Of a stretch of 64,000 nucleotides of DNA, positions 1-64,000 are shown one piece after another (the stretch's first letter is position 1; every line of letters starts with the position of its first letter). A model generated the notes under the pieces. That model saw only the letters and a list, made by a program, of their open reading frames with translations, did not search any database and had not been told where the DNA came from. This DNA comes from Hydrurus foetidus. Lineage: Eukaryota. The stretch spans positions 496,001 through 560,000 of the forward strand of contig UYFQ01000005.1 in NCBI GenBank assembly GCA_900617105.1. The letters are read 5' to 3'. Both the position numbers and the translations under genes were made by a program.

Positions 1-602
1 GTCTGCCAAGTACACCAGTCGGGTAAGGGGCAGCAGCGGGGCTATCTCGGCCAGGCGTTCGTAGCCTTCTGTCCAGCGCAAACTCTCGCTGACTCCGGGG
101 CGTGTGCCGTCAGCATTTTTTGCCTTGCGTGCCCACATCCATGCGTCCAGCACGCCCAGCGGTTCGCGGGTGGTAGAAATGGCGTAGGTGGGGTGCAGGT
201 ACATGCCGCGCTGTGGGGCGTAGCTCAGGGGTCCCAGTCCCGCAGCTTGTTGGCCGTTGAAGTCGAGTTCGGTGGTGTCTTGGATGCACAGCACGACGGG
301 GTGCGCCGCCATACGGGTCATGCTGCTTTGGACGTGGGGCTCCAAGATGTCAGTCCATTCGAAGGCATCGTTGTCGAAGAAGCGGTACGCCCCCAAGGTG
401 TCGGCCCAGTCCCCGCAGGCTTGGGGGATGCTACCGGTGGGCATCGCGCTGAAGCCTTCCATCATCTTGATTGCACGTTTGTTGCGCCTCTTGTCGCCCA
501 AATCCATCGTCTCAAACTCCCTTTTTGCCCAGTTCACTTGTGTTTCATGCTATTAAATTCGCAGCATACCTTAGGCTCGGGAGAGTTGTGTATAACGAGA
601 TG
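1..602 (-). mobile_element. IS4-family (IS50/Tn5-like) element, copy 1; left end at 602, transposase runs from ~537 off the window edge
   Basis: Reverse complement of 3578-4179; terminal sequence CATCTCGTTATACACAACT resembles the IS50 19-bp end (shared TTATACACAA). Confidence 0.93.
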
Positions 603-2714
603 CCATGAATGCTATTGAGCTAATAACAAAAGCAGTAACAGCCAATAAAATTCCAATAATCAGGGTTACTTTTGCAGCTGATGCAATCACACCAAGCCCA
701 AAAAGAATAATTGCTAAAGTATCGCTATTACGACCAACTATATCAATTGAACTATTAGGCAACACCCCCCCATTACTCCCCCCCTCAATCAAATACCCTC
801 CCGCCCCAGTCTGTGGATCAATCACGGTATACCCCGCCCCCGTCCACCCATCCTGGCTGATCGGTGCCTCATGAATCGTCACCTCGTACCCCGCATCCAA
901 CGCTTCTTGCACCTTGCCCTTGGTACTTTGGCTGTGCGCTGACAGCGCTGTGTTCACGATGCCGGGGTTGTTTTGGTACACCTCTTGGGTGATGGTATAG
1001 ATTTTCTGCCCCGCCTGCGCAGCAATCGCAATGGCTTTGATGGCCGATATGCCCTGCGGACAGTCAGGCAATGCCGGGTTCGGGGCCGTGCTGCTGCCCT
1101 GAACATTGCACTTCGCCGGGTCGTTAAAGAACCTCTCAGGAATGACCCCTTCCAGCGCACTCATGTACTGCCCCCTTAAGCGGTTGTAGCTGACCCACTT
1201 GTTTTTGTCGTTGTCCTTGGCCCAGGTCAGGTTCCTCACATGCCCAATATCCAGAACCACCCCTGGGAAGGTGACTTTGCGCACGACTCCCCAACTGCTG
1301 ATGGGGTTCGCCGCCGCATGAAACAACCCATAGGAGAGTCCTGGGACTTCTACCATCCCGGCTTGGTTTTGGCTCATCCGGTTGTGGCTCTCTGACGCTG
1401 CGAACCAGCTCCAAATCGTGGCGCTCAGGAGGTCGCCCGAGATTTGCTCGCCGGTAAGGCCGGTGACGTTATTGGCTTGCAGTTGGCTTTGCGTGGCGCT
1501 GAGCCGGTCTTTGAGCTGGGTGAGCTGCGCGGCACTGATGCCGCCTGCGCTGATCCCAATGGCGGTGGCCTGCCCCGCTGTGTTGGATTCTTCGCTGGTC
1601 AAGTCCCACTGGGTGGGGTCGTAGAGTTCGGTGAAGCCGCCGGTGCTGGGCAGGTCTGTGCCCATGGTGACGGCTTGGGCTGCGGTGGCGACGGCTTGGC
1701 CGTCCAGGTTGATTTGGGCTTTGAGGCGGATCAAGTAGCCGGGCAGGCTGCTGGGGAGTTCGCTGGGCTGGATGGGGCTGCCGTCGGCGTGGGGCTTGGG
1801 CAGGTAGCTGGCGATGAGGTCAGCATCGGCCTGGGTGGCGGGGATGTAGCTGAGGGTTAAGCGTTTGCCTGCCAGTTGGCTGGTCTTGGCGGTGTAGGTC
1901 AGCACAGGGGTGTCGCTGGCTTGGTCGTTGGCGCTGGCGTAGAGGCGGTAGGTGAATTGGTGTTGCAGGGCGCTGGGGATGGCGGTGCTCTCTTGCCCTT
2001 GCAGGATGGTTTTGTAGGGCAGTGTGCCGGCCAGCATCTCGTGGTTGCGCTGGGGGATGATCTTTTTACCGATGACGTCGCCGACGGTGCTACTGGCGCC
2101 TGTGGGGGTGCTGTTGATGTAGGTTTGCAGCCGGGTTTGGTAGGCGGTGAGTTGGGCTTGAATGGCGGTTTGGTTGAGATTTTGTACCCAGCCCTGGGCG
2201 GCGTTGACGGTGGCGCCTGTTTGGGCGGCGTTGAGCAAGGCGTTGGCGTCGAGGGGGACGTTGGTTTTCAGGTCCATGCCGGGGCTGTAGCTGTATTGCT
2301 TGTAGCTGGCGTCCAGGGGCACCCAGGCGTTCAGGGGGCCGTTGGGGTTGGTGTGTTGGCTGGGGGTGGCGTTGGGAAGGGCGTTTTGGGCTCCCCGGCT
2401 GGGTGTCCAGTTGACGTAGGCGTTGACCCAGATGTGCTCTAGGCGGATGGTGGTGATGCGTCCGGCGTCGGTGATGCCTCGGTTGGCGATGCCGCCTTGG
2501 CCTAGGATTTGTTGGGCGGCTTCGGGGGTGGCGGTGTCAAAGGCGTTGCCGCTCTTTTTATCCAAGGTGTCTTGGGCGCTTTGGATGGCGCCCCAGGTGG
2601 GGACGTAGCTGATGGTGTTGCGTACCCAATTGTGGATGGTGACGGGGTTGCGGCCGAGTTCTGTGGCTTTGGCTTGGAGGGCGGGGGTGATCTGGGTTTC
2701 GGGGGTGGGGGCAC
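603..2714 (-). pseudogene. Orphan/degenerate transglutaminase-like polymorphic toxin cassette; no signal peptide, 36-codon in-frame deletion in the core, C-terminus cut by IS4
   Basis: Near-identical to the 6484-9325 gene from TPETQITPALQAKATELG onward; GNAFDTA joins directly to TPEAAQQ; hydrophobic tail (TLAIILFGLGVIASAAKVTLIIGILLAVTAFVISSIAFMA) runs into the IS end. The ORF-track start at 2817 derives from a repeat. Confidence 0.85.
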
Positions 2715-2740
2715 CTCTCGCAGCCCGGCAGGGATGCGAT

Positions 2741-2802
2741 TTTGAATTAAATCGGCTTCTAGCGCTTGATCTGAATGCACAGGTAGCTATCAAATTCATA
2801 GT
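2741..2802 (+). repeat. Dispersed ~60-bp palindromic repeat (REP/MITE-like), core GCTATCAAATTCATAGT
   Basis: Similar elements at ~37015, ~55193 (reverse), ~56688 and ~63385. Confidence 0.7.
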
Positions 2803-2925
2803 TGTGCTTTGCTTCATTTGAATTGATCAAAACGCCACTCATTACGGTTTACACATAAGCGACCGCTTGTGGGTTGGTTCAAGATCAAACTCCGGCATTG
2901 TGTGGAAAGTTGCATTTCCCACCAA

Positions 2926-3408
2926 CTACTGTGAGACATTTCGAACACCGCACTTAGTAGCGAAATCACGAGCGGCACTCAACTCAATTGGCCCTAGTTG
3001 TACGGTATCAAAATGATCTCCATACCAATAAAATCGCAATCGCCAAGAATGCCCACCGCGATAACTCGCCAAGGTCGGTATTTGCTCAGTTAAATTAATG
3101 GGGAGTTTTATTTTTTTATATGGATATTGAAGCTCTAAAACATCAGAATTCTTCATGCATGAAATTGAATAAGCTGAATTTATTGAGTTTTCAAATCCAT
3201 ACCAAGCCCCTAAGGCACTCCCTATTAAGGTGTATAGAATAAGCGGTTTAGGGTATTTAGGAAAAAATACCGTCGATGATTCTAGTTGCCCCGTGAATCT
3301 TGCAGCAATCAGCAAGGCAAACCCTCCAGCGAATAATATTGTCCAAATCAACTCCTTCCACTGGTTAAATTTATCCCCTAAAACAAGGCTAATTAAATCT
3401 TGATTCAT
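2926..3408 (-). CDS. AT-rich membrane protein (160 aa, 2 predicted TM helices), putative immunity protein
   Basis: ATG at 3408 overlaps the TAA of an upstream toxin tail (TAATG); hydrophobic segments LIWTILFAGGFALLIAA and LILYTLIGSALGAWYGF; low GC. Confidence 0.75.
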   Translation of the reverse strand: MNQDLISLVLGDKFNQWKELIWTILFAGGFALLIAARFTGQLESSTVFFPKYPKPLILYTLIGSALGAWYGFENSINSAYSISCMKNSDVLELQYPYKKIKLPINLTEQIPTLASYRGGHSWRLRFYWYGDHFDTVQLGPIELSAARDFATKCGVRNVSQ

Positions 3409-3577
3409 TAGCAACGACCTTCTGTAGATCCACGTATTGCCCCATCTCCGAAAAACCCAATAAACCAAACCATGAGTAGTTTAGCAAGTCCTTCTGCACG
3501 CAGCCCTAACAGCAAAGCAACTACTTCAACCCCCACATAAAGAGCAATATTGCCTACACCACAAGTGCCATTAAGAG
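3408..3577 (-). pseudogene. Stranded 3' end (55 codons) of a toxin gene with a hydrophobic tip
   Basis: Manual translation LNGTCGVGNIALYVGVEVVALLLGLRAEGLAKLLMVWFIGFFGDGAIRGSTEGRC*, open from the IS4 left end to a stop that overlaps the next ATG. Confidence 0.7.
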
Positions 3578-3642
3578 CATCTCGTTATACACAACTCTCC
3601 CGAGCCTAAGGTATGCTGCGAATTTAATAGCATGAAACACAA

Positions 3643-4933
3643 GTGAACTGGGCAAAAAGGGAGTTTGAGACGATGGATTTGGGCGACAAGAGGCGCAACA
3701 AACGTGCAATCAAGATGATGGAAGGCTTCAGCGCGATGCCCACCGGTAGCATCCCCCAAGCCTGCGGGGACTGGGCCGACACCTTGGGGGCGTACCGCTT
3801 CTTCGACAACGATGCCTTCGAATGGACTGACATCTTGGAGCCCCACGTCCAAAGCAGCATGACCCGTATGGCGGCGCACCCCGTCGTGCTGTGCATCCAA
3901 GACACCACCGAACTCGACTTCAACGGCCAACAAGCTGCGGGACTGGGACCCCTGAGCTACGCCCCACAGCGCGGCATGTACCTGCACCCCACCTACGCCA
4001 TTTCTACCACCCGCGAACCGCTGGGCGTGCTGGACGCATGGATGTGGGCACGCAAGGCAAAAAATGCTGACGGCACACGCCCCGGAGTCAGCGAGAGTTT
4101 GCGCTGGACAGAAGGCTACGAACGCCTGGCCGAGATAGCCCCGCTGCTGCCCCTTACCCGACTGGTGTACTTGGCAGACCGCGAGGCCGACATCATGGAG
4201 TTAATGGTGCGTGCCCGCGAACTCCAAACCCCGGTGGACTGGCTGGTGCGCTCCAAACACAACCGCGCACTGGGGGCGGGAGCCAAACTGTGGCCCCAAG
4301 TAACGGCCACCCAAGCCCTGGGCACGATCCGTTTCACCATGCCTGCGCGACAGGGCAAAGCCACCCGCGAGGTAGAGCAACAGGTGTGGGCTAAAACCGT
4401 GCAACTGCGCGACGGCAAAGGCGGCTTTGTCACAGCCAGCTGCATCGTGGCACGCGAGATGACACCACCAGCGGGACAGACGGCCATCGAATGGCGACTG
4501 CTGACCAACCGGGACGTGGCCACACTGGCACAGGCCACCGAGATGATCGACTGGTACCGCGCCCGCTGGGAGATAGAGATGTTCTTCCATGTCCTCAAGA
4601 ACGGTTGCCACGTGGAGGCATTGCAGCTGGGCGACATTGACAGGATCGAGCGTGCGGTGGTGATGTACATGATCGTCGCGTGGCGTATTGCGCGGCTGAT
4701 GCGACTGGGGCGCAGTTGCCCGGAAATGGATGCGGCACTCATGTTTGAGGCGGATGAATGGAAGGCCGCCTACATCCTGAACAAAGAAAAGATACCGGAC
4801 AAGCCGCCCACCCTGAATGAAGTGGTTCGACTGGTCGCTCGTCTGGGTGGTTTCTTGGCACGCAAAGGGGATGGGGAGCCGGGTGTCAAAACCATCTGGC
4901 TGGGTATGCAGCGCATCATTGACTTCGCTGCTG
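3643..4933 (+). pseudogene. IS4/IS50-type DDE transposase, last ~15 codons displaced by the IS256 insertion
   Basis: LGDKRRNKR, IQDTTELDF, LADREAD, YRARWEIEMFFHVLK (YREK) and LGGFLARKGDGEPG motifs; native end GIRFSRELLAQGICV* resumes after 6273. Confidence 0.9.
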
Positions 4934-6265
4934 GAGGGTGTCCCGGATTTTGTGTAAACGGCGATTAAGTTAGACGCGCGGCATACGCTCGTCAAACTGA
5001 ATGGTAAATCGATTCAGGGCGGCCTTCCAATCCCGAATCGGCATCGTCCATTTCTGACTGATGTTGTTCAGTGCCAGATAGAACAATTTGAATACCGCGT
5101 CATCGGTTGGAAATGACCCGCGGGTCTTCGTGATTTTGCGTAGGCTCATATTCACCGATTCAATGGCATTGGTCGTGTAAATCACTTTGCGGATGTCTGG
5201 CGGGTAGTCAAAGAATGGCGTCAGGCGTGCCCAGTTGCGCCGCCAGGACTGACCAATCGGGGCGAATGATGCATCCCATTTGCCCTCAAATTCCGTCAGC
5301 CGCAGCAGGGCCTCGTCCTCAGTGGCGGCGCTGTAGATCATGCGCAAATCGGCGGCCACTTCCTTGCGCTGTTTCCAGCCCACGAAGTTCAGGCTGTGGC
5401 GCACCATGTGAACCAAACAGAGCTGCACAGCAGTCTTGGGGAACACGGCCTCAATCGCATCCGGCAAGCCCTTGAGGCCATCGACACAGGCAATGAAGAT
5501 GTCGGCCACACCACGGTTCTTCAACTCGGTCACCACTTGCAGCCAGAACTTGGCACCTTCCGTCTGGGCCATCCACAGGCCCAGCACCTCCTTGAGGCCG
5601 TCTAGGTTGACACCAATGGCCAGGTACAGGGCCTTGACCCGTACTGCGCCGTTGTCGCGCACCTTGACGTGAATGCAGTCCATGTAAACGATGGGGTACA
5701 GCGCGTCCAATGGACGAGCCTGCCAGGTTTTGACCTCATCCATGACGGCATCGGTCACCGAGGAGATTAGGGTGGGTGAAACTTCAGCGCCATACATTTC
5801 CTGCAGGTGGCTTTGAATTTCGCGCACTGTCATGCCCCGGGCGTAGAGCGACAGTATCTTGTCGTCAAAGCCGCTCCAGCGGGTCTGGTGCTTGGTGATG
5901 ATTTGGGGTTCGAACGTGCCCGCCCGGTCACGGGGGATTTCAATGGGCAGTTCACCAAAGTCGCCCTTGAGGGTCTTCTTGCTGCGTCCGTTGCGGGTGT
6001 TGCCTGCCTCGTTGGCCACCAATTGGTTCTTGCTGTGACCCAGGTGCTCTGTCAGCTCGGCCTGCAGTGCGCGTTCTACCAGGGCCTTGGTGAGTTGCTT
6101 GAGGATGCCGTTCTGGCCAATCAAATCTTCAGGCTTTTTGTAGTCTGCCAGCAGTGCGTCTATCAGTTCGGCGGGTAAGGGTTTCTGTTCTACGGTCATC
6201 ATTGCTCCATGCAAGACGGCAGTTTCCTGCCAAAAGACCGTTTACACAAAACTTCTTACACCCTC
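4934..6265 (-). mobile_element. IS256-family element, 1332 bp, 8-bp TSD CGCTGCTG
   Basis: Ends GAGGGTGT...TTTTGTGTAAACGG inverted; CGCTGCTG at 4926-4933 and 6266-6273; matches 49599-50930. Confidence 0.96.
4970..6214 (-). CDS. IS256-family (Mutator-type) transposase
   Basis: RNGRSKKTLK, IPRDRAGTFEP, CVDGLKG, QLCLVH, YTTNAIES motifs. Confidence 0.96.
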   Translation of the reverse strand: MHGAMMTVEQKPLPAELIDALLADYKKPEDLIGQNGILKQLTKALVERALQAELTEHLGHSKNQLVANEAGNTRNGRSKKTLKGDFGELPIEIPRDRAGTFEPQIITKHQTRWSGFDDKILSLYARGMTVREIQSHLQEMYGAEVSPTLISSVTDAVMDEVKTWQARPLDALYPIVYMDCIHVKVRDNGAVRVKALYLAIGVNLDGLKEVLGLWMAQTEGAKFWLQVVTELKNRGVADIFIACVDGLKGLPDAIEAVFPKTAVQLCLVHMVRHSLNFVGWKQRKEVAADLRMIYSAATEDEALLRLTEFEGKWDASFAPIGQSWRRNWARLTPFFDYPPDIRKVIYTTNAIESVNMSLRKITKTRGSFPTDDAVFKLFYLALNNISQKWTMPIRDWKAALNRFTIQFDERMPRV

Positions 6266-6327
6266 CGCTGCTGGGATCAGGTTCTCACGGGAGCTTCTGG
6301 CTCAGGGGATTTGTGTATAACGAGATG

Positions 6328-6483
6328 CGCTGAAGCCTTCCATCATCTTGATTGCACGTTTGTTGCGCCTCTTGTCGCCCAAATCCATCGTCTCAAACTC
6401 CCTTGTTGCCCAGTTCACTTGTATTTCATGCTATTAAATTCGCAGCATACCTTGGGCTCGGGAGAGTTGTGTATAACGAGATG
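6328..6483 (-). mobile_element. 156-bp left-end remnant of a third, slightly divergent IS4 copy
   Basis: Matches 447-602 with a few substitutions; abuts the right end of copy 2. Confidence 0.9.
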
Positions 6484-9325
6484 CGGTATACCCCGCCCCC
6501 GTCCACCCATCCTGACTCACCGGGGCCTCGTGAATCGTCACCTCATACCCCGCGTCCAGCGACTGCTGCACTTTGTCCTTGGTACTTTGGCTGTGCGCTG
6601 ACAGCGCTGTGTTAACGATGCCGGGATTGTTTTGGTACACCGCTGCCGTGATCGTATAGATTTTCTGCCCTGCGCTTGCCGCAATGGCAATGGCTTTGAT
6701 TGCCGATATGCCCTGCGGGCAGTCAGGCAGCGCCGGGTTGGGTGCCGTGCTACTGCCCTGGATGTTGCATTGCGCCGGGTCGTTAAAGAACCGCTCAGGA
6801 ATGGCCCCTTCCAGCGCACTCATGTACTGCCCCCTGAGCCGGTTGTACGCCACCCAGGTGGCGGGGTTGTTGTCTTTGCTCCAACTCAGGTTGCGGACAT
6901 GCCCAATGTCCATGTTCACCCCGGGGAAGGTGACTTTGCGCACGACTCCCCAGCTGTACACGGGGTTGGCCACGGCGTGGAAGAGTCCGTAAGAGAGTCC
7001 TGGCGTTTCAACCATGCCTGCCTGGTTTTGGCTGAGCTGGTTGTGGCTTTGTGCGGCGGCGAACCAGCTCCAGATGGTGGCGGTGAGCAGGTCGCCGCTG
7101 ATTTGCTCGCCGGTGAGTCCGGTGACGTTGCCCGCTTGCAGCTGCGTTTGTGCGCTTTGCAGTCGTGTTTGCAGGGTTTGCAGTTGGGTGCTGCTGATGC
7201 CGCCTGTGCTGATCCCAATGGCGGTGGCCTGCCCCGCTGTGTTGGATTCTTCACTGGTCAAGTCCCACTGGGTGGGGTCGTAGAGTTCGGTGAAGCCGCC
7301 GGTGCTGGGCAGGTCTGTGCCCATGGTGACGGCTTGGGCTGCGGTGGCGACGGCTTGGCCGTCCAGGTTGATTTGGGCTTTGAGGCGGATCAAGTAGCCG
7401 GGCAGGCTGCTGGGGAGTTCGCTGGGCTGGATGGGGCTGCCGTCGGCGTGGGGCTTGGGCAGGTAGCTGGCGATGAGGTCAGCATCGGCCTGGGTGGCGG
7501 GGATGTAGCTGAGGGTTAAGCGTTTGCCTGCCAGTTGGCTGGTCTTGGCGGTGTAGGTCAGCACAGGGGTGTCGCTGGCTTGGTCGTTGGCGCTGGCGTA
7601 GAGGCGGTAGGTGAATTGGTGTTGCAGGGCGCTGGGGATGGCGGTGCTCTCTTGCCCTTGCAGGATGGTTTTGTAGGGCAGTGTGCCGGCCAGCATCTCG
7701 TGGTTGCGCTGGGGGATGATCTTTTTACCGATGACGTCGCCGACGGTGCTACTGGCGCCTGTGGGGGTGCTGTTGATGTAGGTTTGCAGCCGGGTTTGGT
7801 AGGCGGTGAGTTGGGCTTGAATGGCGGTTTGGTTGAGATTTTGTACCCAGCCCTGGGCGGCGTTGACGGTGGCGCCTGTTTGGGCGGCGTTGAGCAAGGC
7901 GTTGGCGTCGAGGGGGACGTTGGTTTTCAGGTCCATGCCGGGGCTGTAGCTGTATTGCTTGTAGCTGGCGTCCAGGGGCACCCAGGCGTTCAGGGGGCCG
8001 TTGGGGTTGGTGTGTTGGCTGGTGCTGGCGTTTTGGCTGCCTCGGCTGGGTGTCCAGTTGACGTAGGCGTTGACCCAGATGTGCTCTAGGCGGATGGTGG
8101 TGATGCGTCCGGCATCGGTGATGCCTCGGTTGGCGATGCCGCCTTGGCCTAGGAGTTGTTGGGCGGCCTCGGGGGTGGTGACGCCGCCTACCCAGTTTTG
8201 TACTTGGGCTGCGGGCAGTTCGATGGTGCCGAATTGGTAGCGGGCGGGGATGCCTGCGGCGCGCAGGAGGGCAATCTCTAGGCTGGCGATGTCAAAGGCG
8301 TTGCCGCTCTTTTTGTCCAGGGTGTCTTGGGCGCTTTGGATGGCGCCCCAGGTGGGGACGTAGCTGATGGTGTTGCGTACCCAGTTGTGGATGGTGACGG
8401 GGTTGCGGCCGAGTTCTGTGGCTTTGGCTTGGAGGGCGGGGGTGATCTGGGTTTCGGGGGTTGATGCCAGATCGGCGGGGGTGGGAGTTTGGCTGGGTTC
8501 GGGGGGGATGTTGAATTGGATGCCGCCTCCTGCACCACCACTCACCTGAGCGAGTCTGATTTTTTGGTCAGCGTAGAGGTTTTGATGCCAAGCGGTCTTG
8601 GTTTCTGCGGGTGCTCGGGTGCTGGGGGTGGAGGTGCGCCAGGGGAGTTTTTTGGGGGGGACTTTGGCGGATTTGGCGGTGGCGCTGTCTTGTGCGGCTT
8701 GTGGCCCGGAGGGGGTGGGTTCTGCGCTTGCTGTTTTGAGGGCGGGGTATTGCTCGAAGAAGCGCGACAGGGTGGCGAGGTTCAGGTCGCTGGGGTTTTG
8801 CCGCCATGCGGTGGTGTGGCGGCTGAGTTGCTGGCTGCGCTCGCGCATGGCTTGGGCGGCTTGGTCGTGGCGGGCGAGGATTTCTGGGGAGACTCGTTTG
8901 TTGAGCAATTCGGCCCGGCTGGCTTCGAATTCGTTTTGCGCGGTGGCGCTGTCTTCGTCTATGCCGTCCAGGTAGCTTTGCAGGCGTTGCTGTTGCTGGC
9001 GCTTTTGTGTCTGGGTTTTGCCGGGGCGGGGTTGGCTTGCGGGGCTGGCATCGAGGTTGAGTTCGCGCACCAGTTCGTGGGCGAGTACCAAGCGGCGGCT
9101 GGTGCGGTCTGCGGTGCTGGCGTTGTCTTGGGCTTGGGCGGCTTTGCCGCGTTCTATGTCTTGCTGCATGGCGGCAAAGCGCTGCAACTGCGCTTGGGCG
9201 CTGGGGTTGAAGGCCGGTGTGCCTTTTTCTTGCGCCAACACACTTAATGGGGCCAGGGCGTTGCACAGCAGCACTGCTGCCAGCACGCGCGCGACCGGGC
9301 GCAGCACCGGGTGCCACGGGGTCAT
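6484..9325 (-). pseudogene. Secreted inactive-transglutaminase polymorphic toxin, truncated by IS4 at the conserved GWTGAGYT junction
   Basis: Signal peptide MTPWHPVLRPVARVLAAVLLCNALAPLSVLA-Q (ATG at 9325); GNAFDIASLEIALLRAAGIPARY, EHIWV and WVPLDAS motifs; ORF-track C-terminus SRYTQLSRA is IS sequence. Confidence 0.88.
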
Positions 9326-9569
9326 CGTGTTGTGAGGTGCTGATGGCGTTTGCAAATCGAGGGGCTTGGGGTTAATGTGGTATTTGCTTTGCCAGCTGCT
9401 CAAATTGAGGGGGAATCGGCTTCTTGTGTTTGCTCTGGCAGGAGGACTTGTCAAGTTTCACTCGGAATAATGATAAACCTAAAACCTACGCGGTTTTACT
9501 ATATAAATTTATAATAAACAATTTTAAATATTTATTGAATAAAAATTAATAAAATTTAATTAAAAATAC

Positions 9570-10169
9570 TCACCAACAACTCAACACCCATGTATTTGAA
9601 TATTTATAAAGTAAAATCATCAGCTCCTCATCCAAATAATTAATTTTATTACTTTCCGTAATTTCTATATAACAAAATATACATGCATACTGATTTATAT
9701 TTAAATTATCATAAACAAATCTAGAGCGATCGATTAAATTTTTTGCATAATTATCCAATGGACGATCAAAAAGTCCATCACCAAAAAAATCCCAAACATC
9801 TTCATTGCCTTTCTTATAGGGCATTAGCATTTGAATTGCCATCTCATGCAACCGTGATTTTTCAAAATTAATTTCCTGCAGTACTACTTTTAGAATTGCA
9901 GGAAGATAGTAAATAAATGCCTCTTTTGTTAAGTAGCTTCTTAACTCAGAGTATCCACAGCGATATAAATCATCAGCAGAAATTTCATTCCACGGGCGAT
10001 AATTCAAAATTGATATAATATTTTCAACAGACCAAGCATCACCACTTGCATACGATAAGCATGTATTTCGAGAAATAACCGGTTCAGAGGGAAAATTTTT
10101 ATTGATCATTAATATTAATTCATCAATAGACTTGTTCCGCGAAAAATATTTACTAGACACTTTAATCAC
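9570..10169 (-). CDS. AT-rich putative immunity protein (DUF6714-like), paralog of 10691-11320
   Basis: Overlaps the stop of the orphan toxin tip by 8 bp; W..I....LT.EAFIYYLPAIL and LNINQYACIFCYIEITE motifs are shared with the paralog. Confidence 0.75.
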   Translation of the reverse strand: MIKVSSKYFSRNKSIDELILMINKNFPSEPVISRNTCLSYASGDAWSVENIISILNYRPWNEISADDLYRCGYSELRSYLTKEAFIYYLPAILKVVLQEINFEKSRLHEMAIQMLMPYKKGNEDVWDFFGDGLFDRPLDNYAKNLIDRSRFVYDNLNINQYACIFCYIEITESNKINYLDEELMILLYKYSNTWVLSCW

Positions 10170-10509
10170 CTGAAAAACATTGGTGTACAGCTTTCTTTAG
10201 TGCATTGCAAGTCGTACAGGTATTTATTGCCTTTAGTTCCTTTTCTACTTCTCCCCAATGGGATTGATCCCCACCTTGAAAGCAAGTTTCCATTATCTCG
10301 ACTCTGGCGGCTATGCAGTCTTCTGCGATTTGAATTTTTACATCAACCTTGGCACAACTCTCGCCTTTGCTTTTTCCGCCTGCACGACTGTGTGGCTTAT
10401 TACAAATAGCACTTTTAGCATCTTGCAGGATCTTATGCTGCTCCAAAGTACATGAACCATAGGGCAGTGGGGGCGTACCGTAGGGCGGTGGTCAATTGAA
10501 CTGCGCTGG
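10162..10509 (-). pseudogene. Orphan Cys-rich toxin tip (Ntox16-like), with in-frame TGA in its upstream homology region
   Basis: PAQFN*PPPYGTPPLPYGSCTLEQHKILQ...CIAARVEIMETCFQGGDQSH aligns with PAQFNWPPAG...MCTAEQH...CIVARLLVMDTCFLGGDSGH of 11317-14721. Confidence 0.8.
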
Positions 10510-10690
10510 CGACGATTTGGAACTGGTCGCGACCCAGGAAGTTGCGGGCGACGGGGCGCAGCCAGATGAATCTCAAGATGGCATCTGACGCTCGGTTTTG
10601 AACATTACATGCATGATTTCGAGATCTGACCCTCGGCTTCTTCGGGAACATTGGGTGTGAGGTCAAGTTACCCCCAATGGGGATTGAGCC

Positions 10691-11320
10691 TCAAACATTT
10701 CGCCAGAAGTCCGTGTACTTCTTCAGCAATTCATAAAACCGACGTTTGGGATCGGCACCGACACTGCCAGCATCCAAATCGAGCCGCAAGGCTTGGTAGA
10801 TCTCTGGCAAATCCCAGAAACCATTAGTTTCTGCTATTTCAATGTATTGGGCTACGCACTCGCGTTGCTCAGCAGTTAAATGCCTCTTTGCATAGGCCAC
10901 TCGATCGTGACATACATCGCGCAAAGCATATCCTAGGTCTTCCAATCCAAAACCGCTAAACTGGCTAACGACATCTTCAAGCCCAAAACCAACAGGCAAG
11001 AGCATTTCTTCAAACCAACCTAAGCTTCTTTTCTGAAGGCACGTTATCATGAAGTAGGGCAAATAGCACGCCATCCCCATAGGTGAGAGATTGACGATGA
11101 TTTCATCGGAAGGGAAAGACCGCGATGTCAGCAGAACGTCTGTCCACGCCTTTCCAACAAAGTGTTTGGCGAGTCGTCCACCGTCTACCCACGCTGGATT
11201 TCTTACGATCTGCCATTCGGATTCCAGTAGAGTCGAGGGGAAACAGCGTGGGATTTTTGAAATCAACGAATTGATCCGCCTCTCAAGCATGGCTTGAGTC
11301 TTTTGAGTTTTCTCGATCAT
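10691..11320 (-). CDS. Putative immunity protein (DUF6714-like) for the upstream toxin
   Basis: ATGA overlap with the toxin stop; GKAWTDV...LSPMGMACYLPYFM and LTAEQRECVAQYIEIAE. Confidence 0.78.
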   Translation of the reverse strand: MIEKTQKTQAMLERRINSLISKIPRCFPSTLLESEWQIVRNPAWVDGGRLAKHFVGKAWTDVLLTSRSFPSDEIIVNLSPMGMACYLPYFMITCLQKRSLGWFEEMLLPVGFGLEDVVSQFSGFGLEDLGYALRDVCHDRVAYAKRHLTAEQRECVAQYIEIAETNGFWDLPEIYQALRLDLDAGSVGADPKRRFYELLKKYTDFWRNV

Positions 11321-14300
11321 GGTGCCTTACATTGTTTTGCTTCCTGTAGGGCAAGACATCTTCCGCACTTGCTGCGTTGCTTCAATCTCCCTTCAATTTG
11401 CTCCCAGTGGCCAGAATCACCGCCTAGAAAACAGGTATCCATAACTAGTAAGCGCGCAACAATGCATTGCTCCATTGCAGCCCCCTTTTGCTGCAGCAGC
11501 GCGCAAGTCATACTTCCGTCTCCTTTGCATGACTCATTTGCCAACGGGTTTTCACAAGCCGCATCCTTGGCTGCCTCAAGCACTGCATGCTGCTCGGCAG
11601 TACACATCCCCGGAGGCTTTGCATTCGGCATGCCCGCAGGTGGCCAATTGAACTGCGCTGGCCAAGGTCTGCTACCGCTAAGCCTGTTCCAAATAGCATC
11701 GAGTAGCGGTGGAAGTTGAGGCACAGGTGCCGCAACCGCGACTTGGGAGACGGCGCCCACGGCAATGCCGCCTGCCAATACCGGACTGATGGTGGCAATC
11801 AAGAGTAGCGCAATGATCGCCGCCGCGAACAGCACAGCCGGAGTAAAGTTCGTCGTATTAGCAGGCTCTGTTGACGGCTGCAATTGACAGTCGCCTGTTT
11901 CTGCCGCACCGCGAAGACTTCCCGAAATAATGTATGCACCAACCCCAGTTTCTGGTCGAATGGCGATGTACGCAGTTCCCTGCCATCCGTTAACATTTTG
12001 CTCACTCTCCGGAATTGTGACTTGAAGTCCCCCAATCAATGCGTTAACAACCTCTTCGCGTACAGCGTTACTCATTTGGATTTGACCCAAGAATTGATCT
12101 ACATTGGCACTGGTAAGCGTAAACACCCTAAGACCTGATTCCATCGCAGTCTGTATCAACCGTACAGCCGATACCGAAGTCCCTGTCTCTCGACCAAATA
12201 CTTGATCGAATGCATCCCCTTCCAAGTAGGAAGTACGCATGCCTTGCTCACGCTGAAAAGTGGCTTGCTCCATCCCTTGAATGCCGATAATGGAATGACC
12301 AATATCCATTGTTCGACCCAAATAACTGGCACTGCGTGGAACTCCCCAGATGTATTGAACCTGTAGACCACTGCTGACCGCGCCGAGTGATGGCATGCGC
12401 TGCACCACTGCGCTCTCGCGACGGGCAATCAAAGATGCGTAGGCATCCACTTGATGCCAGTAACTCATTCCCACAGCATGCAGATTCCCTGACGATGTCG
12501 CGGGAAAGTTCATACTACTCAATTGCTTTGCTGAAATGGAATCGCCAATCACAGCCCAAACAGTTTCGTCGCCTGCGGTTGCAGTGTAAGTTTGCAGAAG
12601 GCCAGTCTGAGCAGTTTGTCCGGCCGGTATGACATTGACCTGCCATTCCACATCTTTGGCCATGCTGACAGTGTCACCAGACACGACCGTAACACCGTCA
12701 ATCTGAAACAGCGGCCTGACCCGTAAGGTATATGCAGGGAATGCAGCCGCCCCGCTGATTCTGTAGCTCGCAATGGATTGCTGGTCAATCGGTGTAGCCC
12801 CCTCATAAGTAATTCCTACCCTGCGTTGCAACAAGTCGGAAAGATTGAACATACGCCGAATCAAGGTATTGCCTGATCCTCCTGTGCCTTCAAGCTCAGA
12901 CCCGTGGAAATCAATTTTCCAGCGTAAACCATCTGGAATTTCGACCGTCTGATTGCCCACCAGGACTGTTGCATACGGCAAAGTTCCGGCTAGCATGGTG
13001 TGGGCCTGACTCCTGATTGTTTGCTTGCCAAGCACATCGTCTACGTTGAAGTTGGCTCCAGTTGTGCTGCTGTCGATGTAAGCTTTGACCTGATTCTGGT
13101 AACTGGTCATCTGGGTTTGCAGAGCCGTTAGGTTCAGATTCTGCGCGTAGTTGGGCGTGAGCGTTGCACCCTGCTGCACAGCTTGAATCAAAGCGTTCCC
13201 ATTCACAGGTACTGCCGTTTTGAGGTTAATCCCCAGTGCATAGTCGTATTGTTTGTAGCTCGCATCCAGTGGCACCCAGGCATTCAGCAGCCCGTTGGGG
13301 TTGACGTGTTGGCTGGTGCTAGCGTTAAGGTTGCCTCGGCTGGGTGTCCAGTTGACGTAAGCGTTGACCCAGACATGTTCCAGCCGGATAGTGGTGATGC
13401 GTCCGGCCTGTGCCAGGCCCATGGCGGCGATGCCACCTTGGTTAAGCAAATTCAATGCGGCTTGCGGAGTAGTCACACCACCGACCCAGTTTTGTACTCG
13501 CTCTGCCGCTATGTCCACGGTGCCGAACTGGTAGCGCGCGGGGATGTTGGCGGCGCGCAGGAGGGCGATCTCCAAGCTGGCAGTGTCAAAGGCGTTGCCT
13601 TTGCGGGCGGTAAGGGTGTAGTCCGCACTTTGGATCGCGCCCCAGGTGGGCAAGTACTGGATGTTGTTTATCACCCAGTTGTGGATGGTGACAGGGTTGT
13701 TGCCGAGTTCTGTGGCTTTGGCTTTGATAACAGGGGTGAGTGCGACTTCGGAGGTTTCAGCCAAGTCGGCGGCATTGGGGGTTTGGCTAGGCTCGGGGGG
13801 GATGCTGAACTGGATGCCGCCGATGGTGGTGTCTGTTTGGGCGAGTTTGACGTGCTGGTCGGCGTACAGGTTCTGGTACCAAGCAGTCTTGGTTTCTGCG
13901 GGCTGGCGGGTGTTGGGCTTAGGGGTACTCCAGGGCAGCTTGCTGGGATCCAGGGGGGGCGAAATTCTGGCTGCGGGGTATTGCTCGAAAAAGTTGTGAA
14001 TGGCGCTGAGGCTGGCTTCATTAGGATTGGCTTTCCAGGAGCGAAGGCGCTGGCGCAGAGTCTGAGCGCGGGTGCTGAGTTCGGTCTCGGTTTGGTCATG
14101 GCGGGCCAGGAGGATGGCGAGGGTATTCGGGTTTAGTTGTTGAGCTGACAGTTGGCTGCGGCTAGCGTGGAATTCGGCCAGCGCTGCATCGGTGTCACTG
14201 TCTATGCTGTCGAACAGGTCTCTGAGCTGTTGCAACTCGATGCTTTGCTGACTGGCGCTCTTAAGGCTCGCAACTTTGGCGCTGGGGGTTTCGGCAGTGG

Positions 14301-14721
14301 CATGCTTGACCAAGGCGCGCACGAGTTCATGGGCACGACTAAGGTTGCGTGCGGTGCGGGTGGTGGCGATCTGGTTGGTGACTGCCGCTGCCCTGATTTG
14401 GGTTAGGTCGGCTTTAGCTCGTTCAAAGCTCTGCGGCCATTGGCTCAGGCGCTGGAGTTGAGTATTAGCTATTAAATTAAGAGCGGACTGCGCTGATGCA
14501 TCTTGCGCCAGTACGCTCAACGGGGCCAGGGCGTTGCACAGCAGCACTGCGGCCAGCACGCGCGCGACCGGGCGCCGCACGGGGTGCCACGGGGTCATCG
14601 TGTTGATGGGCTCATCGGACACCTGAGTTGACGCTCGAAGGGGGTTGTGGGGTTGAAGGGTTTGGCTTGACATAGGTGTGCTCCCGCGCTGCGCTGTTTG
14701 TTGTGGTGTTCGTTGTTTCAC
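11317..14721 (-). CDS. Secreted inactive-transglutaminase polymorphic toxin with Ntox16-like C-terminus (true start possibly ATG at 14598)
   Basis: Signal peptide, GNAFDTASLEIALLRAANIPARY core, GWQGTAYIAIRPETGVGAYII junction, TM helix, C-terminal C..AR....CF.GGD.GH motif. Confidence 0.88.
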   Translation of the reverse strand: MKQRTPQQTAQRGSTPMSSQTLQPHNPLRASTQVSDEPINTMTPWHPVRRPVARVLAAVLLCNALAPLSVLAQDASAQSALNLIANTQLQRLSQWPQSFERAKADLTQIRAAAVTNQIATTRTARNLSRAHELVRALVKHATAETPSAKVASLKSASQQSIELQQLRDLFDSIDSDTDAALAEFHASRSQLSAQQLNPNTLAILLARHDQTETELSTRAQTLRQRLRSWKANPNEASLSAIHNFFEQYPAARISPPLDPSKLPWSTPKPNTRQPAETKTAWYQNLYADQHVKLAQTDTTIGGIQFSIPPEPSQTPNAADLAETSEVALTPVIKAKATELGNNPVTIHNWVINNIQYLPTWGAIQSADYTLTARKGNAFDTASLEIALLRAANIPARYQFGTVDIAAERVQNWVGGVTTPQAALNLLNQGGIAAMGLAQAGRITTIRLEHVWVNAYVNWTPSRGNLNASTSQHVNPNGLLNAWVPLDASYKQYDYALGINLKTAVPVNGNALIQAVQQGATLTPNYAQNLNLTALQTQMTSYQNQVKAYIDSSTTGANFNVDDVLGKQTIRSQAHTMLAGTLPYATVLVGNQTVEIPDGLRWKIDFHGSELEGTGGSGNTLIRRMFNLSDLLQRRVGITYEGATPIDQQSIASYRISGAAAFPAYTLRVRPLFQIDGVTVVSGDTVSMAKDVEWQVNVIPAGQTAQTGLLQTYTATAGDETVWAVIGDSISAKQLSSMNFPATSSGNLHAVGMSYWHQVDAYASLIARRESAVVQRMPSLGAVSSGLQVQYIWGVPRSASYLGRTMDIGHSIIGIQGMEQATFQREQGMRTSYLEGDAFDQVFGRETGTSVSAVRLIQTAMESGLRVFTLTSANVDQFLGQIQMSNAVREEVVNALIGGLQVTIPESEQNVNGWQGTAYIAIRPETGVGAYIISGSLRGAAETGDCQLQPSTEPANTTNFTPAVLFAAAIIALLLIATISPVLAGGIAVGAVSQVAVAAPVPQLPPLLDAIWNRLSGSRPWPAQFNWPPAGMPNAKPPGMCTAEQHAVLEAAKDAACENPLANESCKGDGSMTCALLQQKGAAMEQCIVARLLVMDTCFLGGDSGHWEQIEGRLKQRSKCGRCLALQEAKQCKAP

Positions 14722-16441
14722 TTGTCCACCGTGAAGGTGGTGGTGGCGAGCGTTTGGGCACTCCCGGCGACGGTGGCGATCAGCTCTATCTTGAGCTTGT
14801 TACCGGCTGCGCCCTGCACCACCCAGCTGGCACTGGCCGTGCTGGTTTGCCCGGTGGCGATGTCGGCGCTTTGGTTGATGTCTTGCACCAGTGTTCCCCC
14901 TGTGCTGGTGTTGGTGATGTGCAGTTTGAGCGGGATGGCGGTGGCGCTGGCCCCGGTGTTGCCCACGCTGCGGTTCAGGGCCACGGTGACTCCCGCTTTG
15001 GCGTGGGTGGGGCTGGCGCTGAGGGTGGCGCTGAGCTTGGTGGGGCCGACCAGAAGCTGGAACTGGTCACGGGCGAGCAGTTGGGTGTCGGTGTAGGCCC
15101 AGCTCAGCCCCAGGTTGTAGGCGGCGGTGACGCTGATGTCGATGGTGTCACCCACCTGCCCTGCGGCCACCCAGTTGCTGGTGCGTTGGCTGCTTTGTCC
15201 GCTGGTGAGGGTGAAGGTTTCGGTGGCGGTGAGCACGGTGCTGCCGGTGCGGCGGTTGACCCAGTTGGTGGTCACAGGCAAGGCGGTGAAGCTGCCGATG
15301 CCATTGGCGGCGAGGGTGCAGTTGTTGGTGAGGTTGCGGCTGCCCACCAGGCTGCTGCCGAGCTGGACTTGGCGGGTGCTTTGGCTGTTGACGCTGACAT
15401 CCACGCTGGTGGCCAAACAAGCCCGCTGCTGGCAGAGTTGGCGGGCCGCAGCTTGCTCGGCCCAGGCCAGGGCTTGCAGTGCTTGGCTGGTGTCGGTGTT
15501 GGCGCTGGCGATGCCACGCAGGTAGTTGGCGGCGACGAGGTATTCCACCAGGCCTTCTGCGTAGCGGCCTTGGGTGGTGAATTGTTTGCCCAAATCGGCT
15601 TGGTAGCTGGCGTTGCTGAGGGCGGTGGTGTCGGCACTGCCTGTGGGCTTGAGGGCGACCAAGGCTGCGCTGGCGTTGCCGATGAGGGTTGCGACGCTGC
15701 TGAGGGTGAAGCTGTGGGTGACGGTTTGGCTCACTGCGGTGGCCCCTGGGGCGCTGGCCTGCACTTGCACCGGTACGCTGTAGCTGCCGGCTTGCCCGCT
15801 GCTGACTTGCAAGATGAGGTTGCTGGTTTGGCCGGGTTGCAGGCTGATGGCCCAGTTCACCAGGGTGCTGCCGTTGGCTTGTGGGCTGATGTCGGCCGCA
15901 CTGGCGACACTGGGTTGCGACGCCAACAGGTTCACGCCTGCGGGCAACAGTGCTTGCACGTTGAGGCTGGCGACTTGGCTGCCGGTGTTAGCGAGCGCGG
16001 TGCTGAGGGTTTGCGGCGCACCGGGAACGGGGCTGTTGCCAGGGGCGATGCCTGCCGGGGTGGTGGCTGTGGTGGTGCTGTTGATGACGGCATTGGGTGT
16101 CGCCAAGTAGGCCAAGCTGCGCACCACGGTGTCGGCCAGCAGGCTGTCGTTGGCGGCGTTGGGTTGGGCCATGAGGGTGGCGAGGTCAAACGCGAAGGTC
16201 AGCGCGTGGCCGGTGCCCAGGGTTTTGCTGATGATGGCGGGGATGCCTCCGGCGAACATGGCTTGAACGGTGCCGCCGCTGGTGACGCTGTTCGCACCTG
16301 TGCTCAAGCTGAAGCGGGTGGGGGTGCCCAGGGTTTTGAGGCCAGCAGCGGGGTACAGGCTGCCTCCCAAGCTGGCGATGCTGTTGGCGGGCAAGGCGGC
16401 GGTTTGTTGCACCACGCCCATGTAGGGGTGCAGGTACATGG
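14501..16441. repeat. ~1.94-kb direct repeat, copy 2 (3' part of the giant gene plus toxin signal-peptide region)
   Basis: Near-identical to 20459-22399 at offset 5958; visible differences only near the edges. Confidence 0.95.
14718..16441 (-). pseudogene. Duplicated C-terminal ~574 codons of the giant protein
   Basis: Protein matches the end of 20676-28238 from MYLHPYMGVV; no signal peptide. Confidence 0.88.
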
Positions 16442-16605
16442 CGGATGTGGATGCCTGCGGCTCGCAGGAGGGCGATGAGCCGACGAACTGTGCCACGTCG
16501 ATAACAAGACTTTCCGCCCGCCCGCCCCAGGCGAATAACGCCATATACGCAGGCAGTACCGCTACTTATAGCTATCGAATTAGAAGTACCCACGTTATGA
16601 CACAC

Positions 16606-17250
16606 TCAAAGTGAGGTCATCGAAAAAGAAACTTCAATACTGCCATGCATCAATCCAGAGAAATGCTCAAAAATAAATGGGTTTTCATCAGGTGGATCTA
16701 CAGAAAAATCAAGTAAATCAGCCCCTATTGACAATAAAGACTTAGCCCCAGCACCAATTTGAAGAGTTCCAGTCACCCATGGCGGTGCATCAGAAATTTT
16801 CGCAAAAGTACTTTCTTGAAATCCAAATCCAAAATAAGGCAAATCCCAATGCGATATATTATCTTTAACATTATAGCTATTTAAATTTTTTTTATATTTA
16901 ATTTCATTAACAATAAAATTGTTTAAAAAAATACAATCTATAGGTCTATTTATGTAAATTGAATTTATTTTAGATTTTGAATTTTTTAATTTAATCCAAA
17001 TAGCTTCTCCTGGCCCGGATATTGCAACAATAGAAATTATTGCAGCCAATTTTATTAATTCATTTTTTGAAATGAAAATGTTAAATCTATTTCTTCCAAA
17101 TTCAGTCCATGCTGATTTTGTGTTAATATGATCAACATCAGCAATCAAAGAAGTAGATTCATTCAATAATATTACATCTTTACTGGAAAAAGTTGCTTCG
17201 CCTAATTTAGCATCATCACAAATAACGGAAAGTGATTTATTTGTTTTCAT
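16606..17250 (-). CDS. Very AT-rich putative immunity protein (214 aa)
   Basis: Starts 3 bp after the toxin stop; strong compositional contrast; no recognised family. Confidence 0.72.
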   Translation of the reverse strand: MKTNKSLSVICDDAKLGEATFSSKDVILLNESTSLIADVDHINTKSAWTEFGRNRFNIFISKNELIKLAAIISIVAISGPGEAIWIKLKNSKSKINSIYINRPIDCIFLNNFIVNEIKYKKNLNSYNVKDNISHWDLPYFGFGFQESTFAKISDAPPWVTGTLQIGAGAKSLLSIGADLLDFSVDPPDENPFIFEHFSGLMHGSIEVSFSMTSL

Positions 17251-17253
17251 AAA

Positions 17254-20200
17254 TTAATTACTAAAAGCTCCACCCGCATTAATAACCCAATCTACCCTAT
17301 ATCCATCACGCCCAGAAAAATTAGGTTTTGGATAGCTACCACCATCTGGCGCGCAAAGCCCAGAAGGACTTACACTCATAATATAATTCTCAAGCTTTAA
17401 AAACCAAGGCTCTCTTAGGGTTAAAGCTTTGTTATTGTAAAGACCTACTTGCGCTTTCAAAATTGAAACCAAACCCAATGCTTCTGATTTAGTTAGTGGC
17501 GTTGCCTGGGCCCAATTTACCGATATTGTCCATTGATTTGGTAGACGTTTCTTTTGTGATGGCATATCTGATCCTTGCGCTTGAAAACTTCCTCTATGGC
17601 ATTTATCGCTTGGACATGGACTTGAACTAGCCGCGTTTGCTTTAAATGTTAAAAATGTCATCCCTATCGCAGTCATTACCTGAAAAATGGCAGGCGATAA
17701 AACTGGAACAACTGTAGCAGAAGCCGCCAACCCTGCCTCTGCTATTAACAACATGGCTAGTCGGATGACCATTTGCGTGAGTATTCGCTGTGAAATTGAC
17801 TGAACCAAAGGCTGTGTTTTAGGTTCGCATAGCACCAATTCACTACCATTACTGCCATCGATAATATAGGCACCAGCACCCGTAATAGGATCTGTAGCAA
17901 TATACGCCTGCCCTGTCCAACCAGAAAATTTAACTACATCTTCAGGAGCCAAAACAACCAAACCACTTGTGACCGCATCACCAATTTGTTGGCGCATGGC
18001 ATAAGAAATTTCTGTCGCACCAAGGTAATTTTCTAAATTATCCTTATCAATTTTCCATATTGCAACTCCAACACTACTCGCCGCTGAAATAACACTAACA
18101 GCAGATATGCCATTACCAGGGGCCAAACCCAGCAGTTCTTCAAATATCCGCCCCTCCAGAAAGGAGTTTTTGATGCCGATGCGCTTCATGTATTCCACCG
18201 TCGCACCGGGGTCGCTCATGCCTGTCACGGCTGAGATCATGCGCCTTATGTCTACGGCGTAGCTGCTGTATTGCCCTTGGCGTGGGATGCCCCACGAGTA
18301 CTGTACGGTTAAGGGGCTGGTGAACAGGCCTACTGAGGGGAGTCGGTAGGCTTGTACGTTGGCGGTTTTAGCCATCATGGCGTCGGATACGTTGGCGCGT
18401 GACCAGTAGCCCAGGGCCATGTGGTGCAGGTTTTCCAGTGCGGTGTCGGGGTTGACTTGGGCTGCCCTGTTGGCTACGTCGTCCAGGCTGAGACCGCTGG
18501 CATCTACGCCGAAAACGATGGCATCACCGACTGCGCTTTCTCGTTTGAAGTCTTCTTCTATGGGCCCAAAGTTGGGGCCTTGGAGGATGTAGTTCCACCA
18601 TTGGGTGTCGCCCATGCGTTGGGCGGGGACTTCGGCGAGCAAGGTGTCGTCGAGTTTGAATTGGAGTTTTTGGCGGATCAGGTACAGCGGTAAGGCGCTG
18701 GCGTTGTTGGTGACGTACAGGTCTATGACTTGCTGGTCTGCGGGGGTGGCGGCTACGTAGGTGGCGGCCAAGCGCTTGTTGCCTATTTGCGAGAGCCGCA
18801 GGCTTTGCGTCATGCTGGGGGTGTCTGTGGCTTTGTCGTTGTCTGAGGCGTAGAGCTTGAAGCTGATTTTCCAGCGCAGGGTGTCGGGTATTTGCTGGGT
18901 TTCGTTGCCTGCCATGGTGATGGGGTAGGGCAAGGTGCCGGGCAGCAGGCTGAAGTTTTGAGGGCGTATGGTTTGTCGCCCGGTGATGTCTGCTGTGGTG
19001 GCGTTTGCACCTACGGTGGCGGTGACGTAGGTTTGCAGGCGGGTTTGGTAGTCGGTAAATTGGGTTTGCAAATTGGCTTGGTTCAGCCCTTGCACGGTGT
19101 TGGCTGTGACGGTGGCGCCATCTTGCACGGCTGCTTGCAAGGCGTTGGCATCCATAGGGACTGCCGCTGGTAAATCTAAGCCTGGGGTGTAGTCGTACTG
19201 TTTGTAGCTGGCATCCAGGGGTGTCCATGCGTTGAGCAGGCCGTTGGGGTTGACGTGCTGGGTGGCATTGGCGTTTTTGTTGCCTCGGCTGGGTGTCCAG
19301 TTGACGTAGGCGTTGACCCAGACATGCTCCATGCGGATGGCTGTGATGTGCCCGGCTTGTGCCACGCCTATGGCGGCGATGCCGCCTTGGTTTAGCAAGT
19401 TCAGTGCGGCTTGCGGTGTGGTGACTCCGCCTAACCAGTTTTGTACGCGCTCTGCGGCTATGTCTACGGTGCCAAACTGGTAACGCGCGGGGATGCCTGC
19501 GGCTCGCAAGAGGGCAATCTCTAGGCTGGCGGTATCAAAGGCGTTGCCTCTGCGAGCGGTGAGTGTGTAGTCGGCACTTTGGATTGCGCCCCAGGTGGGC
19601 AGGTATTGGACGTTGTTTCTCACCCAGTTATGGATGGTGACGGGGTTGTTACCGAGTTCTGTGGCTTTGGCTTGGAGGGCGGGGGTGAGCTGGGTTTCGT
19701 CGCTGGTGCTCAGGTCTGCGGCGGTGGGCGCTTGGGTGGGTTCGGGGGGAATGTTGAATTGGATACCACCAATGGTGGTGCCTGTCGTGGCTTGGGCGAG
19801 TCGTATTTTTTGGTCTGCGTAGAGGTTTTGAAACCACGCCGTTTTGGTTTGCGCGGGGGTGCGTTGGTTGGGCTTGGCACTGCCCCACGGGAGTTGGTTG
19901 TGGTCGGTGGGGACGTGTGTTTTACCGGCCCCGGCTCCGGGGTACTGGGCCATGTGCAGGGCCAGGGCGTAGGTATTGGTGTCTGTGGGGTTGGCGGCTG
20001 CGGTGGCTGCGAGTTGGCTGAATTGGCTGGCTTTGGCGCTGAGTTGCTGCTGGGCCGCATCATGACGGGTGAGCAGTTCGCTCACTGTTTGGGCAGACAG
20101 TTCGCCTTTTCTTCCGATCTCTTGCAGTTGCGCTCGGGCTGCATGCATCTCATCGGTGATGGTGCTTTGGGCGCTTTGGGTGTCGTAGAGCAGGCCGCGT

Positions 20201-20679
20201 AGGGTGGTTTTAAGGTCTGTGGCTCTTTGCGGGGTCAGGGTGGTTTGCGCGGATGTTTGCGGAGCTGCTGTACGTGACAAGGCGGCAGATGGGGGTTGCC
20301 GGACTGTCACGCTGGGCTTGGATGCTTCGGGGTGCAGGGTCTTGAGGAGGTCTGCGATCCGCTCTATGCGGCGCTGGGCCACTTCAGTATCGCTGGGCAC
20401 TAGGCTCGTTGTTTGTGGGATGGCTGCGGTGCTTTGGGTTGTTGTGCTTTTAGGATTCTCTTGCGCCAACACGCTCAAGGGGGCCAGGGCGTTGCACAGC
20501 AGCACTGCGGCCAGCACGCGCGCGACCGGGCGCCGCACGGGGTGCCACGGGGTCATCGTGTTGATGGGCTCATCGGACACCTGAGTTGACGCTCGAAGGG
20601 GGTTGTGGGGTTGAAGGGTTTGGCTTGACATAGGTGTGCTCCCGCGCTGCGCTGTTTGTTGTGGTGTTCGTTGTTTCAC
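17254..20679 (-). CDS. Secreted inactive-transglutaminase polymorphic toxin with an unassigned C-terminal domain (true start possibly ATG at 20556)
   Basis: Same signal peptide and core motifs (GNAFDTASL, EHVWV, WTPLDAS); GWTGQAYIATDPITGAGAYII junction; AT-rich tip HRGSFQAQG...RVDWVINAGGAFSN. Confidence 0.88.
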   Translation of the reverse strand: MKQRTPQQTAQRGSTPMSSQTLQPHNPLRASTQVSDEPINTMTPWHPVRRPVARVLAAVLLCNALAPLSVLAQENPKSTTTQSTAAIPQTTSLVPSDTEVAQRRIERIADLLKTLHPEASKPSVTVRQPPSAALSRTAAPQTSAQTTLTPQRATDLKTTLRGLLYDTQSAQSTITDEMHAARAQLQEIGRKGELSAQTVSELLTRHDAAQQQLSAKASQFSQLAATAAANPTDTNTYALALHMAQYPGAGAGKTHVPTDHNQLPWGSAKPNQRTPAQTKTAWFQNLYADQKIRLAQATTGTTIGGIQFNIPPEPTQAPTAADLSTSDETQLTPALQAKATELGNNPVTIHNWVRNNVQYLPTWGAIQSADYTLTARRGNAFDTASLEIALLRAAGIPARYQFGTVDIAAERVQNWLGGVTTPQAALNLLNQGGIAAIGVAQAGHITAIRMEHVWVNAYVNWTPSRGNKNANATQHVNPNGLLNAWTPLDASYKQYDYTPGLDLPAAVPMDANALQAAVQDGATVTANTVQGLNQANLQTQFTDYQTRLQTYVTATVGANATTADITGRQTIRPQNFSLLPGTLPYPITMAGNETQQIPDTLRWKISFKLYASDNDKATDTPSMTQSLRLSQIGNKRLAATYVAATPADQQVIDLYVTNNASALPLYLIRQKLQFKLDDTLLAEVPAQRMGDTQWWNYILQGPNFGPIEEDFKRESAVGDAIVFGVDASGLSLDDVANRAAQVNPDTALENLHHMALGYWSRANVSDAMMAKTANVQAYRLPSVGLFTSPLTVQYSWGIPRQGQYSSYAVDIRRMISAVTGMSDPGATVEYMKRIGIKNSFLEGRIFEELLGLAPGNGISAVSVISAASSVGVAIWKIDKDNLENYLGATEISYAMRQQIGDAVTSGLVVLAPEDVVKFSGWTGQAYIATDPITGAGAYIIDGSNGSELVLCEPKTQPLVQSISQRILTQMVIRLAMLLIAEAGLAASATVVPVLSPAIFQVMTAIGMTFLTFKANAASSSPCPSDKCHRGSFQAQGSDMPSQKKRLPNQWTISVNWAQATPLTKSEALGLVSILKAQVGLYNNKALTLREPWFLKLENYIMSVSPSGLCAPDGGSYPKPNFSGRDGYRVDWVINAGGAFSN

Positions 20680-22399
20680 TTGTCCACCGTGAAGGTGGTG
20701 GTGGCGAGCGTTTGGGCACTCCCGGCGACGGTGGCGATCAGCTCTATCTTGAGCTTGTTACCGGCTGCGCCCTGCACCACCCAGCTGGCACTGGCCGTGC
20801 TGGTTTGCCCGGTGGCGATGTCGGCGCTTTGGTTGATGTCTTGCACCAGTGTTCCCCCTGTGCTGGTGTTGGTGATGTGCAGTTTGAGCGGGATGGCGGT
20901 GGCGCTGGCCCCGGTGTTGCCCACGCTGCGGTTCAGGGCCACGGTGACTCCCGCTTTGGCGTGGGTGGGGCTGGCGCTGAGGGTGGCGCTGAGCTTGGTG
21001 GGGCCGACCAGAAGCTGGAACTGGTCACGGGCGAGCAGTTGGGTGTCGGTGTAGGCCCAGCTCAGCCCCAGGTTGTAGGCGGCGGTGACGCTGATGTCGA
21101 TGGTGTCACCCACCTGCCCTGCGGCCACCCAGTTGCTGGTGCGTTGGCTGCTTTGTCCGCTGGTGAGGGTGAAGGTTTCGGTGGCGGTGAGCACGGTGCT
21201 GCCGGTGCGGCGGTTGACCCAGTTGGTGGTCACAGGCAAGGCGGTGAAGCTGCCGATGCCATTGGCGGCGAGGGTGCAGTTGTTGGTGAGGTTGCGGCTG
21301 CCCACCAGGCTGCTGCCGAGCTGGACTTGGCGGGTGCTTTGGCTGTTGACGCTGACATCCACGCTGGTGGCCAAACAAGCCCGCTGCTGGCAGAGTTGGC
21401 GGGCCGCAGCTTGCTCGGCCCAGGCCAGGGCTTGCAGTGCTTGGCTGGTGTCGGTGTTGGCGCTGGCGATGCCACGCAGGTAGTTGGCGGCGACGAGGTA
21501 TTCCACCAGGCCTTCTGCGTAGCGGCCTTGGGTGGTGAATTGTTTGCCCAAATCGGCTTGGTAGCTGGCGTTGCTGAGGGCGGTGGTGTCGGCACTGCCT
21601 GTGGGCTTGAGGGCGACCAAGGCTGCGCTGGCGTTGCCGATGAGGGTTGCGACGCTGCTGAGGGTGAAGCTGTGGGTGACGGTTTGGCTCACTGCGGTGG
21701 CCCCTGGGGCGCTGGCCTGCACTTGCACCGGTACGCTGTAGCTGCCGGCTTGCCCGCTGCTGACTTGCAAGATGAGGTTGCTGGTTTGGCCGGGTTGCAG
21801 GCTGATGGCCCAGTTCACCAGGGTGCTGCCGTTGGCTTGTGGGCTGATGTCGGCCGCACTGGCGACACTGGGTTGCGACGCCAACAGGTTCACGCCTGCG
21901 GGCAACAGTGCTTGCACGTTGAGGCTGGCGACTTGGCTGCCGGTGTTAGCGAGCGCGGTGCTGAGGGTTTGCGGCGCACCGGGAACGGGGCTGTTGCCAG
22001 GGGCGATGCCTGCCGGGGTGGTGGCTGTGGTGGTGCTGTTGATGACGGCATTGGGTGTCGCCAAGTAGGCCAAGCTGCGCACCACGGTGTCGGCCAGCAG
22101 GCTGTCGTTGGCGGCGTTGGGTTGGGCCATGAGGGTGGCGAGGTCAAACGCGAAGGTCAGCGCGTGGCCGGTGCCCAGGGTTTTGCTGATGATGGCGGGG
22201 ATGCCTCCGGCGAACATGGCTTGAACGGTGCCGCCGCTGGTGACGCTGTTCGCACCTGTGCTCAAGCTGAAGCGGGTGGGGGTGCCCAAGGTTTTAAGTC
22301 CGGCGGCGGGGTACAGGCTGCCACTCAAGCTGGCGATGCTGTTGGAGGGCAAGGCGGCGGTTTGTTGCACCACGCCCATGTAGGGGTGCAGGTACATGG
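20459..22399. repeat. ~1.94-kb direct repeat, copy 1
   Basis: Matches 14501-16441. Confidence 0.95.
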
Positions 22400-25300
22400 G
22401 CTCTAGCCATTCGGGGGTGCCGTCTACGACGATGCCTGCCCCGCGCTGCGCGGCTTCTCGCATTTCTTTGGGGTCGTACACGGTGAACTTGAGCGAGGCT
22501 CCGCCGCTCACCCAAAAGATGTTGTAGTTGCCGCAGCGCAGCTCTTGGCGGAACTCTGCGGCGCTGGTGACGACTTTGGCGGGAACCGCTAACTGGGCGA
22601 AGTAGTTGCGCAGGGCTTGCGCTTTGGTTTCATCGCAGGCGGGGCTTTGGTTGGCACCGTCATCGCTGTAAATGCAGCTGACCAGCATGAGCACGCGGGG
22701 GTTGCTGGTGGTGCTGATTTGGGTCGTGATTTGCACAGGCGGGGTGGCCGGGGCCGTCACGCTGAAGCTGGTGGTGGCCAACAAGGTGGTGCTGGCCGTG
22801 GCGGTGCCAGTGGTCGTGGTGCTGGCACTCAAGCTGGCGGTATAGCGGCTGCCCGCAGGGCCGGGGGGTGTCCAGCTTTGGTTGCTGCTGAAACTGCCAT
22901 TGGCCGACAAACTGGCAGGCACGGCCCACTGGGCCGCGACGGTGCTGGTGCCCGCTGGGGAAACAGCCAGCGTGGCGGTGGTAGCCACAGCTTGGCTGTT
23001 GGGGTTGCTCAGACGGTAGAGCAGTTGCACAGCAGCGCCGCTTGCCACCGCGCTGGGGCTGGCGGACAGGGTGCCTGTCAAGGGCTGAAGAGGAACCACT
23101 GGCGCACCGCGCAAGGTGAAGGGCGCTTGGGCCAGGGGAAGTTCGTTGCTTGTGGGCAACTGCACGGTGGCTGTGGCGATCAAAGCCAAGCCATCGGTGC
23201 CAGCAGCAGGCCAATTCCAGCTCAAGCTTTGTGAAGCTCCCACGGGCCATGCGGCAACGGTTTGGGTGAAGGTGCCGAGTACCGCGCCTGTGGCGGGGTT
23301 GAGCACGCGCACACGCACCGTAGCGTTGCTGACGGTGGCATTGCCGCTGTTGGTGGCGGTCAATTGCAGGGTCAAGTTTTGCCCGACTGTCACGGGGTTG
23401 GGGCTGGCTTGCAATTGACCGAGCAGGCCGATACCGGTTTGGTCACTGCCGATCACGCTGAATGCGGCGCTGCCCTGGGCCACAGTAGCACCTTGGGCGT
23501 TGCGCACCACAAACTGCGCTTGGTAAGTGCCAGGGCTCAGGGTGTTGGCGGCGAGGCTGTAGCTGAAGCTGCGTTGCCCTTGGGCGGCGAGTTGAGCGAG
23601 GCTTTCGACCTTGCTGAACACCACTGCACCAGTGCTGTTGGTGACAGTGGTCGTCGCGCTGAGGTTGTCTTGCGGGGTGTTGGTGGTCAGGTTGGTTGCG
23701 AGCGAAGTCACTTGCACGGTTTGCGCTGCTGTATAGCTCACACGGTCGGTACGAATGTTGCCGCTCAGGGCCGCGCTTTGGCTGGCTTGCACAGTGAAGT
23801 TGGCTGTGGCAGTGCCGTAAACAATACCTGCGGGGGTAATGAGTTCAGCCTTGATTTGGTAAGCACCAGCCAATACACCAGAAGTCGCCCAAAGGGCGGT
23901 GGCTTGCCCGCTGACACCCGACGCTACGTTGAAGCTCACACCCAGAGGTAAGGCATCAACCGTCTTTCCGGTGGAATCCAACACGGTAAACCGCACCAAA
24001 GGATCACGGGCAAAGCTGCCTGCATTGGTGACAGTGGCGGTGAAGGTGGCTTGCTCGGCTTCGGTGTAAGTGGGTTTGCTCGTGGCGACGGCGAGACCAA
24101 GATTGACCGCTATAGCTGACACATCGGCCACCAGCAGGTTGTTGCTGCGGTCAAAGTCAGCGATGCTGGTTTTACCGGTGCCATCGTCATCGGCGACGAT
24201 CCACAGTGTGCCGTTAGGTATCGCCACATTCAAGCCGCCTGGAAGTGCGAATGTGATGTCTCTATAGTCACCGGGTGCTATGACTTGTTCAAGTAGAGCG
24301 GTACCCAGCAAAACTGAAGACCGTGGTGCACTGCTGTTGGGATTGGCGTTGTAAAAAGCAATTTTTGTTGCAGCAGGTATTTTGTCGGAACCACCATTAC
24401 CAAGGCGAATGGTAAGGACGGAACCCACTGAACTTTGATCGGCTATTCGCAGATAGGACACGGTCAAATCAGGTACCGCACGAGGATCTGCGTCGAGACG
24501 CTTATTAAGACGAAAGGTGTTTTGGGCTTTCCAATTTGGAATTTGAATTTTTGGAACTGTCAAATCATCATTGATATTGGTAATGCTGTAGTCGTATTGA
24601 TTCCACAGACTGCGAGTAGAAACCCAGGCATTGTTGATGTCTTGATATACATAAATCCCATGTTGAGCGCCGCCAAAAGTACCGTCACCTGGAACGATCA
24701 AATTTGCATGACCATCACCACTTGCATCCACAACCAAAGGGTATTCAGCACCAGTGGATGAACTGCTTGTTTTTTCAAACAGCACAGCGCCTGTGGCACC
24801 GTCATACACCCGCAACTTATCTTGATCGCGGTAAATTACCTCCACTTTTCCATCACCATCAAAGTCAAATGCGGTTGAGCCAGTATTGGCAGACCCATCT
24901 TTGATTGGCGAGATCCACGCTACGGATCCATCAGAACGGATGACGGTGTAATTCCATATGCTTGCCACACCGATATCAGGCAAGCCATCACCATCAAAAT
25001 CAGCGATCGTTGCCGCCCCCCCTGCACCACCATCAGCCAACGAAACGGGCCCCCAAATCGTCTGCCCCTCATTGCTGACCAACCACACTTGGCCATGTGC
25101 AACCTGCACCAACTCAGGCACACCATCGTTATTAAAGTCAGCGAAAGGCATAGACCAAAGAGACGAACTGTCTGGGCCACGCCACATGAATGTGCCATTG
25201 CTTGCGAAAACAGCAGGGCCACAAATAATTTGCAACCCAGGCATGGTTTGAGAAATTTTTGCAGCATTAGATGCATCTTCCGGATAACACCGTCCTGAAG

Positions 25301-28238
25301 TACTCAAATCATGCAATAGAACACCTGTTGCAGAGTAAATGTAAGAGCCCAGCAAAATTTCTGGCGATCCATCTTCATCAATATCTGCGACTGATACCCA
25401 ATGAGCAAGAGGGCCATTCGCCTGCCATTTAACCTGTCCAGTGGGTGTCATCACTACAGGGCCACCGTTGTGTTTCACCGCAATGATTTCAGGAATACCA
25501 TCTTTGTCTAAATCAGCAAGTGCCAAACCTGTTTGGGTATGAACACCACCAAACACTGAAGGGGGCACCCGCAAGACCTCTTGCCCAGTCTTACCATCTA
25601 TGGCAACAAGCGATGCAGGCGCAAAATAATTTGAGCCATCGTAGGCTGAAAAAATAATGCGCGGCGTATCAGCTTCATCAATTTTCCCATCCCCATTGGT
25701 ATCGTGAATGCGCCCAACTACTGGGGACATCATGACTTGCCCAGCTGTCCAAGCGAATTTGAGCACAGGTTCAAATGCAGATCGAAGCGGTATGACGAGG
25801 GCATCCTGACCACTTGAGTGAGTGTTGTTGGCCTCATTCGCCTCCAGCACCTGCTGGTTTGCATCCACCATCACATGAATGGGGGCATCCCTAAAGTCAC
25901 GCTGCCCTGCAACAGAAACAGATACTGTGGTCGTCTGGTTTGGTGCGAGCGAACTGGTCAGCACAGCTTGCCCCAAGACCGTATCGCTGATGGCATCAAA
26001 CTGGCCATTCCGGTTGACATCGACGAAAGCAACTAAGCCAACATTGGCAGGAGCAAGCTGCTTGCCAATGTTCGCGACCTGCACACTCACTGCCCCCGTA
26101 AGTTTCAATGTCTGTGGATCAGTGAAAGCCGTAGCACGCTGAACAGCGACAACGGTCAAGTCTGGCAATAAAACATCAACCTTGGGTGGACGCAATCGAA
26201 TTTGACCTACATCCAGCGTTTGTAAAGGTGCAATTGCATATTGCAAAGCGGTACGTTGATAGCCACTGGCCATTGCTTCAACTTGAACATTTGCACCATC
26301 TATTCCACCTTGACTAAAGCGTCCACTGCTTCCCGTTTGTACGGTTAGCACCGAACCATTCTTGAGCGAAATCGTCAGTGTTGCCCCAGTTATGGGCTGA
26401 TTGGTACCCGCATCCAACACAACACCACTCAACATGCCCATATTGGCATTAAGCGGGGTTTGATTGGCAGCGTAGAGCTTGGGCGAGAAGTCCAGCGCGG
26501 TAGCACGCAAATTACTGCACAACACTTGCGTATTCGCTTGCACCGTATCGAAGCCTGCCATGCTGGCCGTCATAACTACAGCGCCACTGACCAAGCCGCT
26601 GATTTGGTAGTGACCTGTAGCGTCCGTCGTTGTGCTCGCGGTGTTCGCACCCGAGACCACAATACCAACACCAGCAATAGGTTGCTGGCTTGAGGCAGAG
26701 AAGACAGTTCCTTGTAATAAACACGCATTGCTGCTGGCTACGCCCGAAGCCAAGGATGGCGAAAAGTTGGCAACCTGCCCTGCTTGCACGGCAACATTGC
26801 CTGTGGCGCTTAAGTAACCAGCTTTGCTGGCTGTTAGGTTGAGGTTACCAACCGTGACATTGGCAATCAGGTAGCTGCCATCCCCAGCAGTCACTGCGCT
26901 GAGATTTTGGCCCTCGATCATGATCGTGACACCTGCTAGCGGTGCATTGCTGCTTGATGTTCTGGCAATCCCATTGACTGTGGCGGTGCTGATGTTGGAC
27001 TGCACCAGCATTTGTACAACGCCAACATCCGTCACTTGACCGGCGGTTAACACCAAACTCAACTTGAGCGTGCTGTAGCCTGTTGCGACAGCCTGGATTT
27101 GGTAGGCACCAGGGCTGACCCCCTGCATAGAGACCCCGCCAGCGCTATCACTGGTTGCGCCAAGGACGCCAGCACCCGTACCACTGAAAAGCACACCTGG
27201 AATCGCTGTACCTGTACGTGCATCAACAAACTTGAGCTTAAGACCAGATTGATTGGGGTTAAGTGGAATTTGCCCAGTCAAGGCCAGCGCACGCAAAGCT
27301 ACGGCAGTTACGTAAGCATCCCCCTGCCATGACCCATCCGCTATTTGCTGACCCAGAAGAAAACTACCCACATCACTGGCAACAGTCGCATTTTGACCAC
27401 CGTAGGGATGCACAGACTCATACGCAATAGCGGTGACTGCCACATCAGACAACCAATTGCCTTGTGCATTGCGCTGGGCCAGCAAATACCCTGCGGCCTT
27501 GCTGGCAATGGCTGCAGCGGTGGCGTTACTGGCTGCGCTATCTTGTAAACCACGCAACACGGTGGCGGTACTTACCGTGTCGCTGATACCAGCAGTTGTA
27601 AAGCTGCCATCAGCCTTCTGGGCTGTTTGCAACCAAGCCAAGAGTCGAGATTGTTCGGGTGCGCTAAGGCTCGTTAATTCCGTTGCCAATGCAGAACCCG
27701 TGTCCAGCGCATTTGAAATACCAAAACCTTCGTAGGCAGCATAGCCACCATCGCCGCCACGGCGTGGACTGACATCATTCAGTAACGACAAGCCAAGTTG
27801 CTGTTGAAGATACTTTTGACATGCCACCGTTTGGGTCGCACTGTCTGCGGTGTTTTGCAAAGCGGCAACCAAAGCCGCTACGGGGCTGCTGTTACCTGCC
27901 AGTTTGAGCAATGTTTTAGCGGTTTCGCAACGGGCTTGCTGAGGCGATGCAACCGCAGAGGGCGTTGCAAGTTGCCCATTGGATTGAACTTGGGACTGGA
28001 GCCATGCCAAACCTCGGCTCAGGTCAGCAGGCGCACCGGACACATACGCCATAGCGAACATGGCAAGGGTGAAAAGCAAGAGATTGCGAACATTTCGCCC
28101 AACAGACCTGACTTGCGCCAAGAAATACCGTGCGATGTGTGCCGTGCGTACCGCTGACGAATGCGAAAAACGTGCGCAAGCACTTTGTACTTTACCAACC
28201 TGCATATGGCCTCCCGACCCATTGCCAGCCTTTGACAA
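20676..28238 (-). CDS. Giant secreted multidomain protein: QW alpha/alpha-barrel repeats, ~4 carboxypeptidase-regulatory-like repeats, CARDB, FG-GAP/VCBS propeller, Ig-like repeats (start uncertain)
   Basis: Hydrophobic leader LLLFTLAMFAMAYVSG-A; WLQTAQKADGSF, YLLAQRNAQGNW, FLLGQQIADGSW; repeated G.V....T..PI.G..I......T...G.Y....ASK.GY; LPDLTV...EANEANN; DLDKDGIPEI, DIDEDGSPEI, DFNNDGVPEL, DFDGDGLPDI, DFDGDGKVEV. Confidence 0.88.
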   Translation of the reverse strand: MSKAGNGSGGHMQVGKVQSACARFSHSSAVRTAHIARYFLAQVRSVGRNVRNLLLFTLAMFAMAYVSGAPADLSRGLAWLQSQVQSNGQLATPSAVASPQQARCETAKTLLKLAGNSSPVAALVAALQNTADSATQTVACQKYLQQQLGLSLLNDVSPRRGGDGGYAAYEGFGISNALDTGSALATELTSLSAPEQSRLLAWLQTAQKADGSFTTAGISDTVSTATVLRGLQDSAASNATAAAIASKAAGYLLAQRNAQGNWLSDVAVTAIAYESVHPYGGQNATVASDVGSFLLGQQIADGSWQGDAYVTAVALRALALTGQIPLNPNQSGLKLKFVDARTGTAIPGVLFSGTGAGVLGATSDSAGGVSMQGVSPGAYQIQAVATGYSTLKLSLVLTAGQVTDVGVVQMLVQSNISTATVNGIARTSSSNAPLAGVTIMIEGQNLSAVTAGDGSYLIANVTVGNLNLTASKAGYLSATGNVAVQAGQVANFSPSLASGVASSNACLLQGTVFSASSQQPIAGVGIVVSGANTASTTTDATGHYQISGLVSGAVVMTASMAGFDTVQANTQVLCSNLRATALDFSPKLYAANQTPLNANMGMLSGVVLDAGTNQPITGATLTISLKNGSVLTVQTGSSGRFSQGGIDGANVQVEAMASGYQRTALQYAIAPLQTLDVGQIRLRPPKVDVLLPDLTVVAVQRATAFTDPQTLKLTGAVSVQVANIGKQLAPANVGLVAFVDVNRNGQFDAISDTVLGQAVLTSSLAPNQTTTVSVSVAGQRDFRDAPIHVMVDANQQVLEANEANNTHSSGQDALVIPLRSAFEPVLKFAWTAGQVMMSPVVGRIHDTNGDGKIDEADTPRIIFSAYDGSNYFAPASLVAIDGKTGQEVLRVPPSVFGGVHTQTGLALADLDKDGIPEIIAVKHNGGPVVMTPTGQVKWQANGPLAHWVSVADIDEDGSPEILLGSYIYSATGVLLHDLSTSGRCYPEDASNAAKISQTMPGLQIICGPAVFASNGTFMWRGPDSSSLWSMPFADFNNDGVPELVQVAHGQVWLVSNEGQTIWGPVSLADGGAGGAATIADFDGDGLPDIGVASIWNYTVIRSDGSVAWISPIKDGSANTGSTAFDFDGDGKVEVIYRDQDKLRVYDGATGAVLFEKTSSSSTGAEYPLVVDASGDGHANLIVPGDGTFGGAQHGIYVYQDINNAWVSTRSLWNQYDYSITNINDDLTVPKIQIPNWKAQNTFRLNKRLDADPRAVPDLTVSYLRIADQSSVGSVLTIRLGNGGSDKIPAATKIAFYNANPNSSAPRSSVLLGTALLEQVIAPGDYRDITFALPGGLNVAIPNGTLWIVADDDGTGKTSIADFDRSNNLLVADVSAIAVNLGLAVATSKPTYTEAEQATFTATVTNAGSFARDPLVRFTVLDSTGKTVDALPLGVSFNVASGVSGQATALWATSGVLAGAYQIKAELITPAGIVYGTATANFTVQASQSAALSGNIRTDRVSYTAAQTVQVTSLATNLTTNTPQDNLSATTTVTNSTGAVVFSKVESLAQLAAQGQRSFSYSLAANTLSPGTYQAQFVVRNAQGATVAQGSAAFSVIGSDQTGIGLLGQLQASPNPVTVGQNLTLQLTATNSGNATVSNATVRVRVLNPATGAVLGTFTQTVAAWPVGASQSLSWNWPAAGTDGLALIATATVQLPTSNELPLAQAPFTLRGAPVVPLQPLTGTLSASPSAVASGAAVQLLYRLSNPNSQAVATTATLAVSPAGTSTVAAQWAVPASLSANGSFSSNQSWTPPGPAGSRYTASLSASTTTTGTATASTTLLATTSFSVTAPATPPVQITTQISTTSNPRVLMLVSCIYSDDGANQSPACDETKAQALRNYFAQLAVPAKVVTSAAEFRQELRCGNYNIFWVSGGASLKFTVYDPKEMREAAQRGAGIVVDGTPEWLEPMYLHPYMGVVQQTAALPSNSIASLSGSLYPAAGLKTLGTPTRFSLSTGANSVTSGGTVQAMFAGGIPAIISKTLGTGHALTFAFDLATLMAQPNAANDSLLADTVVRSLAYLATPNAVINSTTTATTPAGIAPGNSPVPGAPQTLSTALANTGSQVASLNVQALLPAGVNLLASQPSVASAADISPQANGSTLVNWAISLQPGQTSNLILQVSSGQAGSYSVPVQVQASAPGATAVSQTVTHSFTLSSVATLIGNASAALVALKPTGSADTTALSNASYQADLGKQFTTQGRYAEGLVEYLVAANYLRGIASANTDTSQALQALAWAEQAAARQLCQQRACLATSVDVSVNSQSTRQVQLGSSLVGSRNLTNNCTLAANGIGSFTALPVTTNWVNRRTGSTVLTATETFTLTSGQSSQRTSNWVAAGQVGDTIDISVTAAYNLGLSWAYTDTQLLARDQFQLLVGPTKLSATLSASPTHAKAGVTVALNRSVGNTGASATAIPLKLHITNTSTGGTLVQDINQSADIATGQTSTASASWVVQGAAGNKLKIELIATVAGSAQTLATTTFTVDK

Positions 28239-28269
28239 TCAGGCTAACTTATCAATGTGCTTTTTTGTC

Positions 28270-28300
28270 TTTGATTGGACAAAAATTTTGTCCAATCAAA
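28270..28300. promoter_or_regulatory. Perfect 15-bp inverted repeat upstream of the giant gene (operator or hairpin)
   Basis: TTTGATTGGACAAAA-A-TTTTGTCCAATCAAA. Confidence 0.55.
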
Positions 28301-28389
28301 TAACAATCAGTAACATTGTAGGGCAGGTTGTAGCAACACCCTCAACTGCGCAGAAAGAGGGGTGCTACCAAACCACTTTTCAAACGCGC

Positions 28390-31300
28390 TTAAACCAGCA
28401 CCCGCTCGATACCGCCGGTATTCGCCGCGCTCACGTACTGGCCCATCCAGTCTTCGCCCAGAATCTGGTTCGCCATCTCGACGACGATGTAATCCGCTTC
28501 CAGCAGGCCGTTGTTCAGGTCATTGCCGTAGCGCGACAAGCCTTGCAAGCAGCTGGGGCAGCTGGTCAAGATTTTGACGTTGGCGGCTTCGCCCTTGGCC
28601 GCTTCGGTGCCGGTCAACTTGCGCAACGCGGTCGCGTCTTTTTGCAGCTCTTCTTCCTTGCGAAAGCGGATTTGCGTCGAAATATCAGGCCGGGTCACGC
28701 CCAGGGTGCCGGATTCGCCGCAGCAGCGTTTGGATTCCAGCACCTTGTCGCCCATCAGCGCTTTCACGGTTTTCATCGGCTCTTGCAGCTTCATCGGGCT
28801 GTGGCAAGGGTCGTGGTACAGGTAGCTGCCTTGGTCGCTGTTGAGCGTGATGCCCTTTTCGAGCAAATACTCGTGGATGTCGATGATGCGGCTGCCGGGG
28901 AAAATCTTCTCAAACTGGTAGCCCTGCAACTGGTCGTAGCAGGTGCCGCAGCTCACCACCACGGTTTTGATGTCCAGGTAGTTCAGCGTGTTGGCCACGC
29001 GGTGGAACAACACCCGGTTGTCCGTGATCATCTTTTCAGCCTTGTCCGCTTGACCGGAACCCCGCTGCGGGTAGCCACAGCACAGGTAGCCGGGTGGCAG
29101 CACAGTTTGCACGCCCGCGTGCCACAGCATGGCTTGGGTGGCCAAACCGACCTGCGAAAACAGCCGCTCAGAACCGCAACCGGGAAAATAAAACACCGCC
29201 TCGGTTTCTGAGGTGGTGGTTTTAGGGTCGCGGATGATGGGAACGTAGTCTTTGTCTTCGATATCGAGCAGCGCCCGCGCCGTCTTTTTGGGCAACCCGG
29301 ACGGCATCTTTTTGTTGATGAAGTGAATCACCTGCTCTTTGATCGGTGCAGTGCCCACGCTGGCCGGTGGCTTGGCGGTTTGCGTTTTGGCAAAGCTGCG
29401 CAACACGTCGTTCGCAAAGCGCTGGGCTTTGAAACCCACATCGACCATCGCGCTGCGCATCACCTTGATGGTTTGCGGGTTGGTGGCGTTCAGGAAGAAC
29501 ATGGCGGCGGCGTTGCCGGGCCGAAAGCTCTTTTGCCCCATCTTGCGCAGCAGGTTGCGCATGTTCATCGAAACTTCGCCGAAGTCGATGTTGACGGGAC
29601 AAGGTGTCAGGCACTTGTGGCACAAGGTGCAGTGGTCGGCCACGTCTTCGAACTCTTCCCAATGCTTGATGGAGATACCGCGCCGGGTTTGCTCTTCGTA
29701 CAAAAAGGCTTCCACCAGGAGCGAAGTCGCCAAAATTTTGTTGCGCGGGCTGTACAGCAGGTTGGCACGCGGCACGTGGGTCGCGCAGACGGGCTTGCAT
29801 TTGCCGCAGCGCAGGCAGTCTTTCACGCTGGCGGCAATCTCGCCAATGTCGCTTTGCTGCATGATGAGCGACTCATGGCCCATCAGGCCGAAGCTAGGGG
29901 TGTAGGCATTGGTCAAATCAGCCAACATCAAAGGCGCCCCCCCTGCCTGCGCACGATTCACCTGCATTGTTTGCTCTTTATTTCGCAGCAACTTACCCTT
30001 GTTGAAACGACCTTCTGGGTCGATACGTGCTTTGTAGTCGGTGAACGGCTGCAACTCGGCATCGGTCAAAAACTCCAGCTTGGTGATGCCAATGCCGTGC
30101 TCGCCCGAGATCACGCCGTCCAGACTGCGGGCCAGCACCATGATGCGTTTGACCGCCTCGTGCGCGGCTTGCAGCATGTCGTAATCGTCGCTGTTGACGG
30201 GGATGTTGGTGTGGACGTTGCCGTCCCCCGCGTGCATGTGCAGCGCCACCCAGACGCGGCCCTTGAGCACACGCTTGTGGATGGCCGTGCATTCGGCCAA
30301 GATGGCCTCAAACGCTTGCCCCGAGAAGATGCCTTGCAGCGGCGTGCGGATTTGCGTCTTCCAGCTCGCCCGCAGTGCGTGGTCTTGCAGTTGTGGGAAG
30401 AGTGTTTCCACGTTGTCCAGCCAGCCCTGCCACAGCGTGCGCACCTCGCGCACCAGCGTCAGGGCGTGGGCTACGCGGTCTTCCAGCATCTCGGCACTGG
30501 GGATGTCGTTGGCGTCGTCGCCCTTGCCCAGCGGCAGTTTGCCGGTGGCGAAGAAGGCTTCCAGCGCGTCGCAGAGCTTGAGCTTGTTTGCCAGACTCAG
30601 CTCGATGTTGATGCGCTCGATGCCGTCGGTGTACTCGGCCATGCGTGGCAGCGGGATCACCACGTCTTCGTTGATTTTGAAGGCGTTGGTGTGCTTGGAA
30701 ATCGCAGCAGTGCGCTTGCGGTCAAGCCAAAACTTCTTGCGTGCCTCGGGGCTGATGGCGATGAAGCCTTCGCCGCTGCGCGAATTGGCGATACGCACCA
30801 CTTCGCTGGTGGCGCGGGCCACATCATCGGCGTTGTCACCGGCAATATCGCCCACCAGCACCATTTTGGGCAAGGTGCCGCGTTTGGATTTGGTGGTGTA
30901 GCCCACGGCACGCAGGTAGCGGTCGTCCAGGTGCTCCAAACCAGCGAGCAGCACGCCTGAGCGCTTTTGCTCAGCGAACATGAAGTCTTTGATCTCAACG
31001 ATGCTGGGCACCGCGTCTTTGGCGTGGCCGAAGAACTCCAGGCACACGGTGCGGGTGTGCTGCGGCATGCGGTGGACGATCCAGCGGCCCGAGGTAATCA
31101 GGCCATCACAGCCTTCTTTCTGGATGCCGGGCAGACCGCTCAAGAACTTGTCCGTCACGTCTTTGCCCAAGCCTTCTTTGCGAAAGCTGGGGCCGGGAAT
31201 GTCCAAACGCTCGGTCTTGATGTGGGTTTTGCCGTCCGCCTCAAAGTATTTCAGCTCGAAGCTGGCCATCGGCGTGTCGTGGATCTTGCCCAGGTTGTGG

Positions 31301-32304
31301 TTCAGGCGGGTGACTTCCAGCCACTGTGCGTCGGGTGTCACCATGCGCCACGAGGCTAAATTGTCCAGCGCGGTGCCCCACAGCACGGCCTTTTTACCGC
31401 CTGCGTTCATGGCGATGTTGCCGCCTACGCAACTGGCTTCGGCAGAGGTAGGGTCAACCGCAAAGATGTAGCCGCCACGCTCAGCCGCATCGGCCACACG
31501 CTGCGTCACCACGCCAGCGCCACTCCAGATGGTGGGCACGGGGTGGTCTACGCCGGGCAGCAGCGTCATCTCCACCTCGGTCATGGCCTCTAGCTTTTCG
31601 GTGTTGATGACCGCACTGCGCCACGTCAACGGAATCGCACCACCCGTGTAGCCGGTGCCACCGCCACGCGGGATGATGGTCAGCTTCAGCTCGATGCAGG
31701 CCCGCACCAGACCGGCCATTTCAGCCTCGGTGTCGGGCGTGAGCACCACAAACGGGTATTCGACGCGCCAATCGGTAGCGTCGGTCACATGCGAGACGCG
31801 CGAGAGGCCATCAAACTTGATGTTGTCTTTGGCGGTAACTTTTCCCAGCTTGCGGGCCGCGCTTTTGCGCAGCTCAGCCACTTCAGAAAACATAGCATCG
31901 AACGCTTTAACAGCGAGCGCTGCAGCCGCTAACAGCTCTGACACCAGCGCATCGCGGCTGGCATCGGCCTGGGGCGTGCGGCGCTTTTGCACCTCTTGCA
32001 GACGGTGCTCCAGCGCCTCGACCAGTTGACGGCGGCGCTTGGGGTTGTCGAGCAAATCGTCTTGCAGATAGGGGTTGCGCTGTACCACCCAAATGTCGCC
32101 CAAGATTTCGTACAGCATGCGTGCAGAGCGGCCTGTGCGGCGCTCGGTGCGCAACTGGCTGGCAAGCTCCCAGGCGCGGGGGCCGAGCAGGCGAATCACG
32201 ATTTCTCGGTCAGAGAAGCTCGTGTAGTTGTAGGGGATTTCGCGCAAGCGCATGGGCTCATCAACCTGGGACAACAGGGTAGCCAACGCAGTGGGTGCAT
32301 TCAT
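28390..32304 (-). CDS. FAD-linked oxidase with 4Fe-4S and CCG domains (DUF3683/DUF3400 type)
   Basis: [68 protein letters not shown] and CCGESG. Confidence 0.9.
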
Positions 32305-32460
32305 GGGGTGCAAAGTACCTGGAAAAATCGAGGTCAGGCGCTGTGCGCTCTCAGACCGTGGGGGGTCTTGATTTTAGGGCAGTGGGAGGAAAACCACCCA
32401 CGCCCGCTCAAACGGCCATCATTGCAGCCTCATTTCGACGGTTTCCGCCGTTCAATCGGC

Positions 32461-33699
32461 CTAAAACAACACCCGAGAGCGGATGGTGCCCGGCACAGCG
32501 GCCAGTTTCTCCAAAGCCAGATCAGAGGACGCGGCGTCAATGTCGATCACCACGTAGCCCACCTTCTCATTGGTTTGCAAAAACTGCGCACAGATATTGA
32601 TGTGGTTGTCCGAAAAAATGCGGTTCACTTCAGAGAGCACACCCGGCACGTTGTGGTGGATGTGCAGCAAACGGTGCTTGCCAGGGTGCGCAGGCAACGC
32701 CACTTCAGGGAAGTTGACGGACGAGGTAGAGGTGCCGTTGTCGCTGTACTTGACCAGCTTTTCAGCCACTTCCAGACCAATGTTGGCCTGCGCCTCCAGG
32801 GTGGAGCCGCCAATGTGGGGGGTCAGAATCACGTTGTCCAGCCCACGCAAAGGCGAGATGAACTCGTCTTTGTTCGTGCGCGGCTCGACCGGGAACACGT
32901 CGATGGCGGCACCCAGCAGCTTTTTGTCGCGCAAAGCTTGCGCCAAGGGTTCAATTTCCAGCACCGTGCCGCGTGAGGCGTTGATGAGGATGCTGCCCTG
33001 CTTCATCGCGGCGATTTCTGCGGCACCGATCATCCACTGCGTGGCAGCGGTTTCAGGCACGTGCAAGCTCACGATGTCGCTCTGGCCCAGCAGCTCATGC
33101 AGGTCGTGAACTTGGCGCGCATTGCCCAGGGGCAGCTTGGCCACCACGTCATAAAACGCAACCCGCATCCCCAGCGCCTCGGCCAGCACCGAAAGCTGGG
33201 TGCCGATGGCACCGTAGCCCACCAAGCCCAGGGTCTTACCGCGAATCTCAAAAGCGTTGTCAGCCGTCTTGAGCCACCCGCCACGGTGCGCCACCGCACT
33301 CTTTTCGGGCACACCGCGCAGCAGCAAAATCGCCTCAGCGATGACCAGCTCGGCCACGGAACGGGTGTTGGAAAACGGGGCGTTGAAGACGGCAATACCG
33401 CGTTCGCGGGCCGCGCCTAAATCGACTTGGTTGGTGCCGATGCAAAAGCAACCGACGGCTGCCAGTTTGGTGGCATGGGCCAACACATCCGCCGTGAGTT
33501 GGGTGCGAGAGCGGATGCCCAAAAAGTGCGCGTCGGCAATTTTGACCTTCAGCTCAGCATCAGGCAGTGCGCCGGGCAAGGATTCGATGTTCGTATAACC
33601 GGCGCTACGCAGCACCTCCAATGCGGAGGGATGAACGCCTTCGAGCAGCAAAAACTTGATCTTGGTTTTGTCCAGGGAAGTCTTAAACATCGTAGTCAT
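32461..33699 (-). CDS. serA: D-3-phosphoglycerate dehydrogenase
   Basis: LGIRSRTQ, GCFCIGTNQVD, NAPFSNTRSVAE, GYGAIG, TPHIGGST, C-terminal ACT domain. Confidence 0.96.
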   Translation of the reverse strand: MTTMFKTSLDKTKIKFLLLEGVHPSALEVLRSAGYTNIESLPGALPDAELKVKIADAHFLGIRSRTQLTADVLAHATKLAAVGCFCIGTNQVDLGAARERGIAVFNAPFSNTRSVAELVIAEAILLLRGVPEKSAVAHRGGWLKTADNAFEIRGKTLGLVGYGAIGTQLSVLAEALGMRVAFYDVVAKLPLGNARQVHDLHELLGQSDIVSLHVPETAATQWMIGAAEIAAMKQGSILINASRGTVLEIEPLAQALRDKKLLGAAIDVFPVEPRTNKDEFISPLRGLDNVILTPHIGGSTLEAQANIGLEVAEKLVKYSDNGTSTSSVNFPEVALPAHPGKHRLLHIHHNVPGVLSEVNRIFSDNHINICAQFLQTNEKVGYVVIDIDAASSDLALEKLAAVPGTIRSRVLF

Positions 33700-33802
33700 T
33701 GAGGGGAAACCCTTAAAAAGGAGCGTGATGCTAGCACGGGGCGCGCTTATAGGCTCATGGAAATCCCGCTGGTGCCACCCTTGCCTTGTGTATTAAATGT
33801 GA

Positions 33803-33845
33803 CAGTCACAACCCTTTGACATGGGTTTGTCACGCAGACTGTCAT
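33803..33845 (+). promoter_or_regulatory. Pho-box-like repeats upstream of ugpB
   Basis: CAGTCAC, TTGACAT, TTGTCAC and CTGTCAT half-sites at 13/11/12-bp spacing; ugp is a Pho regulon member in E. coli. Confidence 0.6.
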
Positions 33846-33885
33846 ACTCATCCGCTAAGCTGGTTTGTTTTAAATTGGAGCATTT

Positions 33886-35190
33886 ATGAAATTCAAGTTT
33901 GCTGTCACCGCCTTGGCGGCTGTGCTATCGCTGTCTGCGCACGCAGAAACCGAAATCCAATGGTGGCATTCGATGGGTGGCGCCTTGGGCGAATGGGTGA
34001 ATGACCTCGCCAAAGACTTCAACGCCAGCCAAAAAGACTACAAAATCGTGCCCACCTTCAAAGGCAGCTACGATGAATCCATGACGGCGGCCATCGCGGC
34101 CTACCGCGCAGGCAACGCACCCCACGTTTTGCAGGTGTTTGAGGTAGGCACCGCCACCATGATGGCCTCCAAAGGCGCGATCAAGCCCGTGGGAGAGGTC
34201 ATGAAAGAAGGTGGCGTGAAATTCGACCCGGCGGCTTACGTGCCCGCTGTGGCCGGTTACTACACCGCCCCCAACGGCCAAATGCTGAGCTTCCCGTTCA
34301 ACAGTTCCACGCCCGTCTTCCATTACAACAAAGACGCTTTCAAAGCCGCTGGCCTTGACCCCGAAAAGCCCCCAACCACTTGGCCCGAAGTGGCGCTGGC
34401 CGCAGCCAAACTCAAAACCAATGGCCACAAGTGCCCTTTCACCACCAGCTGGATGAGCTGGACGCAGCTGGAAACCTTCTCTGCTTGGCACAACACGCTG
34501 TTCGCCACCAAAAACAACGGCTTTGGCGGTCTGGACACGCGCTTGGCCTTCAACACCCCATTGCATGTGCGCCACATTGAGAACTTGGCGAACATGGCCA
34601 AGAGCGGTCTGTTCATCTACAAAGGCCGGGGCAACGCAGCTGACGCGAGCTTCGTCTCCGGCGAATGCGCCATGATGACCGGCTCTTCCGCACTCTATGG
34701 CAACGTGGTGCGCAACGGAAAATTCGGCTACGGCATTGGCACCCTGCCCTACTACCCTGATGTGCCAGGATCTCCACAAAACACCGTCATCGGTGGCGCG
34801 AGCTTGTGGGTGATGAGCGGTAAAAAGGCCGATGAGTACAAGGGCGTAGCGCAGTTCTTCAGCTACCTCTCGCTGCCCGAAGTGGCCGCTAAAAGCCACC
34901 AGCGCACCGGCTATTTGCCCGTCACCAAAGCTTCTTTTGAGCTGACTGACAAGAGCGGCTTCTACAAAAAGAACCCTGGCACCGATGTGTCAGTGAACCA
35001 GATGATCCGCAAAACCACCGACAAATCGCGGGGCGTGCGCTTGGGCAATTTTGTGCAAATCCGCACCATTGTTGACGAGGAATTGGAAGGCGTATGGGGC
35101 GGTAAAAAGCAGCCCCAAGAAGCGCTGGACGCGGCCATCACCCGTGGCAACGAGCAACTTGAACGCTTCCAAAAAGCCAACAAGTCTTGA
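33886..35190 (+). CDS. ugpB: sn-glycerol-3-phosphate ABC transporter substrate-binding protein
   Basis: Signal peptide; WWHSMGG, QVFEVGTATMM, PFNSSTP, IGGASLW, RLGNF. Confidence 0.95.
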   Translation: MKFKFAVTALAAVLSLSAHAETEIQWWHSMGGALGEWVNDLAKDFNASQKDYKIVPTFKGSYDESMTAAIAAYRAGNAPHVLQVFEVGTATMMASKGAIKPVGEVMKEGGVKFDPAAYVPAVAGYYTAPNGQMLSFPFNSSTPVFHYNKDAFKAAGLDPEKPPTTWPEVALAAAKLKTNGHKCPFTTSWMSWTQLETFSAWHNTLFATKNNGFGGLDTRLAFNTPLHVRHIENLANMAKSGLFIYKGRGNAADASFVSGECAMMTGSSALYGNVVRNGKFGYGIGTLPYYPDVPGSPQNTVIGGASLWVMSGKKADEYKGVAQFFSYLSLPEVAAKSHQRTGYLPVTKASFELTDKSGFYKKNPGTDVSVNQMIRKTTDKSRGVRLGNFVQIRTIVDEELEGVWGGKKQPQEALDAAITRGNEQLERFQKANKS

Positions 35191-35252
35191 TCCGTTTTGA
35201 TTTGAACTGACCGTCCCCGCTTAACAGCCTCCGCTTACCCTCCCCGCACCCC

Positions 35253-36134
35253 ATGGAAAAACGTGTCCTCTTTCGCTCCTCTTGGTTGCCCTGGGTGCTG
35301 ATTGCCCCGCAAATGGCGATCGTGCTGGTGTTTTTCTTTTGGCCTGCGGGGCAGGCGCTGTACCAAAGCATGCTGCAACAAGATGCTTTTGGTACGTCGG
35401 TGGAATTCGTCGGCTGGCAAAACTTCCAGCAGCTGTTTGCTGACCCCACCTACTGGGCATCGTTCAAAACCACTGCGTTTTTCTCGATCTCGGTAGCGGT
35501 GTCGGGCCTGACGATTGCGCTGCTGCTGGCCGTGATGGCGAACCGCGTGGTGCGGGGTGCGGGGGTCTACAAAACCCTGCTGATCTGGCCCTACGCCGTG
35601 GCCCCCGTGGTGGCGGGCGTGCTGTGGGTGCTGATGTTCGCCGCGCCCTACGGTTTGGTGGCTTACGGCCTGCGCGAAATCGGCATCGAGTGGGATCACC
35701 TGCTCAACCCCAACCACGCGATGGCCCTCATCGTGATGGCGGCGGTGTGGAAGCAAATTTCGTACAACTTTTTGTTCTTCCTGGCGGGCTTACAGTCCAT
35801 CCCCCATTCACTGATTGAAGCGGCCACGATTGATGGCGCCTCGCCGTGGAAGCGCTTTTGGAGCATCGTGTTCCCGTTGCTCTCGCCCACCACATTCTTT
35901 TTGTTGGTCATCAACATCATTTACGCCTTTTTCGACACCTTCGCCATCGTCGATGCCGCCACCCACGGCGGGCCGGGCAAGGACACCGCCATCTTGGTCT
36001 ACAAGGTTTACTACGACGGGTTCAAGGCGCTGGACATGGGCGGCTCGGCGGCACAGTCCGTTGTATTGATGCTGATCGTGATTGCGCTCACGGTGGTGCA
36101 GTTCAAGTTTGTTGAGAAAAAAGTGCAGTACTGA
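35253..36134 (+). CDS. ugpA: sn-glycerol-3-phosphate ABC transporter permease
   Basis: WKQISYNFLFFLAGLQSIP, EAATIDGA loop; operon position. Confidence 0.95.
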   Translation: MEKRVLFRSSWLPWVLIAPQMAIVLVFFFWPAGQALYQSMLQQDAFGTSVEFVGWQNFQQLFADPTYWASFKTTAFFSISVAVSGLTIALLLAVMANRVVRGAGVYKTLLIWPYAVAPVVAGVLWVLMFAAPYGLVAYGLREIGIEWDHLLNPNHAMALIVMAAVWKQISYNFLFFLAGLQSIPHSLIEAATIDGASPWKRFWSIVFPLLSPTTFFLLVINIIYAFFDTFAIVDAATHGGPGKDTAILVYKVYYDGFKALDMGGSAAQSVVLMLIVIALTVVQFKFVEKKVQY

Positions 36135-36157
36135 GGCTCCTTGCCTCGTAAATACCC

Positions 36158-37012
36158 ATGATTGAACGCCGCCCCCTCCTCACCTTTTTCGCACACTGCG
36201 TCCTTTGCTTGGGTGCGCTGATTGTTATTTTTCCGGTCTTTGTCGCCCTCATCGGCTCCACCCAAACCGCCGAACAAATCGCCAGCAGCAACCCGATTTC
36301 GCTCTGGCCGGGCAGCAACATGCTGGAAAGCTACAAGCTCGCGCTGTTCGGTGGCAAAACCTCCGGCGGCTCCACCATCGCCGCCGCCTTCCCCATGCTG
36401 TGGGTCAGCTTGGTCACGGCGTTAACGATTGCGATTGGCAAGATTGCCATCTCGCTCTTGTCCGCCTTCGCCATCGTGTACTTTCGCTTCCCGTTCAAAA
36501 ACATCGTGTTCTGGATGATTTTCATCACGCTGATGCTCCCGGTTGAAGTACGCATCGGCCCCACCTATGAAGTCGTCTCGAACTTGAAGATGCTCAATAC
36601 CTACGCAGGCCTCACGGTGCCGCTGATCGCCTCGGCCACGGCCACGTTCTTGTTCCGTCAGTTCTTCCTGACGGTGCCCGACGAGCTGGTCGAAGCCGCC
36701 CGCATCGACGGTGCCGGGCCCATGCGCTTCTTTTGGGACGTGTTGCTGCCGCTCTCGAAAACCTCCATTGCGGCGCTGTTTGTGATCCAGTTCATCTACG
36801 GCTGGAACCAGTATCTCTGGCCCCTGCTCGTCACCACCAACGAAGACATGTACCCCATCGTGTTGGGCATCAAACGGGCGATTTTTGGCGAGGTCTATAC
36901 CGAGTGGAACGTGGTGATGGCGACGGCCATCCTCGCCATGCTGCCACCGGCCCTGGTCGTCATCCTGATGCAAAAATGGTTCGTCAAAGGCTTGGTGGAC
37001 ACGGAGAAGTAA
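36158..37012 (+). CDS. ugpE: sn-glycerol-3-phosphate ABC transporter permease
   Basis: TLMLPVEVRI, ASATATFLFRQFF, EAARIDGA, ends KGLVDTEK. Confidence 0.95.
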   Translation: MIERRPLLTFFAHCVLCLGALIVIFPVFVALIGSTQTAEQIASSNPISLWPGSNMLESYKLALFGGKTSGGSTIAAAFPMLWVSLVTALTIAIGKIAISLLSAFAIVYFRFPFKNIVFWMIFITLMLPVEVRIGPTYEVVSNLKMLNTYAGLTVPLIASATATFLFRQFFLTVPDELVEAARIDGAGPMRFFWDVLLPLSKTSIAALFVIQFIYGWNQYLWPLLVTTNEDMYPIVLGIKRAIFGEVYTEWNVVMATAILAMLPPALVVILMQKWFVKGLVDTEK

Positions 37013-37014
37013 GC

Positions 37015-37082
37015 TTTTCAAGCACCAAAAAGGCTTTCATAGCATACAAAATATGCTTCGAAAGCTATTAATTAGATAGCAA
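37015..37082 (+). repeat. Dispersed palindromic repeat copy, core GCTATTAATTAGATAGC
   Basis: Same architecture as the 2741 and 63385 copies. Confidence 0.65.
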
Positions 37083-37097
37083 TCAACAAGAACAATC

Positions 37098-37508
37098 ATG
37101 GCCGCCATACAACTCAGCAACGTCATCAAACGCTACGGCAAAGGCAAGACAGCCAACCAGGTCATCCACGGCGTGAATGCGGACATCCAGGACGGTGAAT
37201 TCATCGTTATCGTCGGCCCCTCAGGCTGCGGCAAATCAACACTGTTGCGCATGGTGGCCGGGCTGGAAGAGATCAGCGACGGCACCATCTCCATCGGTGG
37301 GCGCGTGGTCAACAACCTGGAACCGGCAGAGCGCGACATCGCGATGGTGTTCCAAAACTACGCGCTCTACCCGCACATGAGCGTGTTCGAGAACATGGCT
37401 TACGGCCTGAAAATCGCCAAAGTGCCGCTGGACGAGATCAAAGCCCGCGTCGATAAAGCCGCCAAAATCCTGGAGATCGGCCCCTTCCTGAACCGCAAGC
37501 CGCGTGAA

Positions 37509-37540
<32 letters not shown>

Positions 37541-38102
37541 GGGCCGCGCCATCGTGCGCCAGCCGCAGGTGTTTTTGTTCGACGAGCCGCTGAGCAACCT
37601 GGACGCCAAGCTGCGCGCCCAAACCCGGCTGGAAATCCAGAAACTGCACCGCGAACTCGGTATCACCAGCCTGTTCGTCACCCACGACCAAGTAGAAGCC
37701 ATGACGCTGGCACAGCGCATCATCGTGATGAACGGTGGCCGCATGGACCAGTTCGGCACGCCCGACGAGGTGTACCACCGCCCCGCTACCACTTTCGTCG
37801 CAAGCTTCATAGGTTCACCGCCCATGAACCTGCTGAAACATGCCATTGGCGTGAAAGCGGGCACGCTGATGGGCATACGCCCCGAGCACCTGCACATCGG
37901 CCCCAACGGCTGGGAAGCCACCGTCGAAGCCGTGGAGCTGCTGGGCGCAGAACGCTTGGTCTACTGCCGCGTTGGCGACGAACAATTGATCGTCCGCATG
38001 GACGAGGGTAAGCCCGCGCCGCTCGCCGGTGAGTCTGTCAATATCGCCCTGCAAGAAGAACGCGTGCATTGGTTTGACGCGGAAAGTGGCAGGCGGCTGT
38101 GA
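37098..38102 (+). CDS. ugpC: sn-glycerol-3-phosphate ABC transporter ATPase
   Basis: [32 protein letters not shown]-like tail. Confidence 0.95.
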
Positions 38103-38914
38103 CAGCGATGCTCTCATCGGCTTGCCTAGCCACACACTGGCCTTACCCCCGTTGGATTGCCCACCGAGGCGCTGGCAAATTAGCCCCCGAGAACACCCTG
38201 GCCGCCTTCAGAGCAGGCGCATCCCACGGCTACCGCATGTTCGAGTGCGACGTGAAGCTGAGCGCCGATGGCGTGCCTTTTTTGATGCACGATGCCACGC
38301 TGAGCCGCACCACCAACAGCGAGGGTATCGGCAACGGTATCGGTGGGGAAATCGGCGGTGAGCACCCTTGGAGCACCCTCGCCCAACTCGACGCAGGCAG
38401 CTGGCATTCCCGCGCTTACGCGGGCGAACCCCTGCCAAGTTTCGAGAATATCGCCCGGTTCTGCCTGCGCAACGGCTATTTTTTGAACATCGAAATCAAA
38501 GCCACCCCAGGCACAGAAGAGCGCACCGGCCAAGTCGTCGCCCAGCACGCGGCCCGCCTGTGGCAAGCACAGCAAGCCCGCCAAGCCACCCCGCTGGCCC
38601 CACCTTTGCTGACTTCATTCAACCCCGATTCACTGGCCGGTGCCCAAACCGGTGCGGCGCAATTACCCCGTGGCCTGCTGCTGGACACGCTGTGGAAAGG
38701 TTGGCTGGAAACCGCCCTCAGCCTGGACTGCGTGGCCATTGTCTGCAACCATGCCTTGTGGGACACCTCCAGCGTCACCCAGGCCAAAAGCGCAGGCTTT
38801 CGCACCCTGAGCTACACCGTCAATGACGAAGGGGCTGCACAGCGCTTGATTGACTTGGGCACGGACGGCATCATCACGGACAGGGTGGACTTGTTCAGCC
38901 CAGTCTTGCCTTAA
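38099..38914 (+). CDS. ugpQ: Glycerophosphodiester phosphodiesterase
   Basis: [33 protein letters not shown]. Confidence 0.93.
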
Positions 38915-39528
38915 GGCAGTCGAGTCATGGCCCAAGGCTGATGGGGCACGGTGATGATTTCGTTAACGACATGCACATTCACACCGAAAGCGGACAGCCT
39001 TTTACGGAGTTGATCGTTGAGCCGGAGTGCCAATCGTTTGAAATCTCGGTCATTCCAAGTTAACACCAGCACCACAGTCCAAGGGTTTCGCTCGTCAACC
39101 ACAGGCATCCAGGGAGCAAGTTTTTCAGGGAAGTAGGGAGAGTGAACCAACGGGCCAGGCTGAGCCCGTTTGGCAGCCATCAAGCAGACCAAGGTGCTGT
39201 GGAGTTTGGCGGCGACCTCATCGACAACAAACATCTTCTTACGTTGCGCAACCACCACTTTCTCCAGCCCATTGGCTTTGATTTCTTGGCGTAATTTGAC
39301 CACTTCTGGCAATGCCGTGGGGCTGAGTCTGGGCAGGTTATCTGCCTCGTAGCCGATGCAGTCTTTCACCTCAATCCACCAATGGTGTTGACCACGAACC
39401 GCCAGGATGTCCATCCCTTTATCTCCATCCCGTTGGGTACGGCGATACCAAGGGGTGTCGTCAAATTTGATCGCTTCACAGTCGATGGGGAAAGAAAACA
39501 ACAACTTGCCTTCAGAGATATCAGGCAT
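38911..39528 (-). CDS. Hypothetical protein with PD-(D/E)xK-like motif, partner of the ABC ATPase
   Basis: ATG at 39528 overlaps the ATPase stop by 8 bp; KGMDILAV...WWIEVKD motif. Confidence 0.7.
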   Translation of the reverse strand: MPDISEGKLLFSFPIDCEAIKFDDTPWYRRTQRDGDKGMDILAVRGQHHWWIEVKDCIGYEADNLPRLSPTALPEVVKLRQEIKANGLEKVVVAQRKKMFVVDEVAAKLHSTLVCLMAAKRAQPGPLVHSPYFPEKLAPWMPVVDERNPWTVVLVLTWNDRDFKRLALRLNDQLRKRLSAFGVNVHVVNEIITVPHQPWAMTRLP

Positions 39529-40573
39529 GGCGGTGTTCCAGGTCACGGTCATACTGCGCCAACTCTTCGTCCAAGGCCACGATGTGCTCCAAGCCTTGCA
39601 GCGTATCGGCTTGCTCCACGAAAACGCCTGCACCCGCCTCATCCTTTTGCAAGCCCATAAAGCGCTGAGCGACACTCGATTGACGCGACAAAATGTCCAG
39701 CTCTTTGAGTAAAAAATAGCTGTGGGTCGCGACAAAGACTTGCAAGCCCTGTTTGGCCAGCGCGTGAATCACGGTGGCGATAAGGCGAATGAGGCGCGGG
39801 TTTAAGTTGGCTTCTGGCTCATCCCAAAACAAATAACCCTGGTCAAGAACCGCACCTGTGGCGATCAACCGGGCCAACATGGCCAGCTTGCGCATGCCTT
39901 CGGCCACCAAAGGCATTTCCATATTGCCCGTGCCGGGCAGATCGAGATAAAACCGCCCGTTACTGTCGAGGATGACCCGCCCGCCCATCGCAGCTTCTAT
40001 AGGCTTCAAAATCGCGGCGGCAACAGCTTCGCGTGGCCCGCGCAAGGCAGGTGCCCCCAAATAGACGCAGGTATCCCGCCACGTTTCGTCAAACTCCACG
40101 TACCGACCTTCGTACAAAGACACAAAACCGGGGTACACCGTCAGCAATTCACGCGTGGGCAAGTACAACGGGGTTTGATCGTCCCAGCGCTGCGGCAAGC
40201 CCTCAACGGCAACTTCACTGGTGGCTGAGGTTGAGAACTCAATGCGACTGTCCAAACGTGTATCGTCAAAACCCAACGCAATTTCGCACCGATGCCGACC
40301 TTGGCGGCGGCGGGCCAAGCGCCCCAGTTTTTCAGGCTTAAAAACCCCCATCAGCTTCTCTGCATAGGCTTTTTGCAAATACGCTTTGGTCGGAGCCCCC
40401 TCGCCTTGCATAACCCGAGCTCCCCCACCCACCGCCAAGAGGGCATATGCAGCCTTCAACACATGCGATTTGCCACAACCGTTTTCACCCACAATCACGT
40501 TGATGCCAGCACAGAAATCAAAGTCAGCGGCCTCAAAAACAGTCAGGTTCTTGAGTTGCATTCGATGGAGCAT
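39521..40573 (-). CDS. Stand-alone ABC ATPase (AAA_15/AAA_21-like)
   Basis: RBS AAGGAG before ATG at 40573; Walker A GENGCGKS, signature-like VAEGMRK, Walker B LFWDEPEANLNP, ATHS. Confidence 0.88.
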   Translation of the reverse strand: MLHRMQLKNLTVFEAADFDFCAGINVIVGENGCGKSHVLKAAYALLAVGGGARVMQGEGAPTKAYLQKAYAEKLMGVFKPEKLGRLARRRQGRHRCEIALGFDDTRLDSRIEFSTSATSEVAVEGLPQRWDDQTPLYLPTRELLTVYPGFVSLYEGRYVEFDETWRDTCVYLGAPALRGPREAVAAAILKPIEAAMGGRVILDSNGRFYLDLPGTGNMEMPLVAEGMRKLAMLARLIATGAVLDQGYLFWDEPEANLNPRLIRLIATVIHALAKQGLQVFVATHSYFLLKELDILSRQSSVAQRFMGLQKDEAGAGVFVEQADTLQGLEHIVALDEELAQYDRDLEHRHA

Positions 40574-40762
40574 TGCTTTCTCCTTTGTTAAGTCAAATGC
40601 GATTAGACCAAAACGCCAGCGGCAGTCTAAAGGTTGTGCACAGCCTCTGCCTGCCCTAATCACGCAAAGCGGGCACGGACGACTTGAACTTTACGGTGTA
40701 ACGGTCGTGGAAACTGTGCCCTGGCTGGTTTTCAGGGTGCGCTGGCGTTGCACAATGCTGTC

Positions 40763-42295
40763 ATGCCCTATTTACCTCCTTTCCTTGCCCCCACCCGCCA
40801 CACCGATCCGACCACCGCGTTGGCCCAGGTTCGCCAAATTTACGATGCCAGCATCGCCCATTTGCGCGAAGCCATGCACGCCTTTGTCACGGGGGACGCG
40901 GCTGCAGGTTCTGCCCAAGAGGGCACGCACAACACCCTGCGCAAGGCGCGTGCTTGCTATCCGTTTGTGCGCTTGCACACCGATACCGTGTCGCGCACCG
41001 CCTTGGCATCCGCCGATGGGGCGCTTAAAAGCTTTGGTTTCGTCGCTGGCCCTGGCCGGTATGAGACCACGCTGACGCGGCCTGATTTGTACGGCCAGTA
41101 CTACCTGGAACAGTTCCGCTTGCTGCTGCAAAACCACGGCGTGGCGCTGGAAGTGGGTACCAGCAACCAGCCCATCCCTGTGCATTTTTCGTTCGCCGAG
41201 CACGATCACATCGAAGGCAGCATGAGCGCCCAACGCCGTACCCTGATGCGCGATGTGTTCGATTTGCCCGATTTGGCAGCGATGGACGATGGCATTGCCA
41301 ACGGCACCTTCCAGGCCCGCCCTGGCGAACCACAGCCGCTCTCGCTGTTCACCGCTCCTCGGGTGGACTATTCGCTGCACCGTCTGCGCCACTACACCGG
41401 CACGGCGCCCGAGTGGTTTCAAAACTTTGTGCTGTTCACCAATTACCAGTTTTATATTGACGAATTCGTGCGCCTGGGCCACGAAGCCATGTCCGATGCG
41501 GGCAGCGACTACATCGCCTTCATCGAACCCGGCAATGTGGTCACGCGCCGCGCCGGTTTTGCGCCGCAGCCGGGCGATGCCTTGGGTGCCGCACCGCCAC
41601 GCCTGCCGCAAATGCCTGGCTACCACTTGGTGCGGGCGGACGGCAGCGGCATCACGATGGTCAACATCGGTGTGGGGCCAGCGAATGCCAAAACCATCAC
41701 CGACCACATCGCCGTGCTGCGCCCCCATGCCTGGGTAATGCTGGGCCACTGCGCGGGCCTGCGCAACAGCCAGCAGTTGGGCGATTACGTGCTGGCCCAC
41801 GGCTATGTGCGCGAAGACCATGTGCTTGACGAGGAGCTGCCACTGTGGGTGCCCATCCCTGCGTTGGCCGAAATCCAGGTAGCGTTAGAGCAGGCGGTGG
41901 CTGAAATCACCCAAAAACATGGTGCTGATTTGAAAGCCATCATGCGTACAGGCACCGTGGCCAGCACCGACAACCGCAACTGGGAACTGCTGCCCGACAA
42001 CACCCCCCAGCGCCGTTTCAGCCAAAGCCGCGCCGTGGCGCTGGACATGGAAAGCGCCACCATCGCCGCCAATGGTTTCCGCTTCCGCGTGCCCTACGGC
42101 ACCCTGCTGTGCGTGAGCGACAAGCCGCTGCACGGTGAAATCAAGCTACCCGGTATGGCAAACCACTTTTACCGTGAGCGCGTCGATCAGCATTTGCGCA
42201 TCGGCATGCGGGCGATGGAGATGCTGCGAGAGCAGGGGGTTGACCAGCTGCACAGCCGTAAGCTGCGTAGCTTTGCGGAAGTGGCGTTCCAGTGA
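40763..42295 (+). CDS. amn: AMP nucleosidase
   Basis: HYTGT, LFTNYQFY, QMPGYH, NIGVGPANAKTITDH, GHCAGL, LDMESAT, VSDKPLHGE. Confidence 0.95.
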   Translation: MPYLPPFLAPTRHTDPTTALAQVRQIYDASIAHLREAMHAFVTGDAAAGSAQEGTHNTLRKARACYPFVRLHTDTVSRTALASADGALKSFGFVAGPGRYETTLTRPDLYGQYYLEQFRLLLQNHGVALEVGTSNQPIPVHFSFAEHDHIEGSMSAQRRTLMRDVFDLPDLAAMDDGIANGTFQARPGEPQPLSLFTAPRVDYSLHRLRHYTGTAPEWFQNFVLFTNYQFYIDEFVRLGHEAMSDAGSDYIAFIEPGNVVTRRAGFAPQPGDALGAAPPRLPQMPGYHLVRADGSGITMVNIGVGPANAKTITDHIAVLRPHAWVMLGHCAGLRNSQQLGDYVLAHGYVREDHVLDEELPLWVPIPALAEIQVALEQAVAEITQKHGADLKAIMRTGTVASTDNRNWELLPDNTPQRRFSQSRAVALDMESATIAANGFRFRVPYGTLLCVSDKPLHGEIKLPGMANHFYRERVDQHLRIGMRAMEMLREQGVDQLHSRKLRSFAEVAFQ

Positions 42296-42411
42296 TCGGC
42301 GAGGCTACTGTTCGTGGCGCGGCTCCTTTCCGTTTCGTTTTGTTACGTTACGTGTAAAACTTCGCCCCAGAAAAATTTTGTAAGTGCATCAAGCGTCAAT
42401 TGACTGTCCCT

Positions 42412-43563
42412 ATGAGTGAAAACCCCCTGTCTACCGTCTTAAAAGATGCCAAGCGCATCGTCGTCAAAGTAGGTTCCAGCCTCGTCACCAACGAAGGCCG
42501 TGGGCTGGATGAAGCGGCCATCGGCGAATGGTGCCGCCAGCTCGCCACCCTGGTGCGCGGAAGCGTCGCCACAGGCGCACCGCGTGAGGTCATCATGGTT
42601 TCCAGCGGCGCAATTGCCGAGGGCATGAAGCGCCTGGGGTGGACGACACGTCCGCACGAGATCAACGAGCTCCAGGCCGCCGCCGCTGTGGGGCAAATGG
42701 GTTTGGTACAGATGTACGAAACCAAGCTGCGCGAGCAGGGCCTGGGCAGCGCCCAAGTGCTGCTGACCCACGCTGATTTGGCTGACCGAGAGCGCTACCT
42801 GAATGCCCGCTCCACCCTGCTGACGCTGCTGCGTCTGGGCGTGGTGCCGGTCATCAACGAAAACGACACCGTGGTCAACGACGAAATCAAGTTCGGCGAC
42901 AACGACACGCTGGGTGCGTTGGTGGCAAATTTGGTCGAAGCGGACGCTTTGGTCATCCTCACCGATCAAAAAGGCTTGTTCACCGCTGATCCGCGCAAAG
43001 ACCCAGCTGCGACCTTCGTCCACGAAGCCAAGGCGGGCGACCCTGCGCTGGAAGCGATGGCCGGTGGCGTGGGTTCCAGCATTGGCCGGGGCGGCATGAT
43101 CACCAAAATCCTTGCGGCCAAACGCGCTGCTGGTTCAGGTGCTTCTACCGTTATCGCCTATGGCCGCGAAACAGATGCGCTGCTGCGCTTGGTGCAGGGT
43201 GAGTCGATTGGCACCTTGCTGGTCGCCCAAACCCGTAAAACCCAAGCTCGCAAGCAGTGGATTGCCGATCACTTGCAGATGCGCGGTGCAGTGGTGGTGG
43301 ATGCGGGCGCTGTCGCCAAGCTGCAAGGCGAAGGTAAGAGCCTGCTGCCCATCGGCATGACCAGCGTGGAAGGGGATTTTTCACGCGGCGACGTGATCGC
43401 CATCCGCAGCCCCGAGGGCATAGAGATCGCACGCGGCCTTGCCAACTATGCGAGTGCAGAGGCGCGGCTGATTTGCCGCAAGCCGTCAGCTGAGTTTGAG
43501 CGCTTGTTGGGGTATGTCGCGGAACCAGAAATGGTGCACCGTGATAATTTGGTGCTGCGCTGA
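42412..43563 (+). CDS. proB: Glutamate 5-kinase
   Basis: [36 protein letters not shown] domain. Confidence 0.96.
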
Positions 43564-43575
43564 ACCACTGAGCCG

Positions 43576-44241
43576 TTAAATGCCTGTCGCGTGCATCGGG
43601 TCGGTGTCTATCGGCCCGATGGAGTGCGCTGCATACTGCGGGTCTGGTTCAAACGACCCACCAGGTGGCAACTCAAACGACGCGCTCAGCATCATGTCGT
43701 GGCCGTGTTGCCCTTCCTGATCGTGCGAGCGCAACCCCCCCCGCAGATAGCGATTACGGTGCTCATGGTGGCGCGGCAGGTAGCGGGCCAGCTCGGTTAA
43801 AGCCGACTCGTACACGCCGCGTTTGAATTCCACCACCACATCCAGCGGCACCCAGTAATCGTTCCAGCGCCAAGCGTCGAACTCGGGGTGGTCGGTGGCA
43901 CGCAGGTTCAAATCCCAGTCGTGCCCTACCAGCTGGAGCAAATACCAGATTTGTTTTTGGCCTTTGTAATGGCCACGCGCATCGCGTCGGATAAACCGGT
44001 CTGGCACCTCATAGCGCAACCAATCACGGGTACGGGCCACAATGCGAACATGGTCGGGCAGCAACCCGACTTCTTCGTGCAGCTCACGGAACATGGCCTG
44101 CTCAGGGGTTTCACCCCGGTCAATGCCACCTTGCGGAAACTGCCAACTGTGGGTGCGAATTCGCTTTCCCCAAAATACCTGATTTCTTTGGTTGAGCAGG
44201 ACGATGCCGACGTTGGGTCTGAACCCTTCTCGGTCAAGCAT
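43576..44241 (-). CDS. rppH: RNA pyrophosphohydrolase
   Basis: [12 protein letters not shown], Nudix box [28 protein letters not shown]. Confidence 0.95.
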
Positions 44242-44396
44242 AATCAAACCTCAAATTTTTAAACTGAGTTCATTATGCACGCCGTGTGCAGTGCAGGCTA
44301 ATCCCCTACTCTCTTCTTTTCGCGGATTTGAGGCTGCCAAATGGCCCTAACTCCTCCTAACTTGCCCCAAAGCACCCCCACAGAACCCCTTGCCCG

Positions 44397-46151
44397 ATGA
44401 AAGCCTCTCAATTCCTCATCTCCACCCTCAAAGATGCCCCCGCCGACGCTGAAGTCGCCAGCCATAAGCTGATGATGCGTGCGGGTATGGTCAAAAAGCT
44501 CGGCGTGGGCATCTTCACTTTCATGCCTATGGGCTTGCGCGTGATCCGCAAGGTGGAAGCCATCGTGCGCGAGGAAATGAACCGGGCTGGCGGCATCGAA
44601 GTCACCATGCCCGTGGTGCAACCGGCTGAATACTGGCAAGAGACGGGCCGCTTCGAGAAAATGGGCCCTGAGCTGCTGCGCCTCAAAGACCGCCATGACC
44701 GTGACTATGTGCTTCAGCCCACCAGCGAAGAAGTGGTCACTGACATTGCACGCCAAGAATTCCGCAGCTACAAGCAGTTGCCCAAGAACCTCTACCAAAT
44801 CCAGACCAAGTTCCGCGACGAACGCCGTCCCCGCTTTGGCCTGATGCGTGGGCGTGAGTTCATCATGAAAGATGCCTACAGCTTTGACCGCGATGCCGAT
44901 ACCGCCAAAGCCAGCTACCAAGTCATGGCCAGCGCCTACCGACGCATTTTTGACCGTTTCGGCCTGCGCTACCGCGCTGTCGCGGCGGACAGCGGCGCGA
45001 TCGGTGGCGACCTGAGCGAAGAATTCCAAGTGATCGCCGCCACGGGCGAAGACGCCATCGTCTACTGCCCCACCAGCCCCTACGCCGCCAACATGGAAAA
45101 AGCCGAAGCTTTGGCACCTACAGTGGTGCGCGGTGTAGCAAAGCAAGACCTGGCCCCTACCGCCACCCCCGGTAAAAGCACCTGCGCTGACGTGGCCGAG
45201 TTGCTGGGCGTGCCTTTGTGTACCACCGTCAAATCCCTGGTTTTAGCGACAGACGAATTGAACGACAAAGGCGAAATCGTCAAAACCCAGGTCTGGCTGC
45301 TGCTGCTGCGTGGCGACCACGATATGAACGAAGTCAAAGTCGCCAAGCTGCCCGGCCTGGACGGCTTCCGTTTCGCAACCGTCCCCGAGATCGAAGCCCA
45401 TTTCGGTTGCAAACCTGGCTACTTGGGCCCCATCGGCTTGAAGCTGCCCGTCAAAACCATCGCTGACCGCGATGTGGCCGTGATGGCTGACTGGATTTGC
45501 GGCGCCAACCAGCCCGATGTCCACTTGACCGGCGTGAACTGGGGCCGTGACCTGCCCGAACCCGATGCGGTGGCTGACCTGCGCAACATCGTCGAAGGCG
45601 ATGCGTCGCCTGACGGCCAGGGCGTGCTCGCCATCGAGCGCGGCATTGAAATCGGCCATATCTTCTACCTGGGCAACAAGTACAGCCGGGCCATGAACGC
45701 CACGTTCCTGGACTCGAACGGCAAGCCCCAATTTTTCGAGATGGGCTGCTACGGCATCGGCGTGACCCGCTTGCCAGCGGCTGCCATCGAGCAAAACCAC
45801 GACGAGCGCGGCATCATCTGGCCTGACGCGATTGCCCCGTTCACCGTGGTGGTTTGCCCCATCGGTGCTGACCGCAGCGCGGACGTGAAAGCGGCGTCTG
45901 ACAAGCTCTACGCCGATTTGCTCGCGCTGGGTGTGGACGTGATCCTGGACGACCGGGGCGAGCGCCCTGGTGCGATGTTTGCCGATTGGGAGTTGATTGG
46001 CGTACCGCACCGCATCACCGTGGGCGACAAAGGCCTGAAAGACGGCCAAGTCGAATACCAGCACCGCCGCGATGCCGCTGCCAGCAAGATGGCGTTGGGC
46101 GATGTGGTCAGCTTCGTGCATGCCAAATTGCAGGGTGGTGTGGCCGCGTGA
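44397..46151 (+). CDS. proS: Proline--tRNA ligase
   Basis: [22 protein letters not shown], editing domain, [15 protein letters not shown]. Confidence 0.97.
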
Positions 46152-46786
46152 CAGGCGTGACAAATGTGATAAATCGCCGAAACCTGCTTTCAAGCTTATC
46201 TGTTGGCCTAGGATTGCTCTCATTTCAGGAGCAATCGCAGGCTGGTGCGCAAATCGAAGAACCCTTGATCGACTCGGTGCGTACCGCCTTGCATTCCGCT
46301 GTGGCCAACCAAGCCCCGCCTGTGCCTGAGTTTCCCGACACCGAGTCACGCCTCAAGTACCTGCGCTGGCTGGCGGCGATGAGCCCTAGACTGGTGAAGA
46401 AAAAACCCGATCTGGAAACCCGCAAAGAGTTTTTGCAAACCATCTGGTACGAAAGCCACCGCGCTGGGTTGGACGTGTCACTCGTGATGGGCTTGGTGCA
46501 GGTAGAAAGCAATTTCCGCAAATTCGCCATCAGCAGCGTGGGCGCACGCGGCTACATGCAGGTGATGCCGTTTTGGACGCGCAGCATTGGCGACAGTGAT
46601 GTCAGCAAGCTGTTCCACATGCAAACCAATTTGCGCTTTGGCTGCGTCATCATGCGGCACTATTTAGACCGTGAAAAAGGCGATGTGTTCATGGCCTTGG
46701 GCCGTTACAACGGCAGCCGGGGCCGCGCTGAATACCCTGATGCGGTGCTGGGTGCCAAGCGCAACTGGGATTTCACCTTAAGCTGA
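46148..46786 (+). CDS. Lytic transglycosylase (SLT domain)
   Basis: [28 protein letters not shown] overlap with proS; RRNLL leader. Confidence 0.88.
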
Positions 46787-46787
46787 T

Positions 46788-48158
46788 TCAGCCGATGCGT
46801 TCCGCCAGCGCGGCGCAGACCTCCGCCACCACCGGCGCCCAGTCCCCGGCGGTGCGTTGCCGAAACAGCCGCATCACCCCTGGATACCAAGGCGAATCGG
46901 TGCGGTGCGCCATCCAGCGCCAGTCGGTTTTGTAGTCCGGCAGCAGCACCCAGCAGGGTTTGCCCAGCGCACCAGCGAGGTGCGCAATGGCCGTGTCCAC
47001 GCAAATTACCAGATCCAGCCCGGCCACGATGGCTGCAGCGTCTGCGAAATCAGCCATCTGGGTGCCCAGCTCCAGCAGCGGCAAACCCGCAGGCGGGTGC
47101 TGTGCCTGCGCTTCTCCAGCACCTTGTTGCAAACTGATGAAGCATGCGCCGGCAACCCTGCCCAGCGGGGCTAAAACATCCAAGTGGGGCAAGGAACGGT
47201 CAGCATCGTTTTCAAACTGCGGGTTGCCCTTCCACACCAGCCCTACACGCAAACCCTCTCGGGGCAGCCGTGTTTCCCAATACGCTACCGCATCAGGCTG
47301 CGCATGCAGGTAGGGCAGGCTGGCAGGGATGCTGTCGATGCGGGTTTGGCAGTGGTAAGGGATGCTGAGCGGTGGTGTCCAATAATCCCAGTTGCCCGAC
47401 GCTGGTAAGGGCAGTGCCGCATCAAATGCGACAACCTCATCAACGGCTGAAAGGCTACTGAACAAGCGCTTCAGTGCCGGATGGCACATCAACGTGATGT
47501 GCGCTGCGCCCTGCGCCTTCAGTACACTCGCATAGCGGCAAAACTGCACCATATCGCCATGCCCGGCCTCATAGCCGATGAGCACTGATTTATCCACCAG
47601 CGGCTCGCCCGCCCAGCGCAGGCAGGTGAGCTGGCGGGCCAGGGCGGCGTACCAATCACGGGCTTCCAGGCAGGCCCAGCCTTCGTCAAACCGACCTTGG
47701 CGCAGCAGCACGTAGGCTAAATTGAAGCGGGGTTTGGCGTAGCTGGCATCGAGCGCGATGGCCAGGCGCAGACAGCGTTCGGCTTGTGCATCCTTTTGCC
47801 AGCACAAGTACAGCGCACCCAGGTTCGACCACACCGCTGGGGATGCATCGTCCAGCAACAAGGCGTGTTCGTAGGTTTCTTCAGCCTCCGCCAAACGCTT
47901 TTGACTGGTCAGCAGGCCGCCCAGGTTCAGGCAGGTGCTCAGTACATCCGGGTTCAACGCGATGGCACACCGGTAGCAGGCCTCGGCCTCGGTCAACGCC
48001 CCACCGTGCTCCAGCGTGAATCCCAAATTGGCATGCGCCTCTGAGAGCTCGGGGTCGTGTTGTAGCGCTTGGCGAAAGCAAGCTTGTGCGCCGGTCAGGT
48101 CGTTGTCGGCCAGCAGGCGGGTGCCTTCAAAAAAATACTGTTCCGCGTTCACCGCCAC
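46788..48158 (-). CDS. TPR-repeat protein with glycosyltransferase-family-9-like C-terminus
   Basis: Repeated A..NLG....EA...Y..A..L.P; EAGHGD.VQF.RY, GLVWKGNP, DLVICVDTAIAHLAGALG, SPWYP. Confidence 0.88.
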   Translation of the reverse strand: MAVNAEQYFFEGTRLLADNDLTGAQACFRQALQHDPELSEAHANLGFTLEHGGALTEAEACYRCAIALNPDVLSTCLNLGGLLTSQKRLAEAEETYEHALLLDDASPAVWSNLGALYLCWQKDAQAERCLRLAIALDASYAKPRFNLAYVLLRQGRFDEGWACLEARDWYAALARQLTCLRWAGEPLVDKSVLIGYEAGHGDMVQFCRYASVLKAQGAAHITLMCHPALKRLFSSLSAVDEVVAFDAALPLPASGNWDYWTPPLSIPYHCQTRIDSIPASLPYLHAQPDAVAYWETRLPREGLRVGLVWKGNPQFENDADRSLPHLDVLAPLGRVAGACFISLQQGAGEAQAQHPPAGLPLLELGTQMADFADAAAIVAGLDLVICVDTAIAHLAGALGKPCWVLLPDYKTDWRWMAHRTDSPWYPGVMRLFRQRTAGDWAPVVAEVCAALAERIG

Positions 48159-48326
48159 CAGTGTTCACCGCTTAGCAGCAGCATCTCGGCGGCAAGGGCA
48201 GAGGTAAGAAGAAGGCGGGCTTTGGTAGGCATGGTGTACGAGGGTTAAGTTAACCAAAGCATTTAACTCTGGTGCTGCCCATGCAGACTACACCCCGTGG
48301 GTAAGGATATGTAACCTGCATTGGCA

Positions 48327-49382
48327 TCACTGGATGAACCCCATGCGCGTCTTGCTGGCACCCGCTTTGGGCAGGTCATCAGGATGCACTTCATTGCGCC
48401 GGGCCAGCCGTGCGTTACCAAAACCGGCCATCAGCGCGCGCCGCATCTCACGCGGGGCCATGTCGGCCAGGGCGTGCAGCAAGTCGTCGTGTGGCACAGG
48501 ATCAAAGCGCTGACCCCATTCGTGTTCGCCGCAAATGCTGCGGTACAGGTTGAGTGCAATCACCCGCGCTTGTTCGTGCGAAGGGGCTTCAATCTCAAAC
48601 ACGTTCATGCGATTGAGGATGGGGTCGGGAATACAGCGGGCATCGTTCGCGGTGGTGATCCAGATTACTTGGCTGGCATCAATGGGCACCTCGGCGAACT
48701 CGTCGGTGAAGTTTTGCGCCGTGTCGTGCTCCAGCAGGCTGTAGAGCGCCCCCAGCGGGTCGTACTGCGCATCGGCGCTGGCTTTGTCGATTTCGTCCAC
48801 CACGATAACGGGGTTCGCGTAGCGGCCATCGACCAGCGCTTCAAACACCTTGCCGGGCCGTGCGCCCTTCCATTGGGATGAGCTACCCGACAGCAGCCAC
48901 CCCGCTGTCATCGAACTCATCGGCACCAAACTCATGCCCGTGCCCAGCAGCTCAGAGAGTTTCTTGGCAAAGTGGGTTTTGCCGATGCCCGCTGGCCCCA
49001 GCAGCAACATGGGCGTGACTTCCAGGCCGTCGCTGCTGTCTTGGCTGAGTGCGACGTGGCGCTTCACATCGTCCAGCACCTCGGTGAAATTGGGCAATTG
49101 CTCGTACAGGCTGGCCATGTGAGGCACGCCGTTGGGCTTGACCTGAAAGCGGTCTGGCCCTAGCTCCAGCATCCGCTGGTAGGTGCTGCGCAGGCTTTCA
49201 TGTTCTTTGGCATCGCCCGATTTATGCAACTTGGTCAGCCGCCGCTCCACCTCATCGGTGTGGTAAACGCTGCGCAGTTGCGCGATGGGGATGCTGAACT
49301 CGGCTGTGTTGGCCACGCCGGGGTGGTCTGCGGGCTGAAGCCCAGTGGGGGAGAACAAAGGAACCAAACTGTGCGCTTGCAT
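48327..49382 (-). CDS. Stand-alone AAA+ ATPase resembling the Lon ATPase domain
   Basis: GPAGIGKT, NPVIVVDEIDK, FTDEF, TANDA, PILNRM; no protease domain. Confidence 0.85.
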   Translation of the reverse strand: MQAHSLVPLFSPTGLQPADHPGVANTAEFSIPIAQLRSVYHTDEVERRLTKLHKSGDAKEHESLRSTYQRMLELGPDRFQVKPNGVPHMASLYEQLPNFTEVLDDVKRHVALSQDSSDGLEVTPMLLLGPAGIGKTHFAKKLSELLGTGMSLVPMSSMTAGWLLSGSSSQWKGARPGKVFEALVDGRYANPVIVVDEIDKASADAQYDPLGALYSLLEHDTAQNFTDEFAEVPIDASQVIWITTANDARCIPDPILNRMNVFEIEAPSHEQARVIALNLYRSICGEHEWGQRFDPVPHDDLLHALADMAPREMRRALMAGFGNARLARRNEVHPDDLPKAGASKTRMGFIQ

Positions 49383-49475
49383 GATTCACTCCTGGTGTGT
49401 TGCCATCCAATCTGACGACTCCATTCCAGCATAAGCCGTGCCAAGAGACAACATACCTTGTGGGTGAATAAGCAC

Positions 49476-49502
49476 AAAAGAAAACCCGCTGTTTGGCGGG
49501 TT
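49476..49502 (-). terminator. Intrinsic terminator, probably for the prfA-prmC-grxD transcript
   Basis: Minus strand AACCCGC-CAAACA-GCGGGTT followed by TTCTTTT. Confidence 0.7.
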
Positions 49503-49598
49503 GATTCTGAGGAGGGGCTAGCGCAGCCCAAAGGGAAAGCTTAGAACGTGTTTACGATCTTCGAAGCACCAAAGCAAGAAATGCCAAATGGAAGAATT

Positions 49599-50930
49599 GA
49601 GGGTGTAAGAAGTTTTGTGTAAACGGTCTTTTGGCAGGAAACTGCCGTCTTGCATGGAGCAATGATGACCGTAGAACAGAAACCCTTACCCGCCGAACTG
49701 ATAGACGCACTGCTGGCAGACTACAAAAAGCCTGAAGATTTGATTGGCCAGAACGGCATCCTCAAGCAACTCACCAAGGCCCTGGTAGAACGCGCACTGC
49801 AGGCCGAGCTGACAGAGCACCTGGGTCACAGCAAGAACCAATTGGTGGCCAACGAGGCAGGCAACACCCGCAACGGACGCAGCAAGAAGACCCTCAAGGG
49901 CGACTTTGGTGAACTGCCCATTGAAATCCCCCGTGACCGGGCGGGCACGTTCGAACCCCAAATCATCACCAAGCACCAGACCCGCTGGAGCGGCTTTGAC
50001 GACAAGATACTGTCGCTCTACGCCCGGGGCATGACAGTGCGCGAAATTCAAAGCCACCTGCAGGAAATGTATGGCGCTGAAGTTTCACCCACCCTAATCT
50101 CCTCGGTGACCGATGCCGTCATGGATGAGGTCAAAACCTGGCAGGCTCGTCCATTGGACGCGCTGTACCCCATCGTTTACATGGACTGCATTCACGTCAA
50201 GGTGCGCGACAACGGCGCAGTACGGGTCAAGGCCCTGTACCTGGCCATTGGTGTCAACCTAGACGGCCTCAAGGAGGTGCTGGGCCTGTGGATGGCCCAG
50301 ACGGAAGGTGCCAAGTTCTGGCTGCAAGTGGTGACCGAGTTGAAGAACCGTGGTGTGGCCGACATCTTCATTGCCTGTGTCGATGGCCTCAAGGGCTTGC
50401 CGGATGCGATTGAGGCCGTGTTCCCCAAGACTGCTGTGCAGCTCTGTTTGGTTCACATGGTGCGCCACAGCCTGAACTTCGTGGGCTGGAAACAGCGCAA
50501 GGAAGTGGCCGCCGATTTGCGCATGATCTACAGCGCCGCCACTGAGGACGAGGCCCTGCTGCGGCTGACGGAATTTGAGGGCAAATGGGATGCATCATTC
50601 GCCCCGATTGGTCAGTCCTGGCGGCGCAACTGGGCACGCCTGACGCCATTCTTTGACTACCCGCCAGACATCCGCAAAGTGATTTACACGACCAATGCCA
50701 TTGAATCGGTGAATATGAGCCTACGCAAAATCACGAAGACCCGCGGGTCATTTCCAACCGATGACGCGGTATTCAAATTGTTCTATCTGGCACTGAACAA
50801 CATCAGTCAGAAATGGACGATGCCGATTCGGGATTGGAAGGCCGCCCTGAATCGATTTACCATTCAGTTTGACGAGCGTATGCCGCGCGTCTAACTTAAT
50901 CGCCGTTTACACAAAATCCGGGACACCCTC
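49599..50930 (+). mobile_element. IS256-family element, 1332 bp, 8-bp TSD GAAGAATT
   Basis: GAAGAATT at 49591-49598 and 50931-50938; same length and same protein as 4934-6265. Confidence 0.96.
49650..50894 (+). CDS. IS256-family transposase
   Basis: Same 414-aa protein as 4970-6214. Confidence 0.96.
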   Translation: MHGAMMTVEQKPLPAELIDALLADYKKPEDLIGQNGILKQLTKALVERALQAELTEHLGHSKNQLVANEAGNTRNGRSKKTLKGDFGELPIEIPRDRAGTFEPQIITKHQTRWSGFDDKILSLYARGMTVREIQSHLQEMYGAEVSPTLISSVTDAVMDEVKTWQARPLDALYPIVYMDCIHVKVRDNGAVRVKALYLAIGVNLDGLKEVLGLWMAQTEGAKFWLQVVTELKNRGVADIFIACVDGLKGLPDAIEAVFPKTAVQLCLVHMVRHSLNFVGWKQRKEVAADLRMIYSAATEDEALLRLTEFEGKWDASFAPIGQSWRRNWARLTPFFDYPPDIRKVIYTTNAIESVNMSLRKITKTRGSFPTDDAVFKLFYLALNNISQKWTMPIRDWKAALNRFTIQFDERMPRV

Positions 50931-51690
50931 GAAGAATTGCAAGCTGGTGTTGATCCATCGCTCGCAGTTCTTCCACAGCCGTCGGTTCTTCTCCAGCCAT
51001 GCAAAACTTCGCTCCACTACCCATCGTTTTGGAATGACCGCGAATTTGTGCAATTCGCTGCGTTTGGCTATTTGAACTTCAACTGTGTCGCCCAGCGTTT
51101 CTTTGACAGCCTGCTCAAAAGGCTTGCCCACATAGCCGCCATCACACAGCACGGCCTTGATCGTGCTCAGGTTCTGCTTGCAGCGTGTCATGGCTTGCAA
51201 GGCTCCTTTGCGATCCGTTACATCGGCTGTGCTCACCGCTACTGCGTGCGGTAATCCTTGCGTATCCACCGCAATGTGACGCTTGATACCTGAGATTTTC
51301 TTCCCTGCGTCATAGCCTTTACTGCCCGCTGTGTCTGTGTTCTTTACGCTCTGTGCGTCCACTATTAACAGCGTCGGCATGGCGTTGCGCCCCAGGTTCT
51401 CGCGGGCCGCGCCAACCTGATTTTTTTAAAGCCCGCTCCAGCACGCTGATACCGTCCTGGTCGGGCTTTTTCCACTTGGAAAAGTAGGCATATACCGTCT
51501 GCCATTTCGGAAATTCACTGGGCAAAAACCGCCACTGACATCCTGTGCGCAGCAAGTACAGCAGCGCACAAAATACCTCGTACTGATCTATTGTTGTGGG
51601 CTTTGTGCGTCGGCGCACGCCGCACAGCAGCGGCTCAATTTCGGCAAACTTCTCTCGACTGATGTCGCTGGCGTATTTCTTTTCTCTCAT
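50931..51690 (-). pseudogene. IS5-family transposase in two frames joined at an A7 run (51421-51427), 3' end displaced by IS256
   Basis: orfA YASD...RTGCQWR.LP.EFP.WQTVY; orfB IVDAQSVK, GYDAGKKISGIKRHIAVD, KRWVVERSFAW; native end HLAFLALVLRRS* at 49551-49590. Confidence 0.88.
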
Positions 51691-51733
51691 CCCCGTAGTT
51701 TCGGGTCAATTCAGGGAGATCGCAAACACGTTC

Positions 51734-52069
51734 TTAAGCCGTGATGGTGTCCAGCACGGTCTTCAGCTCACCGTTTTCATACATTTCCATCATGATGTCC
51801 GAGCCTCCGATGAACTCGCCCTTCACGTACAACTGGGGAATGGTGGGCCAGCTGCTGTATTCCTTGATGCCTTGGCGGATTTCCTGGTCGTCCAGCACGT
51901 TCACGGTTTTGATGCTCTTGGGTTCTACGCCGCAGGCTTTCAGTATTTGAATCGCCCGGCCCGAGAAGCCACACATAGGGAAGCTGGCGCTGCCTTTCAT
52001 GAACAGCAGCACATCGCTGGATTTAACGAGTTGGTCAATGCGGGCTTGGGTGTCTGGGGTATTGCTCAT
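51734..52069 (-). CDS. grxD: Monothiol glutaredoxin Grx4
   Basis: LFMKG, CGFS, WPTIPQLY, GGSD. Confidence 0.96.
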   Translation of the reverse strand: MSNTPDTQARIDQLVKSSDVLLFMKGSASFPMCGFSGRAIQILKACGVEPKSIKTVNVLDDQEIRQGIKEYSSWPTIPQLYVKGEFIGGSDIMMEMYENGELKTVLDTITA

Positions 52070-52113
52070 GGAGGCTCCTGAAATCGCTAAAGTAGTTGAG
52101 TGAATAACACGGA

Positions 52114-52977
52114 TTATTTCACTGTTGCACCGACCCCGCCACTCGCCGCAGTACTTACCGCATCACATCCCCCGAACTGGCCGCCCGTGCAGCGTGCAAT
52201 ACCCGCCAAATCAAGGCGGTGCTGCACCGCGTCAAACCCCTGCGCCACCATCAAGCCGTGTACCGCCTCGGCCTGGTCATAACCATGCTCCAGCAGCAGC
52301 CAGCCACTGGGGGCCAAGTGGGCGGGGGCTTGCTGAATGATCTGGCGAATATCGTCCAAACCGTCCACGCCACTGGCCAGCGCGTTCAGCGGCTCGTGCG
52401 TGAGCGCAGCCAGATGCGGGTCGGCGCTGGGGATGTAGGGTGGGTTAGAAACAATCAATTCGTAGCGGTGGCTGTGTTCTGCGTGCAGCCAATCCCCCCG
52501 CAACCACTGCACCCGCAGCCCCAAGCGGTCTGCATTGGCCTGCGCCACCGCCAGCGCGTCCGCGCTCGCGTCCACAGCGCTGACCTGCGCATCCGCCCGC
52601 GTGTGCGCCAGCGCCAGCGCAATCGCCCCGCTGCCCGTGCCCAAATCCAGCACGCGGGGGTGAGGCAAGTCCGCGATCACGGCCAAACCCCAGTCCACCA
52701 GCGTTTCCGTATCAGCCCTGGGGTCGAGCACGCGGGCATCCACGCGCAAATCCAAGCCAAAAAATTCTTTATGCCCGGTGATGTAGGCCAGCGGTTCGCC
52801 GTTGGCCCGCCGCTGGCAGCAGACCGTGAAAGCGGCGAGCGTGGGCGTATCCAGCGTATCGGTGTCGTGCGCCAACAGCCAAGCCCGGTCGTGGGCGGGG
52901 CGGGCTAAGACGTGCAGCAGCAGGTACTGGGCTTCGAGGCGGGTTAGTGCCTGGGGCAGCAGGGGCGATGCCGTCAT
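52114..52977 (-). CDS. prmC: Release factor glutamine methyltransferase (alternative start 53007)
   Basis: GEPLAYITG, PRADTE, DLGTGSGAIA, VSNPPY, LEHG. Confidence 0.95.
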   Translation of the reverse strand: MTASPLLPQALTRLEAQYLLLHVLARPAHDRAWLLAHDTDTLDTPTLAAFTVCCQRRANGEPLAYITGHKEFFGLDLRVDARVLDPRADTETLVDWGLAVIADLPHPRVLDLGTGSGAIALALAHTRADAQVSAVDASADALAVAQANADRLGLRVQWLRGDWLHAEHSHRYELIVSNPPYIPSADPHLAALTHEPLNALASGVDGLDDIRQIIQQAPAHLAPSGWLLLEHGYDQAEAVHGLMVAQGFDAVQHRLDLAGIARCTGGQFGGCDAVSTAASGGVGATVK

Positions 52978-53007
52978 GGCAGCGCGTAAGACTAGGGCCA
53001 GTTGCAT

Positions 53008-53712
53008 TCAGGGTGCCAGGAGGGATTCGTACTGCCCTAGCTGCGCCATGCCCCATTGCGCAGTTGTTGTGAGATCGGGCAAAGCGGGCGCTTGAATGGC
53101 GTTCCAAGTTTGGTTGGCCAGTGGTGAGCGTGAAAGCCCTGCCAAGGCCAGTTGAATTTCTGCCGTTTTGCCTTGAAGTAACTTGGCCAAGGCGGTGTGA
53201 GGAATCGCAGCGCTTTGCATCGCCGTGCTCGCGGTTGTTTCAATCTTCCACCAGTCAAACAAATCACGCGGTGTCAGCGCCCAGCCTCTGTAAAACAGTT
53301 TTTTAGCCAAAACTTCGGCAACTGGCTCCAGCATGAAGGGTGTGTCTGAGGATTGCTCATCGGGCAAATCCAGCAGCGACATGGCAACGATGAAATCAAT
53401 CTCACCGTCTGGCAACTTGAGTTTCAGCGAGGTTGCACCTTCGTTGTAGGCGGTGAAGACATGCTCAAAGCGGTCATTCAAGCGGGGTGACAGATAGCCA
53501 ATCCATTGGGGGTCACGGATAAACAGGTCAATGTCATGGCTGATGCGGTGGTTCAGTGCCAGCATCAACCGCGTGCCGCCGCCCAATTTAGGGTTCATCA
53601 CCGAGCCAGCGTGCAGTTCAGCGTCCATCACCAAAAGCTGCGCTAAATCAGCCAAGGTGCGCCAAGAGCCAGTTTGCCGGTGTGCGAGCACCTGTTCTAG
53701 GGTGGTGGTCAT
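53008..53712 (-). CDS. AbiEii/AbiGii-type nucleotidyltransferase toxin
   Basis: LGGGTRLML..NHRISHDIDLF, EVLAKK, RDLFD. Confidence 0.85.
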   Translation of the reverse strand: MTTTLEQVLAHRQTGSWRTLADLAQLLVMDAELHAGSVMNPKLGGGTRLMLALNHRISHDIDLFIRDPQWIGYLSPRLNDRFEHVFTAYNEGATSLKLKLPDGEIDFIVAMSLLDLPDEQSSDTPFMLEPVAEVLAKKLFYRGWALTPRDLFDWWKIETTASTAMQSAAIPHTALAKLLQGKTAEIQLALAGLSRSPLANQTWNAIQAPALPDLTTTAQWGMAQLGQYESLLAP

Positions 53713-54026
53713 ACCAAATACGCCACAGCGATTTCCCAAGCCAGTACGCGGGGCAAGGCGTGCGAGAGACTTTCCGTATACAGCCGGTTGGCCTGGGCCA
53801 TGTCAGATTGCGCCTCTGCGGTACACAGCGCGATCAGGCGAGGCTCTAATTCCACGAACAAATAACTGACCATCGCCGCTGCCGTCGGTGCATCTGCAAG
53901 GGCGCTGATAGACCCTGCCCGCAGCGCCTGGGCCACATGCGTGTGCGTTACCACGGGGCCTACTGAGGCGTTCAGGTGCGTGGCTGCGAGAGACAGGTTG
54001 GGGGGCGTGCGCATAGAAAGCATCAT
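53709..54026 (-). CDS. Small hypothetical protein, putative antitoxin (start 54026 or 54014)
   Basis: Stop overlaps the AbiEii start (ATGA); lies between prfA and the toxin gene. Confidence 0.65.
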   Translation of the reverse strand: MMLSMRTPPNLSLAATHLNASVGPVVTHTHVAQALRAGSISALADAPTAAAMVSYLFVELEPRLIALCTAEAQSDMAQANRLYTESLSHALPRVLAWEIAVAYLV

Positions 54027-54036
54027 AGGCCTAAGG

Positions 54037-55161
54037 CTATACCGCCCCAATCTCCAACTCCGCCAACTGTTCAGCCTCTCGCGCTGATTGCAGGGCTTCC
54101 ATCACGTCGTCCATGTCGCCTTCCATGATGTAAAGCAGCTTGTAAAGCGTGAGGTTGATGCGGTGGTCGGTCAGTCGGCCTTGGGGGAAGTTGTAGGTGC
54201 GGATGCGGTCGCTGCGGTCGCCGCTGCCGATCAGGCCTTTGCGCTCGGCAGCATCTTTGGCGGCGCGGGCTGAGCGGTCTTTTTCGACGATGCGGGCGGT
54301 CAGAACCTTGAGCGCTTGCGCTTTGTTGCTGTGCTGGCTGCGGCCATCTTGGCATTCGGCGACGATGCCGGTGGGCAAGTGGGTGATGCGCACGGCGCTG
54401 TCGGTTTTGTTGATGTGCTGGCCACCGGCACCGCTGGCGCGGTAGGTGTCGATGCGCAAATCGGCGGGGTTGATCTGTATCGCCACGGCCTCGTCTGGCT
54501 CGGCCAGTACGGCCACGGTGCAGGCGCTGGTGTGGATGCGGCCTTGCGTTTCCGTGGTGGGCACGCGCTGCACGCGGTGGCCACCGGACTCGTAGCGCAG
54601 CATGCCATAAACGCCAGTGGTCACGCCCGCGCCGGTGGTGCTGCTGCCTTCCATGCGCAGCACCACTTCCTTGTAGCCGCCTAACTCGCTTTGCGACTCG
54701 CTCACCACCTCGGTGCGCCAGCCTTGGCGCTCCGCAAACCGGGTGTACATGCGCATCAAATCGGCGGCGAACAGGGCGGATTCGTCGCCCCCTGTGCCTG
54801 CGCGGATTTCGATGAAGGCGGGGCGGGCATCGTCGGGGTCACGGGGCAGCAGCATGCGCTGCAATTCGGCTTCCAGCTTGATTAACTCAGCCTGTGCGCT
54901 GTCGATTTCGTCTTGCGCCATCGCTTGCATGTCAGCATCGCTGGCGGCATCGGCCAGCATCTCGGCGCCGGCAGCGGCATCAGATTCACGCAGCAAAAAA
55001 CGCTGGTAACGGCCCGCCACGGCGGCGACTTCGGCGTGCTCGCGTGACAGCACCAGGAACTGGGCCATGTCTTTCATGATGTCTTCGCGGGACAGCAAAA
55101 AATCCAGCTCGGACAGGCGCAGCGTGTAGCGCTCAAGTTGGTTGCGTAGGAAGAGTTTCAT
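54037..55161 (-). CDS. prfA: Peptide chain release factor 1
   Basis: [21 protein letters not shown] (PxT), [15 protein letters not shown]. Confidence 0.97.
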
Positions 55162-55192
55162 GGGGATAGGGAAAAATGAAAACGAAAAAATA

Positions 55193-55251
55193 GCTACCAA
55201 ATGAATAGCTTGACCAGCTCGCCAGATCAGCGCTACAGGCTGTTTTTACTC
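55193..55251 (-). repeat. Dispersed palindromic repeat copy overlapping the hemA 3' end
   Basis: Minus strand GAGTAAAAACAGCCTGTAGCGCTGATC...GCTATTCATTTGGTAGC; TAAAAACAGCCT is shared exactly with the 63385 copy. Confidence 0.7.
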
Positions 55252-56537
55252 TGCGAACGCAAAAAGAGGCGCGTGATGGTCTGCGCCGTTTGGTCGCGGT
55301 GGGCTGGGTCGGCAGCGTTCAGCTCAGCCATCGCACCGTGCAGCATTTTTTGCGTGAGGCCACGCGACAACGCTTCCATCACCGTTTGCACGTCGTCCCC
55401 GCGCAGAAGCGCTTTGTGGGCGCGTGCCAACTCAGCAGCACGCCACTCGTCGGCCTGGGCGTTCAGTTGGCGAATCAGCGGCACCACGCCACCGGGGCCG
55501 CGCTGGGCCATCCAGTGCATGAAGCTCTGCACCCCCGCGTCGATGATGACCTCGGCCTGCGCCACGGCAGCTTGGCGGCTGGCCTGCGCGGTTTGAACGA
55601 CATGAGAGAGGTCGTCCACGGTGTAGAGGTACACGTCTTCCAGCGCTTTGACTTCAGGCTCAATGTCACGCGGAACGGCCAAATCGACCATGAACAGGGG
55701 GCGGTGTTTGCGGCGCTTCAGGGCGCGTTCTACGGCACCCAGGCCGATGAGAGGCAGGGTGCTGGCAGTACAGCTGATGATGGCATCGAACTCGTGCAGG
55801 CGGTCAGGCAAATCGGCCAGCCGCATCACTTGCGCACCAAAACGGGCCGCGAGCTTGTCGCCACGCTCCACGCTGCGGTTGGCGATGGCCATGGCCAGCG
55901 GTTGCTTGGCGGCAAAGTGCGTGGCCGCCAGCTCGATCATTTCACCGGCGCCGACAAACAGCACGCGGATTTGGCGCAAGTCTTCAAACAACTGCCCGGC
56001 CAGACGCACAGCAGCAGCGGCCATGCTGATGGAATGCGCACCCACCTCTGTGGAGGTGCGCACCTCTTTGGCGACGGCGAACGAACGCTGGAAGAGCTGG
56101 TTCAGCGTGGTGCCCAAAGCCCCGGCTTCGTCCGCCACCCGCACCGCGTCTTTGAACTGCCCCAAAATTTGTGGCTCGCCCAGCACCATGCTGTCCAACC
56201 CGCTGGCCACGCGAAACGCATGGCGGGCGGCGAGCCCGTCTTGCAGGGTGTAAGCATGGCTTTGCAGCACCGCAGGCGTTACGCCGCCGGTGTAGGCGAG
56301 CCAATTCAGCACGGGGGCCAAGCTGGTGTGGTCGCCCACACCGTAAATTTCGGTGCGGTTGCAGGTGGAAAGAATGGCGACTTCGGGGCCAGCGTTGGAC
56401 GGCTGCGCAGCCTGCTGGCGCAAAGCCTCACGCAACCCGCCCAGCGTGGGTGCAATTTGGTCCAAGGCGAACGCAAACCGGCCCCGCAAATCGAGCGGTG
56501 CTGTGGTGTGGTTAAGGCCCAAAGCCCAGACTGCCAT
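55233..56537 (-). CDS. hemA: Glutamyl-tRNA reductase
   Basis: [44 protein letters not shown]. Confidence 0.96.
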
Positions 56538-56598
56538 CGTGCGGTTTTCTTGGTTAGTGTTGTCAGAGAAGACCCCGATTATAAAATTGATGCCATCT

Positions 56599-56886
56599 AT
56601 GGATCTGACAACCCTCATTAACCACTTTGCCAACTTCACAGCACCTGCTGTGGTGCTGGCGTTCTGTTTGCCTTTGGCGGGGCGATTTTTAGCATCAAAT
56701 AACCCTGTACCGCTTACTTGGTGGTCACAGATTGCTATCAATTTTACATCTTGCTTGGCGGTCTTGCTGCTGGGGCTGTGGTTCTTTGGGCGCGACGGCA
56801 AGATGGCGACTTATGCGGCGATGGTGCTGGCGGGGGGCACGGGGCAATGGGTGATGGGGCTGGCGTTGTGGCGGCGTAAGGCGTAA
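56599..56886 (+). CDS. Small membrane protein
   Basis: Three hydrophobic segments; [14 protein letters not shown]; divergent from hemA. Confidence 0.7.
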
Positions 56887-56892
56887 TGGCTG

Positions 56893-57492
56893 ATGGCGGC
56901 ATTCCTTTACGGCTTTTCCATCGGCCTTTCCCTCATCCTCGCTATCGGCTCGCAAAACGCTTTTGTGCTCAAGCAAGGCTTGCGCGGGCAGTTCATTTTT
57001 TGGGTTTGCCTGACCTGTGCCAGTGCTGATGCGCTGTTGATTGGGGTGGGGGTGTCGGGCTTTCACGTCATGCTCAGCCAATTCCCCTGGATTGACACCG
57101 CTTCGCGCTACGGTGGTGCAGCCTTTTTGGCGGTGTATGGCTTGCGCAGCTTCCTTGCCGTGTTCAAAGCCCCAGAAGCCCTGCTGCCCAGCGAACAAGC
57201 GCCTGTGTCGCTGGCGAAAACACTGGCCGTCTGTTTGGCGTTCACCTTTTTGAACCCCCACGTCTACCTGGACACGGTGGTGCTGATGGGCACGGTATCG
57301 ACCAAATTCCCCGGTGAGCCGCTGTGGTTTTGGCTGGGCGCCACCAGCGCCTCGTTCGCTTTCTTTTTCTCGCTGGGCTACGGGGCGATTTTGCTGCGCC
57401 CCGTGTTTGAAAACCCCAAGGCATGGAAGGTGCTGGACGGGGTGATCTGGGTGGTCATGTGGGGGATTGCTTGGCGGTTGGTGGCGGGGTGA
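56893..57492 (+). CDS. LysE/ArgO-family amino acid exporter
   Basis: LILAIGSQNAFVLKQG, TFLNPHVYLDT. Confidence 0.92.
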   Translation: MAAFLYGFSIGLSLILAIGSQNAFVLKQGLRGQFIFWVCLTCASADALLIGVGVSGFHVMLSQFPWIDTASRYGGAAFLAVYGLRSFLAVFKAPEALLPSEQAPVSLAKTLAVCLAFTFLNPHVYLDTVVLMGTVSTKFPGEPLWFWLGATSASFAFFFSLGYGAILLRPVFENPKAWKVLDGVIWVVMWGIAWRLVAG

Positions 57493-57532
57493 ACCCGTGT
57501 TGTATCTAAAATCAGACGCATCAAAGGAACCT

Positions 57533-58006
57533 ATGAACATCCTCGTGCTGAACGGCATCAACCTCAATATGTTTGGCAAGCGCGACCCCGCGCAGTACGG
57601 CACCACCACGCTGGCCGAGATCGACGCCAGCCTGCATACGCTGGGCCAAGCGCTGGGGGTTGAGGTAACGTGTTTTCAAACCAATTTTGAAGGCGCGATG
57701 GTGGAGCGCATTCACCAAGCCCACGCCGATGGTGTGGACGCGGTGCTCATCAACGCAGGTGCCTGGACGCATTACAGCTACGGTATTCGCGATGCACTGG
57801 CCATTTTGAAATGCCCCATCATTGAAGTTCACATGTCCAACATCCACGCCCGTGAAGCGTTCCGCCACCTGTCGGTGATTGCTGACATTGCCAAGGGCCA
57901 GATATGTGGTTTTGGTGCCGAAAGCTACTTGCTGGCGCTGCGGGCGGGCGTGTCTGCTGCGAATGCCGCCAAAGAAGCCCAGGTAGGAAAAGCTGCTGCC
58001 CAATGA
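57533..58006 (+). CDS. aroQ: Type II 3-dehydroquinate dehydratase
   Basis: LNGINLNMFGKRDP..YG, INAGAWTHYS, EVHMSNIHAREAFRH. Confidence 0.93.
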   Translation: MNILVLNGINLNMFGKRDPAQYGTTTLAEIDASLHTLGQALGVEVTCFQTNFEGAMVERIHQAHADGVDAVLINAGAWTHYSYGIRDALAILKCPIIEVHMSNIHAREAFRHLSVIADIAKGQICGFGAESYLLALRAGVSAANAAKEAQVGKAAAQ

Positions 58007-58036
58007 GCCTTTCCTGGCGGATTCAAGTTCGAAGTA

Positions 58037-58447
58037 CTACTTTTCTGCCCCGCTGGCCCGAGCGACGTAGCGGGCCAATGCGGTAATTTGCGCCTCTGAG
58101 AGACTCGCCTTGTACGAGGGCATGCTGCCCAGTCCATCTCGCAAGGCTTTGACAACGCGTGCGGAGTCGGGCTTGAGTTCATCGAATACCGGCCCAACCG
58201 CACCTTCAGCTGATGCGTCCTTGAGCGTGTGGCAAAGCGCGCAGGCAGGGACGGCCAAGGTGGTAAACAGTTTTTTCCCCAGGGCCATTTGGGCGGCTTC
58301 ATCAGCGGCGTAGGACGGGAGGCAGAGCAGTGCACTGGTCAAAAGAGGCAAGAGTCGGTACGGGGACGCTCTAAGAGCCGCGAGGTTCAGCGTGGTGTTC
58401 ATGGTCTTTGAGTGGGAAATGTTGGAATGCATGGCAAGCGAAGGCAT
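58037..58447 (-). CDS. Cytochrome c (SorU/SorB-like); start may be 58402
   Basis: Signal peptide, CALCH heme motif, distal GSMP; follows the sulfite dehydrogenase. Confidence 0.88.
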   Translation of the reverse strand: MPSLAMHSNISHSKTMNTTLNLAALRASPYRLLPLLTSALLCLPSYAADEAAQMALGKKLFTTLAVPACALCHTLKDASAEGAVGPVFDELKPDSARVVKALRDGLGSMPSYKASLSEAQITALARYVARASGAEK

Positions 58448-59658
58448 CAGGCCACCGTGACTTTGACGGCATGGTCAGCCCAGCTGGTGTTGTTGTAGCC
58501 ACCTTGGTTTTCCTGCCTCATTTCTGGCTGCACGTTGCCTGCTGCATCTGTGGCTCGGCTGGCGAGGGTGTAGTTACCCGCAGGCAAACGGGCTTGCAAT
58601 ACAAATTGACGCCAAGCGTATTTGCCCATATCGGGCCCGACAAAGCGTGCGCTTTGCCATGACTTGCCACCGTCGATGGACACGTCCACGCTTTTGACAC
58701 CGTGCAATCCCCCAAACGCCACGCCGTGAATTTGCACCATGCCAGCCTTGAGTGGCCCTTTGTCTGGGTGGGGCGAATTGATCCATGATTTGACGGTCAT
58801 TTCTTGGACTGACGGTTGGCTGGGGTCTCCTTTTCCACCAGGAGGCGTAAGCCGGTAGCCATGCGACATGATTTTGGCTTCGCTCTCTTGCGCGGTGAAC
58901 GCCAGTTGCTTGATGTATTTGATGTTGTTGACGCCGGTGAAGCCGGGCACGATCAGGCGCAGTGGGCCACCATGGGCCAGCGAGATCGGCGCACCATTCA
59001 TTTCCCAGGCCAAAAGTGCATCGGCCATTGCGTCTGCGGGCACCGAGCGTTCCACCATGATGCTTTTGGGGTCAATGCCGTCGGGTAGTTTTTCACCTCC
59101 CGTTCCGGTCATGTAACGCATGCCGGGAGAAATGCCGCCCAGGGCTTCCACCACAGCGCGTACTGGCACGCCGCTCCACACCACGCAACCGGCTGCACCT
59201 ACGCCCCACGGCGTGCCGCTGGGTTTGTTGGGGAAGAACCCCCGGCCATTGCCTGAGCATTGCAACACCATCGCCACAGTTTCCAACCCCATAGCTTTGA
59301 GGTCACGCACAGTGAGTTTGCGTGGGGTTTTCACCCCTTCCAGCATGATTTCCCAGGCATCACGATCGGCCACGATGGCCGCATCGGGGGCCGGCAGGTT
59401 GTTGCGGATGTACAGCTGCTCGGCAGGGGTGATCACGCTGGTGCCAAAGGCTGTGCGTTGCGTTTCGATGGTCGTGCTGCTGTGAACAATCACGCTAGAA
59501 GCATCTTTCCAGCTCACATAGGCTGGCAAGGGTTTGGCGGTGGCAACAGCCGTTTGAGCGGTAGCGCTGCGTGTCCAGGTGGCCAAGCCTGCTGCGGCGA
59601 GTGCGCTTGCACTGGCCGTCAGCAGGTGACGGCGGGGCAATGAGGGGGATGTTTTCAT
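58447..59658 (-). CDS. Periplasmic molybdopterin sulfite dehydrogenase (SorT-like)
   Basis: Tat motif LPRRHLL; YIRNN, LQCSGNGR, WSGV, HGGPLRLIVPG, YAWRQF, SRATD. Confidence 0.9.
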   Translation of the reverse strand: MKTSPSLPRRHLLTASASALAAAGLATWTRSATAQTAVATAKPLPAYVSWKDASSVIVHSSTTIETQRTAFGTSVITPAEQLYIRNNLPAPDAAIVADRDAWEIMLEGVKTPRKLTVRDLKAMGLETVAMVLQCSGNGRGFFPNKPSGTPWGVGAAGCVVWSGVPVRAVVEALGGISPGMRYMTGTGGEKLPDGIDPKSIMVERSVPADAMADALLAWEMNGAPISLAHGGPLRLIVPGFTGVNNIKYIKQLAFTAQESEAKIMSHGYRLTPPGGKGDPSQPSVQEMTVKSWINSPHPDKGPLKAGMVQIHGVAFGGLHGVKSVDVSIDGGKSWQSARFVGPDMGKYAWRQFVLQARLPAGNYTLASRATDAAGNVQPEMRQENQGGYNNTSWADHAVKVTVA

Positions 59659-59759
59659 CAGGGTTGTCTCCGTTAAGTTGGTGTTTCAAGATGGAAGATG
59701 GGGATGCGGAATGCAGAGGTGTGACGGTGGTCGCATGGACAGCGTTTGGGGATGGGGGT

Positions 59760-60368
59760 TTAATCCATGGGTTTGCCAAAGGTGGCTTGTGCCACTGTCA
59801 AGGCTTTTTTCTTTTGCGCCACCATCACCAAGGGTTGGTCATCGCGTGAGCGCACGACTTGCCAGTACACATTGCCCCACCAACCACTGCCTTCTGGCAG
59901 CAGCACAGGTTGATCGAAAGCAAAGACCGTGACCATGCCGCCTTTTTCAAAAAAGGTGGTCAAGTGGTAGACCAGATGGCCGTCGATGTCACAAGGGCGC
60001 ATCAATTGGGGGAAGCCGGGTATCGCTGCTATGGCTTGCGGAGCAGGAGGTTCTGCGGATTTCCCGAGACCCAAATGCGCCAAAATCTTGCGGCCATCCA
60101 TAAAGTTACCGCGTAAGGTGCGTTCGTAGTATTCATGCTCAATGGCACTGCACACCAGCTCAGGAGGGCGTATGGCAAGCACGGTGCCCGCAGTACCGCC
60201 AGTGACAAACAAGACGGCAAGGCCGCGTTGAAAACCTCGTCGTGAGAGCAACGAGGGTTCTTTTTTAAACAGTGACGCTGGTGCTTGGCTGGGGTCAAAC
60301 GCCAGGGTCAACTCAGCACGGGTGCGCAAGTCGAAAGCGTCATCTTGAAATTCGGGGTGATTTGTCAT
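59760..60368 (-). CDS. Putative membrane anti-sigma factor
   Basis: Starts 1 bp after the ECF sigma stop; single TM segment GLAVLFVTGGTAGTVLAI. Confidence 0.6.
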   Translation of the reverse strand: MTNHPEFQDDAFDLRTRAELTLAFDPSQAPASLFKKEPSLLSRRGFQRGLAVLFVTGGTAGTVLAIRPPELVCSAIEHEYYERTLRGNFMDGRKILAHLGLGKSAEPPAPQAIAAIPGFPQLMRPCDIDGHLVYHLTTFFEKGGMVTVFAFDQPVLLPEGSGWWGNVYWQVVRSRDDQPLVMVAQKKKALTVAQATFGKPMD

Positions 60369-60369
60369 A

Positions 60370-60912
60370 TCAGACTTTGCGCAGAGGGACGACTTTGGCT
60401 GGTGAGGTGGCATCAACCCAGGTGGCTTTTGCAGTACCGGAGCCAGACAAGGCTGCTTTTAAGGCTGCGCGTGCGCGTGCCAAACGTGACAGCACCGTGC
60501 CCGGCGCAATGTCCAAGGCCTCGGCCATTTGCGCGGTGGGCATGTCGTCAAAGTAAAAAAGTACAAGTACCTCGCGGTGAATCGTTGCAATGCGGCTCAG
60601 CGCTTTCACCACGTCCAGTTGATCGTCCAACCCAGAGTCGGGTGAAGGCACCTCAGGGGCATCGCCATCCAGCGATTGCGGTCCTGGTGCCAAGTGCCGC
60701 AAGGCGTGATGCCGCATGATGCGAAACAGCCAGGCGCGTGCCAATTCGGGTTGCCTCAACTGGCTACGGTGCTTCCAAGCGCTGGTAAAGCAGTCTTGCA
60801 CCACATCCTCAGCCACCGCCCGAGAGCCAGTCAGGGCCCACGCGCTGCGCATGAGGAAGCGGTAGTGTTCATGCACCCATTGGTTGTAGCGGGACTCGGC
60901 AGTCTGAATCAT
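60370..60912 (-). CDS. ECF sigma-70 factor
   Basis: AEDVVQDCF, AWLFRI, REVLVL, AEALDIAPGTVLSRLARAR. Confidence 0.93.
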   Translation of the reverse strand: MIQTAESRYNQWVHEHYRFLMRSAWALTGSRAVAEDVVQDCFTSAWKHRSQLRQPELARAWLFRIMRHHALRHLAPGPQSLDGDAPEVPSPDSGLDDQLDVVKALSRIATIHREVLVLFYFDDMPTAQMAEALDIAPGTVLSRLARARAALKAALSGSGTAKATWVDATSPAKVVPLRKV

Positions 60913-60942
60913 GTGTACAAGAGCGCTCAAGCCGTTGTTTCA

Positions 60943-60976
60943 TTCCATGCATGGAAAAATTCTTTTTCCATGCATG
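60943..60976. promoter_or_regulatory. Perfect 14-bp inverted repeat with a nested palindrome upstream of the ECF sigma gene
   Basis: CATGCATGGAAAAA-TTC-TTTTTCCATGCATG; TTCCATGCATGGAA is itself palindromic. Confidence 0.55.
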
Positions 60977-60984
60977 CCTGTTCA

Positions 60985-62532
60985 TCATCGCAGATGAGGC
61001 AAACGATCCCGCAGTTCGCGTTTAAGCACCTTGCCAATCGCACTGCGGGGCAACTCGTCCACAAAGTGAATTGCCGCCAAGCGCTGGGTTTTACCGACGC
61101 GCTCGCTGACCCATTGCATCAGGTTGTACGCGGGGGTCTCGTCGCCCGGTTTGCGCACCACAAAGGCCACTGGGGTTTCACCCCAATCGGTGGATGGCAC
61201 GCCCACCACGGCCGCTTCAAACACGGCGGGGTGGGCATTCAACACAGCTTCCAGATCGCTGGGGTAGATGTTGAAACCACCCGAAATAATCATGTCCTTT
61301 TTGCGGTCAAACAGCGTGAGGAAGCCGTCAGCATCAAACCGCCCTACGTCGCCGGTGCGGATGAAGCGCTTGCCTTGCGGGTCAAACCATTCAGCTTCAC
61401 GGGTTTTCTCGGGGCGACCGTAATAGCCGGTCATCATCCCGGCGGAATGGCCCACCACTTCACCAGCTTCGCCCACGGGCACCTCTTGGCCCGCCTCGTC
61501 GATCAAACGGATGTCGTGGCCCACAGCAGGTTGACCCACGGTATGAAGCTTGTCAGGGTACAGGTGCGCGTCCAGAATGCAGGTGCCGCCGCCTTCGGTC
61601 ATACCGTAAAACTCGACCAACCCACCGGGCCAGCGCTTGAGCACATCTGCCTTGACCGCTGCGCCAAACGGTGCGCTGGTCGAAAACTTGACCTGAAAGC
61701 TGGACAAATCAAAGCTGTCAAATTCGGGCCGTGCCATCAACCGCTGGTACTGCACGGGCACCAGCATGGTGTGGGTGGCGCGGTGCGCTTGCGCCAGTTG
61801 CAAATAGCCGATGGCATCGAATTTCGGCATCAGCACCACGCAGCCTCCAAAACTGAGCGTGGGGAAGAGCACTACCAGCGTGGTGTTCGAGTACAGCGGG
61901 GTAGACAACACGGTGACGGTGCTGACCGTGTAGTTGTACGTGCTGCCACGCCGCACATGCGTCCAGCGCATCCCGTGGGACTGCACGATGCCTTTGGGCT
62001 CGCCCGTGGTGCCCGAGGAGTAAATGATATTGAACGCATCCGTGGCCGCGATGCTGACGGCGGTGGGCTGTGTGCCTGGGGCGGCCAGCCACGCCTCAAA
62101 GGGGCTGCCCACAGCAGAGCCGTCCAGCGCGATGCGAGGTACAGCACCAGGGGTTTTGACCACCGGGCCCACAGCCTGCGCCGCATACGCATCGGTGAAC
62201 AGCAGCCGCGCTTTGGCGTCGCTTACCATGCGGTGCAAACTCTCAGGTGTGGAACTGGGGGCCAGCGGGGCCACCACCACACCGGCACGCAGGGCACCGA
62301 GGAACAGGGTCACGTAGTCAAGCGACGAGGCAGCGCACACGGCCAGCGCATCACCGGGTTGAAAACCATCGCGCTGTAAGGCACTCGCCACGCGGTTCAT
62401 CCGGGCATCCAGTTCGGCGTAACTGAAGCGGCGCGAACCCTCCACCAACGCGGTACGGTCAGGGGCATCAGCAGCGTGCTGGCGGATCAGGTCGGCAATC
62501 AAGCCGAATTCGGTGTCGAGCAAGGTGTTCAT
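60985..62532 (-). CDS. Class I adenylate-forming enzyme (acyl-CoA synthetase)
   Basis: YSSGTTGEPKG, FYGMTEG, RTGDVG, DRKKDMIISGG, PRSAIGK. Confidence 0.93.
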   Translation of the reverse strand: MNTLLDTEFGLIADLIRQHAADAPDRTALVEGSRRFSYAELDARMNRVASALQRDGFQPGDALAVCAASSLDYVTLFLGALRAGVVVAPLAPSSTPESLHRMVSDAKARLLFTDAYAAQAVGPVVKTPGAVPRIALDGSAVGSPFEAWLAAPGTQPTAVSIAATDAFNIIYSSGTTGEPKGIVQSHGMRWTHVRRGSTYNYTVSTVTVLSTPLYSNTTLVVLFPTLSFGGCVVLMPKFDAIGYLQLAQAHRATHTMLVPVQYQRLMARPEFDSFDLSSFQVKFSTSAPFGAAVKADVLKRWPGGLVEFYGMTEGGGTCILDAHLYPDKLHTVGQPAVGHDIRLIDEAGQEVPVGEAGEVVGHSAGMMTGYYGRPEKTREAEWFDPQGKRFIRTGDVGRFDADGFLTLFDRKKDMIISGGFNIYPSDLEAVLNAHPAVFEAAVVGVPSTDWGETPVAFVVRKPGDETPAYNLMQWVSERVGKTQRLAAIHFVDELPRSAIGKVLKRELRDRLPHLR

Positions 62533-62684
62533 CCCTGAATGATAGAAGCACAGTGAGAAGAACCAAGAGAGATTCAAGTCGCTGACGTTACTGTGATTTA
62601 CTCGCGCATTGCCTACCCTTACCACGCCCCTTGCCACACGCCTACACTGCCCCTGCTCTACCGCTTCACCCACACAAGGCTTCC

Positions 62685-63389
62685 ATGATTGACCTCTACA
62701 CCGCCGCCACGCCCAACGGCCACAAAATTTCTATCGCACTGGAAGAACTGGCGCTGCCCTACACCGTTCACACGCTCAAGTTCGCAGACGCGGAACAAAA
62801 GCAGCCCTGGTTTTTGAAGATCAATCCGAATGGCCGCATCCCTGCCATCGTTGACAGGAATGAGGGCGATTTCGCGGTGTTCGAGTCTGGCGCCATCCTG
62901 ATTTACCTCGCGGAAAAAACCGGTCAACTGATGCCCACCGATACGCGGGGCCGCTCGCAAGTCATCCAGTGGCTGATGTTCCAGATGGGCGGCATCGGGC
63001 CGATGATGGGGCAGGCGAACGTGTTCTTTCGTTACTTCCCCGAGAAAATCCAAGCAGCGATTGACCGCTACCAGGGCGAGAGCACCCGCTTGTTTCGCGT
63101 CATGGACAGTCACCTGAAAGACCATGAGTACCTCGCTGGCGATTACTCAATCGCCGACATCGCCAACTGGGCCTGGGTGCGCACGCACAAATGGTCAGGC
63201 GTAGCGATGGACGACATGCCCCATCTGAAGCGCTGGACAGATGCCATCCGCGCCCGCCCTGCGGTGCTCAAAGGCATAGAGATGCCCCCCTCGAACCTGA
63301 ACATGCGAGTGGACGATGAGGAGAAGGCCAAACAGTTCGCTGAAGAAGCCCGCAAGATGGTGGAAATGGGAAATTCAAAGAAGATTTAG
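62685..63389 (+). CDS. Glutathione S-transferase (YfcG/Ure2-like)
   Basis: [31 protein letters not shown]. Confidence 0.93.
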
Positions 63390-63448
63390 CTATAAAAACA
63401 GCCTTAAACTCTTATTTAACATGCGATAACAGCTATTAAATTAGTAGC
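63385..63448 (+). repeat. Dispersed palindromic repeat copy, core GCTATTAAATTAGTAGC
   Basis: Same architecture as the other copies. Confidence 0.7.
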
Positions 63449-63486
63449 AAAAACCATTCCACAAACTCGCTTAAGAAGCAGGCACC

Positions 63487-64000
63487 ATGAAGTTTTACAC
63501 ATCCCCCCGCGCCCCTAGCCCACGCCGCGTCAGCATCTTTATGGCCGAAAAAGGCATCACTGGGCTGGAAGAAGTCACCATCAGCATCGCCGCCAATGCG
63601 CACAAAAGCGCGGATTTTCTTGTCAAGAACCCGCTGGCCAAAGTGCCAGCACTGGAGCTGGACGATGGCCGCATCCTGACCGAAACCCGTGCCATTTGCA
63701 CCTACCTGGAAGGCCTGTACCCCGAGCACAACCTGATGGGCGTGGACGCGACGGAACGCGCCTTCATCGAGATGGCGGATCGCCGCATTGAGTTGTATTT
63801 GTTCAGTGCTTTCGCCAACTGCATCCGCCACACCCACCCCGGTTTTGTCACGATTGAACAACCTCAGTTCCCCGAGTTTGGCGCGGCCCAAGGCGAAAAA
63901 GTGCGTGAAGTGGCCCGTTGGCTGGACGCTGAGTTGGCGCACCATCCGTTCGTAGCAGGCGAGCGTTTCACCATCGCCGACATCACGGCCTTCATTGCGC
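63487..64000 (+). CDS. Glutathione S-transferase, partial (runs off the window)
   Basis: Manual translation MKFYTSPRAPSPRRVSIFMAEKG...NPLAKVPALELDDG..LTETRAICTYLE...FTIADIT. Confidence 0.9.
   Translation, partial: MKFYTSPRAPSPRRVSIFMAEKGITGLEEVTISIAANAHKSADFLVKNPLAKVPALELDDGRILTETRAICTYLEGLYPEHNLMGVDATERAFIEMADRRIELYLFSAFANCIRHTHPGFVTIEQPQFPEFGAAQGEKVREVARWLDAELAHHPFVAGERFTIADITAFIA

Follow-up and report, generated by a model that had tools for sequence, protein, structure and literature searches.

Polymorphic toxins such as those of the CDI, Rhs and MafB systems combine a constant body with a variable tip, an adjacent immunity gene and orphan cassettes. For many of the Sec-exported ones, including those with RHS repeats, we know of no route of exit from the producer or of entry into the target. 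Toxins with an inactive transglutaminase domain have been noted computationally by Zhang 2012 (PMC3482391). In the sections of that paper drawn on here, the domain follows a signal peptide, is always succeeded by RHS repeats and is listed under Sec/T2SS export, with surface anchoring by peptide binding as a proposal; the same sections give no immunity protein for the toxin domain Ntox16 and list no neighbour gene. The umbrella (Umb) toxins of Streptomyces are, according to the excerpted parts of PMC11062931, not found outside Actinobacteria.

The locus described here lies in a window of 64,000 nucleotides (contig UYFQ01000005.1 of an assembly filed under Hydrurus foetidus). It occupies 571..28238 on the minus strand (Table 1) and runs from a giant secreted protein, G, through T1 with I1, a transglutaminase relic, a duplicate of the G 3' end and T1 start, T2 with I2 and an orphan tip with I3 to T3, behind which lie the nested IS elements, the remnant of a tip together with X, and T4. 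The initial annotation had proposed a single co-directional array in which G overlaps the first of four paralogous genes with a transglutaminase-like core. All locus genes indeed share the minus strand, the G stop codon shares nucleotides with the GTG of T1, and the four carriers T1-T4 match PF01841 in Pfam (37-48% identity to T1; for T3 and T4 see Table 1). A constant body, variable tips, tip-matched genes, orphan cassettes and a two-way linkage of G and T are all evident in the sequences. Because the first four are present together, the locus, judged by every sequence-level hallmark, is a polymorphic toxin system, and a real one of which half has been decayed by IS elements. A Burkholderiales host is suggested by the nearest named relatives of T1, which belong to Verminephrobacter, Ramlibacter, Polaromonas and Comamonas.

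Table 1. Features of the locus in window coordinates.
Feature	Position	Strand	Remark
G, giant secreted scaffold	20676..28238	-	2520 aa from TTG
T1, intact carrier-toxin	17254..20679	-	signal peptide to 125-aa tip
I1, predicted immunity gene for T1	16606..17250	-	GC 0.29
Degenerate transglutaminase-core gene relic	16442..16550	-	at duplication junction
Recent duplicate of 20459-22399	14501..16441	-	3' ~590 codons of G and T1 start
T2, intact carrier-toxin	11317..14721	-	Cys945, hydrophobic hairpin, Ntox16 tip
I2, predicted immunity gene	10691..11320	-	overlaps T2 stop by 4 nt; GC 0.48
Orphan Ntox16 tip	10162..10521	-	43% identical to T2 tip
I3, predicted immunity gene	9570..10169	-	DUF6714 E 7.6e-8; GC 0.31
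T3, tipless carrier with signal peptide	6485..9454	-	cut before junction by IS end
Nested IS block	3577..6484		IS50-like, IS256, second IS50-like left end
Last 54 codons of multi-membrane-helix tip	3412..3576	-	in front of X
X, predicted membrane immunity gene	2926..3408	-	homolog follows related L027 tip (E 2e-5); GC 0.39
T4, 5'-truncated carrier cassette	604..2754	-	85% identical to T3
IS50-like element	1..603	-	runs off window edge

The window shares constant body, variable tips, adjacent genes and orphans with CDI, Rhs and MafB. In contrast to CDI, Pfam and NCBIfam searches of G and T1-T4 found no CdiB beta-barrel and no TPS or haemagglutinin domains, and no such gene recurs as a neighbour; in contrast to CDI, Rhs and MafB, the partner is a secreted modular scaffold, and no RHS or T6SS parts occur in the window. 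This agrees with the absences listed in the initial annotation: an NCBIfam scan of 41 chosen ORFs gave no CdiB, T6SS or T1SS family, and tblastn with six queries, those for RHS included, found no RHS and likewise no Gsp or exosortase genes in the window. The toxins of Zhang 2012, as presented in the sections drawn on, resemble the carriers in signal peptide, dead transglutaminase and variable C-terminal toxin, and the RHS-bearing members of the present family (7 of 81 complete tips) fit that description. However, the family is mostly RHS-less, with no RHS in T1-T4 (Figure 5D or Additional file 1 of that paper may list some such proteins), its body exceeds the Pfam domain by ~650 aa, and a partner gene encoding a toroid is nearly always adjacent. 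The RHS-less form and the toroid-bearing partner are likely new relative to the known inactive-transglutaminase toxins.

As an analogy, the closest working one is the Umb particle, which in the excerpted parts of PMC11062931 is likewise a multi-protein toxin, exported by Sec/Tat, with a dead protease fold for binding, exchangeable lectin targeting domains and promiscuous subunit pairing. The two have no domains in common, though: Pfam finds no ALF repeats, trypsin fold or UmbB in G or T, and the present system has its dead enzyme on the toxin chain and diderm hosts. Bacterial teneurin-like proteins, in the excerpted parts of PMC13018210, are also Sec-exported, surface-anchored polymorphic toxins that come with immunity genes but lack an evident apparatus for injection, and G relatives likewise carry TTR-like and NHL domains; the teneurin-like proteins differ in being a single chain with a YD shell, with neither transglutaminase body nor toroid partner. 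The parts consulted of PMC10318531, PMC13274458 and PMC8416519 do not describe the present system. In the literature searched, which covered few subscription papers, Zhang 2012 was the only source on inactive-transglutaminase toxins and Ntox16, no description was found of G, the RHS-less form or the hairpin discussed below, and nothing on DUF6714, DUF5953 or DUF6310. For the widespread bacterial family to which the locus belongs, neither the partner nor the export route nor the processing step appears to have been described.

The carriers share a body of ~940 aa consisting of signal peptide and catalytically dead transglutaminase. T1 begins with a long signal peptide and a helical domain, followed by the dead transglutaminase and a conserved body up to the junction at aa ~930-945; past the junction come Cys951, a hydrophobic hairpin, an A-N-A site (aa 1014-1016) and the tip (17257-17631), which belongs to an unnamed family. 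The ~450 further conserved residues after the transglutaminase core end in DP.TG.G.Y.I..GG.NGG. The nucleophile motif of T1 reads GNAFD at aa 378, with His and Asp kept, and the same replacement of the catalytic Cys by Ala, with retention of His and Asp, holds for the window carriers in general, which bears out their earlier designation as inactive. Across relatives, none of 74 aligned cores has the catalytic Cys (Ala in 63, Ser in 10, Asp in 1), with His and Asp each retained in 73. The ten carriers with Ser at this position keep both His and Asp and might be active. The AlphaFold2 model of the T1 body is confident (pLDDT 81, pTM 0.78), and only transglutaminase-like domains matched its fold (best 3isr_A, Z 13.4, rmsd 4.3, 159 residues aligned) in a search that barely probed the body outside the transglutaminase part. 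For the T1 tip (pLDDT 81 from a five-sequence alignment) there was no fold match above Z 3.6 and no match in Pfam or PDB sequences. The Ntox16 tip of T2 spans aa 1037-1119 and contains nine Cys (Pfam E 3.5e-11).

Two details of the initial annotation held only in part. Of the three copies described as full-length with a signal peptide, T1 and T2 are intact, whereas T3 has the signal peptide but is severed by an IS50-like end at 6484 directly after GWTGAGY. It therefore lacks the DP.TG junction, which was overstated as common to all four paralogs. T4 is missing its 5' third, has an in-frame deletion of 36 codons in the transglutaminase core, and its membrane-type tip is interrupted by the IS at 603.

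Duplication, not mentioned in the initial annotation, has also shaped the array. The two copies of the 1941-bp segment differ at 11 positions; the duplicate yields an ORF (14718-16544) without signal peptide and supplies the 5' end of T2. Contig depth at the duplicate, read from sequencing runs that may be the source of the assembly, is ~94 against 52-60 on single-copy parts (~1.7-fold), so the segment is truly present twice; an assembly artefact is ruled out by this depth together with the 11 differences. Duplication of the G 3' end plus T recurs elsewhere, with a C-terminal G fragment after the immunity gene in L002:3420-5306, where it additionally precedes another T, and in L031:6527-7190. 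Within the IS block, IS256 (4934-6265) splits an IS50-like element (3577-4925 and 6266-6327), and a further IS50-like copy is represented by its left end alone, 158 bp at 6327-6484. The IS256 copies at 4934-6265 and 49599-50930 are identical, and contig depth suggests ~ten copies each of IS256 and the IS50-like element in the source. Scans of promoters and terminators gave no excess over shuffles. Elsewhere in the window, among housekeeping genes, 38911-40663 and 46788-49382 hold an ATPase whose partner is unannotated, together with genes for a TPR glycosyltransferase-like protein and an AAA ATPase.

At the level of the family, T has relatives in 3,514 clusters at E<=1e-30 (50% library) and occurs in 18 of 401 sampled genomes of one order. 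A genome scan with T gave 556 stretches, the best 80 of which yielded 77 loci; these were retrieved by T patterns alone, and their counts are partly dependent (L049/L060, L004/L035 and L010/L019 overlap or share a genome). Just as the C-termini of the window carriers are unrelated to one another, the 81 complete tips at these 77 loci, from the best 80 of 556 stretches, differ: 46 are all-membrane, 28 soluble and 7 RHS-caged. Invariant C-termini among homologs, named in the initial annotation as a refuting observation, are thus not what the family shows. Named tips in relatives include DUF6310, NlpC/P60, NucA/NucB, a Tse2-like ADP-ribosyltransferase and RHS cages, with one weak match to Tox-ART-HYD1; most tips, that of T1 included, have no Pfam name. 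A large tip family without a name, marked by a single membrane helix and an RHYT motif (L047, L057, L059, L069 and many of P0173-P0253) is weakly Tox-ART-HYD1-like, and its partners are HEAT-repeat or small Cys-bearing proteins.

Tip class predicts partner class at the 77 loci: a membrane partner gene follows 34 of 42 membrane tips and a soluble one 28 of 34 soluble or RHS tips (Fisher p 4e-8), with five tips lacking a scored downstream gene and the downstream genes chosen automatically, some wrongly. The sole NlpC/P60 tip (L072) has no membrane helix and its partner is signal-bearing and lipoprotein-like. The coupled small genes of the window are usually AT-rich, as had been described (GC in Table 1), below the 0.55-0.63 of the carrier bodies, and partner GC is the lower in 72 of 76 cases among relatives. 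Pairs of the same tip and partner families recur. The window pairs Ntox16 with DUF6714 two times, L023 and L058 each combine DUF6310 and DUF5953, I1-like genes accompany the T1 tip, and the tip remnant with X is matched by the L027 pair. Among 32 pairs of similar tips, the partners were BLAST-similar in six and without detectable similarity in 26.

I1 has neither signal peptide nor membrane helix; in L002 the same tip family is followed by a related gene (BLAST E 1e-4), and I1 also aligns with its counterparts in L001 and L046. I2 matches DUF6714 weakly (E 0.066) and is similar to I3 (E 7e-5). Iterative HMM searching of 5160 small ORFs, started from I1 and from I2/I3, yielded no further relatives. 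The orphan tips reported in the initial annotation are present: the Ntox16 copy has an in-frame stop near 10494, close to its 5' end, and the remnant in front of X is homologous to tips of L027, L045, P0107 and P0120 (E 4e-7 to 2e-6). Of the 64 loci in which a tip is complete, 18 carry at least two tips and 14 contain cassettes truncated at the 5' end. Spare I1-family genes that lack a tip (L001:14184-14900, L003:14330-14827) are likely orphan immunity genes. Taken from sequence, it is highly probable that the tips are toxins neutralised by the product of the downstream gene.

Past the junction, T1, T2 and related carriers have in turn a Cys, a pair of hydrophobic helices, an AxA c-region like that of a signal peptide, and a Cys-rich domain. 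Cys number is even in all 37 representative soluble tips and odd on each side of the hairpin in 32 of them; in a held-out set the even parity recurs in 33 of 40 soluble tips. Because the parity holds, held-out tips included, the compartment in which the tips fold is very likely oxidising. Among 40 soluble tips, 36 had an AxA (the junction was found in 95 of 122 proteins). Behind the hairpin, 18 of 21 representatives carry it, where shuffled sequences give 6.6 +/- 2.0 and the membrane tips 12 of 55. AxA was rejected as a trait of soluble tips in general, as only 13 of the 40 held-out tips carried it against 10.3 +/- 2.6. After a post hoc split, it was present in 9 of 16 stapled held-out tips versus 4 of 24 others (p 0.015); the large single-helix RHYT class has neither AxA nor staple. 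The stapled subclass is likely nicked and would then remain tethered by a disulfide like an A-B toxin.

G has an alternative ATG start at 28205 with a GGAGG site. It begins with a signal peptide, an alpha/alpha toroid (aa ~70-330), four CarboxypepD/TTR-like repeats and CARDB, followed by a Bap1-like FG-GAP beta-propeller (aa ~815-1260), an MG2/Ig-like block (aa ~1380-1720) and a variable C-terminal part. The propeller matches the Bap1 structure 6mlt_A (E 4.6e-40). In Vibrio cholerae this propeller binds exopolysaccharide (PDB 6MLT; bioRxiv 10.64898/2026.08.03.742583, in the parts drawn on here); in overall match, Bap1 resembles only one exchangeable module of G. Among 38 full-length G relatives, toroid and TTR-like stalk are present in up to 36 and the MG2/Ig block in up to 37, while the FG-GAP propeller is common to about 15. 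Elsewhere the middle of G is exchanged for NHL propellers, a lectin-like domain or a second toroid (domain scan of 20 of the 38). The exchangeable head, here the Bap1-like propeller, has roughly an even chance of binding surface glycans. In a distant branch, minimal partners of 430-510 aa consist of toroid, Ig and C-terminal tail and directly precede T-RHS toxins. A ~7,000-aa G relative lies before a 3,513-aa T-RHS toxin (L084-L085, G115:C12).

The neighbourhood survey proposed in the initial annotation found G and the carriers together: G is directly upstream (within 1.5 kb, same strand) in 47 of 54 informative loci, a further 23 being too short upstream to inform. One of the other informative loci has a divergent G and six have no G nearby; among these six, G was found elsewhere in three of four genomes checked, and G004 had no G match. 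In the reverse direction, the G toroid was matched 14 times in 11 of the 401 genomes (four of these genomes were already among the loci, leaving 9 new matches in 7), and for all 14 matches a T match lay downstream on the same strand, 1.2-21 kb away as compared by eye. At threshold, the toroid match is absent in 7 of the 18 T-carrying genomes, two of which show a weak match when cut out. The linkage of the two suggests with high probability that G and T work together. The toroid is the likely T-binding module because it is the only G module kept in the minimal partners, and binding of T by G, most likely through this N-terminal toroid, is rather more probable than its absence. Strict co-evolution of G and T as cognate pairs was rejected, with Mantel r of only 0.15 and 0.19. 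Since the distances correlate so weakly, binding would, if real, be promiscuous, which one G with several carriers, as in the window, would also require. In Undibacterium, a choice-of-anchor A/pAdhesive_15 gene lies between G and T (L014:8713-9657, L026, L029, L037, L042) and could encode a third subunit.

The idea that Sec-exported toxins are displayed by the giant partner gains support beyond the initial annotation, as relatives have sorting tails, exosortases and gsp genes. IPTL-CTERM scores above cut-off in 4 of 45 G tails, and 10 of 45 are tail-like by a looser rule; five minimal partners have sorting-type tails by eye, two of them scoring just below the IPTL-CTERM cut-off. The window G shows no C-terminal sorting tail in the IPTL-CTERM test. 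Exosortase-signature genes occur near minimal partners in L079, L080 and L081, where an XrtM-like exosortase and a ~200-aa membrane gene stand beside minimal G and T-RHS. The XrtM family has been described near YD-repeat genes and has no substrate known to us; minimal G is a candidate substrate. A further minimal G (L078:12008-13537) ends, by eye, in a dockerin-like repeat and not a sorting tail. Genes for gspD/F/G or ExeA/GspB are present in 8 of the 77 loci, and gspG in 18 of 18 T genomes versus 265 of 383 others (p 0.0025, genome size and kinship ignored). The reading that we favour from these data is export by Sec and T2SS followed by display at the surface.

These observations can be joined in a model to which we give even weight: an antibacterial polymorphic toxin system made of two proteins, where the carriers would be kept on the cell surface by G and directed against neighbouring cells. 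G and T would be exported by Sec, acquire their fold and disulfides in the periplasm, and then pass the outer membrane through type II secretion. An exosortase tail would tether G to the surface in some relatives, and other means would do so for the window copy; as a whole this route seems slightly favoured. The toroid of G would then capture carriers at the surface, and its exchangeable head would direct them to glycans. More tentatively, and somewhat short of even, the hydrophobic tip helices may end in an inner membrane, where all-membrane tips would form pores, and in the stapled subclass (T1, T2) signal peptidase may nick after the hairpin, the toxin staying disulfide-tethered until reduced. 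New tips would be gained by recombination of downstream cassettes into the constant body. That all this amounts to an unrecognised Gram-negative delivery class, with a surface-tethered, glycan-aiming scaffold, T2SS-exported pseudo-transglutaminase carriers and stapled-hairpin nicking, is rather doubtful at present; its cargo would comprise pore-formers, RHS cages and A-B style enzymes.

Alternatively, T could act alone as a secreted bacteriocin-like toxin, with G a co-regulated biofilm adhesin that does not bind it. The match of the G propeller to a biofilm adhesin, the weakly congruent G and T trees, the several T genes without an adjacent G, and the single window G serving three carriers with unrelated tips would all fit. 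A free adhesin should, however, sometimes be found elsewhere, whereas the independent toroid matches all stand in front of T, and the minimal partners amount to little beyond toroid, one Ig and anchor, without an adhesin head. Independence of the two proteins is unlikely on these grounds. That the C-termini are anchors, self-recognition tags or effectors against eukaryotic grazers or hosts is very improbable: unnamed membrane segments do make up 46 of the 81 tips and 92 of 139 held-out ones, and the T1 tip has no family or fold match, but nuclease, ADP-ribosyltransferase-like and peptidoglycan-hydrolase tips come with compartment-matched partner genes.

A different fate of the tip is raised by its helices, which are very hydrophobic (median best 19-residue Kyte-Doolittle 2.7) and should halt Sec transfer in the producer, a difficulty for simple Sec export. 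T might stay in the inner membrane of the producer and make up, together with G, a sensor at the surface; this would set off a tip that signals or kills its own cell and that the downstream protein restrains. The acidic residues before helix 1 (34 K/R vs 94 D/E) fit an outside location, and the excerpted parts of PMC13622651 describe a Sec-secreted Ig/propeller sensor beside a transglutaminase gene in oral actinobacteria. Moreover, I1-I3 and 24 of 28 soluble partners have no signal peptide, implying cytoplasmic targets, while a cut by signal peptidase leaves the tip periplasmic; this conflict of topology, together with the hydrophobicity, keeps retention in the producer alive. Nevertheless, the positive-inside test lends no support, as the loop that joins the helices has no excess of positive charge (15 K/R vs 27 D/E), RHS-cage NucA/NucB and NlpC/P60 versions lack a membrane anchor, and no signalling neighbours are conserved. 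Orphan cassettes and spare immunity genes such as L001:14184 are marks of intercellular conflict. Based on this comparison, retention is improbable and the surface-held, neighbour-directed toxin is preferred.

The family provides a partner gene that can be named and candidates for both the export route and the processing site, and these are testable in culturable Comamonas, Ramlibacter, Pelomonas or Undibacterium strains. Likely roles can moreover be assigned to DUF6714 as the missing immunity protein of Ntox16, to DUF5953 and to several unnamed tip families.

Follow-up and report, generated by a model that had tools for sequence, protein, structure and literature searches.

In known polymorphic-toxin loci (Rhs, CDI and T6SS modules), recombination swaps toxin tips or accumulates immunity genes. 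At the rhs locus of Salmonella Typhimurium, recombination across a 522-bp repeat of 95% identity fuses a stored toxin to the delivery part by homologous recombination, and amplification of the locus has been invoked against the loss of immunity (Koskiniemi et al. 2014, PMC3967940). For CDI and Rhs loci, 'reloading' has been discussed together with its cost, the loss of the immunity gene (Poole et al. 2011, PMC3150448), and the same drawback is discussed in PMC3967940. Effector-immunity modules of the Vibrio cholerae T6SS are added by homologous and illegitimate recombination, with conserved upstream genes serving as anchors (Kirchberger et al. 2017, PMC5361080), and polymorphic toxins with an inactive N-terminal transglutaminase have also been described (section 19 of Zhang et al. 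2012, PMC3482391). Our comparisons with these systems refer to the parts of the four papers that treat the loci in question.

We analyzed a stretch of 64,000 nucleotides (the window) in which a giant gene and two toxin genes are tied together by a long direct repeat. The minus strand carries all genes, in the order giant gene, toxin 1, 214-aa ORF, 164-nt spacer, 5'-cut giant fragment and toxin 2, the last being followed by a 209-aa ORF, a tip-only Ntox16 orphan, a DUF6714 ORF and two toxin copies cut by IS elements. The features are as follows.

20676..28238, minus strand: giant gene, 2,520 aa (ORF, Pfam, match to a relative, fold model)
20459..22399, minus strand: repeat copy B, with giant codons 1947-2520 and stop (20676-22399), spacer (20557-20675) and toxin 1 signal-peptide start (20459-20556)
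17254..20679, minus strand: toxin 1, ORF of 1,141 aa, likely true start ATG 20556 (Pfam, alignment)
16606..17250, minus strand: 214-aa ORF, immunity gene predicted by position only; low GC, no family
16442..16605, minus strand: 164-nt spacer ending at the illegitimate junction, with a toxin-core scrap at 16449-16476
14501..16441, minus strand: repeat copy A, with giant fragment (14718-16441), spacer and toxin 2 signal-peptide start
11317..14721, minus strand: toxin 2, ORF of 1,134 aa with Ntox16 tip, likely start ATG 14598, built like toxin 1
10691..11320, minus strand: 209-aa ORF, predicted immunity gene, weak DUF6714 relative
10162..10527, minus strand: tip-only orphan Ntox16 module without delivery part (Ntox16 E 1.1e-11)
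9570..10169, minus strand: DUF6714 ORF, 199 aa, predicted immunity gene of the orphan (Pfam)
6434..9454, minus strand: toxin copy 3, 3' end cut at an IS4-type end (6484)
571..2817, minus strand: toxin copy 4, an N-terminally incomplete fragment, also cut at an IS4-type end

The two repeat copies lie on the same strand (14501-16441 and 20459-22399) at an offset of 5,958 and match over 1,941 bp, ungapped and 99.43% identical (11 mismatches), while identity outside both edges is at background (0.08-0.38 per 50 nt). Chance cannot account for so long a match. On the minus strand, the repeat contains 1,724 nt of the giant gene (codons 1947-2520 and stop), 119 nt of intergenic sequence and 98 nt of toxin start (MTPWHPV...LSVLAQ); it breaks off exactly at the end of the signal-peptide-like segment ...LSVLAQ. 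Copy B leads into a tip without a Pfam family and copy A into an Ntox16 tip. The first-pass annotation had thus been right that the last ~1.72 kb of giant-gene sequence, together with the signal-peptide region, is duplicated almost exactly at a 5958-bp offset, in front of a different toxin. The offset defines a unit of which 4,017 bp are unique, namely mature toxin 1, the 214-aa ORF and the 164-nt spacer. Family searches of this unit returned no recombinase, integration or replication gene, a scan of 10000-28000 gave no inverted repeat of 40 nt or more, and IS elements lie at least 8 kb away; these results do not point to a site-specific mobile cassette (integron-like or island).

Differences between the copies were confined to the edges, with 3 mismatches in the outermost 21 nt on the toxin side and the other 8 in 16331-16388, such that the exact core (14522-16330) differs at none of its 1,809 positions. 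Placement of all 11 mismatches in 132 of the 1,941 positions has P ~1e-13 under a uniform distribution, for edge zones defined post hoc with the data already seen. Relatives differed from the window inside the repeat at 14 of 578 and 20 of 762 nt, and the 16331-16388 patch was polymorphic in wild relatives (X1 and X3), whose haplotypes combine copy-A and copy-B letters. GC content was 66% in the repeat and 34-50% in the toxin tips and downstream ORFs.

We assessed copy number by searching the contigs of two public runs, X5 and X6 (Logan contigs), for junctions and depth; the runs are possibly the window's own source data and are therefore not counted as independent strains. All four junction types were present in both, with unitigs that connect the repeat to each of its four neighbours (giant gene, spacer, toxin 1 and toxin 2). 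The core formed a single 1,809-bp unitig (depth 93.6 and 95.5, unique flanks 52.5-61; ratio 1.67 and 1.69), and a 118-bp edge bubble was present in both allelic forms, with depths of 49.8 + 56.7 in X5 and 43 + 49.2 in X6 (sums 106.5 and 92.2). The three unique parts stood at about 1:1:1 in both runs, with the unit at chromosome depth, and the contigs displayed no deletion, circle, amplification or other recombinant form. These depths directly show two repeat copies per genome at about equal dosage, as seen in contigs that cannot phase the repeat, where entry-exit linkage is invisible and a crossover inside the exact core creates no new 31-mer. Core depth was 1.7x and not 2.0x, for which GC bias (66% vs. 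about 50-55% in the flanks) is one possible cause. The window also separates IS copies of 1,332 bp that are 100% identical, which suggests a long-read or finished assembly.

Alignment of the four toxin paralogues showed a common signal peptide, transglutaminase core and conserved body, followed by divergent tips. Toxin 1 comprises, in order, the signal peptide, transglutaminase core, conserved body, a hydrophobic stretch and a tip for which scans including Pfam returned no known family, and the tip of toxin 2 is Ntox16 (Pfam, E 3.5e-11). Transglut_core was detected in the toxins at E 3e-14 to 1e-12 (Pfam). Alignment to 3isr set GVCRDFA against GNAFDTA, placing Ala at the position of the Cys that we take to be the transglutaminase nucleophile, and GNAFD was read in all four copies. 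Their sequences point to Sec-type polymorphic toxins with an inactive transglutaminase core, in which Ala replaces the catalytic Cys. Scans with Pfam and NCBIfam found no RHS family in toxins 1-4, and Pfam found no TPS, RHS or VENN features at the locus. Toxin 1 was 50% identical over 1,108 aa to the toxin of a related locus (L029). Toxin copy 3 has only the signal-peptide region in common with copies 1 and 2 (9225-9332, 93%) and an AT-rich upstream region of its own, and copy 4 is 91% identical to copy 3.

Each toxin is followed by a small low-GC ORF with a candidate immunity role, and the tip-only orphan is 42% identical to toxin 2 aa 1015-1128. The 209-aa ORF behind toxin 2 resembles DUF6714 weakly (E 0.066), is 38% identical over 65 aa to the DUF6714 ORF and 29% identical to the ORF 3' of an Ntox16 toxin in another locus (L027), such that DUF6714 or a weak likeness to it occurs behind Ntox16 tips in both places. 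Immunity, secretion and expression are predicted roles for every gene of the locus.

The giant gene encodes CarboxypepD_reg, FG-GAP, CARDB and MG2-like domains (Pfam), and a fold model places a ThuA-like alpha/beta domain around aa 1850-2070 (match to ThuA-like 1t0b, E 8e-4, with a modest TM of 0.35/0.48). Over 1,765 aa it was 43% identical to the large gene that precedes the transglutaminase toxin in L004; giant genes paired upstream of the toxin in relatives encode 1,800-2,600 aa with FG-GAP, CARDB and CarboxypepD_reg. The pairing of a giant gene with an inactive-transglutaminase toxin was found in 5 of 401 sampled family genomes and in 3 of 67 genomes of one genus. The junction at 16441|16442 is sharp and non-homologous and adjoins a scrap of transglutaminase-toxin core (IALLRAAGI) that forms the last 28-36 nt of the spacer (16449-16476) and that blastn-short matched over 25 nt at 96% to 19491-19515 and 8248-8272 (E 2e-6). 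This scrap indicates that the junction is illegitimate and its history complex.

High-identity direct repeats flanking toxin units were general in relatives (571 bp at 99.3% in L003, 588 bp at 98.6% in L004, 804 bp at 91% in L028, 1,952 bp at 88% in L029 and 600 bp at 92.5% in L030), which carry tip orphans (L004, L028, L029 and L030) as well as tandem whole toxin genes. Among 15 related loci whose sequence continues for about 1 kb or more past a toxin, one had a giant fragment behind the toxin, so that an arm made of giant gene is rare and not a rule of the family. That locus is metagenome contig L025, in which the giant 3' part is followed by a toxin and then by a second giant 3' fragment (836 bp, 86%; dN/dS 0.13 over 271 codons between the copies).

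We consider it probable that the repeat is the scar of a duplicative recombination that added a toxin and predicted-immunity module, that it has since been homogenized by conversion, and that it now offers a substrate for RecA-type crossovers deleting or amplifying the 5,958-bp unit. One module, carrying the 3' part of a functional giant allele, would have come from another strain or a second module and been joined through two events, one homologous and the other illegitimate; homogenization of the middle 1.8 kb between the copies would have followed. An imported allele fits the codon differences between the copies, of which 8 of 10 are synonymous, and the mixed haplotypes in X1 and X3; with the low GC of the tips and ORFs, these observations lend support to the earlier suggestion of a horizontally acquired cassette. 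An exact core with diverged edges, while relatives differ inside the repeat, fits gene conversion, and the exact core could alternatively reflect a very recent event between near-identical strains. Toxins 1 and 2 are both probably expressed now, and deletion and amplification variants would arise at low frequency, with deletion presumably counter-selected because the likely immunity gene of toxin 1 would go too.

A possible, if somewhat unlikely, history starts from two full giant-toxin modules, the fragment being what remained after a subsequent deletion that began within a toxin gene and reached giant codon 1946. The ancestor would have had both modules in tandem or have received a full one. 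Such a deletion is consistent with the position of the 28-36-nt toxin-core scrap exactly at the junction, very short as this scrap is, and with mostly synonymous differences, as between two once-functional genes, also reflected in the dN/dS of 0.13 in L025. Relatives supply a 60-aa scrap of giant N-terminus before the second full toxin of L029 and a genome with two separate giant-toxin loci (G003), but no further piece of a second giant gene was found in the window. From duplicative recombination this history differs in the order of events alone, and it predicts the same present structure.

An adaptive switch of the kind proposed for CDI/Rhs orphans, with toxin 2 as a silent store that a crossover would bring into place behind the intact giant gene to give the cell a different weapon, appears doubtful. 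The geometry fits and is as first described for this locus, since a single crossover in the 1,809 bp of exact homology, 6 kb apart, would remove or add exactly 5,958 bp and leave the intact giant gene with the Ntox16 toxin behind it. An rhs model with experiment (PMC3967940) and the cdiA 'reloading' idea (PMC3150448) have been published, and L025 repeats the design. However, toxin 2 is full length: it has a start and signal peptide of its own as well as the whole conserved body, and it shares with toxin 1 the 1.84 kb that precede the gene. A terminator scan gave 25 sites, no more than in shuffled sequence (mean 26.3), with no conspicuous candidate between the modules, and the predicted fold of the spacer RNA was not better than in shuffled sequence (z −0.62). 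Toxin 2 therefore need not be silent, which undercuts the first-pass premise of an expression site. Deletion by crossover would also cost the likely immunity gene of toxin 1, X5 and X6 depths give no sign of a subpopulation, and the L025 copies have drifted to 86%, indicating that they persisted there and were not recombined away.

It is distinctly improbable that the giant 3' end and signal-peptide region form a maintained, concertedly evolving portable arm, having arisen at least twice (window and L025), by which whole toxin-immunity pairs are stacked, swapped or amplified behind one giant gene. Such an arm would accompany every toxin-immunity pair and amount to a system of whole-gene cassettes for an uncharacterised delivery pair of giant protein and inactive-transglutaminase toxin.

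Very unlikely, in turn, is that the fragment encodes a functional, shortened version of the giant C-terminus that serves toxin 2, which would make the repeat a functional duplicate and not an arm alone. Its ORF is open and extends to an ATG at 16544 (14718-16544, 608 aa), with another ATG at the repeat edge, and the two known fragments, in the window and L025, begin within about 30 residues of each other. Yet the edge Met was not conserved in any of five aligned relatives, and the first 34 residues are unrelated sequence. The fragment begins within the ThuA-like alpha/beta domain, which the model predicts to be split after its fourth strand, and is without the conserved block upstream of the cut (VVT..EF..MRCGNYN..SGG..ELREA..GAG..DG); it is not a domain-wise module. 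A search for stand-alone proteins of similar length yielded one match (P0001, 458 aa), itself beginning mid-domain. The mostly synonymous differences, with the L025 ratio of 0.13 over 271 codons, are compatible with a working protein, but recent import from a functional allele accounts equally for these signals of purifying selection.

An assembly artefact, with the repeat collapsed or mis-joined or two strains merged, is extremely improbable: the contigs link no entry to exit and their graph also fits a chromosome running from giant gene to toxin 2 plus a 5,958-bp circle, but the four junction types and both edge alleles stand at single-copy depth and the core at about twice that in two runs, the unit matches the chromosome in depth and is without a replication or integration gene, and resolution of the 1,332-bp identical IS copies hints at a long-read or finished assembly.

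With duplicative recombination as the preferred reading, homology is supplied by an upstream partner gene distinct from the toxin gene, such that a complete toxin gene gets stacked. Through the repeat, a cell could lose one toxin unit or gain extra copies of it, a variation on the toxin-gene arrays already known. Should deletion or amplification variants exist, the locus would offer a simple natural model of how whole toxins are chosen and dosed in a delivery pair that has been little studied, a giant FG-GAP/CARDB/ThuA-like protein with an inactive-transglutaminase toxin; if they do not exist, it is a recombination scar and nothing more.

As in the V. cholerae T6SS, whole modules appear to have been added and old parts displaced downstream, whereas in V. 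cholerae the old effector is lost and immunity genes alone accumulate; the sections of PMC5361080 on these modules describe no duplicated piece of an upstream gene, and the delivery machine in the window is not a T6SS. The toxins resemble those of Zhang et al. in their signal peptide, Cys-to-Ala transglutaminase core, variable tips (Ntox16) and Sec/T2SS class, but in that account RHS repeats follow the transglutaminase domain, whereas none were found here (PMC3482391). Pairing with an upstream FG-GAP/CARDB/CarboxypepD_reg gene of 1,800-2,600 aa is not mentioned in the part of that paper on these toxins. Features by which Zhang et al. 2012 recognize polymorphic toxins were found in the conserved body with unrelated tips and in the downstream orphan cassette (9570-10527).

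The closest parallels are with Rhs and CDI. As in Salmonella rhs, a direct repeat ties the main toxin gene to a downstream toxin/immunity module, but the rhs arm (522 bp, 95%) is inside the toxin gene and its orphan is without delivery part and start (PMC3967940), whereas the arm here is longer and more similar (1,941 bp, 99.4%), lies mostly in a separate upstream gene plus the signal-peptide region, and is followed by a complete toxin. Displaced toxin/immunity pairs behind the main gene are shared with CDI/Rhs loci, the tip-only orphan (10162-10527) being of the classical kind (PMC3150448). CDI/Rhs orphans are described there as C-terminal tips joined at VENN or PxxxxDPxGL motifs, while Pfam found no VENN in the window. 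Near identity to the stored module, a feature of 'reloading', is present but outside the toxin body, and the silent module without start or delivery part is not matched by the full-length toxin 2. The locus had been proposed to be unlike tip exchange, which holds for the stacking of whole genes but not for the tip-only Ntox16 orphan here and the tip orphans of relatives. By analogy, the geometry appears to be a new variation on Rhs/CDI-type arrays.

We compared the window with itself using a repeat finder, an offset scan and self-BLAST, and all three placed the same direct repeat at 14501–16441 (copy A, ahead of toxin 2) and 20459–22399 (copy B, at the 3′ end of the giant gene ahead of toxin 1), at an offset of 5,958 bp. 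The copies were 1,941 bp long and aligned without gaps, with 11 mismatches (99.43% identity) and an exact core of 1,809 bp (14522–16330), and in the offset scan identity dropped straight to background beyond either edge. The duplication of the end of the giant gene and the toxin signal-peptide region, described at this offset in the first-pass annotation, is therefore genuine. Each copy comprised giant codons 1947–2520 (1,724 nt), an intergenic spacer and 98 nt coding for MTPWHPV...LSVLAQ, and the repeat boundary coincided with the point where the mature toxins begin to diverge. GC content was 66% in the repeat compared to 34–50% in the toxin tips and downstream ORFs. Every gene of the locus lies on the minus strand, in the following order:

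20676–28238, minus: giant gene, 2,520 aa, with CarboxypepD_reg, FG-GAP, CARDB and an MG2-like match
119 nt, minus: intergenic spacer between giant gene and toxin 1, inside the repeat
17254–20679, minus: toxin 1, ORF from 20679; likely start the ATG at 20556, as the region similar to the third paralogue begins ~10 nt ahead of it
16606–17250, minus: low-GC ORF of 214 aa after toxin 1, predicted immunity gene
164 nt: spacer between the 214-aa ORF and copy A
14501–16441, minus: copy A, with a 5′-cut giant fragment whose open reading frame (608 aa) runs from an ATG at 16544
11317–14721, minus: toxin 2, with an Ntox16 tip (E = 3.5e-11)
After toxin 2, minus: ORF of 209 aa with weak DUF6714 likeness
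After the 209-aa ORF, minus: tip-only Ntox16 orphan, 42% identical to toxin 2 aa 1015–1128
After the Ntox16 orphan, minus: DUF6714 ORF
Beyond the DUF6714 ORF, minus: third toxin copy, preceded by an AT-rich region of its own
End of the locus: IS4- and IS256-type elements and a fourth toxin fragment

The 11 mismatches were confined to the edges of the repeat, with three no more than 21 nt from the toxin-side edge (14511, 14512 and 14521) and eight at 16331–16388, followed by 53 identical nt to the far edge (p ~1e-13 if spread uniformly, with edge zones set after viewing the data). The copies differed in 10 codons, of which eight were synonymous (three in the signal peptide, five in the giant gene) and two changed an amino acid (S1965A and S1972G), a pattern that reads as alleles diverged while functional rather than decay after copying. 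The patch at 16331–16388 was also polymorphic among wild relatives sampled in two public metagenomes, X1 and X3: the X1 contig had the copy-B letter at five sites and the copy-A letter at two, while the X3 contig, which continues into the giant gene, had the copy-B letter at two sites and the copy-A letter at one. Within the repeat, these relatives differed from the window at 14/578 and 20/762 nt, compared to 0 of 1,809 core positions between copies A and B. We infer that at least one repeat copy is probably of foreign ancestry and that the middle of the repeat was probably homogenised by gene conversion, which typically leaves repeat edges untouched. Alternatively, the uniformity could come from an event that took place only very recently between strains that were almost identical.

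In the same metagenomes, the 3′ part of the giant gene (about 20600–23500) was 2–8% diverged from the window and the 5′ part and toxin-tip pieces 0–1%, which points tentatively to the 3′ end as a zone of recombination within the population. The giant gene was itself a GC mosaic, with 46–54% in its 5′ part (about 24000–28238) and 62–66% in its 3′ part. Pieces without differences lay on toxin 2 and its downstream ORF in X3, which had none on the toxin 1 unit, and X1 yielded a toxin 1 tip piece of 224 bp and nothing from the toxin 2 side. These gaps are only a lead that the toxin carried may vary between wild strains, as absence at the 2–6× depth of these runs is no evidence.

No likeness to the giant gene was found upstream of copy A by sequence comparison. 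In local alignment, the final 28–36 nt of the 164-nt spacer read IALLRAAGI(HIR) and matched the transglutaminase core of toxins 1–3 (25 nt at 96%, E = 2e-6); because this toxin-core scrap abuts giant codon 1947, the join is illegitimate and the locus must have undergone more than one rearrangement. A tblastx search for the origin of the spacer among related loci found nothing. Five relatives shared a conserved block just upstream of the cut (VVT..EF..MRCGNYN..SGG..ELREA..GAG..DG), and the predicted structure of giant aa 1800–2150 was a single α/β domain running across the cut (mean pLDDT 61, residues 143–215 poor), with a modest best structural match to ThuA-like 1t0b (E = 8e-4, TM 0.35/0.48). 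With the cut placed off a domain border, the giant fragment looks like a truncated by-product. Stand-alone proteins resembling it were limited to one match among 7,997 scored candidates. The repeat edge coincides with an in-frame ATG, which might have marked a modular gene start; this reading was rejected, as the Met was not conserved and the cut lies mid-domain.

Copy number was assessed in contigs from public sequencing runs placed on 16442–26000 and 9400–16441. Two runs from one study, X5 and X6, contained 0.99 of the sampled words and are possibly the assembly's own data, while four metagenomes contained small shares; near-identical wild strains appeared in metagenomes from a lake and a biofilm. 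The repeat core formed a single 1,809-bp unitig at depths of 93.6 and 95.5 (X5 and X6, respectively), compared to 52.5 and 53.7 for the unique unitig on the toxin 2 side (5,277 bp), 60.5 and 61 for the toxin 1 unit (2,899 bp), and 55.5 and 55.3 for the giant gene (6,162 bp). Both alleles of a 118-bp edge bubble were present (49.8 + 56.7 in X5, 43 + 49.2 in X6), and their sums of 106.5 and 92.2, together with core-to-flank depth ratios of 1.67–1.69, indicate two repeat copies per genome and a unit dosage equal to that of its neighbours. X5 and X6 contig depths thus pointed to neither a net amplification nor a net loss of the 5,958-bp unit, with rare crossover variants invisible to contigs because a crossover inside the exact core creates no new word. 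Unitigs entering from either toxin extended 51 nt into the repeat, and those entering from the spacer or the giant gene extended 30 nt; contigs cannot connect repeat entries with exits. A joint from 21982 to 23040, one side of which had 25 letters (X5 and X6), and short joints near 13902–14501 (X5) were taken as paralogue cross-matches.

The pairing of a giant FG-GAP/CARDB/CarboxypepD_reg gene with a transglutaminase toxin was kept in Acidovorax, Paracidovorax, Xylophilus and other Burkholderiales at 33–44% identity. Its distribution is sparse: in searches with the giant C-terminus, a family sample of 401 genomes yielded matches in 5, and 67 genomes of one genus in 3 (best 44% identity). None of the 246 pattern matches from a metagenome scan with this query was confirmed, and a scan with the toxin alignment gave only three short contigs. 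Toxin arrays behind one giant gene were common among related loci:

L028: two full toxins and two tip orphans
L029: two full toxins, the second preceded by a 60-aa scrap of a giant N-terminus
L030 and L004: tip orphans
L026 and L027: second toxin gene beginning after the first

Toxin units of relatives were flanked by high-identity direct repeats located in the toxin genes. Giant-like sequence downstream of the toxin occurred in one of 15 loci with ~1 kb or more downstream, namely the metagenome contig L025, whose order is giant 3′ part, toxin, small hydrophobic ORF and a second giant 3′ part (836 bp, 86%). There, the giant 3′ copies had a dN/dS of 0.13 over 271 codons and the fragment started at most about 30 residues from the start of the window fragment. 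As L025 matches the window design, this design arose, or was kept, more than once.

In L003, from another genome, 10222–10792 and 13365–13935 formed a 571-bp direct repeat (99.3%) of the toxin 5′ part just downstream of the toxin, the same theme with the arm placed elsewhere. Tandem repeats of ~1.5 kb with 84–95% identity at L029 405–3474 (genome G413), downstream of a toxin-1-like gene, may represent a repeated array of small genes, possibly encoding immunity proteins. One Acidovorax genome (G003) had two separate giant–toxin loci, L004 and L030, with one giant gene of 1,851 aa without the long C-terminal part and another of 2,558 aa resembling that of the window.

All four toxin copies had in common a signal peptide, Transglut_core, a conserved body ending GWTG..Y..DP.TGAG.Y.I.G and a hydrophobic stretch, while their tips were unrelated to each other in alignment. 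An ESM Atlas search with the toxin 1 tip gave no usable match. The hydrophobic stretch, ~40–50 residues between the GWTG...TGAGAY motif and the variable tip of each toxin (17254–17733, 11317–11900 and copy 4), was judged by eye to be two likely membrane helices, which would be unusual for a Sec-exported toxin and may be relevant to delivery. Toxin copy 3 was the paralogue nearest to Acidovorax orthologues (57–62% identity); its AT-rich upstream stretch (9455–9570, ~30–38% GC compared to 57% in the window) has promoter-like hexamers on the minus strand at 9527–9498, so that this copy may possess its own promoter.

Two mutually inverted IS256-family copies (4934–6265 and 49599–50930) were 1,332 bp each and 100% identical (transposase E = 3e-123), and recombination between them would invert ~43 kb including the entire toxin locus. 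IS4-family copies or ends lie at 1–603, 3577–4179 and 6327–6484, the first two inverted and 100% identical. Toxin copies 3 and 4 were cut at the same IS4-type end, and 825–2531 matched 6484–8178 at 91%; the IS4 end with toxin body is thus a second and older duplication.

The most likely reading of the repeat is a scar of duplicative recombination that would have stacked a whole toxin–immunity module. On this reading conversion has kept the copies uniform, and RecA-type recombination between them could still delete or amplify the 5,958-bp unit. Such deletion or amplification is possible because of the 1.8-kb exact homology and the rhs precedent, a recombination repeat of 522 bp at 95% described in PMC3967940. 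The first-pass annotation had further proposed that the repeat could reload the expression site with a new toxin. This idea restates the model for cdiA in Poole et al. (PMC3150448), whose discussion of reloading includes its cost, the loss of the immunity gene, and it is weaker here because toxin 2 is complete, has the same 1.84 kb upstream and is separated by no terminator signal. Between the modules, scans gave 25 terminators compared to 26.3 in shuffles (no excess) and 14 promoters compared to 10.0 (counts judged no higher), and the spacer RNA fold (z −0.62 vs. shuffles) gave no terminator signal.

A literature search found Ntox16, DUF6714, PF15523 and PF20461 only in Zhang et al. 2012 and, judged by titles and abstract openings, no paper on the giant–transglutaminase toxin pair. 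The Cys of GVCRDFA in the transglutaminase-like protein 3isr aligned with the Ala of toxin GNAFDTA, which places the toxins among the polymorphic toxins that Zhang et al. (PMC3482391) class as 'inactive transglutaminase'; the ones described there carry RHS repeats, whereas the toxins of the window are without them. Whole-module displacement using upstream anchors is also known from Vibrio T6SS clusters (PMC5361080). The present case is of moderate interest, chiefly for a recombination arm that sits in a distinct partner gene within a toxin pair yet to be studied.

What the first reader, a model, noticed from the sequence alone, without database searches (positions are those of the whole stretch)
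16606..17640. Unassigned toxin tip (HRGSFQAQG...RVDWVINAGGAF) with an unrecognised immunity gene
Seen: after a hydrophobic stretch, the first toxin ends in a ~120-aa AT-rich domain starting SSSPCPSDKCHRGSFQAQG, followed 3 bp later by a very AT-rich 214-aa ORF. I cannot assign either to a named family. Inference: a cytoplasm-acting enzymatic toxin (possibly a nuclease) with its cognate antidote, occupying the primary position.
Basis: partly seen in the sequence, partly recalled or inferred. Interest (0 to 1): 0.7.

Follow-up and report, generated by a model that had tools for sequence, protein, structure and literature searches.

The report
Unnamed widespread toxin tip with antidote
A large bacterial protein, predicted to be exported, ends in a small domain from a widespread family that has no Pfam or NCBIfam name and sits at the tip of many different toxin carriers; it is likely a poison for rival bacteria, probably one that cuts RNA, and the gene right behind it is likely its antidote.

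Summary
Observation confirmed. ORF 17254-20679(-) (1141 aa: signal-like helix, transglutaminase-like domain lacking its Cys, hydrophobic linker) ends in a 120-aa tip (GC 0.41 vs 0.59); a 214-aa ORF (GC 0.29) follows 3 bp later. Neither has a Pfam/NCBIfam family. The tip is no orphan: it is a divergent member (E 1.4e-13) of a family of 508 clusters at 50% identity, (H)RGRxQxQG..S..W..R..RxDxE..G.AF. The domain is C-terminal in 146 of 150 representatives, on Rhs, SpvB-Rhs, eCIS, HINT and transglutaminase carriers, and often free-standing before a small partner gene. Paralogous carriers in the window end differently (one in Ntox16), so this is a polymorphic toxin. All near-invariant polar residues are kept except a co-varying Arg/Glu pair, lost together also in relatives. 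Basic tips, acidic partners without signal peptides and a single invariant Asp point to a cytoplasmic, metal-independent RNase-like enzyme (about 50%, untested). The family uses at least three unrelated partner families; the 214-aa protein resembles only weakly those of its nearest relatives, so immunity rests on position. Identity with Ntox13 or PT5 could not be tested. New member of a known kind.

The parts
17254..20679 (-). Polymorphic toxin gene, 1141 aa from GTG (likely start M42 at 20556); no RHS repeats detected
   Evidence: 36-60% identical over parts of residues 1-1015 to 10 of 150 family representatives
20461..20556 (-). Predicted Sec-type signal peptide (residues 42-73: basic n-region, hydrophobic core, ends VLA-Q)
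   Evidence: hydropathy peak 1.97 at residues 51-73; same segment starts the paralogues; judged by pattern, no signal-peptide predictor was run
19213..19680 (-). Transglutaminase-like domain with the catalytic Cys position replaced (GNAFD, A380); H452 and D489 kept
   Evidence: PF01841 E 3e-14, residues 334-460; motifs located; the Cys assignment follows the recalled GxCxD consensus
17656..17784 (-). Hydrophobic linker, residues 966-1008, one or two predicted membrane-crossing helices before the tip
   Evidence: similar stretches in all carrier relatives printed
17254..17616 (-). Toxin tip, residues 1022-1141; near-invariant R1029, Q1033, Q1035, S1053, W1056, R1089, R1128, D1130; H1028 less conserved; S1031 and V1132 replace the family's Arg and Glu; C1027 and C1109 a possible disulfide
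   Evidence: model pLDDT 87.9, order beta-beta-alpha-alpha-beta-beta-beta
16606..17250 (-). 214-aa putative immunity protein, pI 5.8, no N-terminal signal, one mildly hydrophobic internal stretch (58-86)
   Evidence: weak colinear likeness (24-28% in alignment) to the 216-239-aa genes behind the closest tips
16606..18050 (.). AT-rich exchanged block: last ~260 codons of the toxin plus the immunity gene
   Evidence: GC steps; one relative's contig follows the carrier to 18116 and then departs (single low-depth contig)
20459..22399 (.). Copy 1 of a 1941-bp direct repeat: 3' end of the 2520-aa gene plus the first ~73 codons of the carrier
   Evidence: 99.4%; 11 mismatches, spacing 5958 bp
14501..16441 (.). 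Copy 2 of the repeat, in front of the second carrier; the two copies bracket this toxin-immunity pair
20676..28238 (-). 2520-aa predicted surface protein (carboxypeptidase-regulatory-like, CARDB, FG-GAP, MG2-like), directly upstream
11317..14721 (-). Paralogous carrier (48% over residues 1-957) with an Ntox16 tip, followed by a 209-aa ORF, an orphan Ntox16 (10162-10446) and a DUF6714 gene (9570-10169)

Best explanation
The 1141-aa protein is a polymorphic-toxin carrier whose exchangeable 120-aa tip is likely an antibacterial poison that probably cuts RNA inside the target cell, and the 214-aa gene behind it likely encodes the binding antidote. Shown: gene layout, composition break, family membership, range of carriers, conservation pattern. 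Inferred: Sec export through residues 42-73; display or anchoring through the Cys-less transglutaminase domain, perhaps with the 2520-aa upstream protein; membrane crossing through the 966-1008 helices; catalysis by R1029/Q1033/Q1035/S1053/R1128/D1130 (they alternate along predicted strands, so they would share one sheet face) with R1089 and H1028; metal-independent chemistry, since only one acidic residue is invariant. Odds: toxin tip 0.9; 214-aa protein its cognate immunity 0.8; RNA as target about 0.5.
For: Family: 508 clusters at E<=0.001; the window tip scores E 1.4e-13 against a profile of 150 representatives built without it (those were gathered with a profile that held it). C-terminal in 146 of 150. 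Of 50 longer proteins scanned: 9 Rhs-type (one with SpvB), 5 eCIS core, 3 PT-HINT, 4 transglutaminase, 29 without a family; also on annotated Rhs in Cupriavidus pMOL28 and Lysinibacillus. Window paralogue ends in Ntox16, E 3.5e-11. Of 82 motif ORFs in 80 metagenome loci, 65 are followed closely by one of three gene families (59, 3, 3) and one more joins the second family by profile; 9 had no downstream ORF called, 7 others (loci are redundant and motif-seeded). Tips basic: pI>8 in 141 of 150; downstream proteins acidic: pI<7 in 63 of 76, and 1 of 76 with an N-terminal hydrophobic segment. R1128 150/150, Q1033, Q1035, R1089, D1130 148/150, S1053 145/150, R1029 142/150, all kept here. The Arg/Glu pair co-varies (133 both, 7 neither, 7 and 1 single; Fisher p 1e-7, not corrected for kinship), which reads as a cross-strand salt bridge and not as a dead active site. 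The tip falls in a 21-row clade (SH-aLRT 96, quick tree) with all 15 other transglutaminase-type tips.
Against: No activity data for any family member were found. The RNase call rests on charge, residue types and the prior that most polymorphic tips are nucleases (PMC3482391 section 29). The 214-aa protein has no detected homologue; its likeness to the L008-L010 partners is not significant (hhalign E 0.036, probability 1.4%; 98 of 2000 shuffles score as high) and it does not match the two commoner partner families. The window tip has a long end branch (0.87) and lacks a Glu kept in 142 of 150. PT9, a validated tip of similar kind, showed no nuclease activity (PMC13675652), so 'basic tip equals nuclease' can fail. 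How a Sec-exported protein reaches a target cytoplasm is not shown.
Confidence: 0.55

Rival explanations
1. Toxin-immunity pair as above, but the tip attacks DNA (nuclease or DNA-binding poison) instead of RNA.
For: Same basic-tip, acidic-partner pattern; PT1 and PT7 of Nachmias et al. have new topologies, positive surfaces and are DNases (10.1101/2021.10.19.465003, passages).
Against: Only one invariant acidic residue (D1130) and a His kept in 117 of 150 are few for a metal site; the Glu is dispensable in 8 of 148 aligned representatives.
Confidence: 0.13
2. The tip is a small-molecule or group-transfer enzyme, for example an NAD-consuming or ADP-ribosylating toxin using the HRG...S...E pattern.
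For: An Arg after His on strand 1, a Ser on strand 2 and a late DxE recall the R-S-E ADP-ribosyltransferase signature (recalled, not from a call).
Against: The late Glu is Val here and co-varies with a neighbouring Arg; no Pfam ART family hit for 18 members scanned.
Confidence: 0.12
3. The family is a toxin family, but this divergent allele is weak or inactive, and the 214-aa ORF is a retained or unrelated immunity gene.
For: R to S and E to V at positions kept in 134 and 142 of 150; long end branch; the locus is riddled with IS elements and truncated paralogues.
Against: 7 representatives lose both residues, 5 of them transglutaminase-type, including the 12-member Comamonas cluster of P0107; all other invariant residues are kept; both frames are open; the independent contig differs only silently.
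Confidence: 0.12
4. The tip is non-enzymatic: a protein-binding inhibitor, or a recognition tag in a kin-discrimination system, with the next gene as its receptor.
For: Two invariant Gln and a Ser, few classical catalytic residues; the paralogue at 571-2826 has no enzyme-like tip before the IS.
Against: Shuffling across Rhs, eCIS, HINT and SpvB carriers is the pattern of toxin domains; three invariant Arg and an Asp suit catalysis.
Confidence: 0.08

Closest known systems
Polymorphic toxin systems with an inactive N-terminal transglutaminase (Zhang et al. 2012, PMC3482391, section 19 passage)
   Same: Signal or TM segment, catalytically incomplete transglutaminase-like domain, variable C-terminal toxin, adjacent immunity gene, orphan cassettes, default Sec/T2SS export
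   Different: The paper says RHS repeats always follow the transglutaminase; here none is detected and ~500 aa without a family take their place; full-length paralogues, not only orphan tips, are arrayed behind a large CARDB/FG-GAP gene
Ntox13 (PMC3482391, Table 2 row only)
   Same: beta/alpha domain, listed among predicted metal-independent RNases, on RHS and transglutaminase carriers of Firmicutes and beta-proteobacteria, all of which fits this family
   Different: Its stated hallmark KxxxxxxE holds in only 36 of 142 and not in the window; no Imm59 hit among partners; its alignment was not readable, so identity stays open
PT5 and PT9 of Nachmias et al. (10.1101/2021.10.19.465003; PMC13675652)
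   Same: Short tips on several carrier types that also occur as single-domain genes; PT5 is reported from Cyanobacteria, Proteobacteria and Cupriavidus, PT9 from Cyanobacteria, Bacteroidetes and Proteobacteria
   Different: PT9 depends on K54 and appears smaller (61 C-alpha compared plus 25 unmodelled); this family has no invariant Lys. The PT5 sequence could not be seen
BECR-fold and other metal-independent RNase tips (RelE, colicin D/E5, Ntox21)
   Same: About 100 aa, alpha+beta, basic, polar and basic residues predicted on a sheet face, shared between polymorphic toxins and free-standing two-gene pairs
   Different: Predicted order is hairpin, two long helices, three strands, not an N-terminal helix before a four-strand meander; no Pfam hit
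Imm32 (PF15566)
   Same: One of the six 216-239-aa partners of the nearest tips gives a weak Imm32 hit (E 0.029, 14.7 bits, cut-off 27)
   Different: The window's 214-aa protein gives none, and its link to those partners is itself not significant

Membership tests
Polymorphic toxin system | Conserved N-terminal carrier with a variable C-terminal domain | tested here: met
   Window paralogues 41-48% identical over the carrier with different ends, one Ntox16
Polymorphic toxin system | Same tip on unrelated trafficking carriers | tested here: met
   Rhs, SpvB-Rhs, eCIS core, PT-HINT, transglutaminase
Polymorphic toxin system | Tightly linked downstream gene in the same low-GC block | tested here: met
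   3-bp gap, GC 0.29; 65 of 82 motif ORFs have one of three partner families close behind
Polymorphic toxin system | Toxicity of the tip and rescue by the downstream gene | not testable with these tools
   needs bench assay
Inactive-transglutaminase toxins (Zhang 2012) | Transglutaminase domain lacking one of C, H, D after a signal or TM segment | tested here: met
   GNAFD in place of GxCxD; H452 and D489 kept
Inactive-transglutaminase toxins (Zhang 2012) | RHS repeat array after the transglutaminase | tested here: not met
   No RHS family in the window carriers at E<=1 nor in the four full or long relatives
Ntox13 | KxxxxxxE motif | tested here: inconclusive
   K seven before the conserved E in 36 of 142; which E the authors meant is unknown
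Ntox13 | Imm59 as neighbour | tested here: inconclusive
Ntox13 | Profile match to the authors' alignment | not testable with these tools
   supplement holds only an index page
PT5 / PT9 (Nachmias) | Sequence match to the validated representative | not testable with these tools
BECR-fold RNase | Helix followed by four-strand meander | tested here: inconclusive
   Predicted element order differs; fold searches
R-S-E ADP-ribosyltransferase | Catalytic Glu on a late strand | tested here: not met
   V1132 in the window; Glu in 142 of 150 relatives co-varies with an Arg
R-S-E ADP-ribosyltransferase | Split-sheet ART fold | tested here: inconclusive
Imm32 | PF15566 above the curated cut-off | tested here: not met
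   0 hits for the window protein; 1 of 6 putative relatives at 14.7 bits against a cut-off of 27

The most novel reading that the evidence does not exclude
The tip defines an undescribed toxin family with its own fold and an Arg/Gln/Ser/Asp active site. It serves both as the warhead of at least five secretion carriers and as the toxin of common free-standing two-gene modules, is neutralised by at least three unrelated antidote families, and here rides on an Rhs-free, Sec-exported transglutaminase carrier whose whole toxin-immunity unit can be switched out by recombination between 1.94-kb repeats.
Probability: 0.35. Interest if true: 0.7.

Novelty: new member of a known kind. Interest (0 to 1): 0.5.

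Why it matters
A family of 500 or more clusters that spans Rhs, eCIS, HINT, SpvB and transglutaminase carriers and free-standing pairs, yet has no Pfam, NCBIfam or PADLOC model, is a ready target: a 100-120-aa domain, a confident model, a short list of invariant residues and natural antidotes. Its activity would add a chemistry to the antibacterial toxin repertoire and annotate many Rhs ends and hypothetical two-gene operons. The Rhs-free transglutaminase carrier raises a separate question: how a Sec-exported protein delivers cytoplasm-acting tips. The system class itself is well known, which caps the surprise.

Tried and rejected
Fold searches: with the confident model, Foldseek gave no match at E<=0.001 in PDB or BFVD, and VIA-align gave no Z>=5 among 48,161 chains (best Z 3.9, rmsd 2.8, 68 aligned); this shows neither that the fold is new nor that any family is excluded. 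The single-sequence model (pLDDT 52) and its search were discarded. PDB sequence searches with the tip, a homologue and two family profiles found nothing below E 0.26; the immunity alignment gave only ribosomal S7 at E 0.06, taken as chance. Complex prediction of tip plus 214-aa protein: no verdict (score 0.00, alignments not used, partner fold uncertain). Word-seeded homologue searches found nothing for the tip or the 214-aa protein; plasmid and phage tblastn nothing real; viral contigs nothing. ESM Atlas: phage minor-tail-like hits for the tip (0.92-0.93, recognition below the mark) were rejected once the true family was found; the 214-aa protein gave only unnamed hits at 0.75-0.77. L002 was a chance match. 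PADLOC: 0 of 10 proteins. My by-eye alignment of the 214-aa protein to the L008-L010 partners did not reach significance. Literature: family motifs in 0 relevant papers (one unrelated hit), in 0 supplement files of PMC12994826 and PMC13483458; carrier terms 0 papers; Ntox13 2 papers listed. Earlier scan findings: nothing relevant. No RNA holder listed. No whole genome is held, so secretion genes elsewhere and relatives' genomes could not be searched. The careful tree did not finish; the quick tree was used. Residue numbers printed (covariation list) are 3 too low; one search gives the right ones.
Full report
Observation. A 214-aa ORF starts 3 bp after its stop. GC is 0.59 over carrier residues 1-879, 0.43 over 880-1016, 0.41 over the tip and 0.29 over the small ORF, so the foreign block begins near 18050-18100. 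One relative's contig follows the carrier to 18116 and then departs (single low-depth contig). Neither the tip nor the small ORF hits Pfam or NCBIfam at E<=1.

Carrier and locus. The protein has a signal-like segment at 42-73, a transglutaminase-like domain (PF01841, E 3e-14) with GNAFD where the catalytic Cys is expected, no RHS family, and a hydrophobic stretch at 966-1008. Three paralogues lie downstream. 11317-14721 is full length, 48% identical over the carrier and ends in Ntox16 (E 3.5e-11), followed by a 209-aa ORF, an orphan Ntox16 and a DUF6714 gene; 6434-9454 and 571-2826 are cut by insertion sequences. Upstream is a 2520-aa CARDB/FG-GAP/carboxypeptidase-regulatory-like gene. Its last 1.7 kb plus the start of the carrier occur twice, 1941 bp, 11 mismatches, 5958 bp apart, bracketing exactly this toxin and its small ORF. 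Recombination between the copies would put the Ntox16 carrier directly behind the large gene; this is inference and was not checked against reads. Zhang et al. 2012 (PMC3482391; I saw passages, section 29 and an index-only supplement) describe inactive-transglutaminase toxins as always followed by RHS repeats; this carrier is an Rhs-free form. In plasmids, 10 of 11 hits covered under half of the query, starting at its transglutaminase end, and 6 of those are annotated as RHS proteins.

The tip's family. A genome scan gave one real relative, a free-standing 113-aa Cylindrospermum protein (33%). A two-sequence profile found 508 clusters at E<=0.001 among 1.84 billion representatives. The window tip scores E 1.4e-13 against a profile of the best 150 built without it. 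The domain lies within 25 aa of the C-terminus in 146 of 150; 88 have at most 40 aa before it, 62 are longer. Of 50 longer proteins scanned, 9 carry Rhs-type families (one with SpvB), 5 eCIS core, 3 PT-HINT, 4 transglutaminase, and 29 none. Named holders include Rhs proteins of Cupriavidus pMOL28, Lysinibacillus and Pseudomonas lundensis, a Leptolyngbya eCIS protein and transglutaminase carriers of Comamonas and Ramlibacter. Ten of the 150 match the window's carrier at 36-60%. In a quick tree of 154 rows the tip lies in a 21-row clade (SH-aLRT 96) holding all 15 other transglutaminase-type tips; 113 columns are few, and many forks are open.

Conservation. Of 150: R1128 150, G1136 150, Q1033, Q1035, R1089 and D1130 148, W1056 and A1138 146, S1053 145, R1029 142, H1028 117; all are kept in the window. 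Two positions differ: S1031 (family Arg, 134) and V1132 (family Glu, 142). They co-vary: 133 both, 7 neither, 7 Glu only, 1 Arg only (Fisher p 1e-7, kinship not corrected); 5 of the 7 double losses are transglutaminase-type, including the 12-member Comamonas cluster. I read this as a dispensable salt bridge between strands 1 and 4. An independent 224-nt contig carries the same S1031 with two silent differences. CHRG plus a later G-x-C occurs in 9 of 10 transglutaminase-type tips (8 from the BLAST list, 2 fragments assigned by eye) and 3 of 140 others: a likely disulfide, which fits passage through the periplasm.

Model. With 57 sequences AlphaFold2 gives pLDDT 87.9, pTM 0.82: strands 1028-1036 and 1050-1058, helices 1064-1081 and 1083-1102, strands 1112-1116, 1128-1135 and 1137-1140. 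Fold-search outcomes are given under Tried and rejected.

The partner gene. In 80 metagenome loci (motif-seeded, partly redundant; the best 80 of 107) there are 82 motif ORFs: 55 free-standing, 17 Rhs, 4 transglutaminase-type, 6 other. Behind them lie a 95-290-aa family, mostly with a DGNP word (59), a ~70-aa domain family (3, plus L011 by profile, E 3.8e-9, and the Cupriavidus and Cylindrospermum partners), and a 216-218-aa family (3); 9 had no downstream ORF called and 7 fall outside these families. The 216-218-aa genes follow the three tips that score best against the window tip (L008-L010; the L010 tip is identical to that of carrier P0094, 60% to the window carrier), and occur in arrays of 3 and 2 paralogues at L008 and L009. 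The window's 214-aa protein has the same size and aligns end to end at 24-28%, but not significantly: hhalign E 0.036, 98 of 2000 shuffles as good, pairwise z 0.6-3.5. It does not match the other two families. Its role as immunity protein therefore rests on position, composition, lack of a signal and the family-wide layout.

Mechanism. Tips are basic (pI>8 in 141 of 150; 9.3 here), downstream proteins acidic (pI<7 in 63 of 76; 5.8 here) and nearly all lack an N-terminal hydrophobic segment. With free-standing members that have no export signal, this places the target in the cytoplasm and suggests a polyanion. One invariant Asp and an exchangeable His are too few for a usual metal site, while three Arg, two Gln and a Ser suit phosphate binding and 2'-OH attack. 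I put RNA cleavage at about 0.5, DNA 0.13, NAD or transfer chemistry 0.12, an inactive allele 0.12, non-enzymatic 0.08. PT9, a validated tip, showed no nuclease activity (PMC13675652, passages), a warning against over-reading charge.

Known names. Ntox13 fits by carriers, lineages and class, but its stated motif holds in 36 of 142 and Imm59 was not seen; the alignment was unreadable. PT5 of Nachmias et al. (10.1101/2021.10.19.465003; sections 5, 8, 9, 11 and passages seen, supplements closed) fits by distribution only. PT9 needs K54 and looks smaller. The PolyProf preprint (one passage) adds no sequence. Motif searches of full texts and of two supplement sets found nothing; unseen supplements may hold the family.

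Verdict. A real polymorphic toxin-immunity pair by all genomic criteria that could be tested. The tip is a divergent member of a large family without a public model, on an Rhs-free carrier variant; activity and antidote function are untested. New member of a known kind; interest 0.5.

Noticed in passing
window 14501-16441 and 20459-22399: 1941-bp direct repeat with 11 mismatches, all near the two ends; it brackets one toxin-immunity unit and could act as a whole-gene toxin switch, or be a recent duplication or an assembly artefact.
   Followed up: partly
window 16442-16600 (-): Between the 214-aa gene and the repeat lies a short relic of another carrier's transglutaminase motif (LIALLRAAGI), out of frame with ORF 14718-16544, which is itself only the copied 3' end of the large gene.
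   Followed up: partly
window 20676-28238 (-): 2520-aa protein with a weak squalene-cyclase-like helical N-terminal region (E 0.02-0.04), Ig-like repeats, an FG-GAP propeller and an MG2-like hit (E 6.6e-6); a possible scaffold or adhesin for the toxins. Linkage in other genomes not tested.
   Followed up: no
window 9570-11320 (-): Both Ntox16 tips are followed by DUF6714-like genes (E 7.6e-8 and 0.066); the Zhang 2012 table lists no immunity for Ntox16, so DUF6714 is a candidate.
   Followed up: no
window 1-611, 3569-4968, 4934-6265, 6327-6484, 49599-50930: Transposase genes and fragments (one 1332-bp element in two identical copies, another in several pieces) cut two carriers at their 3' ends; IS family names not tested.
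   Followed up: no
L001:5980-7094, L031, L065, L083: In free-standing pairs the partner domain is sometimes fused to a further domain (about 250-290 aa in all), as in type II toxin-antitoxin systems.
   Followed up: no
L012, L029, L037, L041, L058, L059, L067, L085: A group of free-standing family members carries a C-terminal hydrophobic tail of about 15 residues right after the GxAF motif.
   Followed up: no
L004:3660-5908, L006:3609-5860: On enterobacterial plasmids the free-standing pair lies behind an FRG-domain gene and before DGQHR/DndB genes, a defence-island-like setting; PADLOC has no model for it.
   Followed up: partly
L008:376-2486, L009:401-1782: Arrays of three and two paralogous putative immunity genes behind the nearest tips, a sign of rivalry among variants of this toxin.
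   Followed up: partly
L011:2689-6284: Another transglutaminase-carrier locus with truncated carriers ending in purely hydrophobic tails followed by small membrane proteins, like window 571-2826; possibly pore-forming tips.
   Followed up: no
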